A stretch of DNA of 64,000 nt from a virus (IMGVR_UViG_3300021387_000463:331001-395000), one strand, 5' to 3'; numbered from the stretch's first letter, positions 1 through 64,000 are shown. The notes: a model not told the origin generated them from the letters alone. A program made the numbers and translations.

Positions 1-337
1 CGATTCCTCGTTTGTAAATCGATTCTAATGCCTTTGTTGAAGTTCCATGATACAATGTATTTGGTGGTATTGTTTCAGTTAATCCAACATCAACATTAAT
101 TGAATGACCTTGCCTTGCCCTTATCTTTGTTTTGTCCCCATTATACTCATAACGTTGCTTATTGTTTGTCTCAACAATTCCATCAAGAAGTTCTTTTGTA
201 TAACCTTGACTCTTGATGAGTTCTGAAACACTTCTCCAGCCGTTATTGTCAATGAGGCCATTATTCAATGCTTCCTTATCGTGTCTTAGAAGGAAAGCAA
301 GATGTTTACCTTTTGATATTAATTCCTTTTTGTTCAT
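1..337 (-). CDS. kptA: RNA 2'-phosphotransferase Tpt1/KptA (3' end runs off window)
   Basis: Not in ORF track; hand translation MNKKELISKGKHLAFLLRHD...GWRSV...NNKQRYE...KIRARQGHSINVD...PNTLYHGTS matches Tpt1 motifs (LRH, KxR, IRAxQGHS, LYHGT); ATG overlaps the TGA of the upstream gene (ATGA). Confidence 0.9.
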   Translation of the reverse strand, partial: MNKKELISKGKHLAFLLRHDKEALNNGLIDNNGWRSVSELIKSQGYTKELLDGIVETNNKQRYEYNGDKTKIRARQGHSINVDVGLTETIPPNTLYHGTSTKALESIYKRGI

Positions 338-990
338 AATCCGTACTCAGAAAGGTCTATATTGACTTTCTTTGCCTCTTCCCTATCAATGTCCCTCACA
401 ACCAAATCTTTCATCTTGGAGAGCATTCTAATAGCTTCTATATTCTCACAGCGAATTGCTTGTGTTAAAGCTGAACAATCAATATCGTTAATTGCATTGA
501 TGTCAACATCTTTTTTAAGGAGTAGTTCTTTAGCAACCCAATTTAAGCGTTTCCAAGTGCAACAAACAATAAGAGCAGTATTTTCATTGAGGTCTTTGGC
601 ATTGAAGTCAAATTTATCAGATTCTAAAGTCATTTTAATCATCTTTTCAAACACCTCTTTCTCTTGCGGTAATTTACAGATTTCTTCAGAACCATACATA
701 TATAATAGTGATTCAAGAACACTTTCATCGCCAAAGACATCTTCAACAGCATAATCGAATGTTGGGTGATTCACAATCACCTCGAACAAATCATACATTT
801 TAGAATTGATTGCCGAGAAGATAGGCACTCTCTGATTATACTCATAGGATACGTCAATGCCCTTTTCAGAGTTAATAAGATTAATTGCACCTTGTTCATC
901 ACCACTGTCAATCAGTTTGTGCAACTTAACGCAAGCATCGACATTTTTCTCAACTTTGCCAATACTTTTTAAACTAAATCCTTTTTTCAT
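334..990 (-). CDS. ankyrin-repeat protein (paralog of 8553..9257)
   Basis: Repeats such as DFNAKDLNENTALIVCC and DINAINDIDCSALTQAI; start moved from 1011 to ATG 990 because the track start lies inside the promoter. Confidence 0.8.
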   Translation of the reverse strand: MKKGFSLKSIGKVEKNVDACVKLHKLIDSGDEQGAINLINSEKGIDVSYEYNQRVPIFSAINSKMYDLFEVIVNHPTFDYAVEDVFGDESVLESLLYMYGSEEICKLPQEKEVFEKMIKMTLESDKFDFNAKDLNENTALIVCCTWKRLNWVAKELLLKKDVDINAINDIDCSALTQAIRCENIEAIRMLSKMKDLVVRDIDREEAKKVNIDLSEYGL

Positions 991-1008
991 ACTTAAAAAT
1001 GTTTTTTG

Positions 1009-1040
1009 CAAATGTATGAAAAAAAAATGGATTAACCAAG
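1009..1040 (-). promoter_or_regulatory. Bacteroidetes-type host sigma promoter (early)
   Basis: CTTG-N20-TACATTTG on minus strand, matches -33 TTTG / -7 TAnnTTTG consensus. Confidence 0.75.
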
Positions 1041-1065
1041 TAAGTTAACCCAATTTAACATATAT

Positions 1066-1443
1066 TTACCACATTTGGCATAACAACACCCATGTTACAA
1101 TCACTTGTAGAAGGTGTATTGTTTGGTCTGCCATGAGATTTATATGGAGTTTGTTGCATTTCTCATTATCAATCCAATAGTGTATAATGGTGTTGATGAT
1201 AAATGCGCCTAGCAAGAGATACGATGAGACTGTAGGCAATAATACCATGCTTGGGATAAGTATCATTATAGACCAAGACATTGAATGAATGAGCAGTGCC
1301 ATCTTATAGTCATGTTTATATAGGGATTTATATTCAAAAAGCTTTTCCCACCACACTTTTTGCTTCATTTTTGCCAAGTTTCCTTGGAGGTAGAAATCAT
1401 CCACGATGTGCGCAAGAATCATTAATAACAGTAGTTTTATCAT
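1066..1443 (-). CDS. DUF3307-like membrane protein
   Basis: AHIVDDFYLQ ... IHYWID ... ADQTIH motifs, hydrophobic helices. Confidence 0.75.
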   Translation of the reverse strand: MIKLLLLMILAHIVDDFYLQGNLAKMKQKVWWEKLFEYKSLYKHDYKMALLIHSMSWSIMILIPSMVLLPTVSSYLLLGAFIINTIIHYWIDNEKCNKLHINLMADQTIHLLQVIVTWVLLCQMW

Positions 1444-1448
1444 AATGC

Positions 1449-3098
1449 TTATTTTTTATTAGTCCATTTATATCTTATTAAACCACAATCCCATATCTTG
1501 TAATATCCTAATTCGTTAGTTAACTCATTTTCTGTCTTTTTCTCATCTACCCCATAACGTTTTGATAAGAGTTTTTTCCTAAAATTGAATTTATGCATTC
1601 TTTCTGTTGGATGTGAAACACTTACATATTTGTAATCTGGTTTTAGTACCTCGTCTATTTCAAAACCTAATTTGGTATAGAGATTATCATTTCTGTTGAC
1701 TGTCCATCTTAAGTCTGCAAATGATTTAACAATTAATGGATTATATTTTTTAACAAAGAATGAAAATAGTTTTCCCCCAACGCCTTGACATTTAAGTGTA
1801 TTATCTGTAGCAAATCTATTTAATATCCATTCTTCACCATATTGTTCAAATGTCATTACGCCAATCAATACACCATTATTGAAACAGCCCACAGCAATGG
1901 AACAACCACCATATCCTTGTATATGATTTTTATCCAAGAAATCTTTTGCTGCATCCTTTGTTATAAAGTCAGCGATACATTTTCTAGCCATTACAGATGG
2001 AATACCATTATCTGCATATATTAATCTTCTTATTTTAGATAGAACAATTTCTTTATGAGATAGATACTCATCTTCAAATAGTTGAATTAATTTAATACCC
2101 TTTTCGTTTGCTAATTCAGTTTTCATTAGATGATAGTTTCTATCCCTAAATTTATCAGAATGCCATTTAAGTCCATTGTATTCTATTCCTATCCTTAATT
2201 TTGGAATATAGATATCAATCTCATATCCATTCAGCATTTCCCTATTTGAATGTTCCACATTCTCTTTTCCTATTAGAGAACAAATATATTCGTATAATTC
2301 AGTTTCTCCCTTAGACTCAATTAATCCACACTTAGGACATCCGTGTCCGTGAAGATGGTCGTAAGGCTTTTGCCAGAACTCACCGTGTTTTGGGCATATA
2401 ATCTTGACCTTCTCTTCCATTTTATTGTAATTGGTTTCAGTGTAAATATACTTATCCCCATATATAGATTTACATCTTCTTATAAACTCTTCTTGTCCTA
2501 TATTCTTTTCTTCAGCTCTTTTGTTTATGCTACATTTTGGACAACCTTGACCCAATAGGTGCTTAGAAGGTTCTTGCCAGAACTCACCGTGTTCCCTACA
2601 AATTATGCATACCTTATCGTGCATTCTAGTAAATGCAACCTTTGAATAATCGTATCTATCACCGTGTTTCTCTTTAAACAATTGTATAACCTCATCAGTA
2701 TTCAAGCCCCTACCACTACATTTTGGACAGCCTTGACCCATAAGATGCGCCATTGGAGTCATCTGAAATTCACCGTGTTTTGGACATACTATTGTTACTT
2801 TGGTCATCGCATTTACATAGCTTATGTTATTGTAATTATATTTACCATTATGTATTATGTTTGCCTTTTCAATGAATGTATTTGCATCACCCCTAAACGT
2901 ATCACCTCTTTTGATATTTGCGCATTTAGGACAACCATTACCTCTTGCGTGAGCTTGTGGTGTTTGCCAAAATTCACCGTGTTCTTTGCATATTATACAT
3001 ACTTTTGTCAAACTATTAACATAGTCTACTTTATCATAAATGTATTTTCCATTGTGTATTTTTGTTGATTTTTCTATAAATTTATCTTTTTTACTCAT
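1449..3098 (-). CDS. free-standing homing-endonuclease-like protein: four Zn-finger repeats + PD-(D/E)xK nuclease + GNAT-like C-terminus
   Basis: 4x KYxYxK..Y..KVxIxCxxHGEFxQxPxxHxxGxGCPKC; YEIDIYIP..IGIEYNGLKWHS nuclease; LNRFAT..GVGGKL..SFADLRW..LYTKLGF acetyltransferase-like. Confidence 0.7.
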   Translation of the reverse strand: MSKKDKFIEKSTKIHNGKYIYDKVDYVNSLTKVCIICKEHGEFWQTPQAHARGNGCPKCANIKRGDTFRGDANTFIEKANIIHNGKYNYNNISYVNAMTKVTIVCPKHGEFQMTPMAHLMGQGCPKCSGRGLNTDEVIQLFKEKHGDRYDYSKVAFTRMHDKVCIICREHGEFWQEPSKHLLGQGCPKCSINKRAEEKNIGQEEFIRRCKSIYGDKYIYTETNYNKMEEKVKIICPKHGEFWQKPYDHLHGHGCPKCGLIESKGETELYEYICSLIGKENVEHSNREMLNGYEIDIYIPKLRIGIEYNGLKWHSDKFRDRNYHLMKTELANEKGIKLIQLFEDEYLSHKEIVLSKIRRLIYADNGIPSVMARKCIADFITKDAAKDFLDKNHIQGYGGCSIAVGCFNNGVLIGVMTFEQYGEEWILNRFATDNTLKCQGVGGKLFSFFVKKYNPLIVKSFADLRWTVNRNDNLYTKLGFEIDEVLKPDYKYVSVSHPTERMHKFNFRKKLLSKRYGVDEKKTENELTNELGYYKIWDCGLIRYKWTNKK

Positions 3099-3132
3099 TT
3101 TATGTTTTATTCATAAATATTAGTTCTTATTG

Positions 3133-3164
3133 CAAAGATATACAAAAAATATGAAAAAAACAAG
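3133..3164 (-). promoter_or_regulatory. Bacteroidetes-type promoter
   Basis: CTTG-N20-TATCTTTG upstream of 3098. Confidence 0.75.
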
Positions 3165-3191
3165 TTTTTACGAAAAAAAATATAATATTGT

Positions 3192-3200
3192 ATATTTATA
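3192..3200 (+). promoter_or_regulatory. putative late promoter ATATTTATA
   Basis: Motif recurs upstream of structural genes throughout the window. Confidence 0.5.
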
Positions 3201-3255
3201 TTAAAATTAATGGTAAAAGACAATAAAATAATCTAGATTAAAATATTTATTAAAA

Positions 3256-3744
3256 ATGAGTGATTTACTTTTGAAAATGCCTCTAAATTACGAACCTCTC
3301 AGGAAAAATAGATGGTTGTTAAGATTTCCAGCTGACTTGGGTATTCAAGAGTGGTGGTGCAAGAGTGCAGCACGTCCACATATCCAGCAAGAAGGAAAGG
3401 CAATTGAGTTCTTAAATGCAGAGACATACGTTGTTGGAAGATACAAATGGGCTTCAATTCAAGTAACTTTGAGAGACCCAATTGGACCTTCTGCTTCGCA
3501 AGCAATAATGGAGTGGGTTCGTCTTCACTCTGAGTCTGTTACAGGACGTCAAGGCTATGCAGCTGGTTACAAGCGTGATGTTGAGCTTGAAATGCTTGAC
3601 CCAACTGGTGTTGTTGTTTCTAAATGGATTCTTAAGAATGTAATGATAACCGAAGTAGACTTTGGTCAATTAGATTACAGTCAAGATGACCTTGCAGAAA
3701 TTACAATGACATTACAGATGGATTATGCGATTTTGGCATATTAA
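3256..3744 (+). CDS. tail tube protein (T4 gp19-like)
   Basis: YEPLRKNRWLLRF, AIMEWVRL, GYAAGYKRDVELEMLDPTGVVVSKW, DFGQLDYS..EITMTLQMD typical of gp19 family; 162 aa. Confidence 0.85.
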   Translation: MSDLLLKMPLNYEPLRKNRWLLRFPADLGIQEWWCKSAARPHIQQEGKAIEFLNAETYVVGRYKWASIQVTLRDPIGPSASQAIMEWVRLHSESVTGRQGYAAGYKRDVELEMLDPTGVVVSKWILKNVMITEVDFGQLDYSQDDLAEITMTLQMDYAILAY

Positions 3745-3777
3745 TCTGTTTATCAAGCAGTTATTGGGATTTAAAAT

Positions 3778-3811
3778 AAAATGAGCAACCATGATTGGCT
3801 GCTCATTTTTT
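3778..3811. terminator. bidirectional intrinsic terminator
   Basis: AAAATGAGCA...TGCTCATTTTTT hairpin between convergent genes. Confidence 0.7.
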
Positions 3812-4009
3812 ATTGATATATTCTGTTTCTTTTGACTCAATTATTTCACCATTGTTAAAATTAAATGTACTTCCTAATACATTTCCTAGTTTGAAACTAG
3901 TATTCGTTTCTGCTATTGATATTGCTGTTTCTTCTTTGTTATCGTTTGCGGCAACATAATATTCTACAGAATAATTTAAGCGAACTTTACAAAGTTTTAT
4001 TTTTTTCAT
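3803..4009 (-). CDS. hypothetical protein
   Basis: 68-aa ORF with A-rich upstream region, same orientation as 4083..4499. Confidence 0.55.
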   Translation of the reverse strand: MKKIKLCKVRLNYSVEYYVAANDNKEETAISIAETNTSFKLGNVLGSTFNFNNGEIIESKETEYINKK

Positions 4010-4082
4010 ATTCTTTACTGTTTTAAATTGGTTTTATTTCAACATTTGTGATTGCTCATTTTTGTTTATCTATGCATATTCT

Positions 4083-4499
4083 CTAATGTAATCCTTCATA
4101 CCATTTGGTTTTAGAAACGATTTCATTGTTCTTTTTAGTTAAAGAATCTATTTCTTGACTAATGTATTGGATTAATTTTATTTTATTTTCCTTCATGAAC
4201 GATTCGACCATATCTTCAAATTCATCTTCATTAGTACACAAAAAAGCATAATCTTTAATTTTCAAATAATCCAAGTTTAAATCGTAATCATAACCGCCCA
4301 AATGTGCTAAAGAACCGCAGCGATAGCCTCTTAAGTGATTTCGTTCTATACGAAGTTTTTCATTCTGATATGTGACATATTCAAAATGTTCATCACAAAT
4401 ACGCATATGAATAATCCTAGCGTTAGGATTCACATGAATAAAATTTCTTATTTCACCAACTGACATAGATGAAATTCTTCTTTCGTTAGTATTAATCAT
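4083..4499 (-). CDS. hypothetical protein
   Basis: 138-aa ORF downstream of a promoter-like element. Confidence 0.65.
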   Translation of the reverse strand: MINTNERRISSMSVGEIRNFIHVNPNARIIHMRICDEHFEYVTYQNEKLRIERNHLRGYRCGSLAHLGGYDYDLNLDYLKIKDYAFLCTNEDEFEDMVESFMKENKIKLIQYISQEIDSLTKKNNEIVSKTKWYEGLH

Positions 4500-4549
4500 A
4501 AATTTTTTAATTAATTTTAGTTTGTACCTTAATCATTATTTTGTTAATG

Positions 4550-4581
4550 TAAAGGTACGAAATTATTTTGATTTAGCCAAA
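4550..4581 (-). promoter_or_regulatory. Bacteroidetes-type promoter (variant)
   Basis: TTTG-N20-TACCTTTA. Confidence 0.6.
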
Positions 4582-4681
4582 TATTATCTATAGTTTTAAC
4601 TTTTATTATGCTTTATATTTGTTTCTTGCACTTATTTTTTTATTTTTTAAAGAAAAATAACAATTTAAAATAGTAAGAAAT

Positions 4682-5584
4682 ATGCCAACAAGTAGAAGTT
4701 ATTCATTAAATGATTTAAAATCTGCACTAAAAACTAGAATGGCAGAGTTTGAAATGCTTAATAAGACACTCATAGAAGCAATCGAGAAAGGCTCTAGTGA
4801 GGTAACTATTGATGCAATTAAGGAAGCAATTAAGGATGCTGAAGAGAATATTAAGGCTTTAAGAGATTGGATTGAGGAAAAGACAAACGAAAAGGAAAGT
4901 TGTGAGAAGGTTAACTATTCATTCTATAATGAGATAAAGAAGCCTACTTTACCAAGGTCAGTTAAGGCTAAGAAATTATTCAACATTAAGAATGACCTAG
5001 ATAAGCTTGAGAAAGAACTTAAGGACTTGAAACCAACCAACAATAATTTCTTTGACAATATTAAGAAGGATACAAACTCAAAGAAGTTGGATGAGGTGAT
5101 TAAGAAAGACCTATCAAGCGACTATAAGCCTTACGATAGTCCTTACAACCATCTTAACTATGAGGATATATATAATGAGACTTGTAAGAAATTGCCAGTA
5201 TGTAGTCCTTATGAAAATGTCATTCAATGCAATAGATTCTTGGTGAGATTTGGAACACCATTGGATATACCAGAGTATTATGTAAGAAGTGTTGACTTCA
5301 AGAGTAAGCATCTTGTGATTAGTATATTTAACTTTATCAAGGACGATGAACATCCAATTATTGCAGAGCTTTTGGCAAAAAAGTTTAATGGTGACATGAC
5401 ATCTGAATTCAGCATTTCGATTGATTATCTTGACCCAACTGGTGTTATTCTTTACACAGAGCGTTATCACCATTGTCATTTGCTAAATGTTGAAAGAGAT
5501 AGCGTGGATTATACTAGAGACGATTTAAATAGAATATTATTGACGGTATCATATTCTGATATAACTTATGAAACAAGTCATTAA
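4682..5584 (+). CDS. coiled-coil protein with C-terminal tail-tube-like domain
   Basis: C-terminal NRFLVRF..LDIPEYY..YLDPTGVILY..VDYTRDDL aligns with the tube protein at 3256. Confidence 0.65.
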   Translation: MPTSRSYSLNDLKSALKTRMAEFEMLNKTLIEAIEKGSSEVTIDAIKEAIKDAEENIKALRDWIEEKTNEKESCEKVNYSFYNEIKKPTLPRSVKAKKLFNIKNDLDKLEKELKDLKPTNNNFFDNIKKDTNSKKLDEVIKKDLSSDYKPYDSPYNHLNYEDIYNETCKKLPVCSPYENVIQCNRFLVRFGTPLDIPEYYVRSVDFKSKHLVISIFNFIKDDEHPIIAELLAKKFNGDMTSEFSISIDYLDPTGVILYTERYHHCHLLNVERDSVDYTRDDLNRILLTVSYSDITYETSH

Positions 5585-6113
5585 AAAAAGTAAAACTTCC
5601 ATAATCAAGAATAAATCAAAGAAGCGTACAACCCCAAAGGCAAAAACGGCTAGAGGGGCTGTACGTCATCCTCATCACCAGAAATATGGAACATCTAAGC
5701 TTGAGGAAGACTTTGCAAGAGATTTTCTTGATAAACTTGGTGTAAAGTATATCTATCAATTTGAAGCAAAGGATATTGGAAGGTTTTACGATTTTGCAAT
5801 TATTCTCAATGATGAAATGACAACTGGAAACATGATTCTAATTGAGATTGATGGTAGTTACTATCACTCAGACCCAAGACTTGTTAAGGAAGGTGAAATG
5901 AATCCGATGCAAAAACATAATAAAAGGGTTGATGAATTAAAAGATAAATGGGCATTATTGCATGGAATACCACTTATTAGGATTTGGGAGAAAGATATTC
6001 GTGAGAATCCAAAAATGGTGACGAAGGAACTCAAGGAAAGACTTTATATCGAGGATAAAAAGGTCACATTGACTGAAAAGAAAAATAAAAGACATATAAA
6101 TAAGATAAAATAA
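5568..6113 (+). CDS. Vsr/DUF559-like PD-(D/E)xK endonuclease
   Basis: FYDFAI..ILIEIDGSYYHSD..KDKWA..GIPLIRIWE. Confidence 0.75.
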   Translation: MKQVIKKSKTSIIKNKSKKRTTPKAKTARGAVRHPHHQKYGTSKLEEDFARDFLDKLGVKYIYQFEAKDIGRFYDFAIILNDEMTTGNMILIEIDGSYYHSDPRLVKEGEMNPMQKHNKRVDELKDKWALLHGIPLIRIWEKDIRENPKMVTKELKERLYIEDKKVTLTEKKNKRHINKIK

Positions 6114-6115
6114 GC

Positions 6116-6295
6116 ATGTACAAAAGAATTTGGAAATACATATATGATTTTTTGGATGAAGCCAAAGCTAAAATGGATTCTGATTATAAAGAAAACCTCA
6201 CTGAAAAGAATATAGATAATTTTTTGGAATATATTGAAAATGGCTTAAATGATATTATTACAAAAAATGTATATGTTGTGTCTAAAATTGAATAA
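6116..6295 (+). CDS. small hypothetical protein (59 aa)
   Basis: Hand-found ORF MYKRIWKYIYDFLDEAKAK..., fills the gap 2 nt after the previous stop. Confidence 0.55.
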   Translation: MYKRIWKYIYDFLDEAKAKMDSDYKENLTEKNIDNFLEYIENGLNDIITKNVYVVSKIE

Positions 6296-6333
6296 AATAA
6301 AAAACAGTATATTTATTCTAAAATTAAAAAGTT

Positions 6334-6948
6334 ATGGAAGTTACGTTATATTTACCTTACTATGATTACAATGACGGAAACTTTGACGTGAGCAATGATT
6401 ATTACAATGAGAACGAATATTCAGATGCCATGTCTAAGGATTTCAATAAAAGTAAGGACATTGTTTATAATTCTGTCCTAGCTGCAAAAGAGGGCACAGG
6501 AAGCCTTATTCAAGGTACAGATGGGCACACATACAAGTTTGGACAGAAAACCTCTCAGAGCGAAGATAAAGTGGCTTTTTCGAGTTGTATTGGTGAATTG
6601 TTAGATATTGACGGTAATAGTGATACCGTTGATGGCTTCATAACCAAGTTTGCACAACAAAAACAATTCTTAGAGATTGTTGAATTCAATTTGGATACCT
6701 CTGAGGAAGAATTTGAAACCGAATTATCACTCTGGTCTAGAGAGCATACTAGTATTAACAAGTATAAAGACCAATTAGGTGAAGATTGGGTATTGGCAAA
6801 AGAACCAAAGAGGAATCTTAAAGTACAGTTTAAGAATAATGCAAACCAAGATACATATGCTATTTTAGAGGATTGTAGAATCATGGATATTATCGACAAG
6901 AATATGTTTGTATTATTTGTTGAAAGAATAACTTTAGTAGATAAATAA
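6334..6948 (+). CDS. hypothetical protein (tail module)
   Basis: 204-aa acidic ORF preceded by ATATTTAT at 6309. Confidence 0.75.
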   Translation: MEVTLYLPYYDYNDGNFDVSNDYYNENEYSDAMSKDFNKSKDIVYNSVLAAKEGTGSLIQGTDGHTYKFGQKTSQSEDKVAFSSCIGELLDIDGNSDTVDGFITKFAQQKQFLEIVEFNLDTSEEEFETELSLWSREHTSINKYKDQLGEDWVLAKEPKRNLKVQFKNNANQDTYAILEDCRIMDIIDKNMFVLFVERITLVDK

Positions 6949-6955
6949 AATAGAA

Positions 6956-8278
6956 ATGGCTAAGAAGAAATTAACACCAGAGCAAGAAAGTCAGATTAAG
7001 ACACTTCTTGCAAACAACGAAATGCTTGAAAAGACAAAGAAGGAAGCTCAAGAGAGGGGAAACAAGGCATCTGTTCAGCAGATTGAAAGGGCACAAGAAG
7101 ATGTTCTTGAACACATTAAGATGATTGACCCAAGTTCCACTCCTACTATTTCCAAGAAAACATCATTGTCTTCAAACAAAAAGGTAATTAATCAAGACAA
7201 TTTGTTTGACACCGATATGTCTATATTCGACATTTTGGAAGAAAATGAGAAGAACAAGCAAGACTTTATTGAGGAAAAGATTAAGGAGGAAACACCAGAT
7301 GTTCCTTGGAGTGATGACAATTTAACTCCTAGTGAGACAACGATTGCAACAGAAACTACATTCAATGATATTGACTCAACAGCTCAATATGATGTAATTC
7401 AGTTGCCAAGTAACGGTCAATGTTATAGAAACAAGATGGATAGATTGCCAGTTGCTTATTTGACTGCTTATGATGAAAATATTATTATGTCACCAAACTT
7501 GTATAAGGATGGCCTCGTAATTGATTTCTTGCTCAAGAATAAGATTATAAATAAGGAAATCAATGTCGATGACCTTGTAAGTGGTGATATTGATGCAATT
7601 GTATTGTTCTTGAGGGCAACTAGCTATGGTCCTGATTTCCCAATAGTAGTAGCTGACCCAGAGACTGGTGAACAGATTGAAACAACCGTTGACCTTACAA
7701 CATTAAAGCCAAAGGAGTTTACACTTGTTGGTGATGAGAATGGATGGTTTGAATATATCACCCCAATAAAAAAGGATGTGATTAAGTTCCGTTATTTAAC
7801 TAGAAAGCAAGAGAAACAACTTAAGAAAGTCACTGAGCTTGAGAGTCTTGGAACAAAGGCATTTATGCTCAACCAAGAGAAAGAAACTCTTCTTGCAGCA
7901 TTGGTGGGTGATGAATATATTGCTGAGAATGATAAGAAGGTTATCAAGGCTGCAACATCTGTCATTGAAAGATGGACTGAAAAACTTAAGAAAGTTAATG
8001 AATCCAAATTCACTAGAATCATGACAAACGCAATGCAGTTACAGATTGTAGCTGTTAATGGTAACACTGATAGAGAGTTCATTAGAAAGTATATTAATAA
8101 CATGCCAGCGAGGGATTCGTTGATGTTAAGAAAATATATAAATGATAACAGACCTGGAATTGACTTTAACATTGAGGTTGAGAGACCTGAGAGTCTTGGA
8201 GGTGGCTCATTTAAGACCTTTCTTAACTGGGACGATTCTGTTTTCCTCAATATCTCCGATGGCAGAGAGGAATCTTAA
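6956..8278 (+). CDS. baseplate hub assembly / tail assembly chaperone (T4 gp26-like)
   Basis: YDVIQLPSNGQCY..LTAYDENII..GDIDAIVLFLRATSYG..KFRYLT..MPARDSLMLRKYI..PGIDF; lies between tube and tape measure genes. Confidence 0.7.
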   Translation: MAKKKLTPEQESQIKTLLANNEMLEKTKKEAQERGNKASVQQIERAQEDVLEHIKMIDPSSTPTISKKTSLSSNKKVINQDNLFDTDMSIFDILEENEKNKQDFIEEKIKEETPDVPWSDDNLTPSETTIATETTFNDIDSTAQYDVIQLPSNGQCYRNKMDRLPVAYLTAYDENIIMSPNLYKDGLVIDFLLKNKIINKEINVDDLVSGDIDAIVLFLRATSYGPDFPIVVADPETGEQIETTVDLTTLKPKEFTLVGDENGWFEYITPIKKDVIKFRYLTRKQEKQLKKVTELESLGTKAFMLNQEKETLLAALVGDEYIAENDKKVIKAATSVIERWTEKLKKVNESKFTRIMTNAMQLQIVAVNGNTDREFIRKYINNMPARDSLMLRKYINDNRPGIDFNIEVERPESLGGGSFKTFLNWDDSVFLNISDGREES

Positions 8279-8510
8279 GGATGAACTATTTGCTTGCCAC
8301 ATGTATGTAAAGATTCCATATGAGGCATTGATGAAAATGCCAGTTATGGATAGAAAATACTACATACACAAGTATAACGAATATATGGAGGCTAGAAATG
8401 ACGCAATGAATGGAAATGAGGGTGGCTCTTCATCACACGATATTTCAAAATTCACAAGCATGAGTCAAGGACTCAATGGGGATGACATTGCTGAAGAAAT
8501 GGGATTATAA
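8259..8510 (+). CDS. small tail assembly protein (gp51/GT-like), overlapping previous gene in +1 frame
   Basis: LKDELF..IPYEALMKMPVMDRKYYI resembles the chaperone partner motif (lm.MP..eR.yy); frame open from 8142, probable ATG 8259. Confidence 0.6.
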   Translation: MAERNLKDELFACHMYVKIPYEALMKMPVMDRKYYIHKYNEYMEARNDAMNGNEGGSSSHDISKFTSMSQGLNGDDIAEEMGL

Positions 8511-8514
8511 ATAA

Positions 8515-8548
8515 AAAAAGCGAGACTCAGCTAAGAATCTCGCTTTTT
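8515..8548. terminator. bidirectional intrinsic terminator
   Basis: AAAAAGCGAGA...TCTCGCTTTTT. Confidence 0.75.
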
Positions 8549-8552
8549 GCAT

Positions 8553-9257
8553 TTATTTTGCAGTAGCAAAAGCATAATCATGAGCTTTCTTGAGTTTTTC
8601 GGCAATCTCAATTCCGTATTCAGAAAGGTCAACTCCATATCTATCTGCTAGCTTCAAATCATTTACCGTAACGATTAAGTCCTTTCTCTTTGCGATAATC
8701 TTCAGAGCCTCAAGATTTTTATTGCGGATGCAATTACCAAGGGCTGCACAGTCAAAATCATTAACAATGTTGATGTCAACTTCTTTCTTCGATGCAAGAG
8801 CCTCAACAATCCACAACATTTTTGGGAATTCGCAAGCAATGTTGATTGCAGTGTCAGAGTTAAGGTCTTTTGTGTTGAAGTCGTATGTATCAGACTTCAA
8901 GATGGCATTAATCATCCTTTCGCATGTCTTTTCATTTTCCTTATCATTTGAGATTTCCTCACTGCCATAGATGTACATTAACGATATTAAAAGTGTCTCA
9001 CCAAAACCATCTTTTATAGATGAATCAAATGTTGGATGATTTACGATTACTTCAAACAAATCATACATCTTATGGCTTATTGCAGAAAAAATTGGGATAC
9101 GATGTTTGTATTTGTGATTAACGTTAATATCTTTGTAATGTTTTATGAGGTCAATTGCACCTTGTTCATCACCTTTGTTAATTAGTTTGTGCAATTTGAT
9201 GCTAGCTTGAATGCTTGTCATCTTTTCACCAATGTTTTTAAAATTAAAGTTACCCAT
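8553..9257 (-). CDS. ankyrin-repeat protein (paralog of 334..990)
   Basis: Shares KLHKLI.GDEQGAI.LI, PIFSAI.KMYDLFEVIVNHPTFD and DLSEYG with 334..990; start moved to ATG 9257. Confidence 0.8.
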   Translation of the reverse strand: MGNFNFKNIGEKMTSIQASIKLHKLINKGDEQGAIDLIKHYKDINVNHKYKHRIPIFSAISHKMYDLFEVIVNHPTFDSSIKDGFGETLLISLMYIYGSEEISNDKENEKTCERMINAILKSDTYDFNTKDLNSDTAINIACEFPKMLWIVEALASKKEVDINIVNDFDCAALGNCIRNKNLEALKIIAKRKDLIVTVNDLKLADRYGVDLSEYGIEIAEKLKKAHDYAFATAK

Positions 9258-9287
9258 ATATTCTTTGTATTTAAAAGTTATTTTTTG

Positions 9288-9319
9288 CAAAGATACTAAA
9301 AAAAACTGAGATAACCAAA
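9288..9319 (-). promoter_or_regulatory. Bacteroidetes-type promoter
   Basis: TTTG-N20-TATCTTTG. Confidence 0.8.
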
Positions 9320-9349
9320 TTTGTTAACCCAAATTAACAAAAAAAACGC

Positions 9350-9994
9350 TCAAGGATTTGTACCTTGGGCGTTTTGTTGTATTGCCATATATTCTCTTTT
9401 CACTTGGTTTATGCTTTGTAAAGCATCGATTATGATATTGCTATGACTAGAAAGCTCATTTGGATATTTACTTGCTAACCCTTGGAATCTAAGTGATATC
9501 TGTGCATAGCTGTTGTTCACTAATTCTGATAATTTAACACTTGGGATATTATTTGGATTACTGTTGTATTGGGTTGTATTTTGATTGTTCTGTGCGTTTG
9601 TTTCATTGCCGTTATTGCCAATGTATCCTCTTTTATATAGTTGTTTTCTAGCCCAGTTTGCACCTTTATAGAGACCATTTTCGAAGTCATTCCATAGATT
9701 ACCACCCAATTCACTTGGGTATTGTACACCATAATCACTCAGTCTGAAATCCTCATTCAAACTATTTGCTTTAACACATCTGTCTATAGCAAATATAACT
9801 TGAAATATATATGTACATAAATCATTAAGAAATGCGTCAATTTCCTTATTTTTGGTAAATCCCAAATTCTTTATATCTTCAGCATATTTCTTCAATGGCT
9901 GCATATATTTAGCTAATGGAGAAACATCAATTGCCTCAGATAATATCAGTCTGTTTATTTCTTCCCTTATTATTCTCTTATAATTAATATCCAT
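9350..9994 (-). CDS. hypothetical protein with IIREEINRLILSE leader (possible internal head protein)
   Basis: ORF; late motif at 10013-10021; start set at ATG 9994. Confidence 0.65.
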   Translation of the reverse strand: MDINYKRIIREEINRLILSEAIDVSPLAKYMQPLKKYAEDIKNLGFTKNKEIDAFLNDLCTYIFQVIFAIDRCVKANSLNEDFRLSDYGVQYPSELGGNLWNDFENGLYKGANWARKQLYKRGYIGNNGNETNAQNNQNTTQYNSNPNNIPSVKLSELVNNSYAQISLRFQGLASKYPNELSSHSNIIIDALQSINQVKREYMAIQQNAQGTNP

Positions 9995-10102
9995 AAACTG
10001 TTTTTGTTTATGTATAAATATCAAAATAAAATAAAAAAGAGCAACCGTTTATGATTGCTCTAATTTTAATATTTTCTTGGGGTAAGGTTGATATTGTAAA
10101 CA

Positions 10103-10456
10103 TTACATATGTGACCTAAGTAATTCTAGCTTTTCACTGAAATAAGATATTCTTTCTGTACAATGTTCTATCTCTTCATTAATTAACTTTTTTCTGTGTT
10201 TGATAGCATCACTTTCATTCCAAAATGCATTACAAATCCTAATTTCTCCCACTTTTTGGGAATTGGATGTTCTCTCATACAATACTTCATTATTATCATC
10301 CTTCACAGAATGAAGATATGCAATAGGAAAATGTTTTGTTATTACTCTACAATTTTCATGTTTTATTACTTGTGGAACACCATTCACTGTCCATACCGTG
10401 AAAATTGTATGTTTTTTCAATTTTCCATTTTTAATTATAACTACAGAATTATCCAT
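10103..10456 (-). CDS. hypothetical protein
   Basis: 117-aa ORF in minus-strand operon. Confidence 0.6.
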   Translation of the reverse strand: MDNSVVIIKNGKLKKHTIFTVWTVNGVPQVIKHENCRVITKHFPIAYLHSVKDDNNEVLYERTSNSQKVGEIRICNAFWNESDAIKHRKKLINEEIEHCTERISYFSEKLELLRSHM

Positions 10457-10464
10457 AATATTTT

Positions 10465-10881
10465 TTAAAATAAAGTTGATAATGTAAACATTAATTTTGA
10501 TTTTCCCTTTTTAATATTATATGGTGTGAGGTCAATTGTTGGAGTGATGTTCATGCCATACATCTTATTGAATTTCTCAGCCATTTCGGTGAATTCCTTG
10601 CCGTGATGACATTGTGGGTCAATTCCTTGATATGCAAGGTAATAGTGAATCATTTCGTGTACGATGATGTCTCTCAACTGAGACTCTGTATAATCGTAAT
10701 TATCACTTACCTCAATCGTTTGATTAAACATACATCCATCCTCGTCATACTCGCAAGAGAAGTATCCCAATGTCTTGAAAGAATGCCTTACCTTGAAATT
10801 TGGCGCTGGCAAATAATTATCAAAATAATCAAAATTATAAAGATGGAATGAAAAATAGATTGTATCCCTAGTAATCTCCAT
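10465..10881 (-). CDS. SprT-like zinc metalloprotease domain protein
   Basis: FNxxYF-like N-terminus, IIVHEMIHY (HExxH) and HGKEF motifs. Confidence 0.85.
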   Translation of the reverse strand: MEITRDTIYFSFHLYNFDYFDNYLPAPNFKVRHSFKTLGYFSCEYDEDGCMFNQTIEVSDNYDYTESQLRDIIVHEMIHYYLAYQGIDPQCHHGKEFTEMAEKFNKMYGMNITPTIDLTPYNIKKGKSKLMFTLSTLF

Positions 10882-10883
10882 AA

Positions 10884-11036
10884 TCAACCACAATATTTAC
10901 CAATCAAATATAATCCTCCAATCACGATTACAAGTCCAATGATAGTGCCAAGAACTCTTCCAATCAATGCTTGAATATATTCCCAAAAGGAGTTGTATTC
11001 CCAAATGAATCCTCCCCATTCTTCGTAAAATCTCAT
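10884..11036 (-). CDS. small membrane protein (50 aa)
   Basis: Hand-found MRFYEEWGGFIWEYNSFWEYIQALIGRVLGTIIGLVIVIGGLYLIGKYCG; follows promoter, stop 2 nt before SprT ATG. Confidence 0.6.
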   Translation of the reverse strand: MRFYEEWGGFIWEYNSFWEYIQALIGRVLGTIIGLVIVIGGLYLIGKYCG

Positions 11037-11062
11037 AACCTTTATTTTTTTTAATTCTGATG

Positions 11063-11093
11063 CAAAGATACGAAATAATTTTCATTTGGCAAA
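11063..11093 (-). promoter_or_regulatory. Bacteroidetes-type promoter
   Basis: TTTG-N19-TATCTTTG. Confidence 0.75.
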
Positions 11094-11157
11094 GAATAAA
11101 TTGTTAAAAAATGATAAATATCATATTTATCTATAAATTAAATAGGTAATCGATTAG

Positions 11158-13743
11158 ATGAATACATTATTAGCTAATACTTTAATAGCCGCAGCTGGCA
11201 TCATACGTGGTACTCTTGCAAGTGCCTTCAACTACCTTAATACCCTCATAAAGAGTGGTACTCAAGGTGCTATGCAGTTCCATCAAGAAGGTATTGCATT
11301 TGCTCGTGAAATGGGTATGAATGCCAAAGAAGCGCAAGCATATACAGAGGTTTTGACTGACCGTACTGAGAAACTTGCGATGAAATATGGCGTTGCTGCT
11401 GAACAAGTAAAGGAACTACAGAGGAACATTTCTGTTGCAACTAGTAGACAGTTGATGCTCAATGAGTCGCAAGCTGAAGGTTTCCTACAGTTGAACAAAC
11501 TTGTTGGTTCTAGCACTGTTACCAAGTTCACAGAGGAAATGATGAATGGCATGGGTGGACAACTCGATACCGTTCAAGGTGCTGTCTCAAAGGCTTATGC
11601 TACAGCAGCAAAGAGTGGTCTTAATGCCCAAAAGGTTACTGAAAAAATTGCTAATAACTTGAGTATGGCAAACAAGCTATCATTCCGTACAGGCATTGAT
11701 GGACTTACTCGTATGGCAATGCAAGCTGAGAAGGTTGGAATGAGTCTTTCAACTGTTGAATCAGTTGCAAATAATTTCATGGAAATTGATTCAGCAATTG
11801 AACATTCAGCAATGCTTAATATGTTAGGTGGTGCTGCTGGTATCTTTGGTGGTAATCCTCTTGATATGGCATATGAGGCAAATAACGACCCTGAAGCATT
11901 ACAGAAACGTATAACTTCAGCATTAGGAGGTTTAGCTAGTTTTGACTCAACAAAGGGTATTGCTTCGATGAATGGACTTAACATGGACTTTGCTAGAAAT
12001 ATAGCAAAGGCATTGGGAATGAGCCCAGATGAAGCAGTTAGAGTAGCAAAAAAGCAAGCTGAAGTTGGCTTTAAAGAACAAAACATAAGTTCATCTGTAA
12101 TGGCTGGTCTTACTCAAGAACAGCGTGACTTCTTAATCAATAAATCAAATGTAGCAAATGGTAAGACAACATATACAGCTAACGTAAATGGTAAATCTCA
12201 AACATTTGATTTAACTAAAGAAGCAGTCCCTAAAGAGGTTCTTGAGGAAATGATGAAATATGAGGGCATGTCTGACCGTGACATCATGGAAGAAAACGCT
12301 AGAAGCCTTTCATCAATTAATGAGATATTGACTGGAATTAAGACTTCAATAACAGCTATGTTTGCAAAATTCATTGAAGGACTATTCCCTGAAATGCAAG
12401 GAGATGTTAAAAAAGCTGGTGAATGGCTCAAAAATAAATTAGAACCTATAGCTAAAGATATTAGAGAAAGTGCTAGAAGCGCATATAACTGGGTTAAAGA
12501 AAATAAAGAATTAATCAAAACAGCCGCTAGTGGCCTTATAGGATTTATCAAAGGTTTCACATCACTGATAACACCTATTTTGAACTTTGCAAAGGATTGG
12601 CCTAAGACAAGTGCTGCCATTATTGCAGCAATTTGGGGCGCTAAAGCTCTTGGTAAAATGGGACTTGGAAGAGGTATTGGACGAGGTGCTAGAGGAGCTG
12701 CTAGAAGTGGTGGAGGACGTTTACTAGGAAAAATTGGCAGAGGTTTAGCGAAAGCGTTCAAATCTGGAGGTTCAGCTTTAAAGAAGGCTGCAATCGCTGC
12801 TGGAAAGAGTCTAACTAAAGGCGCTATTGCTGGAGCACGTGGGCTTAATAACTTATTAACTAAAGGGAAACATTCTCATACTTTAAAACAAGCTTGGGGT
12901 ACTGCCAAAGGAACTTTTAAAAGAACAAGTGGGTCAACTGCTAGACAATTGTTGCATGGTGGAAAAGCTTTATGGAATAACTCTGGATTAGTTAGAGGTT
13001 TAGTTAGAGGAGGAGGCATTGGAATCGCTGGTATGGTTGGAAACTATGCCACTGATAAAATGGCTGAAAGCGGCACTATATCAAAGGGTGGGGTAGCCCA
13101 TTCAGCACTAAAAGCTGTATCAACTGGTGCAGAATATGCTGCTTTAGGGGCTACAATCGGAAGTATCATTCCTGGAATTGGTACTGGAATCGGTGCTGGT
13201 GCTGGTTTTATAGCAGGAGCAATAAAAGGACTTTATGATGCCCAGAAGAGCAAGGGAGAAGCTGCTGAGGCAGCAAATTCTTCATTAAATAAAACTAACT
13301 TTGATGGAGGAGGTGCAGTAGGTGGTGCTAAAGGTAAGCCATATCAAGTGACTGTACACGGTGGTGAAGGCGTAATTACTCCGCAGCAGTTCAACTCAGT
13401 ATTTGGTGAAACTCCAGTTAAACCAAAGAAGTCTCTTGGCGAAGCTGAGTATATTTATAAGCCAAACAGAACTGAAACATCAAGTATAAATGGCAATACA
13501 ATTACAGTTAAGGACTTTAATATTAATATAAATGGTACATTGAAGCTTGATGGCGGTAAATCATATAAGAATATTGATGTTAACGAATTATTAAGAGACC
13601 AAGCATTTATGACATCACTTAAGAATATGATTAAGACATCAATCAACCAAGATATTAATGGTGGTAGATTCATGAATGACTTGGCTACAATGAGTGGATT
13701 CCCAGCACAGACAAGTATATATGGAAAACACGCAAACCTTTAA
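11158..13743 (+). CDS. tail tape measure protein
   Basis: 861 aa, Ala/Gly-rich helical, GAxIGSIIPGIGTGIGA glycine zipper; between chaperone and baseplate genes. Confidence 0.75.
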   Translation: MNTLLANTLIAAAGIIRGTLASAFNYLNTLIKSGTQGAMQFHQEGIAFAREMGMNAKEAQAYTEVLTDRTEKLAMKYGVAAEQVKELQRNISVATSRQLMLNESQAEGFLQLNKLVGSSTVTKFTEEMMNGMGGQLDTVQGAVSKAYATAAKSGLNAQKVTEKIANNLSMANKLSFRTGIDGLTRMAMQAEKVGMSLSTVESVANNFMEIDSAIEHSAMLNMLGGAAGIFGGNPLDMAYEANNDPEALQKRITSALGGLASFDSTKGIASMNGLNMDFARNIAKALGMSPDEAVRVAKKQAEVGFKEQNISSSVMAGLTQEQRDFLINKSNVANGKTTYTANVNGKSQTFDLTKEAVPKEVLEEMMKYEGMSDRDIMEENARSLSSINEILTGIKTSITAMFAKFIEGLFPEMQGDVKKAGEWLKNKLEPIAKDIRESARSAYNWVKENKELIKTAASGLIGFIKGFTSLITPILNFAKDWPKTSAAIIAAIWGAKALGKMGLGRGIGRGARGAARSGGGRLLGKIGRGLAKAFKSGGSALKKAAIAAGKSLTKGAIAGARGLNNLLTKGKHSHTLKQAWGTAKGTFKRTSGSTARQLLHGGKALWNNSGLVRGLVRGGGIGIAGMVGNYATDKMAESGTISKGGVAHSALKAVSTGAEYAALGATIGSIIPGIGTGIGAGAGFIAGAIKGLYDAQKSKGEAAEAANSSLNKTNFDGGGAVGGAKGKPYQVTVHGGEGVITPQQFNSVFGETPVKPKKSLGEAEYIYKPNRTETSSINGNTITVKDFNININGTLKLDGGKSYKNIDVNELLRDQAFMTSLKNMIKTSINQDINGGRFMNDLATMSGFPAQTSIYGKHANL

Positions 13744-13774
13744 TTATTTTAAAAAATAAGTTATATTTTATATT

Positions 13775-16700
13775 ATGAATGTTAAGGATGCTAGCTTAAA
13801 GAATATAGGTAATGCTATAAAGAATGCTGCTTCGGATTTATTGACAAATAACGATTTCATTTCTAGAACAATAGGAATGACTGCATCTTATGATGACATC
13901 ATGTTCATTGTGCAATCACTTGGACGTGAGCCTATCAGTTTGTTGGGAAAAGACTATCCGTTCATTTTTGACCACGTGAGAAGGAATTTCCAACAAGGAG
14001 TTAGCATACCTAGCATGATGTATGGTGGTGGTGAATATGGCTGTCCAAAGTTCACATTCTATAAAGACCCACCAACAGTTAGATTCGCAGACCCATATCA
14101 AGACCCACTTAACCTTTTGGATAGGTGGACTCCTAATATGACCTTCGAAACCACCTTGTCTGAACAAGTTGGTAAGTTCTATGCTGAATCAAACGATGGG
14201 GAAAACAACAATAAAACAATCTCTCATGCAGTGTCTAACATGGGTGTTGGCCATGAGAGATATTCAACTAGTTTCGATAATGTTGCTACTTGCGATTTGA
14301 TAAAGAAAACAAACGATAATTTCAAATATGGCAAGTATAAGACATTGGTTGCTAGATTCCACACAAACAGTATGGACTCAAGAGACCCAGAAGATACAAC
14401 ACAGACTGCCTTTACAAACAAATACGGTATGTCTCATGGTAGAAACTTGTTGAAGATTGAACCAGATAGCCCTAATGGTTATAACAACCCATATTGTCGT
14501 GTGTGGACTTATCACCATCAATACCATAGAATTGCAGATGCAATCAGGCCTTTTGGTGATATTAATTCAGAAGAAAGGTATGAGAAACGTGAACTTGGAA
14601 ACAAATATGGTAAAGGGGGCTTCAGAACAGTTGGTGATGAACACTTTGATGGTGGCAGCAAAAGGTTAGATAAACATGGTGTTCTTAACTATGAAAATGG
14701 TTTTGTTAACATTGCACCAACAGCTAAGATTAAGGACTATTTTGATGGAAAGGCTGATGATGAAAAGGCTGTTTCAACAAAGAAATGTATGTTCTCAATC
14801 GAAAATCTTGCGTGGAGAGACACAAACGTAAATAATAAAGAATACGATGCGAATGGTCTTTCTCCAGAGCAAAGAGGCCCACTTGGAGGCAGAATTATGT
14901 GGTTTCCACCTTATGACCTTACATTCAGTGAAGATGTTTCGGTTGATTGGAACGGTAATAAATTCATAGGTAGAGGTGAACAAATCTATACTTATACAAA
15001 TACTGATAGAAGAGGTAACTTATCATTTACCCTTATCATTGACCATCCATCTATATTAGATTATTGGACTGGACATCAACGTAATGACCAATCAAATATG
15101 GGTCAATCATTAATTGGCGGTAACGATGGTGGCGTTGATGAAATTTGGAATCAAGAGAACACGTTATTGCGTTTCTTCGCTGGTTGTCAAGTACTTACAG
15201 CAAAACCACAAGAGTTCTCTCATACAGCTATTCCTAAAGATGAGGAAGCAGATAAGGGAGACCCAACACCAGAACCAGATGTACCAGCTCCAGATGAAAC
15301 TGTAACAAAAACTCATAAGAAGATACAAGTATTGTTGTTCTATCCTAACAACTATAGTGGTAAGGATGATGGTAGCAATTCAGTAAATCCAGTGTGGTAT
15401 TTGATGAATGGTGTAGGTACACAGAAATATATTAATGATTCAACAAAATATGCTGAAGATATACCTACAACATTAAGTAGTAAACCAAAAGTCGTTTACG
15501 GAGAAACACCTATGGATTTCAATGGTGGCTATGAAACGTCTCCATCTGACCTAGCAATGGTTGGTGGTATATCACTTACGATTGCTAATCTTAATGAAGA
15601 CCATTCAGATATTGTGAAGTCATATGCTGATACAACTTCTAAGGAAAGAAAAGGACAATATTTAACTGGTCCTAGTGGTACAATATTTAAAGCCACATAC
15701 GGAAGCACAAATTATGATTTGGCTAAGATTGTAGGTTCTAAGGCTATGGGACTTGGTAGTGCTTATGACAATAACTTAAGTGGTAAAGACCATCTTTGGT
15801 ATCGTAAACGTTACTACTACAGAGTTGATAAGGAATATGAGAATCAAGACTTCTCAAATACTGACAGCTATCTTGATGTTGGTTCTTGTGCATTGAACTC
15901 AACTGGCTACACTAGTGCTAGAAATGTTAAGGAGTTTGAGATTGAGAAAGAATCTGACACATTCAAATTGGTTAGCTTCAAAGATTTATTCGTTGCCTTG
16001 GAGGAATCTAACAAAGCCGTTGACGCTGCTAATGAAGATAAGGTAAAGGAAATCAAGAAGATTTTAACTGATAAAGATAGATACGAGATAACTAGTCTTA
16101 AGTACTTTGGTCATGCTTCTTATCAAGGTAGGAAAAATTCTAACAATGACCTAGCTAAGAACAGAGCCAATACTCTTAAGAAATGGCTTGAAGGATTTGA
16201 TGTATTTAAGGGTGTTAAGGCTGAACAACCAATAATTAAGAATCAGAGTGAGAAACCTGTAATCAATGTTGGAGGTAACAGTGAAATTAACACTAAACTA
16301 TGGAGAAGTGCCTCAGTAATCATTGAATATGATGAGTTGTCTGTTTCTAATGCAGTTGAAACAAAGTCAGTTGCTCAAACAGATGCGAATGGTAATGCTG
16401 TTAAGGATAAAAATACTCAACAAGTATTAAAGCAAGTTGATAAGGTTGAAATACCTAATGGAAAACAATCTCCTAATTGGTCTAATGTGAACAATCCATA
16501 TATGGCTAATGACCCAACCAATTCTTTGCTATCGGATAATAGATTAGACCCATTAACTGGAAAGTTGATTTCTAAAGAAGAATACAATACAATGAATGGT
16601 AAAAGTAATGATACAACTTCTGAAGCCAAAGGAAAGGATGATAACAAACAAGAAAAAAATGAAACAGTAAAAAGATATGACAATGAAGGTGAATTCTTTG

Positions 16701-17365
16701 AATTACTTGATAGAGAAGCGCCATTCTTACATCACTTGATTACTGAGAAAATAAGATATTTTGACCCAGCTTATCATTCAATAAGCCCAGAGGGATTTAA
16801 CTCAAGACTTACATTCTTGCATCAATGTACAAGACAAGGAGCAACTATTGAAGCTGGAAGTAGCAATGAGTATACTGCATATAACTTGGCATTTGGTAGA
16901 CCTCCAATCTGTGTATTGAGACTTGGTGATTTCTATTATACAAAGATAATTATTAACACCTTAAGTATACAATATGAGAGTCCACAATGGGATTTGAACC
17001 CAGAGGGTATTGGCGTTATGCCAATGTTTGCTAAGATAAATATTGGCTTTACATTCCTTGGCGGTAGCGACCTTGCTGGTCCAATTGCACGTCTTCAGAA
17101 TGCTGTTTCATTCAATTATTACGCTAATACTAGTGTATATGATGACCGTGCTGAAATGGTTGAATATGATGATGATGGCAGTGGAAAGGTTAAGAAATTC
17201 AAAGGATGGATATATCAACCTAAGAAAAAGAAGAGAAAGGGTTATGTTGATAAAGATGAAGATTTAAGATGGCTTGAAGGTTTCTACAATAATGTAAATG
17301 TTAGTAACTCTGAAAAAATGCAAAGTGATGACAGAATAAAGAATTATGATAATAACTTTAAATAA
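13775..17365 (+). CDS. large baseplate / tube-initiator-like protein with internal OmpA-like domain
   Basis: WFPPYDLTFSEDVSVDW..FIGRGEQIYTY..RRGNLSF and PPICVLRLGDFY..QWDLNPEG baseplate-type motifs; GHAS..NNDLAKNRA..WRSA OmpA-like. Confidence 0.65.
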   Translation: MNVKDASLKNIGNAIKNAASDLLTNNDFISRTIGMTASYDDIMFIVQSLGREPISLLGKDYPFIFDHVRRNFQQGVSIPSMMYGGGEYGCPKFTFYKDPPTVRFADPYQDPLNLLDRWTPNMTFETTLSEQVGKFYAESNDGENNNKTISHAVSNMGVGHERYSTSFDNVATCDLIKKTNDNFKYGKYKTLVARFHTNSMDSRDPEDTTQTAFTNKYGMSHGRNLLKIEPDSPNGYNNPYCRVWTYHHQYHRIADAIRPFGDINSEERYEKRELGNKYGKGGFRTVGDEHFDGGSKRLDKHGVLNYENGFVNIAPTAKIKDYFDGKADDEKAVSTKKCMFSIENLAWRDTNVNNKEYDANGLSPEQRGPLGGRIMWFPPYDLTFSEDVSVDWNGNKFIGRGEQIYTYTNTDRRGNLSFTLIIDHPSILDYWTGHQRNDQSNMGQSLIGGNDGGVDEIWNQENTLLRFFAGCQVLTAKPQEFSHTAIPKDEEADKGDPTPEPDVPAPDETVTKTHKKIQVLLFYPNNYSGKDDGSNSVNPVWYLMNGVGTQKYINDSTKYAEDIPTTLSSKPKVVYGETPMDFNGGYETSPSDLAMVGGISLTIANLNEDHSDIVKSYADTTSKERKGQYLTGPSGTIFKATYGSTNYDLAKIVGSKAMGLGSAYDNNLSGKDHLWYRKRYYYRVDKEYENQDFSNTDSYLDVGSCALNSTGYTSARNVKEFEIEKESDTFKLVSFKDLFVALEESNKAVDAANEDKVKEIKKILTDKDRYEITSLKYFGHASYQGRKNSNNDLAKNRANTLKKWLEGFDVFKGVKAEQPIIKNQSEKPVINVGGNSEINTKLWRSASVIIEYDELSVSNAVETKSVAQTDANGNAVKDKNTQQVLKQVDKVEIPNGKQSPNWSNVNNPYMANDPTNSLLSDNRLDPLTGKLISKEEYNTMNGKSNDTTSEAKGKDDNKQEKNETVKRYDNEGEFFELLDREAPFLHHLITEKIRYFDPAYHSISPEGFNSRLTFLHQCTRQGATIEAGSSNEYTAYNLAFGRPPICVLRLGDFYYTKIIINTLSIQYESPQWDLNPEGIGVMPMFAKINIGFTFLGGSDLAGPIARLQNAVSFNYYANTSVYDDRAEMVEYDDDGSGKVKKFKGWIYQPKKKKRKGYVDKDEDLRWLEGFYNNVNVSNSEKMQSDDRIKNYDNNFK

Positions 17366-17368
17366 TAT

Positions 17369-17686
17369 ATGAATTATAAGAGATATGATTCTTTTACATC
17401 GAATGGTAGCTATAAGAAAGTACCTTTTATTGAAATTCCAGTAAGAGGTACTGACTGCTACGCATTTTATGAAGTTGGTAAGACAAGATTAGATTTATTG
17501 TCTTACCAATATTATAATAACCCTAATTATGGTTGGCTTATATTGCAAGCAAACCCTCAATATGGTTCATTGGAATTTAAGATTGAGAATGGCTCTAAGA
17601 TAAGAATCCCTTACCCACTTGAGCAAGTAATTCAAGGTTATGAAAATGACATTACAAAATATGTAAAATTATACGGTTTAAATTAA
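17369..17686 (+). CDS. baseplate wedge protein (gp53/LysM-like)
   Basis: TRLDLLSYQYYNNPNYGWLILQANP..KIRIP. Confidence 0.8.
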   Translation: MNYKRYDSFTSNGSYKKVPFIEIPVRGTDCYAFYEVGKTRLDLLSYQYYNNPNYGWLILQANPQYGSLEFKIENGSKIRIPYPLEQVIQGYENDITKYVKLYGLN

Positions 17687-17693
17687 ATAAAAT

Positions 17694-20600
17694 ATGGCAA
17701 CACAAACAGGACCACATTCAAGTGTACAATATGTAGAGCCTAATCGTTATGATGATATTAGCACATTCAAAAAGGGCATTAGTGTTAATGGCGAACAATT
17801 CGAGAAGATAATTGACCCTGAAAATTATTGTATCGGAGTTTCACTCACAACATCATTGTGCAATAGAGGCTTTCAAGTTACTGATGATAAAACAGCAGTA
17901 ACGCTTAATTGTGACATGACAAATAGTGGTTCAAAAGTTAGTTTCATGTCTGGCCGACTTATAAAGACTGTTAATTATGATAATGAAATACCATATTTAA
18001 CAACCGATTATGCAGACATGTATATTACTGACTTGCAAGACTTTGGAACAACAGAAATGATTGGTATTAAGTCAATAAATATTGATTTTGAAAATGCAGT
18101 TTTACCTGTAATTACAATTCAGTTTACTGACGTAAGGGGTATGTCATTATTTACCCCAAAAGAATTATCAAGACTTAAAGATGTTCCTAGAGGTGGTGAT
18201 GTAACTAAGGATAATGTTGCACAATTCTTTTTCCAATGTTTCTTCAAATTCCCTTATCCAAAGTTTAATATTACTGTTAAGGGATTCTATGGAAGACCAG
18301 TTTCTTATGAGGTAACATGCGATAAGTTTGAAACCAATTTCAATTCCGAAACTGGTAATTTCGATGTGACAGCACGTTTCATTGGTTATAAGTATTCTTT
18401 CTTAACTGATATATCATTGGAGCTGCTTGAGGCTGCTCCATATTGTGATTTCTTGGGTAAAGATTATTGGGAAGAGAAAAAACAGAAAGATTTCCAAGTA
18501 ACAAATGTATATGGTGCTAAAGTACCTATGCCTACACTTGTCGAAATAAGAAACAAGATAAAGGATATACTGACAAATGGAGACCTAGAACAAACGGAAA
18601 CAACCATAACTGAAGAAGACAATACCCATGACGAGGAAAGAAGAAGCCTAGAGGAAATCAAAAAAACATACTACTCTTGGTATGAGCAATTAATCCAAGA
18701 GGCTAACAAAAAATATGGCGAAAAACACGTTTTCATATATAAGAATGAGGATGGTGACTATCAAAGAGTTATTATCTTAATACCTAGCGATTACGCATCA
18801 AATGATATGTCGCAAGATTATCAACAGATGCTTGAAACGCAAAAGGTAAACAATGACTTGTGTGCATTGATTAAAAAGTATAATGAGGCTTACGGACAAG
18901 GTAATAAGTTGGATGAGATTTCTGAAGACTTCAAGGGATACGTTAAGGCCCCATTGTTCAACGATTTAACAACAAAAGACACATTTAATGGCTTGGTTGA
19001 AAATTGTAAGATACCAGAATATATTGTTGAGAGAATTATGTTGGGTAAGAATAAGGAAGCAACACTTGAGACGGTATTTAATAATGGTAATCCACCACAA
19101 TATACTCATTGCTTTGATATTGATGTAGACTATTCTACAATACAATCAAGAATTAACAGTCTAACCGAAGATGCCAATAAGTCATACCTTCAAAAGAGAA
19201 AAGAAAAGGAAATACATAATAAAAACATAAAGTTGATAGGCGAATTAGGTTTCAATCCTACTGTATCTAATGTCACCAAAATTATCATGGCTCATCTTGA
19301 GACATTGATGCATATGATATACAATGTAACTGATGCTATCAAGAATGACTCAAGTAGAACACCTAGTGCTTGGGGTATAAGTTGTGGTAAAGATGGTACT
19401 TGTCCAGATATTGACTGTGATACAACTCGTATTCCACCGTTCCCAAGAGTTACTGAACAAGTGGAAGATAGCGGTACTAAAAAGCAACAAGATATGTGGA
19501 TTGGAAAACTTGACAAGGATTCAATTAAAGAGGTTGACCTTGTTGAGACATTCTTTAATGCCATTGAGGAAATAGACAGACTTATTACTGAAACTGATAG
19601 AAAGATTGAAGAAACAAAGGAAGCAAGACAAGAGGCAGCTAAAGGTGAAGAACGTTGCGTGGTAAAATACCCAACAACTTCATTCGACTTCTTCTTGAAT
19701 TCAAAATTGTATGGCAATGACGTTGTAGAAGATATTGATAAATTATCTGGGGCAATCTCATTACGTATGTTCAGCGTATTATGCCTAAACTTCTACGCTA
19801 ATCAGTGCGGAAAGAATGTGTGGAAGAATAAGGCTGCTCAGTTGGGTAGAGTTGAAGCACACAACTTTGTTGATAGTGTTAACGTTGAAACTAATCCTAA
19901 ATTGCGTGATTGGATTAGACTAGGAACTGGAGAATTAAATGCTGATAACATCATTAAGACAATACAATCAAAGGAAGGAAAATACCCTTGGTCATTTGAT
20001 AGTGGAAATCCAACAGCAAAACCTTTGTTCGATTCATCAGCTTGGTTATCTAGATACCAATGTAATCCGTTGAATGTAACAGCAGAACATGGATATTCAT
20101 ACATGTATCCAGTTCAAAACATATCATTTGACAAGATTAAGGAAAATTATGGTATATTCTCTAATGGTGATTCTCAAGATAGTAAGGACGTTTTAATGTC
20201 TTGTCCATCTGTGGAAATAAACTCAATAGATATAACCTCATATAACTGTCATAACAGCCTTATAATTGAAAATAACGTCAATAAGGTGAAGGACATGCTC
20301 GATAAAGCCATGTCCGAGTCTGTTAGCTCATATACTGAGGTAACTAATGCATTGTCTGGAAAAACCACTTTAGAAGAGGCTATTGAAGGATACTATAGCA
20401 AGATTTTCAAGACTGAAGGACTTAGTTCTTTCTGTAAGAAGAATGGCGTTAAAAAGGGTGATGATATAGTTAATTATCGTAAGGATAGTGATGAAGCATT
20501 CTTTGTGTTCTTGAAAGATAAAAAGATTGTACTAACTGATAAGGATAGTAGTGTAACATATACAAGCACTCCAGAGGATTTGGAGCAATACTTTAATAAT

Positions 20601-23600
20601 GAGGTAACTGCTAAAAGTATAAACAGTTGCTTCATATCTGAAATTTTCCCTTATAAGGGTAAGGAAATTAACCACCGTGATTCTCTACTTAACAAAGATG
20701 ATTTCAGTGCAATAGAATTCTTGATGGGTATCGATTGTATCGATTATGACTATTTAAGACAGAATGGTGGTTTCAATAGAATATTGTATGGCACTAATGC
20801 ATTTGTATATACACCTAGACTTGTTGTTCTTCAATTAGGAGCTATTCTAGCAACTGAGTGCGGAAATGACTTAAATCATGTAATAGATGTAAACGCCATT
20901 TCTTGTGGACTTCCTGGTAATTTGAAACAAATTGTATTACAGTATTTGAATACCATCAGCATATATTCAAGAATGGCGTTAATTAAGTATTACCGTGATT
21001 GGGAAAATACTGAGTTTAAAGATATTAAGGCTCAATTAACTGGAAATAATAAAAACGCTAATATTGCTGCAAGATACTATAAGAAAGAACAAAGTGCTCA
21101 ACATACTAGAGTACTATTGTATGAAGGTTCTAGTTTTGTTACTAAGCTTACAAATGGGTTAATGTTGCCAGTATTAGTTGTACATGGTAATGTTAATCAC
21201 TTTACTTGTGAAAAAGATACCCCAAAAGACTACGGTAGATTCACTCTTCCTAAGAGTGTTTACGCAGTAACCAACGATGTCTATAAGAACTATCTAAATG
21301 CCTTTGTGGATGAGCTTAACAGAATCCTAGAGGTTGACTATGAGAAGGATGAAAATGGAAACATGGTTAGAAGGGCAAGGAACGCTTGCAACACCTCTAA
21401 CGAAATGAGAATGGAGCTATACCGTTACTTGAAGCAAGTATACGACAAGTGGATACCTTCGGCAAAAGAGAGTGATTGGAACTTCAAAAACTTCTTTGAA
21501 GATGAAGGAGGAAAAGGCGATTATAGGTTCTATTTCATCGATTCTTACTACAATAAGATTGGTGATAAGTTGTTGATAAATCCAAGAGAACTTACTAGAA
21601 GACTTGACACTGCTAGGGATAACTCAGATATTGGCTCTTCTGTATATTCATTGTTAGGATGGATATATGGAGATAATCGTTGTATGTTTAAGTGTATTCA
21701 GAATTTTGCTGATTTCTCAAATGGTGACGGAATCTATGATGTGTTTAATCCACTGCCTTATTCAACAGCTTTCTCAAACTTAAGACAAGGCTCTGACTTT
21801 GTTGTTGTATATACATACGAACCTTCAAAGTATCTTGATTTGAATAGTAGTGAATATACTGATGATGGATTCATGCTTAATGATGAACTTCAATGTCCAG
21901 TATCAATTACATCTAGAGGAAATGGGAATGGATATTATAAGATTCCAGCATTCGGTGTAACATATGGAAGACAATATCAAAGCTATTTCAAGAACATTTC
22001 ATTGGACACTAAGAATGCAATTCAAACCCAGCAAGCTATATTTGCAAAACATGCAATCTTGAATGGTAAAACAAGTAATAACAAGTTTGGTGTAAGTGGA
22101 CAAGATTTGTTCGACATCTATACAACGCAATCATACACTTGTACGGTTGACATGATGGGATGTGCATGGATACAGCCAATGATGTACTTTGTACTTCTTA
22201 ATGTGCCAATGTTCAGAGGCTCTTATATGATTATGAAGGTTCATCATAAGATAGTACCAGGAGACATGACAACAACATTTACTGGTTGTCGTATGTCAAA
22301 CTGTGCAAATAAGTTCGTACAAGACATATTCATCAGTTCTGAAGGTGATGAAACACAATTCACAACAGATGATAACAACTTTACACGTGAGAATGACCTT
22401 GCAAACGTTGACAATGATTGTCCATATGCAGTTTATCCTATATTTCAAGGTGATGGTACTTTATCTGGAGATATGCTACAAAAAGGTAAAGAATTGATGG
22501 ATAAATTAATCGCAAGAGGGTTCAATAAGATTGCATCTGCTGGTATTGTTGGTAATATGCGACAAGAATGTGGTGGAAAATTTGATTACGCTTCTGCTGT
22601 GGTTGACTCTGATAATTTTATCGCAGGAGGCTTGTGTGGATGGAATGATAGATATGGTAATTTGACGCATTTATTAGAAAAGAATTCTACAAACTTTGGA
22701 CAAGCACCAGTTGTGCAAATAGCAAGTAAGTTAGGAATTACTAGCGTTATAAATAAATTAAAGAATATTGGCGTTGATTATCAAATACAGTTCTTGGATG
22801 AAACTATTGGACAAGTAACTGAAAGAGCACCAAAATATAAAGGTGAACGAGTACCATTATATTCAAAAGCTAAAATAAATGCTTGTACAAGTCCAGAGCA
22901 AGCTGCTGAAAGCTTTAGGGCTGCATATGAACGTGGAAGTAATTCAAATGATAGGCAAAACTACGCTAAACAATTCTACGATGCATATGATACAACTACA
23001 GTACCGCAATCTGAAGAAGCAACAAAGGTGAACGAGGACATTTACCCATTGTTCTATAATGCGGTTAAGCAGACTTGTGAGAATACGGCATCAATGAGAT
23101 TTACACCAAAGGAGGAATATTTCAAGAATACTGATGCCAAGGGTAATGAAACCAAGGTATTGATGATGTCTACGGATGCAAACAACACACCTAAGTTGGC
23201 AAAGTTATTCGACTGTATATTGAACACACCAGAGTACTTTAAGTACGTAACTAATTTGTATTGGGTTTATGAGAATGACCCTAAGACAATTGTACGTGTT
23301 GATGTTAAACTTTCAAATAAGGAAGTTGCAACAAATAATCAACATGTTTGGTGGTATAGAAAGGGTACAAGGGCTGAAAATAAAAATGCAAAGGCTGAGA
23401 GTGAACGACTATTGGTTGATAACTTAAGTGAAGATGCTAAGAGGTCACTTGGTAAACGTTATAATAGTGATGGTGGAAAGAATTTCAAGACTCTTGTTCC
23501 AGAACTCGAAGACCCACAGAATTTAACTGATTACAAACCAACCAATTGTGCAAGCGTCGGTAATAGTGGTACTGCTAATAGCTCTTCAGTAGCTGGACCA

Positions 23601-24119
23601 TTTAACACAAAGTCATGGGCTGTTGATACATTTGTTCAAAACTTACATTATTGGCAAGATAGAATTTGTGAAAATAATGGTACTGGTGGAAGTAAAGCAA
23701 GAAAACCAGTTAAATCTTGGAATTTACCTAACTCTTATGGAAGAACCAAGAATGGATGTGATTGGTGTACGTCTGTTATTAACAGAGCCTTGAGAGACAC
23801 TGGATATGGACAAAAGTATTGTGGTGAAGAACCTTGGGATGTTTACGCAAAGATGAAAGCAAGTAATTCTGATTTCGTTGAAGCAGCATCTGGACAATGT
23901 TCAAATAAGGTTGATGACTTTAATTTTGGAAGTGCTACAATATCAAAGGGTGACGTTTGCGTTATGTGGACTTTGCCACCAAATCCTAAGAAGTTGCATA
24001 GGCATACTTGCGCTTTTGATGGTAGCCATTGGATTTCAGACTTTGTACAGCAAAGATGTAACGTTTACCGTTCAGCAAGCGAATGCAGAATGGAGTATCA
24101 TCTATTTAAACACAAATAA
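17694..24119 (+). CDS. baseplate hub / tail-associated lysin (phage tail lysozyme + CHAP/NlpC-like amidase)
   Basis: N-terminal hub-like (IQFTDVRG..YPKFNITVKGFYG; YTCTVDMMG..IQPMMYF..GSYMIMKVHH); ASAGIVGNMRQE..GLCGWN..QIQFL..SPEQAA..YER lysozyme; C-terminal WCTSVINRAL..HRHTCAFDG.WISDF. Confidence 0.75.
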   Translation: MATQTGPHSSVQYVEPNRYDDISTFKKGISVNGEQFEKIIDPENYCIGVSLTTSLCNRGFQVTDDKTAVTLNCDMTNSGSKVSFMSGRLIKTVNYDNEIPYLTTDYADMYITDLQDFGTTEMIGIKSINIDFENAVLPVITIQFTDVRGMSLFTPKELSRLKDVPRGGDVTKDNVAQFFFQCFFKFPYPKFNITVKGFYGRPVSYEVTCDKFETNFNSETGNFDVTARFIGYKYSFLTDISLELLEAAPYCDFLGKDYWEEKKQKDFQVTNVYGAKVPMPTLVEIRNKIKDILTNGDLEQTETTITEEDNTHDEERRSLEEIKKTYYSWYEQLIQEANKKYGEKHVFIYKNEDGDYQRVIILIPSDYASNDMSQDYQQMLETQKVNNDLCALIKKYNEAYGQGNKLDEISEDFKGYVKAPLFNDLTTKDTFNGLVENCKIPEYIVERIMLGKNKEATLETVFNNGNPPQYTHCFDIDVDYSTIQSRINSLTEDANKSYLQKRKEKEIHNKNIKLIGELGFNPTVSNVTKIIMAHLETLMHMIYNVTDAIKNDSSRTPSAWGISCGKDGTCPDIDCDTTRIPPFPRVTEQVEDSGTKKQQDMWIGKLDKDSIKEVDLVETFFNAIEEIDRLITETDRKIEETKEARQEAAKGEERCVVKYPTTSFDFFLNSKLYGNDVVEDIDKLSGAISLRMFSVLCLNFYANQCGKNVWKNKAAQLGRVEAHNFVDSVNVETNPKLRDWIRLGTGELNADNIIKTIQSKEGKYPWSFDSGNPTAKPLFDSSAWLSRYQCNPLNVTAEHGYSYMYPVQNISFDKIKENYGIFSNGDSQDSKDVLMSCPSVEINSIDITSYNCHNSLIIENNVNKVKDMLDKAMSESVSSYTEVTNALSGKTTLEEAIEGYYSKIFKTEGLSSFCKKNGVKKGDDIVNYRKDSDEAFFVFLKDKKIVLTDKDSSVTYTSTPEDLEQYFNNEVTAKSINSCFISEIFPYKGKEINHRDSLLNKDDFSAIEFLMGIDCIDYDYLRQNGGFNRILYGTNAFVYTPRLVVLQLGAILATECGNDLNHVIDVNAISCGLPGNLKQIVLQYLNTISIYSRMALIKYYRDWENTEFKDIKAQLTGNNKNANIAARYYKKEQSAQHTRVLLYEGSSFVTKLTNGLMLPVLVVHGNVNHFTCEKDTPKDYGRFTLPKSVYAVTNDVYKNYLNAFVDELNRILEVDYEKDENGNMVRRARNACNTSNEMRMELYRYLKQVYDKWIPSAKESDWNFKNFFEDEGGKGDYRFYFIDSYYNKIGDKLLINPRELTRRLDTARDNSDIGSSVYSLLGWIYGDNRCMFKCIQNFADFSNGDGIYDVFNPLPYSTAFSNLRQGSDFVVVYTYEPSKYLDLNSSEYTDDGFMLNDELQCPVSITSRGNGNGYYKIPAFGVTYGRQYQSYFKNISLDTKNAIQTQQAIFAKHAILNGKTSNNKFGVSGQDLFDIYTTQSYTCTVDMMGCAWIQPMMYFVLLNVPMFRGSYMIMKVHHKIVPGDMTTTFTGCRMSNCANKFVQDIFISSEGDETQFTTDDNNFTRENDLANVDNDCPYAVYPIFQGDGTLSGDMLQKGKELMDKLIARGFNKIASAGIVGNMRQECGGKFDYASAVVDSDNFIAGGLCGWNDRYGNLTHLLEKNSTNFGQAPVVQIASKLGITSVINKLKNIGVDYQIQFLDETIGQVTERAPKYKGERVPLYSKAKINACTSPEQAAESFRAAYERGSNSNDRQNYAKQFYDAYDTTTVPQSEEATKVNEDIYPLFYNAVKQTCENTASMRFTPKEEYFKNTDAKGNETKVLMMSTDANNTPKLAKLFDCILNTPEYFKYVTNLYWVYENDPKTIVRVDVKLSNKEVATNNQHVWWYRKGTRAENKNAKAESERLLVDNLSEDAKRSLGKRYNSDGGKNFKTLVPELEDPQNLTDYKPTNCASVGNSGTANSSSVAGPFNTKSWAVDTFVQNLHYWQDRICENNGTGGSKARKPVKSWNLPNSYGRTKNGCDWCTSVINRALRDTGYGQKYCGEEPWDVYAKMKASNSDFVEAASGQCSNKVDDFNFGSATISKGDVCVMWTLPPNPKKLHRHTCAFDGSHWISDFVQQRCNVYRSASECRMEYHLFKHK

Positions 24120-24120
24120 T

Positions 24121-24152
24121 TTTGGAATTTTAACATTTTTTATATATCTTTG
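24121..24152 (+). promoter_or_regulatory. Bacteroidetes-type promoter
   Basis: TTTG-N20-TATCTTTG. Confidence 0.8.
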
Positions 24153-24173
24153 CATATATTGATAAAAATTGTT

Positions 24174-24761
24174 ATGATTTTAGGTTATATTGTTACGGAT
24201 AGAAAGCTTACAAACATAGATGGCTTTGTGGAGCAAGTTAATGACATTTCATTGGCAGACCCCACAAAGCCTATACTCATTGTGGGTTGGAAGAAAGCAA
24301 AGAAAGACCCAAGGTATAAGTCAATTTTGGACAAACAACTTGATGAGAACGTTTTTTGGACGTTCAGTAAGACCGAGAGCCGTTCTGATTTTGAGGACGA
24401 TTTGAAAATTTTCTATAATATTATATATAATAATATATTAAATAATATAAATTATTATTATATTAATATATTTAAGTTAAAATATAATAATATAAAGAAA
24501 TTATATAATATTATATTAAATTCTGAAGAAAATAAAGATATTTATTTAAGTAAGAATATTTTGTATATTCCACACAAGGGGAGAATCTTGGGGTTATCCC
24601 TCGCTGTGTTGGAATATTGTGGTATACCAATGAATAAGGTTCTTGATAAGATTAAATCGAAAGGAATCAACATCATTGAGGATAACAAGAAGTTTATATT
24701 CAAGTTATCAAAACAGCTTGGAAATAAGAAGTATGCAGTACCATACTTTATATCTAGATGA
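24174..24761 (+). CDS. hypothetical protein containing an extreme AT tract
   Basis: ORF from ATG 24174 after promoter; PILIVGW motif. Confidence 0.7.
   Translation: MILGYIVTDRKLTNIDGFVEQVNDISLADPTKPILIVGWKKAKKDPRYKSILDKQLDENVFWTFSKTESRSDFEDDLKIFYNIIYNNILNNINYYYINIFKLKYNNIKKLYNIILNSEENKDIYLSKNILYIPHKGRILGLSLAVLEYCGIPMNKVLDKIKSKGINIIEDNKKFIFKLSKQLGNKKYAVPYFISR
24414..24522. repeat. 109-bp AT tract (only two G, no C) with TATAATATTATA palindromes
   Basis: Direct reading; palindromes at 24414-24425 and 24503-24516. Confidence 0.85.
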
Positions 24762-24772
24762 AACAATAAATA

Positions 24773-25180
24773 ATGACAGGACGTGGAATAATAATAGGAA
24801 CATTTGTAAAGAAAAACAAGATTTTATCATTTATAGAAACTCTCAAGAATGAATTTGGTATCAAGCTTGAGAAGTTATTTATTTATTCAATTGATACAAA
24901 CAAACGTGAATACCTAGTTACTTTCAAGACTTTTGATAAAGAGAGATTTATCAAGAATCTTGGGAATGCTACTGTCATGCATGTTAAGAATGGTTGCCTA
25001 TTTTCCATCAATGCCCTCAACAAGTTGATTGAGAAAGATAATGAAGGTTCTGACTTACCAAACAATGAATTCGTTGTCGATTGGAATAAATACAAAGACA
25101 AGCTTATAATCATAACAAATGGTGAACTTTCTATCTCAAATCTCTCCAAAATAGAGGATAAATCGTTATTTTTCAACTAA
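24773..25180 (+). CDS. hypothetical protein
   Basis: 135-aa ORF, LFSINALNKLI..VDWNKY motif. Confidence 0.75.
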   Translation: MTGRGIIIGTFVKKNKILSFIETLKNEFGIKLEKLFIYSIDTNKREYLVTFKTFDKERFIKNLGNATVMHVKNGCLFSINALNKLIEKDNEGSDLPNNEFVVDWNKYKDKLIIITNGELSISNLSKIEDKSLFFN

Positions 25181-25184
25181 TGAG

Positions 25185-25193
25185 ATATTTATA
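25185..25193 (+). promoter_or_regulatory. putative late promoter ATATTTATA
   Basis: About 20 nt upstream of ATG 25213. Confidence 0.55.
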
Positions 25194-25212
25194 GTAAATA
25201 AATTAATAGAGT

Positions 25213-25458
25213 ATGGGAAAGTTTATTATAAAACATATAAACAGTGTAAAGCCTCAAAAAAAGGTTGAAAATAATATAAGAGAAAATAAGGAAGTTATGA
25301 CTACAAGCGAGAAGATAGCAATGGCACAGAGCGTACTTAGTGGCGCAGACGTAGCAGCTCCAGTAAAGAGAGTTAAGAAGGACAAGGGTCTTATCGAGAG
25401 AACCGAGAGCTCAAAGACCATTTTAACTGAAGACAATAAAGAACTTTTGAACGATTAA
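25213..25458 (+). CDS. hypothetical late protein
   Basis: 81 aa; KGLIERTE..ILTEDNKELL. Confidence 0.7.
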   Translation: MGKFIIKHINSVKPQKKVENNIRENKEVMTTSEKIAMAQSVLSGADVAAPVKRVKKDKGLIERTESSKTILTEDNKELLND

Positions 25459-25465
25459 TATAACA

Positions 25466-26338
25466 ATGGCAACTAACGTTAAGTATCTTAAGGAAAATAA
25501 TTTATATGAGGCACATAAGCACTTTATGCGTCTTAGTGAAGCATATATACCAACATCGTTCCCAGAGGAAGAAATCGAGGAAGCTGGTGCTGACCAAAAC
25601 CAAGACCCTAATGCAATGGGAGGTCAAGACCCTATGATGGGAGGAGACCCTAACGCAATGGGTGGTGGTGCTAGCCCTATGGGTGGTGGTATGCCTCAAG
25701 ACCCAAATGCTATGGGTGGTGCTGACCCTAACGCTATGGGAGGAGACCCAAATGCAATGGGAGGCGCAGACCCTATGGCTAGTGCTGACCCAAATTCAGG
25801 GGCTGACCCAATGGCTGACCCTATGGGTGGTGATATGGGTGGTGAAGACCCTTTGGCTGACGCTAGTGGTGATATGAGTGAGGAAGATGGCGAGACAATT
25901 GACATCGATGGTTTGACCCAAGCACAAGATAAACTTAATGTTAAGCAGAACCATATCGGAAGAGATTTGTCAAAAGTCGATACAAGAATCACATCGTTGA
26001 TTGATACTATCAATAACCTTTTGTCAAAGGTTGATAGCAACAACAGTGAGATTGAAGCATTAAAGGCTGAGTTTGAGAAGAGAAATCCAACCCAGACTGA
26101 GAAGCTTAACCTACGCTCACTCGATTCTTATCCATTTAATATCAAGCCAAATGAGTATTGGGATGAAAAGGCAAAGCAAGGTGGATATGAGGCATACTCA
26201 GACAATGCAGAGCCTACAACCAAGGAATATACAATCACCAATGATGACGTAGATAATCCATCTGATGACATCGCAAAGACATTCTTCAAGATTGATGATG
26301 ATGATGTCCAGACACTTGACAAACTATTCAATTTCTAA
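25466..26338 (+). CDS. putative prohead core/scaffold-like protein with GGDPNAM repeats
   Basis: LxE sites near N-terminus, G/D/P/M repeat linker, coiled coil, LRSLDSYPFN; function inferred. Confidence 0.6.
   Translation: MATNVKYLKENNLYEAHKHFMRLSEAYIPTSFPEEEIEEAGADQNQDPNAMGGQDPMMGGDPNAMGGGASPMGGGMPQDPNAMGGADPNAMGGDPNAMGGADPMASADPNSGADPMADPMGGDMGGEDPLADASGDMSEEDGETIDIDGLTQAQDKLNVKQNHIGRDLSKVDTRITSLIDTINNLLSKVDSNNSEIEALKAEFEKRNPTQTEKLNLRSLDSYPFNIKPNEYWDEKAKQGGYEAYSDNAEPTTKEYTITNDDVDNPSDDIAKTFFKIDDDDVQTLDKLFNF
25590..25870 (+). repeat. in-frame tandem repeats encoding (G)G(A/Q)DPNAM
   Basis: About ten degenerate DPxxM/DPxA units. Confidence 0.8.
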
Positions 26339-26577
26339 TGAAAACAGTTAATTTAAGCGAGGAAGCATACAAGAAACTCATCAATGAGATTGGCTATGGC
26401 AATGATGATTTGGGGAATTTACGCAATGAATTAAAATATAGTATTGGTGATGCCTCACAAGTCATCAGAGACCATTTTATAATGTGCGAAAGACTTAATC
26501 AAGAACCTAATCCATATGTGGCTGATATAGCCAAACATATACAAGAAATAGAACAATTACTTAATAATTTACAGTAG
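26338..26577 (+). CDS. small protein with MKTVNLSEE..KLINE leader
   Basis: 79 aa, TAATG overlap with previous gene. Confidence 0.7.
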   Translation: MKTVNLSEEAYKKLINEIGYGNDDLGNLRNELKYSIGDASQVIRDHFIMCERLNQEPNPYVADIAKHIQEIEQLLNNLQ

Positions 26578-26578
26578 T

Positions 26579-26866
26579 ATGAAAAAGATTATAAGACTTA
26601 CAGAATCAGAACTTAGAAATATAGTTGAGGAGTCAACAAAGAGGATTATCAAAGAGGCTGAGAGTGGTGGTTGGGTAGTTGATTCATCCGAAGCTCAAGA
26701 GGCATATGATTTAGCTGTTCAAGAAATGGGTGAGGAAACCATTAACAGTGCAATTGTAAGAAGCCTTGGCGATGAAGTATTGGCACAATGTCTTGCTTAT
26801 ATCTTTAGGCAATATGATTTCAGACAATGGCAAAGTCGTTTTGACAGTCAAGATGAAATGATTTAA
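26579..26866 (+). CDS. small protein with MKKIIRLTESELRNIVEES leader
   Basis: 95-aa ORF. Confidence 0.75.
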   Translation: MKKIIRLTESELRNIVEESTKRIIKEAESGGWVVDSSEAQEAYDLAVQEMGEETINSAIVRSLGDEVLAQCLAYIFRQYDFRQWQSRFDSQDEMI

Positions 26867-26876
26867 AAGAAATAGG

Positions 26877-26918
26877 ATTCTCCAGTTATGAAAAAAAGTG
26901 AATATAACTGGAGAATTT
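26877..26918 (+). terminator. hairpin / probable terminator
   Basis: ATTCTCCAGTTAT...ATAACTGGAGAAT 13-bp stem. Confidence 0.6.
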
Positions 26919-26929
26919 ATATCAATTTT

Positions 26930-26961
26930 CTTGTTTTTTTCGATTTTTTTTTATATCTTTG
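26930..26961 (+). promoter_or_regulatory. Bacteroidetes-type promoter
   Basis: CTTG-N20-TATCTTTG upstream of SSB. Confidence 0.75.
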
Positions 26962-27025
26962 CAATATAATTTAAGCATGTGTTAGACATGCATTTTAAAT
27001 AATTTTTTTAATAACAATTTTAATT

Positions 27026-28024
27026 ATGGGTAACAAAAATTTTAGCGTTAACATTGATGATGACGCAGTTAGGAATCAGTATGAACAAGAACAGAAGCAA
27101 CCTGTTAAGAAAACTCAGTTTGACACTAAGAATTATTTACAAGCTAGGCTTGGGTCAAACGAAGACACAAAGACACTTACAATCAGATTATTGCCATTCT
27201 CCCCAGAAGGTGGTAGTCCATTCAAGAAAGTTTTTATGCATACCGTTAAGGTAAACAAGGAGGTTTCACCTAGTGGGTGGAAGACTTTCGTGTGCCCAAC
27301 ACACAACAAGAAAGATGGCTCTGTAATGGGTGATAAATGTCCATTCTGTGAGACATCTGCAAAGGCACGTGAGCTTAAGTCTAAGTCACTTGATGAACCT
27401 ACAAAGAAAAAGTACGGTGATGTGGAATTCCTTAATCGTGTTAAGGAAATGTGGATTGTGCGTTGTATAGAGCGTGACCACGAGGAAGATGGAGTTAAGT
27501 TTTGGCTCTTCAACAGCTCAAAGAAGAAGGACGGAGTTTATGACAAGATTATGAACTTGGCAAAGATTCGTTCTGAGGCAGCAGCAAAGAAGGGAAATAC
27601 CTACAGCATATTCGACCTTAACAATGGACTTGATTTGGTTGTAACCCTCTCAAGAACCTCAGACAATAAGACAGCAGTTCAGATTATTGATGCTGGTCTT
27701 CCTTCGCCACTTTCAGAGAATTTCGACCTTGGCGAGAAGTGGATTCACGACAGCAAGAAGTGGGATGAGGTATACACTGTTAAGCCTTATGAGTACATGG
27801 CAATTATCGCAATGGGTGGTGTTCCAGTATTTAGTAAGGAAGAGAATAAGTATGTTGACAAGGAAGAGCTTGATAAACTTAAGGAAGAGGCTGAAAAGCA
27901 GAGAATTGACGAAGCTCTCACAGAACCAACAAAAGATTTCTCTGATATTGCAGAATCTAGCGGTGTGAATATAATTGATGGTAATGACGTTAAAGATGAC
28001 GATGACGAAGACTTACCATTCTAA
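27026..28024 (+). CDS. single-stranded DNA-binding protein (T4 gp32-like)
   Basis: IRLLP..PF..H..FVCP..KCPFCE Zn motif, acidic C-terminal DDDDEDLPF. Confidence 0.85.
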   Translation: MGNKNFSVNIDDDAVRNQYEQEQKQPVKKTQFDTKNYLQARLGSNEDTKTLTIRLLPFSPEGGSPFKKVFMHTVKVNKEVSPSGWKTFVCPTHNKKDGSVMGDKCPFCETSAKARELKSKSLDEPTKKKYGDVEFLNRVKEMWIVRCIERDHEEDGVKFWLFNSSKKKDGVYDKIMNLAKIRSEAAAKKGNTYSIFDLNNGLDLVVTLSRTSDNKTAVQIIDAGLPSPLSENFDLGEKWIHDSKKWDEVYTVKPYEYMAIIAMGGVPVFSKEENKYVDKEELDKLKEEAEKQRIDEALTEPTKDFSDIAESSGVNIIDGNDVKDDDDEDLPF

Positions 28025-28045
28025 GTAGGCAATGTTACGATTAAT

Positions 28046-28672
28046 ATGAACAAACTATTTTATTACTATGGCTCAATGGCTTCAGCTAAAACACTGAGGC
28101 TATTGAGCACAGCTTACAACTTTGAGGAAAAAGGTGTACAAATAATGGTACTTAAGCCATCGTTGGATACAAGAGACGGTGAAGGAGTTATCCGTTCACG
28201 TGCTGGTCTTGAGCGTAAGTGTATCATGATTGACAACGAGATTAACTTATACAAGGCTATAAAGGCATATAAGAACGTTCTAAATGCACAATTTGAAACT
28301 CTTAAGTGGGTTATAATCGATGAGTGCCAATTCCTTACCGAAGAACAAGTAGACCAACTATCAGATGTTGTAGATTTTTTAGGAATTAATGTAATGTGCT
28401 TTGGACTTAGAACAGATTTCCAATCAAAGCTATTTCCAGGTTCTAAACGACTTTTTGAACTTGCAGATGACATAGAAGAGATTAAGTCAACTTGTGAGTG
28501 CGGAGACAGAAAAACCTCAATCAATGCTAGATTTGATGAAAATGGTGAAATTATCACTGAAGGTAGTCAAGTCATGATTGGTGGTAATGACAAGTACAGA
28601 GCCATTTGCAGAAAATGTTGGAAAGACAAAGTAAGAGATAAATTGTTGAAGGAAAATGAAACTAAAGCGTGA
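28046..28672 (+). CDS. tdk: thymidine kinase
   Basis: YGSMASAKT, IIDECQFL, FGLRTDF, CECG..IGGNDKYRAICRKC. Confidence 0.95.
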   Translation: MNKLFYYYGSMASAKTLRLLSTAYNFEEKGVQIMVLKPSLDTRDGEGVIRSRAGLERKCIMIDNEINLYKAIKAYKNVLNAQFETLKWVIIDECQFLTEEQVDQLSDVVDFLGINVMCFGLRTDFQSKLFPGSKRLFELADDIEEIKSTCECGDRKTSINARFDENGEIITEGSQVMIGGNDKYRAICRKCWKDKVRDKLLKENETKA

Positions 28673-28865
28673 TTTTAAGGTTGGGACACCCATTCAATTC
28701 AAGTGGTACGATAATTGGAAAGATGAGCTTGAAAATCCAACTAATTTTAAGGTTTTAGAAGGTACTGTTGATTCAAACACAGCAATGGATGAAGTGATAG
28801 TATATAACGAGCATGATAGAATGTTTTATGCTGTTAGAAATGAATATATTTTAAAAGAGTTTTAA
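28656..28865 (+). CDS. hypothetical protein
   Basis: 69-aa ORF in operon. Confidence 0.6.
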   Translation: MKLKRDFKVGTPIQFKWYDNWKDELENPTNFKVLEGTVDSNTAMDEVIVYNEHDRMFYAVRNEYILKEF

Positions 28866-28868
28866 GTT

Positions 28869-29096
28869 ATGAAATTATTAAGAAAGTATGATATAGGAGA
28901 TAATATTTCATATACATTTTATGGTGCTAAAAAAAAAGGCAAAATCAGAGAAATCCGACACCCATTTCAATACGAAATTGAAGAAGTTTTTGATGATATA
29001 ACAGTTGATGATTTATTATATGTAATTGAAACAAATGAAAGGGATGAAGATGGTATAATAGTTGATAATATGATATTAGAATATAATATATTATGA
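28869..29096 (+). CDS. hypothetical protein
   Basis: 75-aa ORF in operon, KYDIGD SH3-like start. Confidence 0.6.
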   Translation: MKLLRKYDIGDNISYTFYGAKKKGKIREIRHPFQYEIEEVFDDITVDDLLYVIETNERDEDGIIVDNMILEYNIL

Positions 29097-29121
29097 ATAA
29101 TTTCGAAAATATTATTAAGTT

Positions 29122-30312
29122 ATGAAGCAGCCAATTAAGAAAAAGGAGTTTAAGAAGCCAAGTATTGCTAGTTTTAAGGAAAAATATGGTTTAACGATGA
29201 AATCAAACAAGGATTTGGTAAAGTCTGTTGCAGATAAGCCTACAGATTTTATTCCACTTCCAGAAGCATTTGCAGATGCAATTAAACTTCCAGGTATACC
29301 AAAGGGTTATCTTACAATTGTGACTGGATGGTCAAACACTGGTAAATCAACCATTAAAAATTGTCTTATCGCAAGTTGTATTAATAATGGAATACTTCCA
29401 GTTATATATGAGACAGAGAACAACTTTGACTTTCAATATGCGATTGATTGTGGCATGAAAGCAACACCTATTTATGATGATGTAGAGGTTGAGGATGTTG
29501 ATGAAGAAACTGGAGAGATTACAACCCATACAGAGAAAAGAATTATTAATTATGATGGAGAATTCTTATATTTTGATAATAAGATTCTAGCTGAAATGTA
29601 TGGTAATCGTGATTATTCAACTGGAAAAGAATCTAAAACTAAACGTAAGGAAGCAGTTCTTGAGGACATTGCATACTCTATAAATGATTTGTTAGATGCA
29701 CAAGATAGAGGTGAAATCCAACAGCCAATGTGCTTTATTTGGGACTCTATTGGTTCTATTCAGTCGTTTAAGTCACTTGAGAGCAAGAGTGGTAACAATA
29801 TGTTTGATGCTGGTGCAATTTCGCAATCATTCAGCAACATTATCAACAATAGAATTCCATCTTCAAAGAAGGTTAGTGAAGAGTTTACAAACACATTCTT
29901 CTGTGTTAACAAGATTTGGAATGATTCAATGAATTCAATGGGTGGTGTACCTTCAATCGAGCTTAAGGGTGGTAAGACATTCTTCTATGGTGCAAGATTG
30001 ATTATCCATCTTGGAGGTATCGGTAAGGCTGCTACAAAGAAACTTGATGCAACTGCAAAGGGTAGCAAGTATCAGTATGGTATCACAACCAAGATAAGAA
30101 CAACTAAAAACCAGTTACCAACACCTTGGAATGTAACATACGAAGGTGAAATGTCTTGTGTACATAATGGTCTATTGAATCCAAAGGCACTAGAGGAATA
30201 CAAGAAAACCTACATGAAGGATATTCTTGCAAAGATTGAAGAGACAAGTGGTAAGAAACTTGACTTAACAGAAAATGATGTACAATTCACTGAAGAAGAT
30301 TCTGAAGAGTAA
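29122..30312 (+). CDS. recA: RecA/UvsX-like recombinase
   Basis: PGIPKG, Walker A GWSNTGKS, YETE, FIWDSIGS, KGGKTFFY, TKNQL. Confidence 0.85.
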   Translation: MKQPIKKKEFKKPSIASFKEKYGLTMKSNKDLVKSVADKPTDFIPLPEAFADAIKLPGIPKGYLTIVTGWSNTGKSTIKNCLIASCINNGILPVIYETENNFDFQYAIDCGMKATPIYDDVEVEDVDEETGEITTHTEKRIINYDGEFLYFDNKILAEMYGNRDYSTGKESKTKRKEAVLEDIAYSINDLLDAQDRGEIQQPMCFIWDSIGSIQSFKSLESKSGNNMFDAGAISQSFSNIINNRIPSSKKVSEEFTNTFFCVNKIWNDSMNSMGGVPSIELKGGKTFFYGARLIIHLGGIGKAATKKLDATAKGSKYQYGITTKIRTTKNQLPTPWNVTYEGEMSCVHNGLLNPKALEEYKKTYMKDILAKIEETSGKKLDLTENDVQFTEEDSEE

Positions 30313-30473
30313 TGAGTTTTGAATATACAGTTAAATATAGACCACATCGCATTGTAGATTATATTATTACAAATGTTAGGCATAATGAAGCTGACGATTC
30401 AGTTGTAATAGAATATAGCAATGGGGAATCAATAAAACTTAGTTTAGCAGATTTAATTGGACATGAAGCTTGA
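30312..30473 (+). CDS. small hypothetical protein (53 aa)
   Basis: Hand-found; TAATG overlap with recA stop. Confidence 0.5.
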   Translation: MSFEYTVKYRPHRIVDYIITNVRHNEADDSVVIEYSNGESIKLSLADLIGHEA

Positions 30474-30600
30474 ACATGTTGTAAAGAAAGTCTATGAACC
30501 TATACATAGAGGTGGATGGGAATTTACATTTACGCCACCACAATGGATTATAGATTGGTGTGAAGATAAGGCATTTATTGAAACAGTAGAATACATATGA
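30463..30600 (+). CDS. small hypothetical protein (45 aa)
   Basis: Hand-found MKLEHVVKKVYEPIHRGGWEF..., chained overlap. Confidence 0.45.
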   Translation: MKLEHVVKKVYEPIHRGGWEFTFTPPQWIIDWCEDKAFIETVEYI

Positions 30601-30674
30601 GTTTAGAAACTGTAGATAGACTATTTGAAGATGATTGGTTGTGGGAATGGGTTGTGGTACATGACCGATATTAA
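30597..30674 (+). CDS. small hypothetical peptide (25 aa)
   Basis: MSLETVDRLFEDDWLWEWVVVHDRY; ATGA overlap, ends just before terminator. Confidence 0.35.
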   Translation: MSLETVDRLFEDDWLWEWVVVHDRY

Positions 30675-30681
30675 ATAAAGA

Positions 30682-30714
30682 ATAGGGGAGAAAGAGATTT
30701 CTCCCTTATTTTTT
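30682..30714 (+). terminator. intrinsic terminator
   Basis: ATAGGGGAGAAA..TTTCTCCCTTATTTTT. Confidence 0.7.
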
Positions 30715-30743
30715 GGAATTTTAACATTTTTTTTATATCTTTG
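30712..30743 (+). promoter_or_regulatory. Bacteroidetes-type promoter
   Basis: TTTG-N20-TATCTTTG, near-identical to 24121. Confidence 0.8.
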
Positions 30744-30758
30744 CAAAAAGGTGTTAAA

Positions 30759-31067
30759 ATGAAAGATATGATACGTGAATATAAAGGAGAAATGTTTAGA
30801 AAATTTGCGTTGAAGCTTAAAAAAGAAGGGCTTTGGCAAAAGTTTATTATTCTTGAATATTATTTTAGATTTTACAATAATCTAGATAATAACTTAATAA
30901 CAATATATAAATATCTCAAAAACGAAAATAGTGATAACGTAATATTATTAGATTGGGTTAAAGGAAAAAAGAAAGGTAGATTTGGTTCATATTTGGATAG
31001 TATGCTGTTTTCTGAATATGACAGATACATATTGCTGAGTGATTTTTTTAAACATTATAAAGTATAA
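30759..31067 (+). CDS. hypothetical protein
   Basis: ORF after promoter; start moved to ATG 30759. Confidence 0.6.
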   Translation: MKDMIREYKGEMFRKFALKLKKEGLWQKFIILEYYFRFYNNLDNNLITIYKYLKNENSDNVILLDWVKGKKKGRFGSYLDSMLFSEYDRYILLSDFFKHYKV

Positions 31068-31070
31068 AAT

Positions 31071-31634
31071 ATGACAGACGAGCAAAGAGAAAAAAACCTA
31101 GAGCTTTATGTTAAGAAGCTAGGAAAACTTGGTATTGATACAAGTACCTTGATTGAAAAGTATGGAGAACTTTTAAAGAATGGTTCTTTCACACAAACAA
31201 ATGAGTTTGGAAACGCTTACAACGGCTCACTGCTTGAGATTATTTTGAAGGTGCTTACACCTTATGCAGTGAAAGTAAATGAGTTGCTTCCAGAGGATAG
31301 AAGGGTTGATAAGCCTACTCTCGTAAAGGTATGTCTTCTTCACCAAATCGCAAAGGCAGTTAGATTGATTCCTAACGATAACCAATGGGAGGTTGAGAAG
31401 CGTGGCTTTGTTTACAAATACGATAATAACTTACCTTCAATCAGAACTGGTCTACACTCCGTTTCAATGTGTTTTGAGTGTGGTATACCTTTGACAACTG
31501 AAGATATTGAGGCAATGACAGTTAATGATAGAGACCTATCGGATGACCAAGCACGTTGGCACTCAAGTATCATGGCAACAATTGTAAGACAAGCAAGCGA
31601 ACTAACATATCTTCAAATCAACGATAAGAAATGA
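31071..31634 (+). CDS. HD-domain-like protein (degenerate)
   Basis: AYNGSLL..LVKVCLLHQIAK..IPLTTEDIEAM..IVRQA. Confidence 0.6.
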   Translation: MTDEQREKNLELYVKKLGKLGIDTSTLIEKYGELLKNGSFTQTNEFGNAYNGSLLEIILKVLTPYAVKVNELLPEDRRVDKPTLVKVCLLHQIAKAVRLIPNDNQWEVEKRGFVYKYDNNLPSIRTGLHSVSMCFECGIPLTTEDIEAMTVNDRDLSDDQARWHSSIMATIVRQASELTYLQINDKK

Positions 31635-32227
31635 AATTTTGGAGAAAAAAAGAAAAGGAAGTACACGTAAAGATTAAAAGGCTACGTGATGATGCAGTAA
31701 TGCCTACATATGCCCATGAGGGTGATGTTGGTATGGATTTAACAGCAGTCAGTGTTGAATATGACCAAGAGCATGATATGTACATTTATCACACTGGTCT
31801 TGCTGTAGAAACTGATAAGGGATATGGAATACTTTTATTTCCAAGAAGTTCAAATAGGAAAACAGACGCATATCTTTGCAACCATGTTGGTATTGTGGAT
31901 TCATTCATATATCGAGGTGAAATGATGCTATGCTTCAAGAATAGAGACTCACTTAGGACACTTGCTCTTGAGGCTAGATTCCTTGAATTCTTAAATAATC
32001 TCAAGTTTAAGGATATTGATAGGCTTACTCTTGATGAAGCTAAGAAGAATTCAAGTGTTACTTGGATGGATACAATGAGGAATCCAATGGCATTTGCCCC
32101 ATATAAGGTTGGTGAAAGGATTGCACAAATGGTAGTAGTACCATACCCTAAAGTTAAGCTAACTGAGGTAAATCAGCTTTCAGTGACAGAAAGGGGTGAA
32201 GGAGGATTTGGTTCAACTGGTAAATAA
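31631..32227 (+). CDS. dut: trimeric dUTPase
   Basis: GDVGMDL, FPRSS, VGIVDSFIYRGE, ERIAQ, RGEGGFGSTG. Confidence 0.95.
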   Translation: MKFWRKKEKEVHVKIKRLRDDAVMPTYAHEGDVGMDLTAVSVEYDQEHDMYIYHTGLAVETDKGYGILLFPRSSNRKTDAYLCNHVGIVDSFIYRGEMMLCFKNRDSLRTLALEARFLEFLNNLKFKDIDRLTLDEAKKNSSVTWMDTMRNPMAFAPYKVGERIAQMVVVPYPKVKLTEVNQLSVTERGEGGFGSTGK

Positions 32228-32236
32228 TTCAATGTT

Positions 32237-32842
32237 ATGACAGACGTACAAGTTTTTAAATGGTTTTGTAAGGAACAAGGAATAATGGCTAATATAAGGG
32301 GAATGTACTATGTATCTACCCCTAAAAGATACATGCGAGAGAGAAACGGAGGTTTTTATAAATTATCTTTTGAAGAGTGGATTCATGAGTTGGTTTCTAG
32401 TCGTGGATTCTACAGTCTATTAACTAAGATAGGAGAGGCATATACTTGCAATATACTATACAGTCAATACGACCACATGATTCCTAGCATTGAGGGGCTA
32501 TATACAGACGGATTTAAAAAAGCAATGCAGCGTTGGACATATTTTGTCAGTAAAAATATTATCGTTGATGACATATCTCTGAAGGTTGGTGATATTGTTT
32601 ATTATAAGAATCCTTTCAAATGGGATGACCCAGACTGCGAAATGGTTGTTGTTGACCATATCAATATTAGGGACGGTTATGTAAGTGGGCATCTTAATGG
32701 TAAGAATCCTGATGTTTGGGAAAATAAAAGGGATTACATGAATTTATCTCAATTAAGGAAATTAGATAATCCACACGAGCAGTTAGAAATAAATTATTCC
32801 ATTAAGCGTAATAGGAGGGTTTACAATGGGGTTAATAGATGA
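32237..32842 (+). CDS. hypothetical protein
   Basis: 201-aa ORF in operon. Confidence 0.7.
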   Translation: MTDVQVFKWFCKEQGIMANIRGMYYVSTPKRYMRERNGGFYKLSFEEWIHELVSSRGFYSLLTKIGEAYTCNILYSQYDHMIPSIEGLYTDGFKKAMQRWTYFVSKNIIVDDISLKVGDIVYYKNPFKWDDPDCEMVVVDHINIRDGYVSGHLNGKNPDVWENKRDYMNLSQLRKLDNPHEQLEINYSIKRNRRVYNGVNR

Positions 32843-33950
32843 TAGAATATGTTATACATATGAAGACCTAACAATTAAACCATGTGTTGTTAGCAATATA
32901 AACCATCGTGTAGAATGCAATCCTTTCGATAATGGGGGTATGCTACCATTATTCACAGCACCAATGGATACTGTGGTGAATGAGGATAATTTCAATCTAT
33001 TCGAATTAAATAAGATTACTTCAATATTACCTAGAATAGAACAATATCCAATTGACGTTAGAGTAACGTATGCAACTGGAGGTAAGTGGGCAGCTTTTTC
33101 ACTTGATGAGTTTATACATTATTTCTGTACACCAGTAATCCCAATGTTCAAGGGATTCCCAATGAAAGCATTAATTGATGTTGCCAACGGACACATGCAG
33201 AGACTATTCGATGCAGCCAAGAAAGCAAAGTCAATATGGGGTAGAAATCTAATACTTATGGGTGGTAATATTGCCAATGAGGAAACATACGAACTCTATG
33301 CTGATGCTGGATTTGATTACGTTAGAGTTGGAATCGGTGGTGGTAAGGGATGTCTTAGCACTTCCAATACTGGAGTTCATAAACCAATGGCATCATTGGT
33401 GAATGATACTTATCTTCTCAAGAAGAAACTAGAGGAAGTAAAGAAATATGAAAAACTACCATATATTATTGCAGATGGTGGTATAAGAGGCTACCGTGAC
33501 ATTATAAAGGCGATTGCGCTTGGTGCTGATTATGTTATGATTGGTAGTGTATTCGCTAAAATGTTTGAATCAGCGTCACAAAAAGTATATGGTACAATGC
33601 TTGGTATTGATATTAATTCTTTTAGAGATTTACATTATAATGGAAATAATGCTGGATGGGAAGGAACATATAGAGGAGAAAAATACAATATTGGGCCAGT
33701 TTATGCTACTTTTTATGGTATGGCTTCTAGGGAAGGACAAATTGCTATGAATGGAGCGAAGACAAAAACTAGTGAAGGTGTAAAGAAAACGCTTGAGGTA
33801 GAGTATACAATGGAAGGTTGGGTAAATAACTTTACTGATTATCTACGTTCAGCAATGTCATATCTTGGTGTTAACACGTTGGAAGAACTTAGAGAAAAGG
33901 CAATTTTGGTGGTAAATTCACAAAATGCAGTGAATGCAGTAAATAAATGA
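32826..33950 (+). CDS. IMP dehydrogenase / GMP reductase family protein
   Basis: APMDTV, IDVANGH, GNIA, RVGIGGGKGCLST, IIADGG, GADYVMIG, FYGMAS, SEG; no CBS domains. Confidence 0.9.
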   Translation: MGLIDDRICYTYEDLTIKPCVVSNINHRVECNPFDNGGMLPLFTAPMDTVVNEDNFNLFELNKITSILPRIEQYPIDVRVTYATGGKWAAFSLDEFIHYFCTPVIPMFKGFPMKALIDVANGHMQRLFDAAKKAKSIWGRNLILMGGNIANEETYELYADAGFDYVRVGIGGGKGCLSTSNTGVHKPMASLVNDTYLLKKKLEEVKKYEKLPYIIADGGIRGYRDIIKAIALGADYVMIGSVFAKMFESASQKVYGTMLGIDINSFRDLHYNGNNAGWEGTYRGEKYNIGPVYATFYGMASREGQIAMNGAKTKTSEGVKKTLEVEYTMEGWVNNFTDYLRSAMSYLGVNTLEELREKAILVVNSQNAVNAVNK

Positions 33951-34010
33951 TAAAAAAAGTGAATAAGAGTTTGTTTCTTATTCACTTTTTTGTATTTTTT
34001 AAATAAAACT

Positions 34011-34700
34011 ATGGACAAAAATATAGCAGTTGTTGTTTGTTCTAGGAAAACAACGGAAGAAAACAAGGATTTCATCGAGCACATTAAGAATACTTGCGGT
34101 TGTGATACACATGTTTATTTGATACATAATCCAGACGGAGTATCGTTATCAAAGATATATGCTGACATGATTGTTAATAGCGAGATTGATAGTGATGTAA
34201 TAGTTTTTATACATGATGATATTGAGTTCTTGAGAGAAGGATGGGGTAAAGAAGTGTTAAGACTATTCAATGAGCATACTGATTATGGAATTATCGGAGT
34301 AGCTGGTTCTGCTCAGTTTGATGAGAAGGGAGCTTGGTGGAATTATGATAAGAAGTTTGGACAAGTTCTTCATAGGTCAAACGGAAAGTCTTGGTTAACT
34401 GCATTCTCACCGTTACTTGATAAAGACTTACAAGAAGTTGTGGTTATTGATGGTTTGTTCATGGCGGTACACAGAAGAAGATTAGCAGAGAATTTCAGTA
34501 GGGAATTGGAAGGTTTTGATTTCTACGATATACATTTTTGTCTAGCTAATTTCTTTGAAAAGAAAAGTAAGATTGGCGTTACAACCAACATTAGATTAGC
34601 CCACAATTCAATCGGACAGCTTAAGGATAGTTGGTACAAGAATAGGGAGATAATCAATAAGAAATTTGGTAATAAGTTCCCAATCGATATTTTAAAATAA
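34011..34700 (+). CDS. glycosyltransferase family 2-like protein
   Basis: VFIHDDIEF, GIIGVAG, VVVIDGLFMA, FDFYDI. Confidence 0.8.
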   Translation: MDKNIAVVVCSRKTTEENKDFIEHIKNTCGCDTHVYLIHNPDGVSLSKIYADMIVNSEIDSDVIVFIHDDIEFLREGWGKEVLRLFNEHTDYGIIGVAGSAQFDEKGAWWNYDKKFGQVLHRSNGKSWLTAFSPLLDKDLQEVVVIDGLFMAVHRRRLAENFSRELEGFDFYDIHFCLANFFEKKSKIGVTTNIRLAHNSIGQLKDSWYKNREIINKKFGNKFPIDILK

Positions 34701-34706
34701 TTTGGC

Positions 34707-34952
34707 ATGATTTTTGCAATTAATATGGAACTAGATAAACTACTTACACTATATAGCGCAGTAAGTAATATTTGTCAAGATTATTCTAGGATGACAGACG
34801 GATATTCGCTCGCAACTGGAGATAAGAGATTTGAACATATTCCAGAAGATATAAGATTAATGATTAAAGAAAGACAAGAGTTTTTCTCATATAAAGATAA
34901 GGTTAGAAACCTTTTGAAAAGTAAAATAAGGGAGGAAATGACTAAACTATGA
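34707..34952 (+). CDS. hypothetical protein
   Basis: 81-aa ORF in operon (start may be 34725). Confidence 0.65.
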   Translation: MIFAINMELDKLLTLYSAVSNICQDYSRMTDGYSLATGDKRFEHIPEDIRLMIKERQEFFSYKDKVRNLLKSKIREEMTKL

Positions 34953-35947
34953 ATGCAATAAAGAGATTACAGAAAGCATTGTTGAATTTATACTACGGTT
35001 TACCATTTGGCCTTAAGGCTGCTGGAGACGAAATCATGGGTGGTGGTGAAGCAGACCAAGCAGGAACCGAGATAAACCAACAAGTAACCGATAAGAGAGT
35101 GGCAAAGCACTTGTTGAAAGGTGAGGTTACTCAAGAAGTTGAGGAACTTAGATATAGGACATATCTAGTTGCCAATGAATCTGAGAAGTACAAGTACCTA
35201 GGCAATGGTGTTGCCGTGAAGGAGGAAAAAGAAAAACCAAAGGATAAGACAAGATTTAAGTTCTCACAAGACAATGAGAATATCTGTGAGTCTGTGTTAA
35301 GTACAATGAATCAAGTCGGAAACTATGGTGCTGAGAAATATCGTTTTGAGATTGACTATAATTCATTTGTAAGATTTAAGGTTGAGAAGTTCGCAAAGAA
35401 GGTTGATGTCGATATTGATGAGAAAATTGGTAAGATTGAAACAACATTGCACTTTAATACAGAACCAGACCCATATGATGCAGCCTCAATGCCATTTATC
35501 AATGAGCTTAAGAAGTTACTTGGTAACAAAAGCGAGTATTTCATTTCAAAGCATGAAATCGCATCATCAATCTATAATCTTTCATTCACAACATACAAGG
35601 CATATAATGAAGATGACTTAGTAAGTTATTCATTCATTAAGGGTGGTAAGTTTAAGGACTTTAGACAAGAAGGATATGAATATCTTTTAACACTTACTTG
35701 GGATGAGTATATGAGATTACCACTTGACCTTGAATCAAAGTACTACTCTAAGTCTATGGCTGAGAAGTATGCTAAGAAGGAGAGAAAGGATGTAGCACCA
35801 GAAATGGTCAATACAGAGAGAAAGAGATACTGTTCAGTATGTGGTAGAGAAATGTCAGTTTATGACGCAGATATACAAGAGGCAGACGGACATAAGCCAA
35901 TTTGTAAAGATTGTCTTAATAAAGCCTTGAAAAATGAAGAAAAATGA
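34949..35947 (+). CDS. hypothetical protein with C-terminal CxxC..CxxC Zn ribbon
   Basis: LLKGEVTQEVEELRYR; CSVC..CKDC. Confidence 0.75.
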   Translation: MNAIKRLQKALLNLYYGLPFGLKAAGDEIMGGGEADQAGTEINQQVTDKRVAKHLLKGEVTQEVEELRYRTYLVANESEKYKYLGNGVAVKEEKEKPKDKTRFKFSQDNENICESVLSTMNQVGNYGAEKYRFEIDYNSFVRFKVEKFAKKVDVDIDEKIGKIETTLHFNTEPDPYDAASMPFINELKKLLGNKSEYFISKHEIASSIYNLSFTTYKAYNEDDLVSYSFIKGGKFKDFRQEGYEYLLTLTWDEYMRLPLDLESKYYSKSMAEKYAKKERKDVAPEMVNTERKRYCSVCGREMSVYDADIQEADGHKPICKDCLNKALKNEEK

Positions 35948-35971
35948 TTATTCTTTATATAAAGAAAAATT

Positions 35972-36571
35972 ATGTTGACAATTGGAATTGAATTAAATCA
36001 TGTTGTAAGAAATATCAACAGACAGATTCTTAAGAACTATTCAAAGGAATTTGACCCATCAATGGAATGGGAAGACCTAGACGATAAGGTGGACATCTTC
36101 AAGAAGTACCTTAAGTTCGAGAGCAAGTATGAGAAGAATAATTTCTTGTATATCGATTATCCTTTTGAAATATTCGGTGCTTGTCCAGCAATGGAGAAGA
36201 ATCTTCCAAGGGACATCAATAACTGGCTTGCAGATATTGAGAATATGGAAGACGAGGACATTAGAATCATTTTCTACAGTTTGGATGAGGTTGCATTGAC
36301 AATTCAATCTAGTTATTTCTTCTTAAGTAAAATTGGTTCTAGAGTTAGGAAGGTTATTTTCCCAACAAAGCTTGAAGAGGTTTGGGACGAATGCGATGCA
36401 GTGATTACAGCAAGGAATGAGTTCTTTGAGAAGAAGAAACCAGAAGGAAAGAAGATTGTTCTCATTAATCGTGAGTTTAACGAGGAACATAAGGATGAGG
36501 CAGACTTGAACTATAATAGTTTGAGCGAAATCATCACAGATAATAATTTTTTCAAAAAGGTTAAGGAATGA
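35972..36571 (+). CDS. HAD-fold 5'(3')-deoxyribonucleotidase-like protein (degenerate)
   Basis: TIGIELNHVVRN where IGIDxDGV is usual; C-terminal KIVLINREFN. Confidence 0.55.
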   Translation: MLTIGIELNHVVRNINRQILKNYSKEFDPSMEWEDLDDKVDIFKKYLKFESKYEKNNFLYIDYPFEIFGACPAMEKNLPRDINNWLADIENMEDEDIRIIFYSLDEVALTIQSSYFFLSKIGSRVRKVIFPTKLEEVWDECDAVITARNEFFEKKKPEGKKIVLINREFNEEHKDEADLNYNSLSEIITDNNFFKKVKE

Positions 36572-36903
36572 CAAATTCACCATACATTTTTGACTTAAAC
36601 AACATTACAAGCTTCATCTTTGGTAATCCGAATGAGAAGACCAATGAAGTAGAAATCACGGACAATTTCGTCTATGACAAAGATACAAAGTCAATGATTC
36701 CTAATACTAGGGAAGTTAAGGAGGTTAAGGTTAACGATTACACTGGTCAGAATACCATTCGTTACGACATGATTAGAATGTTTATTGACATCCTTGATTC
36801 AATCGAAGACCCAAAGGTGTTGACAATGGGACAGAATATTACACTTAATACACTAAAGGCGTATGAGCTAATAAAAGATATAAACGAGGAAAGCAATGAG
36901 TGA
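36568..36903 (+). CDS. hypothetical protein
   Basis: 111-aa ORF, IRYDMI..NTL..YELI. Confidence 0.7.
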   Translation: MTNSPYIFDLNNITSFIFGNPNEKTNEVEITDNFVYDKDTKSMIPNTREVKEVKVNDYTGQNTIRYDMIRMFIDILDSIEDPKVLTMGQNITLNTLKAYELIKDINEESNE

Positions 36904-37981
36904 GAAAGATTTAAAGGTTATCGAGAATATCGAAAAAGAGATTTCAAAGATAGACAAGAAGGAAAATAGAATTTATTTCTTTGTGATTGATACAAAGGGA
37001 GTTCCTAGCGGTAGCTTGGAATACATCTATAATTTGGCTCTTATCCTTAAGAACGAAGGATATAACGTTAATATGCTTCACACTGAGGAAGAGTTTGTAG
37101 GTGTTGGTGCATGGCTAGGAGAGGAATACACAAGCCTCCCACATTTCAATGTTAACAAGGGTGAAGTTGGTACATCACCAAGTGATGTGTTGTTCATTCC
37201 TGAGATTTTCTCACAAGTTATGAACCAGACAAGAAATCTTCCTTGTAAGAGAGTGGTAATCTTGCAGAACTATGACTACGTTGTGGAGCAGATGCCATAT
37301 GCAGCACAGTGGGGTGATTTTGGAATCATGGAAGGTATCACCAACTCTGATTACCAAGCAGCAGAACTTAATGAGGCATTCCCTTATGTGAAACTTAAGA
37401 AGGTTAGACCGTTTATCTCAAAGATATTCGGTACAACAATCGCACCAAAGAAGATGGTCATCAATGTTATCTCAAAAGACCAGAGTGACATCAAGAGAAT
37501 CGTTAAGCCATTCTATTGGAAGTATCCATTCTTCAAGTGGGTGTCATTCAAGGAACTTAGAAACTTGTCAAAGGAAGAGTTCGCAAAGGAACTTAGAGAG
37601 GGCGCAATGACAATCGTTGTAGATGAGACTGCAAGCTTCATGTATTCTGCACTTGAAGCTATGAAGAGTGGTAGTATTACAATGGTTAAAGTTCCTACAA
37701 CAACCGTAGATTGGGCTAATGGTGAAGAGCTTCCAAACTGTTGCGTATGGTTCAATGACTACGATACCCTTCACAAGCAGATTGCAAGTGTTGTACGCTC
37801 TTGGATTACAGACAAGATACCAACTGTACTCGCTGAAGAAGCAAAGAAGGTTACTGAGGAATACACAGAGGAAAACACTAAGGCTGACATCTTGGCTTAC
37901 ATTACAGACGTTCTCGATAGGAGAAAGAAGGAAATGCAAGACTTAGTAGTCCAGATTAAAGCTAAGAAGGAGGAAGAGTAA
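36896..37981 (+). CDS. glycosyltransferase (GT-B fold)
   Basis: SGSLEYIYNLA..GY, DVLFIPE, EEFAKELRE..SFMYSALEAMKSG. Confidence 0.7.
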   Translation: MSEKDLKVIENIEKEISKIDKKENRIYFFVIDTKGVPSGSLEYIYNLALILKNEGYNVNMLHTEEEFVGVGAWLGEEYTSLPHFNVNKGEVGTSPSDVLFIPEIFSQVMNQTRNLPCKRVVILQNYDYVVEQMPYAAQWGDFGIMEGITNSDYQAAELNEAFPYVKLKKVRPFISKIFGTTIAPKKMVINVISKDQSDIKRIVKPFYWKYPFFKWVSFKELRNLSKEEFAKELREGAMTIVVDETASFMYSALEAMKSGSITMVKVPTTTVDWANGEELPNCCVWFNDYDTLHKQIASVVRSWITDKIPTVLAEEAKKVTEEYTEENTKADILAYITDVLDRRKKEMQDLVVQIKAKKEEE

Positions 37982-37982
37982 A

Positions 37983-38627
37983 ATGAAAGAATTTCTAACA
38001 AGTGGCATTGTCGGAAACATTGAACTTGATAAGTCAATATGTGTGCATACATATGAACAAGCAAAGAAGAGTCCTAAAATGAAGGAAAAACTAGAGAAAT
38101 ATGTTGAAAGATGGAAGCAGCTAGGATTCACTGAGGGATTCCCAGAGGAACGTAAGGAAGAGTTATCATATGCTTATGAGCAACTTGCAGTTTTTTTAAT
38201 TGCTTGTGCAACAGAACAAACGCATGCATTGTTCACTGACCAAGAGAGATATTTCGACACAGTTGGTTTTCCAATGACTAGAAGAGTTCTTGGTAATCTT
38301 GAACCAAATGAGTTTGATTTCCAAATGTACATAAAGTATTGTAAGGAGTTTAACGTCAATGACGTGATTAATTATGTCGAAGAGTTGAATCCAATAATAG
38401 AACCTTGGGGACCAGGAAGAGAGGTTGTAAGAAAGTATTTCAGCATGGATAGTGAAGCTGAAGCAGTCGCTATATGCTGCGATATGATAGAAGAAAAATT
38501 CAAAAATCCAGATAAAGATAGTAATACTATTAGAAAGGAACATTTTGATAAAGTTAAGAAACTAATTGAAACTAAGAAAGAAGAGTTAAAGAATGAAGGA
38601 ACTAGTAGTGATAATACCAATGCATGA
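37983..38627 (+). CDS. protein resembling the N-terminal segment of a gp23-like major capsid protein
   Basis: MKEFLTSGIVGNIEL..ERWKQLGFTEG..YEQLA..FDTVGFPMTRRV; only 214 aa. Confidence 0.55.
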   Translation: MKEFLTSGIVGNIELDKSICVHTYEQAKKSPKMKEKLEKYVERWKQLGFTEGFPEERKEELSYAYEQLAVFLIACATEQTHALFTDQERYFDTVGFPMTRRVLGNLEPNEFDFQMYIKYCKEFNVNDVINYVEELNPIIEPWGPGREVVRKYFSMDSEAEAVAICCDMIEEKFKNPDKDSNTIRKEHFDKVKKLIETKKEELKNEGTSSDNTNA

Positions 38628-39402
38628 ATTTGGTAAGGAAAATATAGAACTTTTGAACAAGGCTGTTGACAGCGTACCAGAGGAAATTAAGGTAGTATTG
38701 TCACACAGCAAGAATCTTGACAAGAGAAAGCTCAAGGGTATTAATGAGCGTGTCAGCTTCATTGCTGAGTCTGAGGGTGATTCATTCGCAGAACTTGTAA
38801 ATGCTGCTGTGGATGCAGTTGCAAATGATTTCAAGTGGTTCTCAATCCTTGAATTCGATGATACATACACTGCAACATGGCTTACAAATGCAAAGAAGTA
38901 TATTGACTTTATGCCAGACATGAGTGTGTTTATGACTCTTGAGGACATTACAGATTTTAATAATGGAAAGTATATCGGTTTCGGTAATGAGGCTGCTTGG
39001 GCATCTTCATTCTCAAATGAGATTGGATATATCGACCATGACTGTTTACAGAATTATTTTGATTTCTATCTCACAGGTTCAATCTTCAACATCGCAGATT
39101 GGCAAGAGGTGGGTGGACTTAAACCTTCAATCAAGATTACATTCTGGTATGAGTGGCTTCTTCGTGCAACCAATAAGGGCAAGAAGGTTTTTGTAATACC
39201 AAAGGTATGTTATAATCATACTCTCGATAGAAAGGGTTCTCTTGTAAACATCTACAAGGAATCTATTGACCAAGAGGAATCACAGTGGTGGTTCGACCTT
39301 GCAAAACGTGAGTACTTCTATAAGGAAGATAGAAAGAAAGAATACAAGAAAGAATTGCCAGATGCTGAAATACCAAATGAAGCATCAGCTAAAGAAGATT
39401 AA
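38593..39402 (+). CDS. glycosyltransferase family 2-like protein
   Basis: LVVIIPMH, WFSILEFDD, EVGGLKPS..YEWLLR..VIPK. Confidence 0.75.
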   Translation: MKELVVIIPMHEFGKENIELLNKAVDSVPEEIKVVLSHSKNLDKRKLKGINERVSFIAESEGDSFAELVNAAVDAVANDFKWFSILEFDDTYTATWLTNAKKYIDFMPDMSVFMTLEDITDFNNGKYIGFGNEAAWASSFSNEIGYIDHDCLQNYFDFYLTGSIFNIADWQEVGGLKPSIKITFWYEWLLRATNKGKKVFVIPKVCYNHTLDRKGSLVNIYKESIDQEESQWWFDLAKREYFYKEDRKKEYKKELPDAEIPNEASAKED

Positions 39403-39415
39403 AAATTACCTATAT

Positions 39416-39452
39416 AATGGTGCTAATTTTGGTGGTTAGCACCATTTTTTTT
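39416..39452 (+). terminator. intrinsic terminator
   Basis: AATGGTGCTAA-loop-TTAGCACCATT followed by T run. Confidence 0.75.
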
Positions 39453-39454
39453 AG

Positions 39455-39550
39455 AATGTCATCAAAACGGTAACACGGAGATTTTCTCAATTGAGAAAAT
39501 GTGAAAGAAAGTGTGTTGAAATTACGCAGATTTGCCTTTGATTTGATATT
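39455..39550 (+). ncRNA. candidate structured RNA leader (multi-stem)
   Basis: Nested stems found by eye (see findings); G-U pairs favour + strand. Confidence 0.35.
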
Positions 39551-39605
39551 TAGTATTAAAAGTATACTAACAAGGGATATTCCCCATATATAAATATCTA
39601 GAGAA

Positions 39606-40379
39606 ATGTCAGAAATTTGCGTAACTGAAGAAAAAGTTAAGAAGAAGAGAGGTAGAAAACCTTCCAAGGAGAGAAAAGGCTACTTCTATGAGGAGCAAGA
39701 ACAAGCTGTAGTGGATTATATCTCAACAGACGATGAGAGGGAGAAGAACAGAATCTTTAACACTACACTTAAGCCAGCATTTACAAAGATGATTGAGTCA
39801 ATTATAAGGAGATACAGTCTATATCCCCCAGACGAGGAATTCCAAGAGACATTTGATGATACCATGTCCTTCCTTATGACGAAACTATCATGCTTTGACC
39901 CTTCAACAAATTATAAGGCATATTCATATTGCGGTACAATTTGTAAAAACTATTTGATTTATAAGATTAACCAATTCGCAAAGAATCAGAAGCGTAATGA
40001 ATCATACGACACCCCTACTGATTCAACTCAAGGTGACATCGATGATAACATAAGATTTTCATACGATGAAACAGACCCTAGAAGGACTTTTCTTTCTGAG
40101 TTGACTGGTAATACCGTTGAGAATATTCAGCGTATCCTAAACGACAAGGATAAGCTTAAATTGAATGAAAATGAGGTTAAGGTGGGTATGACACTCATCA
40201 ATCTTATGACGAATTGGGATGAGATTTTTGCCCAAATGGGTAGTAATAAATTCAATAAGAGTTCAATACTTTTGTTCTTGAAAGAGACCACAATGTTGAA
40301 CACAAAGGAGATAAGAGACGCACTTAAGGTATATAAGAAAAGATATTATGAAGTTAAGTGGAAACTTATCAATGAATAA
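39606..40379 (+). CDS. putative phage late-transcription sigma factor (gp55/sigma70 region 2-like)
   Basis: YFYEEQEQAVVDY..AFTKMIESIIRRY..KLSCFDPSTNYKAYSYCGTICKNYLI resembles sigma region 2 (FDP..F.Y). Confidence 0.6.
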   Translation: MSEICVTEEKVKKKRGRKPSKERKGYFYEEQEQAVVDYISTDDEREKNRIFNTTLKPAFTKMIESIIRRYSLYPPDEEFQETFDDTMSFLMTKLSCFDPSTNYKAYSYCGTICKNYLIYKINQFAKNQKRNESYDTPTDSTQGDIDDNIRFSYDETDPRRTFLSELTGNTVENIQRILNDKDKLKLNENEVKVGMTLINLMTNWDEIFAQMGSNKFNKSSILLFLKETTMLNTKEIRDALKVYKKRYYEVKWKLINE

Positions 40380-40408
40380 TATAAATTCTGATATTTATTA
40401 CAAAAAAC

Positions 40409-40816
40409 ATGGCAAAGTTAAAAATTGAATTAAATGATATACAGAACATCCGTGACTTGTTGCAAGAGACATACAGATTAGCGGATGAGCAGATAGTTCA
40501 AGCCCAAAACGAAATAAACAAGCTCTCAGTGTCCACACAGCTCGAACAAGAGGCTATGGATGCTAAGAGCAAGTATGCAAAGGCTATCAATGACTATCTA
40601 GGCATGAAGGACAAGGCAATATCAAAGAAGTTGGATATTGCGAAGATTCTCACTGACATCTACCACCATAACGGTGACGTTAAGAGTGCAATGGAGAATG
40701 GTGAGAACATGAAGAACATGGACTTTAATTTTGATGACATCAAGAAGATGATTGATGAGTCATACGAAGAGAAGGACAAGGACAAAACTAAGACAATTGA
40801 ACTTAACAAGAAGTAA
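40409..40816 (+). CDS. hypothetical coiled-coil protein
   Basis: 135 aa, late motif at 40391. Confidence 0.75.
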   Translation: MAKLKIELNDIQNIRDLLQETYRLADEQIVQAQNEINKLSVSTQLEQEAMDAKSKYAKAINDYLGMKDKAISKKLDIAKILTDIYHHNGDVKSAMENGENMKNMDFNFDDIKKMIDESYEEKDKDKTKTIELNKK

Positions 40817-43050
40817 TGGCAAATATTAAGAATAAACAGCAAGACGCAATGGCAGCAATTGATACCGCCAAAGCGATGGTTGATAAAGTTCTTACAATCA
40901 TGGAGATAATGATTTCAACTCCAAGTGTATCTTTGACATTTGCAACCAATCCAATCGGATTCATATTGCAGTTGTTGAAACACTTGGGCGTGACCTATGA
41001 AGAACTTAGGGACTATCTTGCCAATTTCTTAATATATATAATACCAGTATTGGAAATCAGTGTTAAAACAATATTGCTTACCAATCTAAAGAACATGATT
41101 TCTTGTTCTGTTGACCCTAGAATTCCAGAAAAATATAGAAAAAGATTTAATTGCGGTGACGCATATATCGAAAACTATGGAATTAACATTGGTGTAGAAG
41201 CAATTGATTTCTTGGATAAACTATCTGAAAACCCTTTAAGTGATTTCGGAAAGGACATGTATTTCGGTCTTGAGGGTGTGGACGATGTATATAAATTCGC
41301 AAGAGCAGAGGACATGGATGCTTTCTTATGGTTTGTAATGCATAAGGGTAAGTTTCCTAATGCTTCAGCAGTAAGTGATATGTCAACGTTTTCAGATGAC
41401 GTACATGGTGCAGGAAGCTATACAGTTAAACCAACTGATGCATCTTTATTGGACGTTATTGAACTTACATCAAGTTCAGATTCTCCATCTAAGATAATGC
41501 TTGGTAATACCTTTAGTTATACTGGTTCTCCTAGCGTTATCTCAATGTGTATTGATAGACAATACGATAAGGATAACAATGTTGTAGCAAATACGTTGGT
41601 TCCAGTGTCTGATGATGTTTGCAGCGTGAATTGGTACATCAGACGTGCAGACCAATTGACCAAGAATCTTGGATTTGGCAAGAAGTCATTCGAAGGTAGG
41701 GATTTTTCAAAGGAAAGGGCAATATGTAATTTACAGTTTATTGATACAGCCTCAAGTAATTTATTCCCAGCTCAAGGTTTGGTGAACAATGCATTCAGAT
41801 TCACAATATTACCAAAACCATATATACATATTCCTAATATTGAATTCGGAGAGAAGCCTTGGGGATTTGTACCTTTGCTATTCGATAGCGATGGTAGCTA
41901 TAATCCAATGGGTAAATATACAATAAGAACTGATACCACACCAACAACTGGAGGTACATATACTAAGGAGAAAGTACCAGTTACGAATGATAAGGGTAAA
42001 ACTGAGCAAAAACTTAAGATAACAGATACTAGGGAAACAATATACACTGTTGGAGAAGGAAAGGTAAAAGTAAATGCCAAGACTGGAAAAGTAACTGTAG
42101 ATGATAAAGATAAAATTAAAAAAGGACTTATTGAGTGTTATAAGGGCTTGACTGTCTATGAGTTCAATTATGACTTTGTGATGGGCATGAAGCTCTTTGA
42201 TGCAAAGGTAATGGCAACCACGCTGTTAGACACACTTGTTAACACTAGATTGGGTCTTAACTTGAATCTTGCTCAAAAGCATCAAGAGGCTACTGAAGAA
42301 ATAAAGGAGATAATAAAGAACATTATCAATTCCGATGACTCAAATGTAGAAGATTGCTATTTCTCTTTCGATAATAGAAAGTATGATGAACTATTAAGAA
42401 AGAGTGAGGAAAAGAGGGCTAGACAATACAATTTCGGCAATAGCACCAATGCAAGTGCAACATTTGAGGAAGTATATAACATTCTAGAGGAATATGATAC
42501 CGCTGGTACTCTTGAGGAACAAGTGGATGTTATAAGTCGTGCAATTACTCAAGCATCTGTTACAATCACAGATGGACTTGATGAACAAGACAAGTATGGT
42601 GTTGAGTTTAATTTTGTTTTTGACTTGATTGAGAATCTAGTTCTTGCTATTGTTAATGCAGTCCTTACACCGAAGGTACTATTATTGTTGGAGGTAAACC
42701 GCCAGATAATGGGTGGTGATTGGAAAGCATTCACGATAAAGGACTTGTTAAAGGCCATGCAAGGGCTTATAATTGGCTTAATTAAGGAAGTTAGGGACTT
42801 GGTAATCCAAGAGCTTCTTAAGTTCGTTTTAAAGCAATTAGAGCCACTTAAGGAAATGATTGAGTCAATAATACTCAGAGAGCAGATTGAGAACTACACA
42901 GAGGCAATCAATGATATAATTAGGAATTGTCCAGTTATATGGTTTAGTTTCGGTAATCAAAATCTTGAGACAAAACTTGACACGGTTGATTATGCTGATA
43001 TTGATGTTAGTTCTAATAGAGCTGATGATAAGCCAACTAATAACTGTTAA
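40816..43050 (+). CDS. large hypothetical virion/baseplate-associated protein
   Basis: 744 aa in late operon ending in spike gene. Confidence 0.65.
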   Translation: MANIKNKQQDAMAAIDTAKAMVDKVLTIMEIMISTPSVSLTFATNPIGFILQLLKHLGVTYEELRDYLANFLIYIIPVLEISVKTILLTNLKNMISCSVDPRIPEKYRKRFNCGDAYIENYGINIGVEAIDFLDKLSENPLSDFGKDMYFGLEGVDDVYKFARAEDMDAFLWFVMHKGKFPNASAVSDMSTFSDDVHGAGSYTVKPTDASLLDVIELTSSSDSPSKIMLGNTFSYTGSPSVISMCIDRQYDKDNNVVANTLVPVSDDVCSVNWYIRRADQLTKNLGFGKKSFEGRDFSKERAICNLQFIDTASSNLFPAQGLVNNAFRFTILPKPYIHIPNIEFGEKPWGFVPLLFDSDGSYNPMGKYTIRTDTTPTTGGTYTKEKVPVTNDKGKTEQKLKITDTRETIYTVGEGKVKVNAKTGKVTVDDKDKIKKGLIECYKGLTVYEFNYDFVMGMKLFDAKVMATTLLDTLVNTRLGLNLNLAQKHQEATEEIKEIIKNIINSDDSNVEDCYFSFDNRKYDELLRKSEEKRARQYNFGNSTNASATFEEVYNILEEYDTAGTLEEQVDVISRAITQASVTITDGLDEQDKYGVEFNFVFDLIENLVLAIVNAVLTPKVLLLLEVNRQIMGGDWKAFTIKDLLKAMQGLIIGLIKEVRDLVIQELLKFVLKQLEPLKEMIESIILREQIENYTEAINDIIRNCPVIWFSFGNQNLETKLDTVDYADIDVSSNRADDKPTNNC

Positions 43051-43061
43051 AATATAATAAT

Positions 43062-43430
43062 ATGGGTATAGAGCAGATTTGTCAAACGATTACTAATTTC
43101 TTTAATAATGTTAGACCACCATTTCCACAGATAAGTAGGATATTGTTGGTGTGTTCAATGATACGCAGACCAGGACTTTCAACCATACAGTCAGTATCAA
43201 ACATTGTTAAGGATTTGAACAGATTGGGTATACCTACTGGTCCGATGCCAGACGGTAGTGCCAATCTAACGGTAGGCGCTTTCTTTGCATCGACAAAGGA
43301 AACATATCGAGGAATTAAACACGATATGTCAATACAAGTTGGTATACAACCAGGAACACTTAATATACAAGCAGGACCTTATCCTGGAACTAATATAACC
43401 CCAGGAATGGGAATTGGTGGAGGTTTCTAA
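43062..43430 (+). CDS. hypothetical protein (possible spike-tip associated)
   Basis: 122 aa, RPGLS..GIPTGP.PDG, Gly-rich C-terminus. Confidence 0.65.
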   Translation: MGIEQICQTITNFFNNVRPPFPQISRILLVCSMIRRPGLSTIQSVSNIVKDLNRLGIPTGPMPDGSANLTVGAFFASTKETYRGIKHDMSIQVGIQPGTLNIQAGPYPGTNITPGMGIGGGF

Positions 43431-43432
43431 AT

Positions 43433-43624
43433 ATGAAAGAAAAAATAGATTTCACAAAGTTAAGTAACGCAGAAATCAATATTAAGATTATGGGTTACGA
43501 AAATGAATATAATGTAAAGAAAGATAAAATCATTAAATTAGTTGATGATTTAAAGGAACTTGATGCTTTATACATTGAGGCAAAAGGCGAATTAAATAAA
43601 AGAGGTGTGTTAGCTGATGAGTGA
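43433..43624 (+). CDS. small coiled-coil protein
   Basis: 63-aa ORF, tightly packed. Confidence 0.6.
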   Translation: MKEKIDFTKLSNAEINIKIMGYENEYNVKKDKIIKLVDDLKELDALYIEAKGELNKRGVLADE

Positions 43625-44531
43625 AATAGTTGTTAAAATTGGAAAGGTAAGAGAGGTAGAGAATGTCTATTCGAAAGGTGGCTCTGATGGCATGAGAGTT
43701 AGGGCTGAATTGACAGAGGATAAACCAAAGAAACTTGAGGATATTCCTTGGGCTATACCACTCATGCCTAAAGTTTTTCATATATTACCTAAAGTTGGTG
43801 AGGCTGTGTTGGTTATATCTGAATATACTAGCAGTAACCACTCACAGAGGTACTATATTGGACCGATTATTGCCCAGCCACAGTATATGAAATATAACAA
43901 GGATGATTCGGCATTGTCAATCTTTAAGAACTTCAAGTTTAAGCCTATAGAGAAAATATCGAACTTCGATATGTCTAGGGGCGCATTCCCAAATAATGAC
44001 GATGTTGCAGTCATCGGTAGAGGCTCTGAAGATGTTACGTTAAAATACGATGAGTCAACTAGAAAAAGTGAGATAGATATACGTGCTGGTATTCGTACAG
44101 AACCTTCAATAGCGAAGGAAAGGGGCATAATGGGTAATATTATGTTTAATGACATTGACCCAGCTTATATACAGCTTAAGTATAAAGGTGGATTGGCTAG
44201 CAAACAGAATCACCAAGTATCTAGTATGATTAATATGGTGGCTGATAACATTAACCTAATCAGTAACCAAGACAAAAATGTGTCTGATAATATACATGAT
44301 AAGGATTCATTGATTAAGGATGAGGACTCTGACCTTATAATGGATAGGCTTCATCAAGTACCAATGGGTGATAAGCTAGTAGAACTTCTTAAAATTATGA
44401 AGGGTGCAATTATGCACCATGTGCATCCTTGGGCTGGTATGGAACAATGTGGTGACTGGCCAGGTTATATTAATCAACTTGAAGGATATGATATTGATTC
44501 AATCCTTTCTGAATATGTTAGAATATCTTAA
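43617..44531 (+). CDS. baseplate central spike (gp5/gpV/VgrG-type OB fold)
   Basis: IGKV..RVRA..IPWAIPLMP..ILPKVGEAVLV..YIG; C-terminal GDKLVELL..HHVHP. Confidence 0.75.
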   Translation: MSEIVVKIGKVREVENVYSKGGSDGMRVRAELTEDKPKKLEDIPWAIPLMPKVFHILPKVGEAVLVISEYTSSNHSQRYYIGPIIAQPQYMKYNKDDSALSIFKNFKFKPIEKISNFDMSRGAFPNNDDVAVIGRGSEDVTLKYDESTRKSEIDIRAGIRTEPSIAKERGIMGNIMFNDIDPAYIQLKYKGGLASKQNHQVSSMINMVADNINLISNQDKNVSDNIHDKDSLIKDEDSDLIMDRLHQVPMGDKLVELLKIMKGAIMHHVHPWAGMEQCGDWPGYINQLEGYDIDSILSEYVRIS

Positions 44532-44536
44532 TAACT

Positions 44537-45013
44537 ATGTATAAACCGAATTATGGAGACCCAATTTTGGGCAAAAATGTTCAAATAATAGGTGGGGCTA
44601 ATTTTGGCTCAGAACCATATTTAATTAAAATTGGTGATAATACTACTATTTCCTTTGATTGTGCATTTGTTACGCATGATGCTGCTACTAGGGTGGTTAG
44701 GAATCTCCCAGATGGAGATAAGGAAACTGTAATATATGCTCCTATAGTCATAGGTAAGAATTGTTTCATAGGATGTAGAACAGTTGTACTTCCTGGTGTT
44801 ACAATTGGTGATAACTGTATTATTGGTGCTGGAAGTATCGTTAACAGTGATATACCAAGTAATACAGTAGCAGCTGGAGTACCTTGTAAACCGATTTGTA
44901 CTTTAGAGGCTTATAGGAATAAGCATAAAGATGATTTTATGTACATTGTATCGAAACCATTCGAGGAAAAGAAACAGATTTTATTAGATAAATTTAAAGC
45001 GAGACTCCAATAA
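44537..45013 (+). CDS. hexapeptide-repeat (LbH) O-acyltransferase
   Basis: FGSEPYLIKIGDN..THD..IGKNCFIG..PGVTIGDNCIIGAGSIV..AAGVPC. Confidence 0.9.
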   Translation: MYKPNYGDPILGKNVQIIGGANFGSEPYLIKIGDNTTISFDCAFVTHDAATRVVRNLPDGDKETVIYAPIVIGKNCFIGCRTVVLPGVTIGDNCIIGAGSIVNSDIPSNTVAAGVPCKPICTLEAYRNKHKDDFMYIVSKPFEEKKQILLDKFKARLQ

Positions 45014-45031
45014 GAATCTCGCTTTATTATT
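44996..45031 (+). terminator. intrinsic terminator
   Basis: AAAGCGAGA..TCTCGCTTT, near copy of the 8515 terminator. Confidence 0.65.
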
Positions 45032-45077
45032 TATTCACCTTCTAAGGGTAGGGAAACTACCACCATTTTGTTTCTTG

Positions 45078-45884
45078 TTAATCCCAATTGTCTAATATTT
45101 TTGTAATTAATGGATTTCTTACTATGTCTTCTCTTGTAAATTCTGTTATTCCAATCTCAGGTAGTTCTCTAAGATGATTTGCAGCGTATTCAAGTCCACA
45201 TTCTGCCTTTTTGCTCACAATGTCACGTCTGTTAACTTGTTCGCAGTCTCCAGTTATAACAACCTTGCTGTTTTCTCCAATTCTAGTGAGCAATAACTTC
45301 ATATTTTCCTTAGTATACTGCTCTGCCTCGTTTACGAGTATTAATGCATCATCAAATGTTTTACCCAAGACGTAGTTAATAAATTCGTACCTCACATAGC
45401 CACCTTCTATTAAGTTTTTTGCCATGTACTGTGGGTCATTATTACCACTGTTCTTCAGAATCTTAGTAATGGTTTCTTCGTCACATTCCTTAAATGGTCT
45501 AGTCTTGTCTTCAAAATCACCTTTAAGGTATCCAAGGTTTAAGTCCAAACCTCCAGCTGGTGCCGTAGGAACAATCATAACAATATGTGAATACCTACCT
45601 TCTTTAAGTTCCTTAAGAGCGTATGCAAGCGAAATGTAGGATTTTCCAGTACCAGGAGCACCCATACCAAAACAAACTTGATGGTTTTTATTTTTCAAAA
45701 CATTTAAAAACTCCTTTTGCTTTTCGTTTTTACACTTGATGTCAAGTTTAAAACTTAATGCTTTGAGTTGTGTGGTGTAGCCACATGATGTAAGATAATT
45801 AAGAGCACTGTCTTTTTTCATCTTTTCTTCGATGAACTCAAGTTCAAGTTCATCCAAACCTTTCAAATTCTTTTTTTTTCCCAT
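45078..45884 (-). CDS. phoH: PhoH-like ATPase
   Basis: GAPGTGKS, LGYLKGD, GKTFDD..VNEAEQ..LLTRIGENSKVVITGD..Q, DIVRNPL. Confidence 0.92.
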   Translation of the reverse strand: MGKKKNLKGLDELELEFIEEKMKKDSALNYLTSCGYTTQLKALSFKLDIKCKNEKQKEFLNVLKNKNHQVCFGMGAPGTGKSYISLAYALKELKEGRYSHIVMIVPTAPAGGLDLNLGYLKGDFEDKTRPFKECDEETITKILKNSGNNDPQYMAKNLIEGGYVRYEFINYVLGKTFDDALILVNEAEQYTKENMKLLLTRIGENSKVVITGDCEQVNRRDIVSKKAECGLEYAANHLRELPEIGITEFTREDIVRNPLITKILDNWD

Positions 45885-45900
45885 AAAAATTAAGTTAGAA

Positions 45901-45939
45901 AAAAAGCGCACTAGCCCTTCAAAGAACTAGTGCGCTTTT
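45901..45939 (-). terminator. terminator-like hairpin in phoH leader
   Basis: AAAAGCGCACTAG..CTAGTGCGCTTTT just upstream of phoH ATG. Confidence 0.6.
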
Positions 45940-46033
45940 GATTATGTAGTATTTAATGATTTCATCCATGCCATCACATATTTTTATATAAATATCTTCA
46001 AAACGTTAATAAACGTTATATTTCATCTCAAAA

Positions 46034-46065
46034 TTTGGTTATTTCGAAATTAATTCGTATCTTTG
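46034..46065 (+). promoter_or_regulatory. Bacteroidetes-type promoter
   Basis: TTTG-N20-TATCTTTG. Confidence 0.8.
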
Positions 46066-46100
46066 CAGCACGAAACGATAAAGAACAAATTTACAGATAA

Positions 46101-46313
46101 ATGGATAATAATAAATCGGCTTATGTTAGTTCTAGTGTTGGAATCCCAGCAGTAGTTGTTGGTGCTCTAATTGCGCTTAAAAAAGTCGGCATGACAGCTA
46201 TGACCTACAGTGACATTATTTGGTTTGGTGTTGAGGTGTGACTTGTCTGTGCCATTGTTGTTGTGGCCATTTGGCTCATCGTGTGTTGTATTTTAGTTCT
46301 ATTTGAATCATGA
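46101..46313 (+). pseudogene. small two-helix membrane protein interrupted by in-frame TGA (46239-46241)
   Basis: MDNNKSAYVSSSVGIPAVVVGALIALKKVGM..IIWFGVEV*LVCAIVVVAIWLIVCCILVLFES; final stop overlaps next ATG. Confidence 0.55.
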
Positions 46314-46651
46314 TGAATATATTTTTGAATGCTGCCCCACTTTGGGGAATAGAGTTTATGGATGCCACTTGGATAACGGTTGCGATTATCCTAATAGTGG
46401 TTGGGGAAATTGCAATGGGTGTTTTTGCTGCCATTACTGACGAGAGCCTTGATTGTGTATTTTTTGCCTCAATATTATGGGTTTTTGTCTGTATCTTCTG
46501 GGGAGCTACACTCTTAGTCCTTGTTGGTATCTTAGCCGTTACTATACCTTTATTTGTAGGATACTATGTGCCAAAGTGGATTGCTAAGTATGTGAACCAC
46601 CTTAAGGAGAAGAAACGAAAAGGGGTGAATAAACTAATGTATAAAGACTAA
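46310..46651 (+). CDS. membrane protein
   Basis: 113 aa, about three hydrophobic helices, basic C-tail. Confidence 0.7.
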   Translation: MMNIFLNAAPLWGIEFMDATWITVAIILIVVGEIAMGVFAAITDESLDCVFFASILWVFVCIFWGATLLVLVGILAVTIPLFVGYYVPKWIAKYVNHLKEKKRKGVNKLMYKD

Positions 46652-46654
46652 TAT

Positions 46655-46816
46655 ATGTTATATGCGAGAATTTTTGGCGGTGTATTTGCCATTATATATG
46701 TGCTGTACATCTTCCTTTGTTGCCTCGAAATGTGGGGTATCATAAAGTTTACCAAGAGAGGTGTTGAAATTTCATTTCCAAAGATGATGATTCCGTTCTA
46801 CTATTTCTTCAAGTAA
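46655..46816 (+). CDS. small membrane protein (53 aa)
   Basis: Hand-found MLYARIFGGVFAIIYVLYIFLCCLEMWGIIKF..IPFYYFFK. Confidence 0.6.
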   Translation: MLYARIFGGVFAIIYVLYIFLCCLEMWGIIKFTKRGVEISFPKMMIPFYYFFK

Positions 46817-46849
46817 AAAAGTATTAACAATAAAAAAAATAGAAAAAAA

Positions 46850-48097
46850 ATGAAGCAAGATTTTCAGAAAATGCCAACAAATGTTTCCAAGAAAGTGATT
46901 CTTGGTGTGGTCGCTATTGTTCTTTTAGTCGTAGGCATATATGCCTCTAGTTCAGCGTTTGAGGACTGTGACCGTTCAGAGATTTACGTGAATCAGTTCC
47001 CCCTCACAGGTGAGTTCGCTGTGTGGACTGATGGTGGCGTGCATGGACAGTGGTGGGGTACTATCCACGAGTATCATAAGACAACTCAAGTTGAGTTCAC
47101 TGGTGTTGAGAAGAACGATGAGGGTTATGTGGCAAGTGGTAGCAATCCTGGTGCTGCTGTAACCTTTAATGATAGAGGTCGTGGCTATATCATCGGTTCG
47201 CTCCGTGTTGTTCTTCCTACAGACGAGAAACACATGACACGTATTCAGACTGACTTCGGTTCTGAGGAGTCGTTGATTGCGACACTGATTAAACCTACAC
47301 TGTATAAGGTAGTTACCTCATGTGGACCGCTGATGTCATCACTTGAGTCTGTGTCTGAGACACGTACCGACTTGATTCAGTATATTACTGACCAACTGAA
47401 TAACGGTGTATACAAGACCAAGAGTACCAAGACTGAGATTACCAATGAGCTGACTGGCGAACCAGAGGTTATTACAAAGGCTGAGATTATCTTTGATGCC
47501 AAAGCTCCAGGAGGTTATAAGCGTCAGGAGCTTTCACCTTTCTCACAGTACGGTATCACTTGTAACCTCGTATCAATTACTGACATCAAGTATGATAAGG
47601 CTACTCAAGACCAGATTGATGCGCAGAAGCAAGCTAACCTTGCAGTCGTAACCGCTAAGACCAAATCTCTTGAGGCTATTCAGAAGACAGTCTTGATTAC
47701 TGAGCAAGGTAAGGCAGAGGCTGAGAAAGCTAAGTGGGAGCAAGAGAAGATTAAGGCAGTCGAGGTGACTAAGGCACAGCAAGAGTTTGAGGTTGCTAAG
47801 TTGGCTGCTGAGACAGCACAGCAAGAGGCACTTCGTATCAAGGCAGAGGGTGAGGCAGAAGCCGCAGCAGCCGCAGCAAAGGTACGTGCAGGTCTTACTC
47901 CAGAACGTGCTGCTGAGATTAAGAAAGAGACCCTTATCGGTATCGCACATGAGTTTGCAAACGCAAATGTTGACCTCGTTCCTAAGATTATTGTTGGTAA
48001 TAGTGGTAACGGTGGTTCTGACCCCATGCAGACTGTCGGACTCAACATGCTTATGCAAGTGCTTGACCGCATGAATAAGATGGAGTGGAGCAAGTAG
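46850..48097 (+). CDS. SPFH/band-7 (prohibitin/flotillin-like) membrane protein
   Basis: N-terminal TM helix, band-7-like core (YGIT..SITDIKYD), long AEA-rich coiled coil, VPKIIVG. Confidence 0.75.
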   Translation: MKQDFQKMPTNVSKKVILGVVAIVLLVVGIYASSSAFEDCDRSEIYVNQFPLTGEFAVWTDGGVHGQWWGTIHEYHKTTQVEFTGVEKNDEGYVASGSNPGAAVTFNDRGRGYIIGSLRVVLPTDEKHMTRIQTDFGSEESLIATLIKPTLYKVVTSCGPLMSSLESVSETRTDLIQYITDQLNNGVYKTKSTKTEITNELTGEPEVITKAEIIFDAKAPGGYKRQELSPFSQYGITCNLVSITDIKYDKATQDQIDAQKQANLAVVTAKTKSLEAIQKTVLITEQGKAEAEKAKWEQEKIKAVEVTKAQQEFEVAKLAAETAQQEALRIKAEGEAEAAAAAAKVRAGLTPERAAEIKKETLIGIAHEFANANVDLVPKIIVGNSGNGGSDPMQTVGLNMLMQVLDRMNKMEWSK

Positions 48098-48140
48098 TCT
48101 TTACCTCTTAAATAAATCACAAGTGTGTTTAAGACAAAAT

Positions 48141-48172
48141 AAAAGGGTAGGAATCCAATCCTACCCTTTCTT
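48141..48172. terminator. bidirectional terminator
   Basis: AAAGGGTAGGA..TCCTACCCTTT. Confidence 0.75.
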
Positions 48173-48173
48173 A

Positions 48174-49643
48174 TTATGCGTATTTATTATTTAAATCATC
48201 CACGATGTCAAAAGAAAGAACGTCATGATGAATAATGCTATTCATACCGTAAGTGATTCTAACGTCAACGTAATATCTCTGAGGTATGAGAATACTCGTA
48301 TCTAAGATATAGAAATTCTCTGAGAATGCCTTATTGATGCTGTCCCATTCGATTACATCTATTTCTCTAGTCCCATCCCTAACGTAAAGTCTAATATCAA
48401 TGTTATCAACCAATTGTGTGGTATTTATTGTATAGTTAGGTTTTGCTGAGATAATCATCTTTCTTATATCACCACGTTTAATCTGTTCTTTTTCCTTTAT
48501 ACCAGTTATAGAAGGTGTGAAGGTTGTATTGGTCACACTTAAGGAGTTTCCTATGTTGAAGAAGTTAGGTGTGTCCTTAAGCACGAAATCAAGTTCTACA
48601 TCGTCCAATTTTGTTCCTTGGTAGGAGATATTACTCCAAGTGTCATAAAGCATCGTATCAGCCTCAAAATCGCCCTTAGAGAGCTTCAAATTAACATAAT
48701 AGACACCTCTAGTATGCTTTTGTGATTCAAGTTCCATGATAACCTCATCATCACCATTCTTAATTGTGACTGTAGGATTGTTATCTAGGTCTTGCAAGGT
48801 GTCACCAATCGTACAATATAGATAAAGCTTGTTATTCTTATTTAGAACGAAATTAGACCTATCATCAAGTATCACATCAGAGTATCTTGTCTCTACGAAT
48901 GGCTCAAAGAATGTATTGGTCTTATCTGTAAGGAAACCGATGTAGTTCTCATATTCACTGTCTGAAACCTCAAGCAGTGGAGAATATGCCATTGCAATAC
49001 CATAGTTCTCAAGTTCACCAGTTAGGAACTTATTAAAGGTGTCTGTAATGTCTATGCTGATATTCTCATTACCAACATCGAAATGTTGTCTGCATATAAT
49101 TATTGAATCCTCATTGGCAGAGAATTTGTCATATTCCTTTGAAAGTGTATCGTTTGTATAGATACCTTCCTCATCCCAAGGTAATCCGTTCATTCTCTGG
49201 AACCAATTGCTACCATCTGTAGAAATCAATCTGTTAGGGTCAACTACAGTTCTTGAATAGAAGTCGGCATTGAAATAGCTTCTTGAGTAATCGAATCCCT
49301 TTCCTCTATCCCAAGGCTTTGGTATCAAGAAGAATATGATGTCAAATGAAGTTGCACGTATTTTCTTATTGTCATTAATAGAGCTAGTTTCCTTTTGGTG
49401 TAACTGTGTGAAGTCAATTGAACCAGCGTTGGTTATGTGCAATACATGCTTCATCTTTGACATATTAGGCATAATACCGTCATCCATGAGCTTCTTAACT
49501 TGAGTGTGGTCAAAGTATAATAAAGCCCTAGACACGATGTTATCATGTCCATAAACAAGCTCAGATATTGGATTAATACCAGTGTTTAGCTTACTATTGC
49601 TTATAATGGTATTAAACTTTGATATGTATGTTTTATAAACCAT
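48174..49643 (-). CDS. putative virion structural protein
   Basis: 489 aa beta-rich (SRALLYFD, WDRGKG, ISIDIT, FFEPFVE), downstream of gp15-like gene. Confidence 0.6.
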   Translation of the reverse strand: MVYKTYISKFNTIISNSKLNTGINPISELVYGHDNIVSRALLYFDHTQVKKLMDDGIMPNMSKMKHVLHITNAGSIDFTQLHQKETSSINDNKKIRATSFDIIFFLIPKPWDRGKGFDYSRSYFNADFYSRTVVDPNRLISTDGSNWFQRMNGLPWDEEGIYTNDTLSKEYDKFSANEDSIIICRQHFDVGNENISIDITDTFNKFLTGELENYGIAMAYSPLLEVSDSEYENYIGFLTDKTNTFFEPFVETRYSDVILDDRSNFVLNKNNKLYLYCTIGDTLQDLDNNPTVTIKNGDDEVIMELESQKHTRGVYYVNLKLSKGDFEADTMLYDTWSNISYQGTKLDDVELDFVLKDTPNFFNIGNSLSVTNTTFTPSITGIKEKEQIKRGDIRKMIISAKPNYTINTTQLVDNIDIRLYVRDGTREIDVIEWDSINKAFSENFYILDTSILIPQRYYVDVRITYGMNSIIHHDVLSFDIVDDLNNKYA

Positions 49644-49648
49644 TTTAT

Positions 49649-50971
49649 TTAATTTTCGTCATAATTTATCATTATATCTTCCTCATCAATTGGTTCATCC
49701 AAAGATGACTCTGCGATATTTGTCTTGTCAAATGTAACATTAGGGTCATAACCAATCAAATATAGTTCTGATTCAGCATGAAGGTCATCTCTAGTGATTC
49801 TAACTGTTATTTTATCATCCTTGTAGAATTTGACATCACTGTCTAAATTCATAAGTTCATCATTGACAAGAAGCTTGAAGTCATATACATTGCTTGTTTC
49901 GATTGTCTCAAGTACCATATCCTTATCGATTACGAATGACAATTCAGTTGTGCAGCCATCGAATTTCATCATTACCTTCATAATTTTGTGATAGTACTTA
50001 TCTGTTTTCTCACAGCAGTTATCACTATCATCCAAAATCTCAAGTATGATATTAGGCTTATCCTTATCATCGATTGGAATTACCTCGCAATGGTCATCTT
50101 TAGCCAATGTTTCAGCCTTAATTCTCTCGTATGCCTCTGGGTTGTCATCGAATCCTTCCATGAATACTACCTTCTCATCCTCTCTTCTGTTTCTACCCTT
50201 TCTAGTGACAATACCGCTTGCATCTGAATCATGAGAAGATATTACAAATCTTGAAGGTATTCTCTCAACGCTATAGTCTTCCTTACGGATTATATAACCT
50301 CTAACCTTAATCTTGAACGTCTGTGAATAATATTTACGGTCATTAATCGTATATTCTGATTCATCAGATATATCATCAAGGGTCATTGACATTGGATGGT
50401 CGTTAGGTGAAAGATAACAGTTAATAGCACTGAATTCGTATTGCATTAACTCATTCATCTTATTGACAATCTCCATTTTATTTGATATGATTGCAACTGA
50501 ATAAAGGAAGTTAACAGCAAATGGCTGTTTCATTGTATATTTGTCATATGCCTCAGTACCATTCTCTTGTAATACTGGAACATAGAACATTGCGAAGTCC
50601 TTATGACCTGGAATATTGAAGTAATTTCCTTGACTCTCACCCTTCTGTGGATTAAGCTCACGTGTCACGGTCTTGAAGTTGATGATTGGGTTACCAGTGT
50701 CATCTTGCTTATCCCATGTCTGTAAGTATTCACTTAATCTCTGTGTGCTATACAATTTATACGTTGGCAGTCTCTTACCGTCATAAGTGATTCTAATGCG
50801 CTCATCAACCCATTTGTACATAGCCTCATCTATGTCTGAGTATTCAATTGGTTTTGGTAATGGCGTACCGTTTTCCAATATCATCTTAGACATGTTTCTA
50901 CGTCTTTCAATGCCATAGGCATGATGACGCAGCTTGAGCTTATCCATATATGGTTTTGGTTGTATTAACAT
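49649..50971 (-). CDS. tail terminator / sheath stabilizer (T4 gp15-like)
   Basis: DIDEAMYKWV..QTW..P.AVNFLYSVAI..NKMNE..ISDES..RKYYSQTFKIKVRGYI. Confidence 0.6.
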   Translation of the reverse strand: MLIQPKPYMDKLKLRHHAYGIERRRNMSKMILENGTPLPKPIEYSDIDEAMYKWVDERIRITYDGKRLPTYKLYSTQRLSEYLQTWDKQDDTGNPIINFKTVTRELNPQKGESQGNYFNIPGHKDFAMFYVPVLQENGTEAYDKYTMKQPFAVNFLYSVAIISNKMEIVNKMNELMQYEFSAINCYLSPNDHPMSMTLDDISDESEYTINDRKYYSQTFKIKVRGYIIRKEDYSVERIPSRFVISSHDSDASGIVTRKGRNRREDEKVVFMEGFDDNPEAYERIKAETLAKDDHCEVIPIDDKDKPNIILEILDDSDNCCEKTDKYYHKIMKVMMKFDGCTTELSFVIDKDMVLETIETSNVYDFKLLVNDELMNLDSDVKFYKDDKITVRITRDDLHAESELYLIGYDPNVTFDKTNIAESSLDEPIDEEDIMINYDEN

Positions 50972-50987
50972 ATGTTATTATTTTATT

Positions 50988-51018
50988 TATAAATATTTGA
51001 TTGATACTAATATTTATA
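50988..51018. promoter_or_regulatory. divergent pair of putative late promoters
   Basis: TATAAATAT (50988-50996, minus) and ATATTTATA (51010-51018, plus) between divergent genes. Confidence 0.55.
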
Positions 51019-51039
51019 GGAAATAATGAATTAAGAAAT

Positions 51040-51426
51040 ATGCAGTATTTTTACATAAAACAAGGTAGTACACTACCAACACTAAGAATGGAACTAATTG
51101 AAGATGGAAGACATGATTTCCATAAGTTTCATGAATGCATTCAAGCTGCTGACATTACATTTACAATGGTGAACATCGACACCAATGTAACAAAGGTGGC
51201 TAAGAACAAGGCTTACATAAAGTTACGTGAAAATGATGATTGCACGGAACAATACGTCATATGCTATGATTGGAAAGCGCATGACACCAAGGAAGCTGGT
51301 TCTTATAAGGGGACTTTTGAAATTACATTTAATGGAAACATTAAGAATGATTCATACACATACCCAAGTGGTATATTGAATATGCCAATAAGAGAGGAGT
51401 TATTAATTACGATTTTGCCAAAATAA
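51040..51426 (+). CDS. BppU-N/Ig-like virion protein
   Basis: FYIKQGSTLPTLRMEL..YDW..DT.EAGSYKGTFEITF..P. Confidence 0.6.
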   Translation: MQYFYIKQGSTLPTLRMELIEDGRHDFHKFHECIQAADITFTMVNIDTNVTKVAKNKAYIKLRENDDCTEQYVICYDWKAHDTKEAGSYKGTFEITFNGNIKNDSYTYPSGILNMPIREELLITILPK

Positions 51427-51437
51427 AAGGAGAGAAC

Positions 51438-51704
51438 CTATTTCCCTCCTTTTTCTTTTAATATTTCATCAAATTTTTTCTTTTCTTCATCGGTGCATAA
51501 ATCATAAAATTTTTGATAGTTTATTTGCAAATCATAATTCTTATCATCCACATCCTTTAATTTATGGAACATACCGCCATAAAGAGCAGAGAATTGATAA
51601 TAACCTTTTTTGGTGATTCCTTTTACTATTCCAATGTCGCTATTTTCAAAACTATTTTTTCTATTGATTATATAATCACCTTTTGCAAATTTTGACTCAA
51701 TCAT
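51438..51704 (-). CDS. hypothetical protein
   Basis: 88 aa, KFAKGDYI. Confidence 0.65.
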   Translation of the reverse strand: MIESKFAKGDYIINRKNSFENSDIGIVKGITKKGYYQFSALYGGMFHKLKDVDDKNYDLQINYQKFYDLCTDEEKKKFDEILKEKGGK

Positions 51705-51705
51705 A

Positions 51706-52101
51706 TTAATTTAACATTAGTACATTCTTTATTGCTAGTTTGCGTTCCACTTCATCAAGTGTCTCACCAAACCTAAAAAACAATCTTCCATCTTCTGGGT
51801 ATTCTGAGTATGAATCAGTGTTTTCCCATGCTAGAGCAATTATTCCATCTGTGCAATCTTGGAAGCCAAAACAGCAGTTATTTTGTATAAGGTCTAATTT
51901 AATTTTCATTTTAACGATATGAATCTCATATACATATTCTTCATTTGGTTGTAAGCCATTAACAAGACACGCTGGTTTGTATTCAAAATTTTCTCCCCAG
52001 AATTCATCAATGTTGTTGGTGAATATAAATTCATATCTATAGTAGCCATCAGTCTCTTCCCCAATTAGTCTAATAAATCCTAGTTTTACTTCTTCTTCCA
52101 T
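51706..52101 (-). CDS. hypothetical protein
   Basis: Start moved to MEEEVKLG; FGFQDCTDGIIALAWE..RLFFRFGE. Confidence 0.7.
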   Translation of the reverse strand: MEEEVKLGFIRLIGEETDGYYRYEFIFTNNIDEFWGENFEYKPACLVNGLQPNEEYVYEIHIVKMKIKLDLIQNNCCFGFQDCTDGIIALAWENTDSYSEYPEDGRLFFRFGETLDEVERKLAIKNVLMLN

Positions 52102-52114
52102 AACAATTAATGGT

Positions 52115-52258
52115 TTATTGCTTATTATTTTCTCTTCTTTTAGTGGCATCACGAAACATGGACTTATAGCCCTCATAGTCCCTAGGTAATGTATCTATCT
52201 CCCATAAACTTAGAAGACCCTTGATGCCATTGTTGTAAATTCCTTTATCAATAGACAT
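52115..52258 (-). CDS. small hypothetical protein (47 aa)
   Basis: Hand-found MSIDKGIYNNGIKGLLSLWEID..., 1 nt after helicase stop. Confidence 0.5.
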   Translation of the reverse strand: MSIDKGIYNNGIKGLLSLWEIDTLPRDYEGYKSMFRDATKRRENNKQ

Positions 52259-52259
52259 G

Positions 52260-54221
52260 TTATTTGTTGTTTTCGCTGACAATGATATTGTCGATTATTT
52301 CTTGTTTTCCCCTAACTTTATCAAACATTTCCTTATAAAAAGTATCAGCAAATACTTGATAATAAATAGTTACGTCATTTTTTTGATTCAATCTGTGAAT
52401 TCTGTCCTCTGCTTGTAGGTTATCACCACTAACCCAACTGAAGCTGTTGAAGATTGCCACACGAGAAGCAACAAGTGTAAGTCCAACTCCAGCGGATTGT
52501 ATATTTCCTATAAATACTTTCACATTTGGGTTATTCTGGAATTCTTCAACCGATTTATCTTTCTTTTTTATGGTCATCTTACCATTATGAACAACACAGA
52601 TGTCCTTAAATGCCTCCTTAATGGCATTAAGTTCCTCATCAAATGAGCAGAAGATAACAACCTTATGTCCCAAGTTAATACATTTTCTTGCAAGACTGAT
52701 GGTTTTACTTGTCATAGAGTTAGCAAGCCACTGACGCATTATAATGCCCTCAGTAATCTTCTTATATTTCTCCATGTCCTCCTTATTTTTACCATCCTTC
52801 GCTTGAATATACTCATCCCAGACTCTTTCATAACTCTCTCTTTCCTTTTCAGTTAACTTATAATTCAAAACCTTAACAGTTTTCTTAACAATCTTACCAA
52901 AGTCGCTCTTCAACCTTCTAATGTAATAAGGCTTTATGATTTCTTGCAACTCATCTAGGTTTGAAGAACCGTCTGTTACCCATATCTTCTTCAATCTCTT
53001 CTCAAGAACCTTATCCAATTCCTCTTTCTCATCAGAAGTTAAGTCATACCATGTTTTCTTATCCCTCTCCTTACAGAATAGATACGTAATGGCATCACGC
53101 TCTTTCTTATTGTAGAAGCTCTTTCCATCACAATACCTCTCAACGTAGTATTTCCAATCGTCTGCAAGAGGACAACCGATAATCTTAAGGATATTGAAGA
53201 AGTTGATTGGCCGATTGGTGATTGGAGTACCAGTTATGGCGTATATACCCTTTGGGTTGCTTCTTTTAACCAAGTCAGACACAATCTTGAATATGCCACT
53301 AGTGGTATTAGACAATCTGTGTGCCTCATCAATTATCACCAAGTCGAAGTTTGATTGGAATAGTTGGCTGTTATCCATAGCTTCCTTGATAACCTTGTGC
53401 TTTCGAGATATTTTTTCTTTCTCCTTAGTCACCTTAGTAAGTTTTCCATCCTCATACTCAAGTGTGGTGGATTTAACAGTCTCAGTTGGTATCTCATAGA
53501 AGTTCTTCAATATATCATAGTTGATAATGGTAAATTTGTTCTCCTTCCACTTGCTACCTTCCACAATGGTTATCTCATCCTCAGATACGAGATTTTTCAA
53601 TTCCTTGAACCATGTCAACTTAACTGAAGCTGGAGAAATAATCAATACCTTCTCGTATTTGTCTTCAAGAGCTGCCACAATTGCAGCTAGGGTCTTACCA
53701 CTACCCATTTCGCTTGCGAGAATGCCCTTTTTACGGCTTGTGAGGAACTTTACAGCCTCTTCTTGGTAAGGATAAAGGTTGAATCCAATTCGCTCGTTGT
53801 AGGCGCTAAAATCTATTAATTTATTCTCCCAAGGCTCACTCAAGAAATCAGTCAATATTGCTTTCTTTGGGGTAAATAACTCCACAGCTTTTTCTTGTGA
53901 CCTCCTATAGATTGCATAGAAGTGGTACAAGTTATCCATTTCTCCCAAGAACCATGTTATCTTAAGCACCTTTGGTACGAAATCAAGATTCAAGTTGCTG
54001 TGCAATGATTCGCCATACCAATCAGCAATCTTGACAATCTTGTTTATCTTCTTTGGCTCTCTATCACAATTTGACAAAACATATTCTGCCTCAAAATCAT
54101 TCAATGTTCTCGTCTGGTAGGCGATTACAGTGTTCTTGAGTTTAATTATATAAGAATTATTACCTTTATAACTCTTAAGTAATTCATATGCCTTTTCAAT
54201 TTTTGCTAGAGATAATGCCAT
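52260..54221 (-). CDS. SNF2-family (SF2) helicase/translocase
   Basis: LYPYQ, LASEMGSGKT, IIDEAH, TGTPITNRP, RRLK, GVGLTL, QAEDRIHRLNQ. Confidence 0.9.
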   Translation of the reverse strand: MALSLAKIEKAYELLKSYKGNNSYIIKLKNTVIAYQTRTLNDFEAEYVLSNCDREPKKINKIVKIADWYGESLHSNLNLDFVPKVLKITWFLGEMDNLYHFYAIYRRSQEKAVELFTPKKAILTDFLSEPWENKLIDFSAYNERIGFNLYPYQEEAVKFLTSRKKGILASEMGSGKTLAAIVAALEDKYEKVLIISPASVKLTWFKELKNLVSEDEITIVEGSKWKENKFTIINYDILKNFYEIPTETVKSTTLEYEDGKLTKVTKEKEKISRKHKVIKEAMDNSQLFQSNFDLVIIDEAHRLSNTTSGIFKIVSDLVKRSNPKGIYAITGTPITNRPINFFNILKIIGCPLADDWKYYVERYCDGKSFYNKKERDAITYLFCKERDKKTWYDLTSDEKEELDKVLEKRLKKIWVTDGSSNLDELQEIIKPYYIRRLKSDFGKIVKKTVKVLNYKLTEKERESYERVWDEYIQAKDGKNKEDMEKYKKITEGIIMRQWLANSMTSKTISLARKCINLGHKVVIFCSFDEELNAIKEAFKDICVVHNGKMTIKKKDKSVEEFQNNPNVKVFIGNIQSAGVGLTLVASRVAIFNSFSWVSGDNLQAEDRIHRLNQKNDVTIYYQVFADTFYKEMFDKVRGKQEIIDNIIVSENNK

Positions 54222-54296
54222 ATTTTTATATTTTATCTTTGATAAAATATAAAAATATTTTTGAAAAAATCAAGTGCTTTAAATGAAAAAATGTAA

Positions 54297-54305
54297 ATAT
54301 TTATA
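54297..54305 (+). promoter_or_regulatory. putative late promoter ATATTTATA
   Basis: About 20 nt upstream of ATG 54326. Confidence 0.55.
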
Positions 54306-54325
54306 AGAAATATTGATATTTAACG

Positions 54326-55075
54326 ATGAAATTAATTAAAATAAACGAATCTCAGCAAAAAAGACTGTTCGAAGCGTATCAAGAGGGATTTTCGTTTGAC
54401 CATTTATCCATATTAGGTAACGATGCTTTTTCTGATGAGGAATCTAGCAGCAAACTACAGTTCGAATATTGTAGGAAGTGGCTAGGAGAACCAGTTGCGC
54501 AAGGTTCTTCTAGATGTATCTTTATGTTGAGTGACAATCTTGTTTTGAAGATTGCAAATGGCAAGTATGAAGCTGGCAAGGCTCAGAATCGTCTTGAGTG
54601 TCAACTATATGAGGAAACAAAATCACCATTGTTGGTTAGAATATTCGGAAACGATGATAATTATACGTATATAATCTGTGAAAATGTAATTCCAGCACAG
54701 CCAATAGACTTTGAAAAGATTATCGACATACCATTCTATAATAGGTACTATAACCAGAGGAATTCTGAATACAGTCAATATTTCGAGAATCCAAGGGCTA
54801 ATTATGAGAAAGTACCATATGATGTGTATGACATAGTATGCTATCTTGAGGCCAACTATTCCGTTGGAGAAGGATATTACAGCAAGGATATAGAAATGTA
54901 TCTTAGAAAGAATCCTTGGTTGAAGAAGCTTGAGGAATTTATAATGAACACACAGATTGGCGATTTAACTAAACCTGAGAATTACGGAGTTGTAAATAGA
55001 GACGGAAATCCAATGATTGTGGTTCTTGACGCAGGAATGAATTTAGAAAATTGGGAGGGATATTATCGTGGCTAA
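54326..55075 (+). CDS. protein kinase-like protein with MKLIKINESQQKRLFE leader
   Basis: AQGSSRCIF (Gly loop), LVLKIA, QNRLE, GDLTKPENYG (catalytic loop), VLDAG. Confidence 0.7.
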   Translation: MKLIKINESQQKRLFEAYQEGFSFDHLSILGNDAFSDEESSSKLQFEYCRKWLGEPVAQGSSRCIFMLSDNLVLKIANGKYEAGKAQNRLECQLYEETKSPLLVRIFGNDDNYTYIICENVIPAQPIDFEKIIDIPFYNRYYNQRNSEYSQYFENPRANYEKVPYDVYDIVCYLEANYSVGEGYYSKDIEMYLRKNPWLKKLEEFIMNTQIGDLTKPENYGVVNRDGNPMIVVLDAGMNLENWEGYYRG

Positions 55076-55610
55076 TTTAAAGTTTAATACAAATAACATA
55101 AGACGTGTTCCGATTAACAGAAACAGTCTATTCTACGATGCAGAAACATTTGCATTGGAGAGGGAGATAGGTAAGGACTATATCGAGCAAGATATTGGTC
55201 AAACTGTCGTATTATATCAAGTTGATGCATCACAAACACAGACTGATGCAGTATATGGTGAGTCATCTTCAGATGAGGTTGCATTCAAGACACCAGTTGA
55301 AATACCATGTACATATAAGATTGAGGAACCAGAGTTGAAGTCATATGACAAGTCAAAGCAACTTGGTACTTATATGAAGACTGGTAAGCTCACCATTGGT
55401 GTATACCAAGAGACTCTTGTTGAACTTAACGTTGATATTAAGAAGGGTGATTATATTGGTGTGCAAATATCTCCAGAACACATGGAGTTCTTCGTAGTCA
55501 ATAATGACGGTAAGAACAACTATGATAATGCTCATTCACTATGGGGTACTGTTCCATTGTATAGAACAATACAATGTTCTCCAGTTGATACTAGTGAGTT
55601 TAAGGCTTGA
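55068..55610 (+). CDS. head closure / neck protein (gp14-like)
   Basis: YIEQDIGQTVVLYQVD..DAVYGES..FKTPVEIPC..DIKKGDYI; GTG start. Confidence 0.6.
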   Translation: MANLKFNTNNIRRVPINRNSLFYDAETFALEREIGKDYIEQDIGQTVVLYQVDASQTQTDAVYGESSSDEVAFKTPVEIPCTYKIEEPELKSYDKSKQLGTYMKTGKLTIGVYQETLVELNVDIKKGDYIGVQISPEHMEFFVVNNDGKNNYDNAHSLWGTVPLYRTIQCSPVDTSEFKA

Positions 55611-55617
55611 AAGAAAG

Positions 55618-55653
55618 AATGGAGACAGAACAAATCTGTCTCCATTTCTTTTT
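55618..55653. terminator. bidirectional terminator
   Basis: AATGGAGACAGA..TCTGTCTCCATT. Confidence 0.75.
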
Positions 55654-55654
55654 A

Positions 55655-56869
55655 TTATTTCTTAGCTAATTGTTTATATAGTTCAACCCTTTGTTTGCAA
55701 ATTGTATCAAGTGAATATCTATCCTTTACGAAGTTATACAAGTTGTCTTGAAGCTTCTTAAGCATATCTCTATCATTAGCAAGCTTGTTGATGTACTTAG
55801 CCCAATCCTTATGATTCTTTCTTGAATCAACTAGAAGTGCAGTACCTTCCTCATTAATCTTACCACCCTTTTCAATCATTGGAATCAAGTTAATGGTATA
55901 TGCACCAAAGTTCTGTGCGATAAACGCTGTATGCGTGAATCCACACTCGATTTCCTTCAACTCAGACTTAACACTATTGAATTCGTTTTCCTTCAATGGT
56001 GCTATAAGTACATCTACATTTTGATAGTGTGTAGCATAGTTATTTATGTCCCTAGTCCACATTCTACGATATGGCTCATTTGTAAATGGGTCATCTGTGT
56101 TTGCAATGTACTTCATAAGGAATTCTTTATGCTCAGGAGAAACATTTTTATAATCATCAGTGAAAATCTTCTCATAATCACACCATACACTCTCATGTGG
56201 TAGAATTGGGCGAGTTGTCTTCTCACCAGTTTCTTGATTATAGATTGTTCTGTTTCCTCTTGTATCGAAACCACAAAGTACAAACTGCACCTTATCCTTA
56301 TCAATCTGCTTTGCAATACCATCCAATAGTTGCAAATCCTTCAAGTGTGAAGAACCACAGATGATGCCAACTCTAAGTCTTCCGTCACCTTCAATCTTTG
56401 GAACTGCATACTGTTTTTCCTCTGGATTGATTGCATTTGGGAACACAGCCACATTCTTGTTATATTTCTTCAAAACATTTGCGAAGATAGGCGTGGTGGT
56501 TGTAACATAATCAGCTTTCTTAAGGTGATTGATGATTGGCTCATGCCACTTTTCCTTCTTTGCAGTCAATGACATTGGATGGTCATCACCAAGTTTAAAG
56601 TGGTCATCCACGTCAATGATTACTGGAATACCCAAGAACTTAATCATGTCGATAATCTTGCATTGCTTATCAAGCTGCTTGTGTATATGAATCAAGTCAT
56701 ATTGTTTCAAAAAAGCCTCAAGGTCTCCGTTAGGCATGCTATAAACAATATCTACATCAAATTCATCACCATAATGCTCTTGAATGTATAGATGTGGGTC
56801 TACTGAACGGAACTTACCGACACCAGTTCTATCACTAGGTATCACTAACATTTTAATTTTCTTATCCAT
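55655..56869 (-). CDS. glycosyltransferase (GT-B)
   Basis: GVGKFRSVDP, IIDVDD, ADYVTTTT..PNAI, GSSHLKDL, IAPLKENEFNSVKSELK. Confidence 0.85.
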   Translation of the reverse strand: MDKKIKMLVIPSDRTGVGKFRSVDPHLYIQEHYGDEFDVDIVYSMPNGDLEAFLKQYDLIHIHKQLDKQCKIIDMIKFLGIPVIIDVDDHFKLGDDHPMSLTAKKEKWHEPIINHLKKADYVTTTTPIFANVLKKYNKNVAVFPNAINPEEKQYAVPKIEGDGRLRVGIICGSSHLKDLQLLDGIAKQIDKDKVQFVLCGFDTRGNRTIYNQETGEKTTRPILPHESVWCDYEKIFTDDYKNVSPEHKEFLMKYIANTDDPFTNEPYRRMWTRDINNYATHYQNVDVLIAPLKENEFNSVKSELKEIECGFTHTAFIAQNFGAYTINLIPMIEKGGKINEEGTALLVDSRKNHKDWAKYINKLANDRDMLKKLQDNLYNFVKDRYSLDTICKQRVELYKQLAKK

Positions 56870-56893
56870 ATTTTAATATATTAAAACAATTTA

Positions 56894-57358
56894 TTATCTT
56901 GTAAGTACATAACCCATAGAAACCTTTCCATCCATATTTCTGAACAATGTTGCCAACATGAATGGGAATTCACCAGCTGAGAACCAACGTCTGATTTCTT
57001 GTGCTGATTTTGGCATCATTTCCTCTGGACCGTTATAATACTTCTTGAAATATTCGAACACATAATTAGCAACATAATCACAATCACTTATCCTAACAAC
57101 CTCTTGTTTAACCTCTTTTGTAATTGACATGAAAATGTCCTCATAATATCTTCTTTCGAAAATACCATACATAAACAAGGCATTTGGCATTGCATACATA
57201 TGCTCATTGTGAATTGCCAACAACTTCCTTGAAAAGTCATTCAACATTATTGTCTTTACTTTCTCAAGGTCTGGGTTATCAAAGTCAATATCGACATTAC
57301 AAGTTATTCCATAACCCTTTACACGCTTAACACGTCCATCATCAAAATATTCTATCAT
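56894..57358 (-). CDS. hypothetical protein
   Basis: ORF, start moved to ATG 57358. Confidence 0.65.
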   Translation of the reverse strand: MIEYFDDGRVKRVKGYGITCNVDIDFDNPDLEKVKTIMLNDFSRKLLAIHNEHMYAMPNALFMYGIFERRYYEDIFMSITKEVKQEVVRISDCDYVANYVFEYFKKYYNGPEEMMPKSAQEIRRWFSAGEFPFMLATLFRNMDGKVSMGYVLTR

Positions 57359-57418
57359 ATTTTTTTCTATAAAAGATAAGGAAAATTGAGGGAAAATAAA
57401 CAAATAAAAACAAAAAAA

Positions 57419-57445
57419 AAAGAGTGTTATCCGTTAACACTCTTT
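57419..57445 (-). terminator. intrinsic terminator
   Basis: AAAGAGTGTTA..TAACACTCTTT with T run on minus strand. Confidence 0.65.
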
Positions 57446-58131
57446 CTCTTATCGTTTACGTTACCAACTTTCTTCATAACGCATTCATATAAATCTCCGT
57501 TCTTTGCCAAGAATCTGAATGACTTACCAATTGATATTGTATTCACCTCATTGGTTTCTTGTCTTCCCTCAGATACAATCTTCTTATTTAGGGAAACAGC
57601 ATACTTTCTTACGATTTCCTCAACAATTGTTCTAATCATTGGATAATCTACTTGAGGTGCTGCTGCATATTGCATCTGTGGTTGAGGCGCATACTGCTGT
57701 TGTACACCCTCATTAACAAGTTGTCTAACGTTCTGTGGAGGTGTATATGTTGGTTGCTGTGGTGCAGCATCCATTATTCCTTCGGTAAGGAATGAAAGGT
57801 CACGATTATCACCACCACCAAATGCAGCATATAGCTCTGACTCATCAATTGGGTTGGCCATAAATGCTTCTCTGATTGCGGCTGGTACGTTTGCAGCATT
57901 TTCTCCCATCTGTCCACCGAATGAAGGTGGTGCTTGGGTCTTTCTATTCCTAGCTGTTGTCATCAAGTCACTAGTTAGGGTTTCTCCATTAAGTGACTCA
58001 TTAATACCGTCCTTATGTCCTGCTGCGATTTTATCAAGAGTGCCATTTGCTTCCAATTTCATGAGCTTTGCAGCCCTTGACATGGACTCATTTAACCTAG
58101 CCCTCTTTTGTTGTTCAGTCATATTTGCCAT
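57427..58131 (-). CDS. hypothetical late protein rich in (L/I/V)xE sites
   Basis: RLNES, GINES, FLTEG, LVNEG, IVSEG; PAAIREAFMANPI. Confidence 0.75.
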   Translation of the reverse strand: MANMTEQQKRARLNESMSRAAKLMKLEANGTLDKIAAGHKDGINESLNGETLTSDLMTTARNRKTQAPPSFGGQMGENAANVPAAIREAFMANPIDESELYAAFGGGDNRDLSFLTEGIMDAAPQQPTYTPPQNVRQLVNEGVQQQYAPQPQMQYAAAPQVDYPMIRTIVEEIVRKYAVSLNKKIVSEGRQETNEVNTISIGKSFRFLAKNGDLYECVMKKVGNVNDKRKSVNG

Positions 58132-58850
58132 TATCTTCTGTTGTTATTTAAATAATCATTTTCATCGAAATCTACTTCGTCAGAATCATAACCCTTATCT
58201 GTTACTGGTCCCTTCTGTGGCTCTGTCAAAGCCTTTTCAGCATCGTTAAGGTCGAATAGACGCCAGAAATCTTCACCCTTCTTTGGAGTATTCTCTATAT
58301 TCTGCCTAATCATGTCGTACTTCCTACTATTAGGTTGAGAGGTATAGACATTTTTCTTCCATTGCTGTGTGATTCTTGGCTGTTGTACTGGGCCTTTTGT
58401 TGCATTTTTTTGTTGACCAACTTTTACGTCATTTTGGAATTGCAATAGCTGTCTTTCCGCTGGGCTGATAAAGTCATCGAATTTGGCATTATCATAGAAT
58501 GTGCCCATTGTCTTATCTCCAGTGAGATTGTATTCACCAAATGAACTTGGTGGTGCTTCAAAGAATTTCTTATTTTTCATTGGTGTCCAAGATGTGATTC
58601 TATCAAGTCTGAAGAACTTCCACTTCGGAGCACCCCTACGAGTTCCACCACCTTCTTGAAACGCTCTAACAACAGGATAACCTTTCTTTGTTGTACCTAT
58701 TGCAAAAGGTTTAATGACACGACTACCCTTTGGATTTCCAGCACCATCACCTTGTCCATCATCATATCTGATACGGACTTGGTATTTGTTTCGGATTGCA
58801 TCAAGAACAGCATCAAACGCTACTTCTTCATTTAAAAGGCAGTTTGCCAT
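58131..58850 (-). CDS. WYL-domain-like protein
   Basis: DAI..VRIRYD..RVIKPFAIG..VRAFQ..WKFFRLDRI. Confidence 0.7.
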   Translation of the reverse strand: MANCLLNEEVAFDAVLDAIRNKYQVRIRYDDGQGDGAGNPKGSRVIKPFAIGTTKKGYPVVRAFQEGGGTRRGAPKWKFFRLDRITSWTPMKNKKFFEAPPSSFGEYNLTGDKTMGTFYDNAKFDDFISPAERQLLQFQNDVKVGQQKNATKGPVQQPRITQQWKKNVYTSQPNSRKYDMIRQNIENTPKKGEDFWRLFDLNDAEKALTEPQKGPVTDKGYDSDEVDFDENDYLNNNRR

Positions 58851-58859
58851 GTCTTAATA

Positions 58860-59201
58860 TTAATCTTTTTCGTTATATGGGTTATAAGTAACCTTCATAT
58901 TCATTTCATCCAAACGACTCTGAGGTGTGACATCCATATTTTGCTTTGCATATAGCTCATTGAGTTGGTTCTGATATGTATTATCGACAATCAATGATTT
59001 CAATGCTTCCAACTTTCTCTGCATCTTTCTGTCTGCGAAGAATGCGTTGGTCTCAGCAATTGCTTGTCTTGTCTCTTCCTCGTTTAGTTCCTTCTTTACA
59101 TTAGCCTTTTTGATAGAATCTACCCTCTTGTCAACAAGTTCCATTCCGATTAGGATGTTCTTTGCTAGTTTATGTAGTCTATCGTTATCATAACTTCTCA
59201 T
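58860..59201 (-). CDS. hypothetical protein
   Basis: 113-aa ORF in operon. Confidence 0.7.
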   Translation of the reverse strand: MRSYDNDRLHKLAKNILIGMELVDKRVDSIKKANVKKELNEEETRQAIAETNAFFADRKMQRKLEALKSLIVDNTYQNQLNELYAKQNMDVTPQSRLDEMNMKVTYNPYNEKD

Positions 59202-59227
59202 AGATTAGTTTATTTAAATTGAATGTA

Positions 59228-59650
59228 TTAAGTGGTAGTTTTCTGTCCAATCTGCTGGCCGAAGAAATACTGACCGTCATTTACATTCTGAGTTGTGTCT
59301 ACAAGATTTGCACCGTAAGGCACTTCCTTGTTATACATTGAGATAGCCAATGCTCTCTCACGTCCACTGATTCCATTTCTACCTTTTATATCGTAGTAAC
59401 CACCACCATTTTCAGTATCGAAATTACTGTAGTTAATCTGGGTTGTTGGTTTTGTACAATCTGGTAAGAAGTGAGTGTGACCACCGTGTCCTGTACCCTT
59501 ACCTTGAGCATCACCATCGCTCATTGCATCTGGGTGAGTTGGACCGTATTGATTCTCGATGTTATAGTCACTACGAGTAATCTCTTGGTGTCTCTCTTCC
59601 ATGCCTCTCTTTTCAAGACAAGTCTGTCCGTTCTGAACTGTATTTGCCAT
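59228..59650 (-). CDS. hypothetical late protein
   Basis: 140 aa; HPDAMSDGDAQGKGTG; late motif at 59685. Confidence 0.75.
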   Translation of the reverse strand: MANTVQNGQTCLEKRGMEERHQEITRSDYNIENQYGPTHPDAMSDGDAQGKGTGHGGHTHFLPDCTKPTTQINYSNFDTENGGGYYDIKGRNGISGRERALAISMYNKEVPYGANLVDTTQNVNDGQYFFGQQIGQKTTT

Positions 59651-59708
59651 ATTCTTTATAAAATTTAAGTAATTTATTTTCTATTATAAATAGTTATTCC
59701 TAATATTT

Positions 59709-60188
59709 TTAGCCCCATCTAGTTGCTTTTGGCATCATATCTGTCATTATGTCTGATACTGATTGCAATCGTTCTGTAATTTCCTTTGGGGCATTTCTTT
59801 CATTAATCACCTTTTGTTTCTCTACCTCTTTCTTGAATTTCTTTTCCTCTTTAGCCTTTCTCTTAGCCTCTGCCTTTGCTTCTTGTTTCTCTTGCTTTAT
59901 CCTAGCAGTCTCGATTTGGTCTTGAACACTCTGGTCAGTGCTTCCAACTGGGAATTCAGTCTGTACCATATACTCAGCATCTACCAATGCCTTTGTGTAT
60001 TGCAAGTCAACCTTCCATTCATTTCTATATAGATGTTCTTTCCTTGCTTCAATACCAAATTTTTCAAGACAAGTCTGTTTTCCACTTGAGTTAACATTTG
60101 AAGATGGCTGCTGTGGCTTTGTACCACCCATTATATTCTCAATAGTGTTACCAATCTTCTTTAAAGTATTATCTATAGTATTAGCCAT
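59709..60188 (-). CDS. hypothetical protein sharing QTCLEKxGxExR motif with 59228..59650
   Basis: 159-aa ORF. Confidence 0.7.
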   Translation of the reverse strand: MANTIDNTLKKIGNTIENIMGGTKPQQPSSNVNSSGKQTCLEKFGIEARKEHLYRNEWKVDLQYTKALVDAEYMVQTEFPVGSTDQSVQDQIETARIKQEKQEAKAEAKRKAKEEKKFKKEVEKQKVINERNAPKEITERLQSVSDIMTDMMPKATRWG

Positions 60189-61578
60189 TCTTCAATTTGA
60201 TTAATTGCTTTTCAGTTATATACACCTTTTTGCCGTTTCTCTTAATTTCTTCAGCAATCTGATTTAATGCCTTACTTCCACCAACAACGAATATTGAAGC
60301 CATATCACCTCTCTGGTGGTAAACATCCAACGCTTTATTAACTATTACCAATACTTTTTCAGGTGGTAAATCCTCGTCATATTCTGAAAGTATTCTCTCC
60401 AATGGTTCTATACCAAAATCAGAGAATGCATCACTACCGTCAGGCATCATCATCCAATCATAAAATCCAATTAAGTCAAGGAAGTTCATAGAATCAACTA
60501 CCCAATATAATTTATTAATGCTGTAATCTATTTCAATTTTTCCGTGTAATCTAGATTTTTTATTGAATTCTTCTATGTATCGCTCAACATCACCATATAC
60601 TTGTTCGAACTTAGCTTTTTGTCTTGCAAGGTCTTGCTGTGCTACAGTCCTATTAACATCATCTTGAGACATCCAAGGGAAATATGTTTGTCCATATTTG
60701 TCAACAGCTTCGTTTAATGCGTTAAACTCATCATTATATAGTTTCATTACGTCATTTGGTGATAATTCTACCTTAATTTCATCACTGCTAACTGATTCTA
60801 CCTCTCTAGAGTTATTGAAATATGACATTACAAAATCTTCAAATTCTTCCTCTGGAAACCATTGACTATGACCTGCAATACTAGTATTAGCCTTTAAAAT
60901 TGCAGTATTTTTCATAATAATACCAATCCATTGATAAATGTATCTTGCTGGGAATTTAACCAATTTTCCATATTTAGTGAACTCGCTTAACGCTTTTGCA
61001 TACATATCTGGATTTATCAGTACCCCCCAATTTTGTTTTCCTTCTGGATTATCAAGGAAACTATTAAATACATAAATGGGACTATATTCTTCTAAATAAT
61101 CCCAAAATGCACTAGATTCAACATCTTCTTTTATTATCCTATTCTCAGTCTTTATTTTGGATGTAGGCACACTTTGCTTGGCTATATTGACGTTGCTAGG
61201 TTTAACACTTGCGGTAGGCTTTGGAGGCTCTATTGGAGATACCTCTGCTTGGCTTCTAGCCCTCTCTACAGTTTTCTTGTAGAAATTGTAAGCCTTTTGT
61301 CCACCTTGCGTTATGTCGTTAGGATTCATTCTCTGCATTCTCTTCTTTGCATCCTCAACGCTAACATAGCTTGTGTTCTGTTCCTTACCATTCACGCTGT
61401 CATCACCCTTCTTGTTGTAATTCTTGGTTGATGCAAGGCTCTTAAGGTTCTTGAGGCTATTCTTAGGCATAACCTTCTCTAGCGCATTGTACCATGCACT
61501 ATAATACTGCCTATCCTTCAATGGAACAGGTGCTTTCCTTCTAGTTACCTTCTGTGAATCCTCTAAAAATAATGCCAT
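60181..61578 (-). CDS. hypothetical multi-segment protein with internal IIKE/LNE sites
   Basis: 465 aa; C-terminal KKVYITEKQLIKLK. Confidence 0.75.
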   Translation of the reverse strand: MALFLEDSQKVTRRKAPVPLKDRQYYSAWYNALEKVMPKNSLKNLKSLASTKNYNKKGDDSVNGKEQNTSYVSVEDAKKRMQRMNPNDITQGGQKAYNFYKKTVERARSQAEVSPIEPPKPTASVKPSNVNIAKQSVPTSKIKTENRIIKEDVESSAFWDYLEEYSPIYVFNSFLDNPEGKQNWGVLINPDMYAKALSEFTKYGKLVKFPARYIYQWIGIIMKNTAILKANTSIAGHSQWFPEEEFEDFVMSYFNNSREVESVSSDEIKVELSPNDVMKLYNDEFNALNEAVDKYGQTYFPWMSQDDVNRTVAQQDLARQKAKFEQVYGDVERYIEEFNKKSRLHGKIEIDYSINKLYWVVDSMNFLDLIGFYDWMMMPDGSDAFSDFGIEPLERILSEYDEDLPPEKVLVIVNKALDVYHQRGDMASIFVVGGSKALNQIAEEIKRNGKKVYITEKQLIKLKNG

Positions 61579-61580
61579 TG

Positions 61581-61829
61581 TTAAATTGTATTTGATGATT
61601 TCCTACCGCCAACAGCACCCCATTGCTGTGGTGACTGTGCGTTTGCGAACTTTTCAGTATCCATTGGATTAGCCTTTTTAGGGCTTCTATCCTTATCAGT
61701 TATTGTTGGCTGAAGCTCTACCTTATCCAAACCATCATACTCTGGAATTGTACTTGTTCCAAAATCTTGGTCTGTAACGCTCTCAAACAGCCTACTATAC
61801 TGAGATTCATTCAAATTAATTATTTTCAT
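61581..61829 (-). CDS. small protein with MKIINLNESQYSRLFES leader
   Basis: 82-aa ORF. Confidence 0.7.
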   Translation of the reverse strand: MKIINLNESQYSRLFESVTDQDFGTSTIPEYDGLDKVELQPTITDKDRSPKKANPMDTEKFANAQSPQQWGAVGGRKSSNTI

Positions 61830-61849
61830 AATTCCATTCTTTTATTTGC

Positions 61850-61863
61850 TATAAATATTTATA
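61850..61863. promoter_or_regulatory. palindromic bidirectional late promoter TATAAATATTTATA
   Basis: Perfect palindrome between divergent genes 61829 and 61888. Confidence 0.6.
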
Positions 61864-61887
61864 TAAGACAAATAATATAAAGGAATA

Positions 61888-63873
61888 ATGGCAAATTTAA
61901 AAGTAAATAACTATCATAATCTGAAATTAAGGATTAACGGAGACGAATATTGGGACTTCTTTGTTAATAAGGATTCTTATGGTTCATTTAAGATTAATGG
62001 ACTATATGATAATTGCCTTATATCCTATATAGACCTTTGTGACAGTGAATGTACTGATGGCTCAGAATGGGTTTACAGTAAAAGCGGTTACACATGGGAC
62101 AAATCATTGGCACTTGGTTATACCTTATATAATATAACATATACTGGAGTTGATAATGGTCTTTTCACATTCCGTAAGGATAGAATTACCAACAAGGACT
62201 TCCTAGAGATATTCCAAAAGAACAAGCTTAAGATTGAGGAAAACGACTATAGATTAAAACTCCATGCAGTAAGTGGAAATACTTTACAATATGAGTATCC
62301 TCTACATATCGAAGAATGTTATACAAAGCTTAATGGTGGCTTCTTCCAAGGCTTCTTCAAAACAGAATGTGACAAGTACCAAATACTTCCTTCATCATTC
62401 GAGCATGGCGATACACTTAACTTCGAATTCACATTGAAAAAGTGTGACTTGGAGAAGGAATCTGATAAGACATTGAATGACAAGTATCCAGAGAATAAGG
62501 GTATATTCTTCTATATCGGTACAAGAGCAGAGAATAAGTGGATTTATATGTACGATGAGAAGGATGAGGATGGCCTTGAGGAATGTTATGAATTGGGTGT
62601 TGATGATTTCGTTGAAGATGGTGAGATAGACAAGAAAGACCATATCATTGGAAACTTCTATAATCCAAATCCTGATTTTGATGGATATGACCCATTTGAA
62701 CTAGGTGATTACACCAATTACAATTACTATGATGAAGATTTGTATGCTGACGATTATTGTGATTGGGATGATATGTATGACTATCTTGAGATAGAAACTG
62801 AGAAGAAGCCTAAGACTATAGATGAAAATGCAAGACATTCAACCCTTACATGGTGCTGTGGGGAGATACAAGAAAAGGATTACATATTGAAGCCTTGGTT
62901 TCATGGCTGTGGGTGTCCAATATCATACAAGAGAATGCCAAAAACAGATAAAGACCCATTTGACCCAAATCCATTGAAAGGATGTACTGAATTTGGTGAT
63001 GACTATATATTCGACAATGGAGAGGTAATCGGACTTGATGAAGCTATAGATTATATTGAGGCTGAACTTGATATTTCAGACTTCGAATATGAAACAGATA
63101 ACGGTTTTAGACTTTCTGAAGGAAATCAATATTACTTCTATACCGATAACAAGTTCTTGTTCTTTGACAGAACCAAGACTGGTTTCACTGTTTCAAATTG
63201 GGTTGAAGGAACACAAATCATGTTCTCTGGACGTAGAAGCAAGTTTAAGGGGAATTTATTCATCCTAATGAATCGCACAAAGACTGGTTACACCGTTAAT
63301 ACTATTGATGAGCTTCGTGACCAATCAGCAAACGAATATAACCCTTATAATGACATCTATAATAACGCTCTAGCTTTTAGAATTACAGATAAGGGAGAAA
63401 TAGGTTATAGAATGCTAACAATTGACTGTGAGAAGGAAGGTAGGGATAAGACAAACATCATCGAGGGTTATTCATTTGAGAATGTAATACTAGATTGCGA
63501 ATGGACAACTGTTAATGTTAGAATTACGTTCACATTCGGAAAAATGAAAATCATGTTTTATGTTAATGGTAAGTTGGTTTACATAACAAAAGACCTTCCA
63601 ATGCTTAACCTAAAGGCTCTTAATGAAATATATGACAAGCAAGAGGGTGTTCCTTATAATATTTCACTTGGTGGCGGTACACAAGGTCTTGCAGAGACAA
63701 TACAACCAAACTATATGCTCAATCCAACAAGGGTTTATCCTCTTGAGAAGGCATTTGCTGGTAGTTTCATCGGTTATATCTCTTCATTCAAAATTTATAA
63801 CTGCTTCATGGAACAGATGATAATAGAACATAATTACAAATACGAAAATAACAAATTAAAAATAGACAACTAA
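61888..63873 (+). CDS. putative virion protein with LamG/concanavalin-like elements and acidic insert
   Basis: GIFFYIGTR, FYVNGKLV, ISLGGG, FIGYISSFKIYN. Confidence 0.6.
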   Translation: MANLKVNNYHNLKLRINGDEYWDFFVNKDSYGSFKINGLYDNCLISYIDLCDSECTDGSEWVYSKSGYTWDKSLALGYTLYNITYTGVDNGLFTFRKDRITNKDFLEIFQKNKLKIEENDYRLKLHAVSGNTLQYEYPLHIEECYTKLNGGFFQGFFKTECDKYQILPSSFEHGDTLNFEFTLKKCDLEKESDKTLNDKYPENKGIFFYIGTRAENKWIYMYDEKDEDGLEECYELGVDDFVEDGEIDKKDHIIGNFYNPNPDFDGYDPFELGDYTNYNYYDEDLYADDYCDWDDMYDYLEIETEKKPKTIDENARHSTLTWCCGEIQEKDYILKPWFHGCGCPISYKRMPKTDKDPFDPNPLKGCTEFGDDYIFDNGEVIGLDEAIDYIEAELDISDFEYETDNGFRLSEGNQYYFYTDNKFLFFDRTKTGFTVSNWVEGTQIMFSGRRSKFKGNLFILMNRTKTGYTVNTIDELRDQSANEYNPYNDIYNNALAFRITDKGEIGYRMLTIDCEKEGRDKTNIIEGYSFENVILDCEWTTVNVRITFTFGKMKIMFYVNGKLVYITKDLPMLNLKALNEIYDKQEGVPYNISLGGGTQGLAETIQPNYMLNPTRVYPLEKAFAGSFIGYISSFKIYNCFMEQMIIEHNYKYENNKLKIDN

Positions 63874-63874
63874 T

Positions 63875-64000
63875 ATGCCAAGCAAAAGTAAATCACAACA
63901 GAGATTCTTCGGTATGGTGGATGCGTACAAAAAAGGTGAACTGAAGAATCCAAGCAGCAAGATAAAGAAAGCTGCAAAGGGAATGTCAATGAGTGATGTC
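63875..64000 (+). CDS. DUF3008-like small basic protein (partial, runs off window)
   Basis: MPSKSKSQQRFFGMVDAYKKGELKNPSSKIKKAAKGMS. Confidence 0.65.
   Translation, partial: MPSKSKSQQRFFGMVDAYKKGELKNPSSKIKKAAKGMSMSDV

Follow-up and report, generated by a model that had tools for sequence, protein, structure and literature searches.

Nine unrelated proteins of an uncultured T4-type giant phage begin with a common 26-residue peptide (consensus MKKIIRLTESDLHNIVKESVxRILKE), and profile and codon comparisons indicate that this long leader is real and selected as a peptide. That the leader is a propeptide by which late proteins dock in the prohead, to be clipped afterwards by the head protease, is an evenly balanced proposition. 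By analogy it is probably a longer version of the ‘load into head, then clip’ tag of T4. The source record is a complete virus genome of 412,753 bp (~413 kb), and the window, the whole stretch of 64,000 nucleotides that was analysed, lies inside it. Gene calls were crude (ATG-only, longest ORF). The relevant features of the window are as follows.

9350..9994, − strand: 214-aa protein whose N-terminal MDINYKRIIREEINRLILSE resembles the second half of the leader (E 63, unsupported)

10020-10014, − strand: promoter-like motif of the 9994 unit

25186..25192, + strand: promoter-like motif of the ATATTTATA type, heading the unit 25213-26866 (ORFs of 81, 290, 79 and 95 aa)

26338..26577, + strand: 79-aa ORF with the leader-like N-terminus MKTVNLSEEAYKKLINE, its membership unsupported (E 9 against the leader profile)

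26579..26656, + strand: long leader MKKIIRLTESELRNIVEESTKRIIKE, 26 residues, with LTE at 7-9 and IKE at 24-26 (E 2.7e-11, foreign-only profile)

26657..26866, + strand: acidic helical body of 69 aa, beginning AESGGW and strongly conserved (185 clusters at 90% identity)

54298..54304, + strand: promoter-like motif of the 54326 gene, 28 nt before it

54326..54373, + strand: short leader MKLIKINESQQKRLFE, 16 residues, with INE at 6-8 and LFE at 14-16

54374..55075, + strand: protein-kinase-like body, assigned from a predicted model, Foldseek and conserved residues

60181..61578, − strand: 465-aa protein with the C-terminal KKVYITEKQLIKLK, downstream of 61829 and in the same unit

61782..61829, − strand: short leader MKIINLNESQYSRLFE of an 82-aa protein encoded at 61581-61829 (E 3.2e-5, short-leader profile)

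61851..61857, − strand: promoter-like motif of the 61829 unit, overlapping a divergent + strand copy (61856-61862) that heads the unit 61888-64354

63875..64000, + strand: start of a 159-aa protein with a DUF3008-like N-terminus, then an internal long leader, then a 73-aa body

The long-leader profile was seeded with foreign sequences only, and reversed sequences served as the control. The strong copies of the genome have E values between 1e-11 and 1e-16, whereas the best control reaches 1.6. Nine of the ten strong copies are N-terminal; the tenth is internal, at residues 62-86 of the 63875 product (E 7e-14; window ~64058-64132, just past the window end), a protein whose DUF3008 match (E 0.004) falls below the curated cut-off. 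Three weaker copies were found with the same profile, one at genome position 6722 and two inside the gene at 248539-250488. The bodies are mutually unrelated, as the preliminary description of this DNA had held, the best pairwise BLASTP match among 14 bodies having an E of 0.1. Searches of the leader and the long-leader bodies against Pfam and PHROGs gave no match.

Two L-x-E motifs of the long leader, at residues 7-9 and 24-26, are close to invariant. In a set of 339 distinct complete leaders, Glu occupies position 9 without exception and position 26 in 337; Leu stands at position 7 in 323, and position 24 holds L or I in 318 and V in only 10. At other hydrophobic positions of the helix V is freely accepted. 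All of the complete foreign leader matches (80/80) end in L/I/M-x-E. The leader starts at Met in 107 of 122 foreign ORFs, 98 of the 107 having no upstream in-frame Met. Leader copies are 70% identical in amino acids and 66% in nucleotides, with different codons at 56% of the identical residues and heavy synonymous variation that includes Ser AGY/TCN switches. Since the amino acids are more alike than the nucleotides and the codons differ at identical residues, selection acts on the peptide.

Two other kinds of leader were considered. A Sec/Tat-type signal peptide needs an uncharged hydrophobic core of ~7-15 residues, but in the leader alignment charges recur every 2-4 positions, and a signal peptide is rejected on this composition. 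With bodies of 60-370 residues, a RiPP leader is unlikely.

The preliminary description had quoted six peptides, all of which are present where it placed them, and had read them as copies of one leader. The scan of the genome returned nine strong N-terminal copies including 26579, which is the sole true long-leader member among the six; the other five do not match the foreign-only profile. The junction before the 26579 body is hydrophobic-x-E, almost always with I or L, in the 114 listed orthologues that were scored, and it is still kept where leader length in the family varies from 11 to 30 residues. The L019 orthologue carries a 45-residue insert, with INE still directly before AESGGW. Structure prediction for the body gave a low-confidence model (pLDDT 68) and no fold match at E below 3; with no Pfam match either, the JGI label ‘histone H3/H4’ on some orthologues is unsupported.

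The 54326 and 61829 peptides form a separate short class. For this class the profile was seeded only with residues 1-17 of the 54326 protein's foreign orthologues, and it finds 61829 at E 3.2e-5 and a gene at genome position 5932 at E 5e-3, the control being 1.2. Neither 54326 nor 61829 matches the foreign-only long-leader profile. A profile with mixed seeds had scored both classes as one family; this link vanishes with foreign-only seeds, the marginal match having been circular because both sequences were in the seed of that profile. By these scores the short class (54326, 61829 and 5932) is genuine, with no detectable relation to the long leader.

The earlier reading of one tagged protein as a kinase is borne out by a predicted protein-kinase-like fold in the 54326 product. 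The model has a pLDDT of 87, with low values at residues 1-20, where the leader is unpacked from the body. Foldseek matched it to methylthioribose kinase, APH(2''), Hanks-type and other kinases (E 6e-4 to 1e-2, low TM-scores). In 37 homologues K75, E91, N219 and D235 are invariant and D213 is nearly so. The sole family match in Pfam and PHROGs is a PHROG of unknown function, and an Atlas hint reads Phage_T7_kinase.

The remaining three of the six peptides score at chance level. The 26338 ORF matches neither the foreign-only long-leader profile nor the short-leader profile; its orthologues in L019 and L024 keep the N-terminus within a family 72-74% identical overall, and so simply conserve the whole sequence. 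The 9994 peptide (E 63) is likewise no better than chance as a leader copy, and the same holds for the 60181 C-terminus. The latter matches no leader profile and contains ITE, a mere tripeptide.

The genome encodes the head machinery of a T4-type phage. A head protease of MEROPS family S77 is recognized (PF03420 at 85 bits), as is a gp23-type capsid protein (PF07068 at 214 bits), with phrog_207 also among the matches, and a scaffold gene adjoins the genes for both. In genome coordinates the protease is encoded at 298458-299153 and the scaffold protein at 299328-300821. The protease aligns to the T4 gp21 structure 5jbl (E 8e-16) and keeps the Ser and Asp catalytic motifs, with a His at the position where the crystallised T4 gp21 has Ala. 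Four I/L-x-E sites lie within residues 1-60 of the capsid protein. The protease gene lies between the leader genes 297659 and 298055, neither of which gave a match in PHROG searches, and the 297659 body has a net charge of -22, several bodies being small, very acidic and of low complexity.

Protease and leader also occur together elsewhere. The S77 protease was present in 5/5 complete foreign leader-bearing virus records tested, and these records hold 7-19 leader matches each, weak and internal ones counted. Among 80 foreign leader loci, 19 have the protease gene no more than 3 kb away, against an expectation of ~1-2. The leader profile matches 6655 foreign clusters at 50% identity. Just two loci matched in cellular genomes, both on contigs of metagenome-assembled genomes, and the leader is restricted to phages. 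A tblastn search of a whole carrier and of the leader alone against 50,697 phage records returned nothing usable, no cultured phage having the leader, and the motif RLTESDL was not found in any paper. A credible Pfam domain is lacking in 143/144 diverse carriers, and a WG-repeat protein is among the carriers.

All of the listed units had been described as TATTTAT-headed, and the four motifs given above agree with this. Genome-wide, leader or leader-like genes fall in motif-headed units in 15/15 cases, as against 27% of other genes (Fisher p 5.5e-9). The ATTTATA motif, of the ATATTTATA type, also stands before the genes for portal, terminase, protease, scaffold and capsid, and it is missing upstream of those for helicase and thymidine kinase. 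The leader genes are thus putatively late, their timing being read from a promoter-like motif shared with the head genes.

The nearest known system is that of T4, whose capsid-targeting sequences were reportedly the subject of work by Mullaney and Black in 1996. The internal proteins of T4 are diverse, with the capsid-targeting sequence as their sole common part (PMC3012670, PMC9026906), and this sequence is removed from IPI, IPII, IPIII and Alt by the prohead protease gp21 (PMC9026906, PMC3012670, PMC5694885). LTE and ITE are documented gp21 cut sites in Alt (PMC5694885). Similar to the T4 tag, the leader is an N-terminal peptide common to unrelated, fast-evolving, putatively late proteins and ends in L/I-x-E as per the gp21 rule, in a genome with a gp21-type (S77) protease, a gp23-type capsid protein and an adjoining scaffold gene. 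Unlike that tag of 10 residues, it has 26 (or 16), the long form being 2.6 times the T4 length; two cut motifs are conserved in it, the helix is long, and there is no testable similarity to the T4 sequence. Copies also lie within proteins and in tandem units, and the carriers number 7-19 per genome and thousands of metagenome clusters, their function here being putative. The T4 analogy of the preliminary description therefore fits on the points that a sequence can test (protease, capsid protein, L/I-x-E, promoter motif, restriction to phages with this protease, and protease adjacency), but the description had pooled two separate leaders with three look-alikes, and the motif is also internal.

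A second comparison is with the phiKZ-like giants (phiKZ, 201phi2-1 and SPN3US), in which head and ejection propeptides are cut by S80 proteases at A/S/G-x-E (PMC5694885). The SPN3US paralogues gp53 and gp54 have identical 15-residue N-termini (PMC5694885). These too are giant phages with many head-internal proteins; several cut motifs can lie in one propeptide, and N-termini are common to some paralogues. The difference is that P3 is L or I at both motifs of the leader and not a small residue, that the protease is S77 and not S80, and that the common peptide is borne by unrelated proteins, not paralogues.

Under the proposed mechanism, the leader would dock small late proteins on the scaffolding core of a T4-type prohead, an extended stretch (KKIIRL) being followed by the amphipathic helix SDLHNIVKESVNRILKE. 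The S77 prohead protease would then cut after the L-x-E at residue 26, and probably a second time after LTE at residue 9, so that the mature body is freed inside the head. The 16-residue short leader, with I-N-E at 6-8 and L-F-E at 14-16, would act in the same way. This reading is favoured because the profile matches lie far above chance, the cut motifs are kept, the protease co-occurs with and adjoins the leader genes, and the promoter motif is common to them. Core docking, cleavage, virion retention and injection with the DNA may be inferred; the term ‘injected effectors’ is the least supported step, because nearly all of the diverse carriers lack a credible Pfam domain.

Internal copies weigh against a tag. 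Besides those of the 63875 and 248539 genes, 155 internal copies lie in the best 245 database matches, often without a preceding Met, so the leader is not purely an N-terminal tag; a pure address tag at the N-terminus does not predict them. In 80 viral loci no ORF with two full leader copies was seen; fusions did occur, the partner being an upstream ORF or a unit whose leader is degenerate. The invariant Glu and Leu of the helix could also serve folding or partner binding instead of cleavage. In an unlikely alternative, the leader would be a shared docking helix for a late process outside the capsid (a chaperone, a lysis or membrane complex, or a host hub), with L-x-E being structural. It accommodates the common internal and repeated copies and a sequence that is a generic amphipathic helix with an N-cap, and the capsid link is itself putative. 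It leaves unexplained why only phages with the S77 protease have the leader, its synteny with the protease and scaffold genes, the preference for L/I and not V at both P3 positions, and the strict hydrophobic-x-E junction before a conserved body.

In T4, the small prohead core proteins gp67 and gp68 are protease substrates whose genes neighbour gene 21. The 297659 and 298055 genes are placed alike, an arrangement that recurs in the 19/80 foreign loci, although no sequence relation was found. It is quite improbable that the carriers are such disposable core or scaffold components, chopped and expelled at maturation, instead of cargo retained to be injected. The best-conserved carriers adjoin the protease and scaffold genes, the place of gp67 and gp68 in T4, and the acidic, low-complexity bodies and the dearth of Pfam domains would suit this role; some carriers, however, are folded and enzyme-like (the short-leader kinase-like protein and the WG-repeat protein), and the 7-19 copies per genome, scattered at a distance from the head genes, and the total of 6655 clusters look like a fast-turning accessory set. 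Resemblance by chance, by compositional bias or through a DNA-level repeat (a recombination or translation-initiation element) is hardly credible. Three of the six listed examples are indeed at chance level, and MKK gene starts are frequent in AT-rich genomes, but the long-leader scores and the breadth of foreign clusters speak against chance, and a DNA-level repeat or recombination element is rejected because synonymous variation is so heavy. For both the long leader and the short class (54326, 61829 and 5932), such readings already stand refuted.

A wider form of the head-docking propeptide reading is possible though doubtful. Here the leader would be a universal modular load-and-clip cassette for a clade of uncultured T4-type giant phages (genomes of ~290-413 kb), marking thousands of unrecognisable small proteins for the capsid interior, sometimes as cleavable polyprotein-like arrays. 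On this wider reading the injected protein arsenal of these phages, including likely anti-defence proteins, would be readable from sequence.

If the propeptide reading is true, a simple profile would pick out the head-packaged, possibly injected, proteins of many uncultured giant phages. The T4 protein IPI is a first-strike counter-defence factor, and the carriers would be prime candidates for the same role. The T4 capsid-targeting principle would reach distant phages of the rumen and other environments in a longer form with two sites, and foreign proteins could be loaded into large capsids by means of a new natural tag. If it is wrong, the peptide would still be among the most widespread undescribed protein modules of giant phages.

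A sharply defined peptide of 26 residues, with the consensus MKKIIRLTESDLHNIVKESVxRILKE, heads otherwise unrelated proteins of this virus. This long leader was defined by a regular-expression scan followed by profile searches of all six-frame ORFs of the genome, and the profile was rebuilt with foreign sequences only, to avoid circularity. The foreign-only profile recovers nine N-terminal copies in the genome, including that of the 26579 protein in the window, at E 1e-11 to 1e-16. The best match in the reversed-sequence control is at E 1.6, which excludes chance as an explanation. This profile also detects a weaker copy at genome 6722 and internal ones, one of them in the gene that begins at window 63875 (its leader lies just past the window end) and two in 248539-250488. 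The 54326, 61829, 26338 and 9994 proteins and the C-terminus encoded by the 60181 gene do not match this profile. The preliminary description had presented six peptides as one shared leader. All six are present in the sequence where it placed them and the observation is real, yet its list mixes one long-leader member (26579), two members of a separate short class (54326 and 61829) and three look-alikes, because the foreign-only profile splits 26579 from the short pair and leaves the other three at chance. The look-alikes (26338, 9994 and the 60181-gene C-terminus) remained at chance level in every profile test and were rejected as leader copies.

The short class was examined with a profile limited to residues 1-17 of the 54326 protein's foreign orthologues. 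This finds 61829 at E 3e-5 and genome 5932 at E 5e-3, with a control value of 1.2. Judged from these scores, 54326 and 61829 form a class statistically separate from the long leader. An I-x-E at residues 6-8 and an L/I-x-E at residues 14-16 of the short leader are kept across 37 homologues. In foreign loci, short-leader genes detected by this profile adjoin long-leader genes. Two further ORFs may belong to the class:
Genome 197178-198341, minus strand: 388-aa ORF with a short-leader-like start, MKRIHIKESKLNE (E 0.25).
L046:861-2024, in a foreign locus that also has protease, portal and scaffold genes: 388-aa ORF with a short-leader-like start, MAKKIKIAESQLNKLFE (E 0.01).

The bodies behind the leaders are unrelated, as had been proposed (best BLASTP E between bodies 0.1). 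Leader copies are 70% identical as protein and 66% as DNA. Where copies share a residue, the codons differ in 56% of cases, with Ser switching between AGY and TCN among these. Since identical residues are so often differently encoded and DNA identity is this low, selection acts on the peptide and not on the DNA. At 50% identity the leader profile has matches in 6655 clusters, of which 694 lie below 1e-10, and at 90% identity in more than 3306. A credible Pfam domain was present in one of 144 diverse carriers (a WG repeat). IMG/VR contigs with the leader reach 412 kb. None of 50,697 phage genomes searched carries the leader, and the motif did not occur in the literature searched. Among 185,579 prokaryote species genomes there were two matching loci, both on MAG contigs: a 3.2-kb contig of an Alphaproteobacteria MAG (L109) and a 72-kb scaffold of a reindeer-rumen Bacteroidales MAG (L110). 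Both loci probably lie on phage contigs that ended up in bacterial bins.

The source record is a single contig of 412,753 bp (GC ~35%), complete by CheckV, of which the window is bases 331001-395000. It encodes a portal, a large terminase, a gp23-type major capsid protein (PF07068, 214 bits; T4 capsid structures, E 5e-29) and a T4-type prohead protease (PF03420, 85 bits; phrog_207). Alignment of the protease with the T4 gp21 structure 5jbl (E 8e-16) retains the Ser and Asp motifs, and places a His where the crystallised T4 enzyme has Ala. A scaffold-like gene with a very acidic product lies between the protease and capsid genes. The first 60 residues of the capsid protein hold four I/L-x-E sites, one at the offset predicted from the T4 Glu65/Ala66 cut. 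The protease itself (genome 298458-299153, minus strand, region L014) opens with MKKAELEIIKE, similar to the end of the leader. Its residues 19-21 are LIE, reminiscent of an LIE close to the T4 gp21 N-terminus at which autocleavage has been considered (PMC9026906). Two leader genes flank the protease gene in this genome. Of 80 foreign leader loci, 19 have a protease gene no more than 3 kb away (~1-2 expected). An S77 protease is encoded in all five complete foreign leader-bearing records tested, which have 7-19 leader matches each, weak and internal ones counted. Overall it is present in 17 of 27 leader records, the remainder being 14-75% fragments.

Two tripeptides of the leader are nearly invariant in a set of 339 different full-length copies. 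The first ends in Glu at position 9 without exception and has Leu at position 7 in 323; the second ends in Glu at position 26 in 337 copies, with Leu or Ile at position 24 in 318. The remaining hydrophobic positions of the helix (15, 16, 20 and 23) readily take Val. Each tripeptide conforms to the L/I-x-E rule of T4 gp21, whose known sites in T4 Alt include LTE and ITE; propeptides with several cut sites are also known (PMC5694885). The clearest comparative evidence on the putative cut motif comes from the 26579 family. Across the 120 clusters listed of 185, the body of 69 residues shows 80-99% identity, while the leader varies in sequence and length (11-30 residues). Directly before the AE-x-GGW of the body, a hydrophobic-x-E is found in the 114 orthologues scored. 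In the orthologue of the foreign locus L019, a 45-residue insert behind the leader ends in INE right before the body.

Of the 58 occurrences of the motif ATATTTATA in the genome, 33 precede a start on their own strand by no more than 60 nt. Every one of the 15 leader or leader-like genes belongs to a unit headed by TATTTAT or ATTTATA, as had been described for those listed in the window, against 155 of 571 others (p 5.5e-9); on the basis of this promoter-like motif and crude gene calls, the leader appears not to be equally common on early genes. Units of this kind also contain the genes for portal, terminase, protease, scaffold and capsid, but not those for helicase and thymidine kinase. The 61829 unit (minus strand) and the 61888-64354 unit (plus strand) are headed by ATATTTATA motifs that diverge and overlap at window 61851-61862, an arrangement resembling a compact bidirectional promoter.

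The 54326 protein gives a confident structure model (pLDDT 87) except in residues 1-20, the leader region. In agreement with the earlier description of one tagged protein as a kinase, the model resembles protein-kinase-like enzymes with modest scores, and the Lys, Glu, Asp, Asn, Asp catalytic set is kept. The 26579 body is predicted to be small, acidic and helical, with no fold match in the structure search; the JGI ‘histone’ label on some orthologues is unsupported. Other proteins of the window are:
Window 11158-24119, plus strand: three very large ORFs (861, 1196 and 2141 aa) upstream of the 26338/26579 unit, none with a PHROG match.
Window 37983-38627, plus strand: 214-aa protein, its first ~111 residues 40% identical (E 1e-17) to capsid protein residues 1-90, the presumed propeptide region, and unrelated to the major capsid protein behind ~residue 111. 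It may represent a second route into the prohead, mimicking the capsid protein N-terminus.

The leader motif is not exclusively N-terminal. Two copies ~110 residues apart occur in 126 of 245 proteins taken as top database matches, a ranking that favours multi-copy proteins, and Met precedes 56 of the 155 internal copies in this set. No ORF with two full copies was seen in 80 viral loci. These did show leader genes fused to the upstream ORF, and also a unit with a minimal MNIINE leader joined to a full unit. In the foreign ORFs L062:1200-1772 and L042:2707-3348, MNIINE immediately precedes a widespread IGDT-x-x-GQ body, and the frame continues without a stop into a second unit with its own Met and full leader; both are natural fusions of leader-cargo units. 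The 649-aa, predicted late protein of genome 248539-250488 (region L013), whose gene is divergent to a long-leader gene, has an N-terminal Dps-like match (phrog_858, E 7.5e-5) and a phrog_20603 segment at its C-terminus; its two internal leader-like copies span residues 356-379 and 518-542.

Internal copies and fusions are not a prediction of a pure address tag; the fusions fit a cleavable module, since this would tolerate them. A helix for docking outside the capsid is an unlikely identity for the leader. That bodies are retained in the head and injected is the weakest step of the capsid reading, and the carriers could instead be disposable core proteins, which is rather improbable. By analogy, there is an even chance that the long leader is a functional counterpart of the T4 capsid-targeting sequence (PMC9026906, PMC3012670), but longer and with two sites. 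The leader would dock its carrier protein to the prohead core, and the S77 protease would then remove it.
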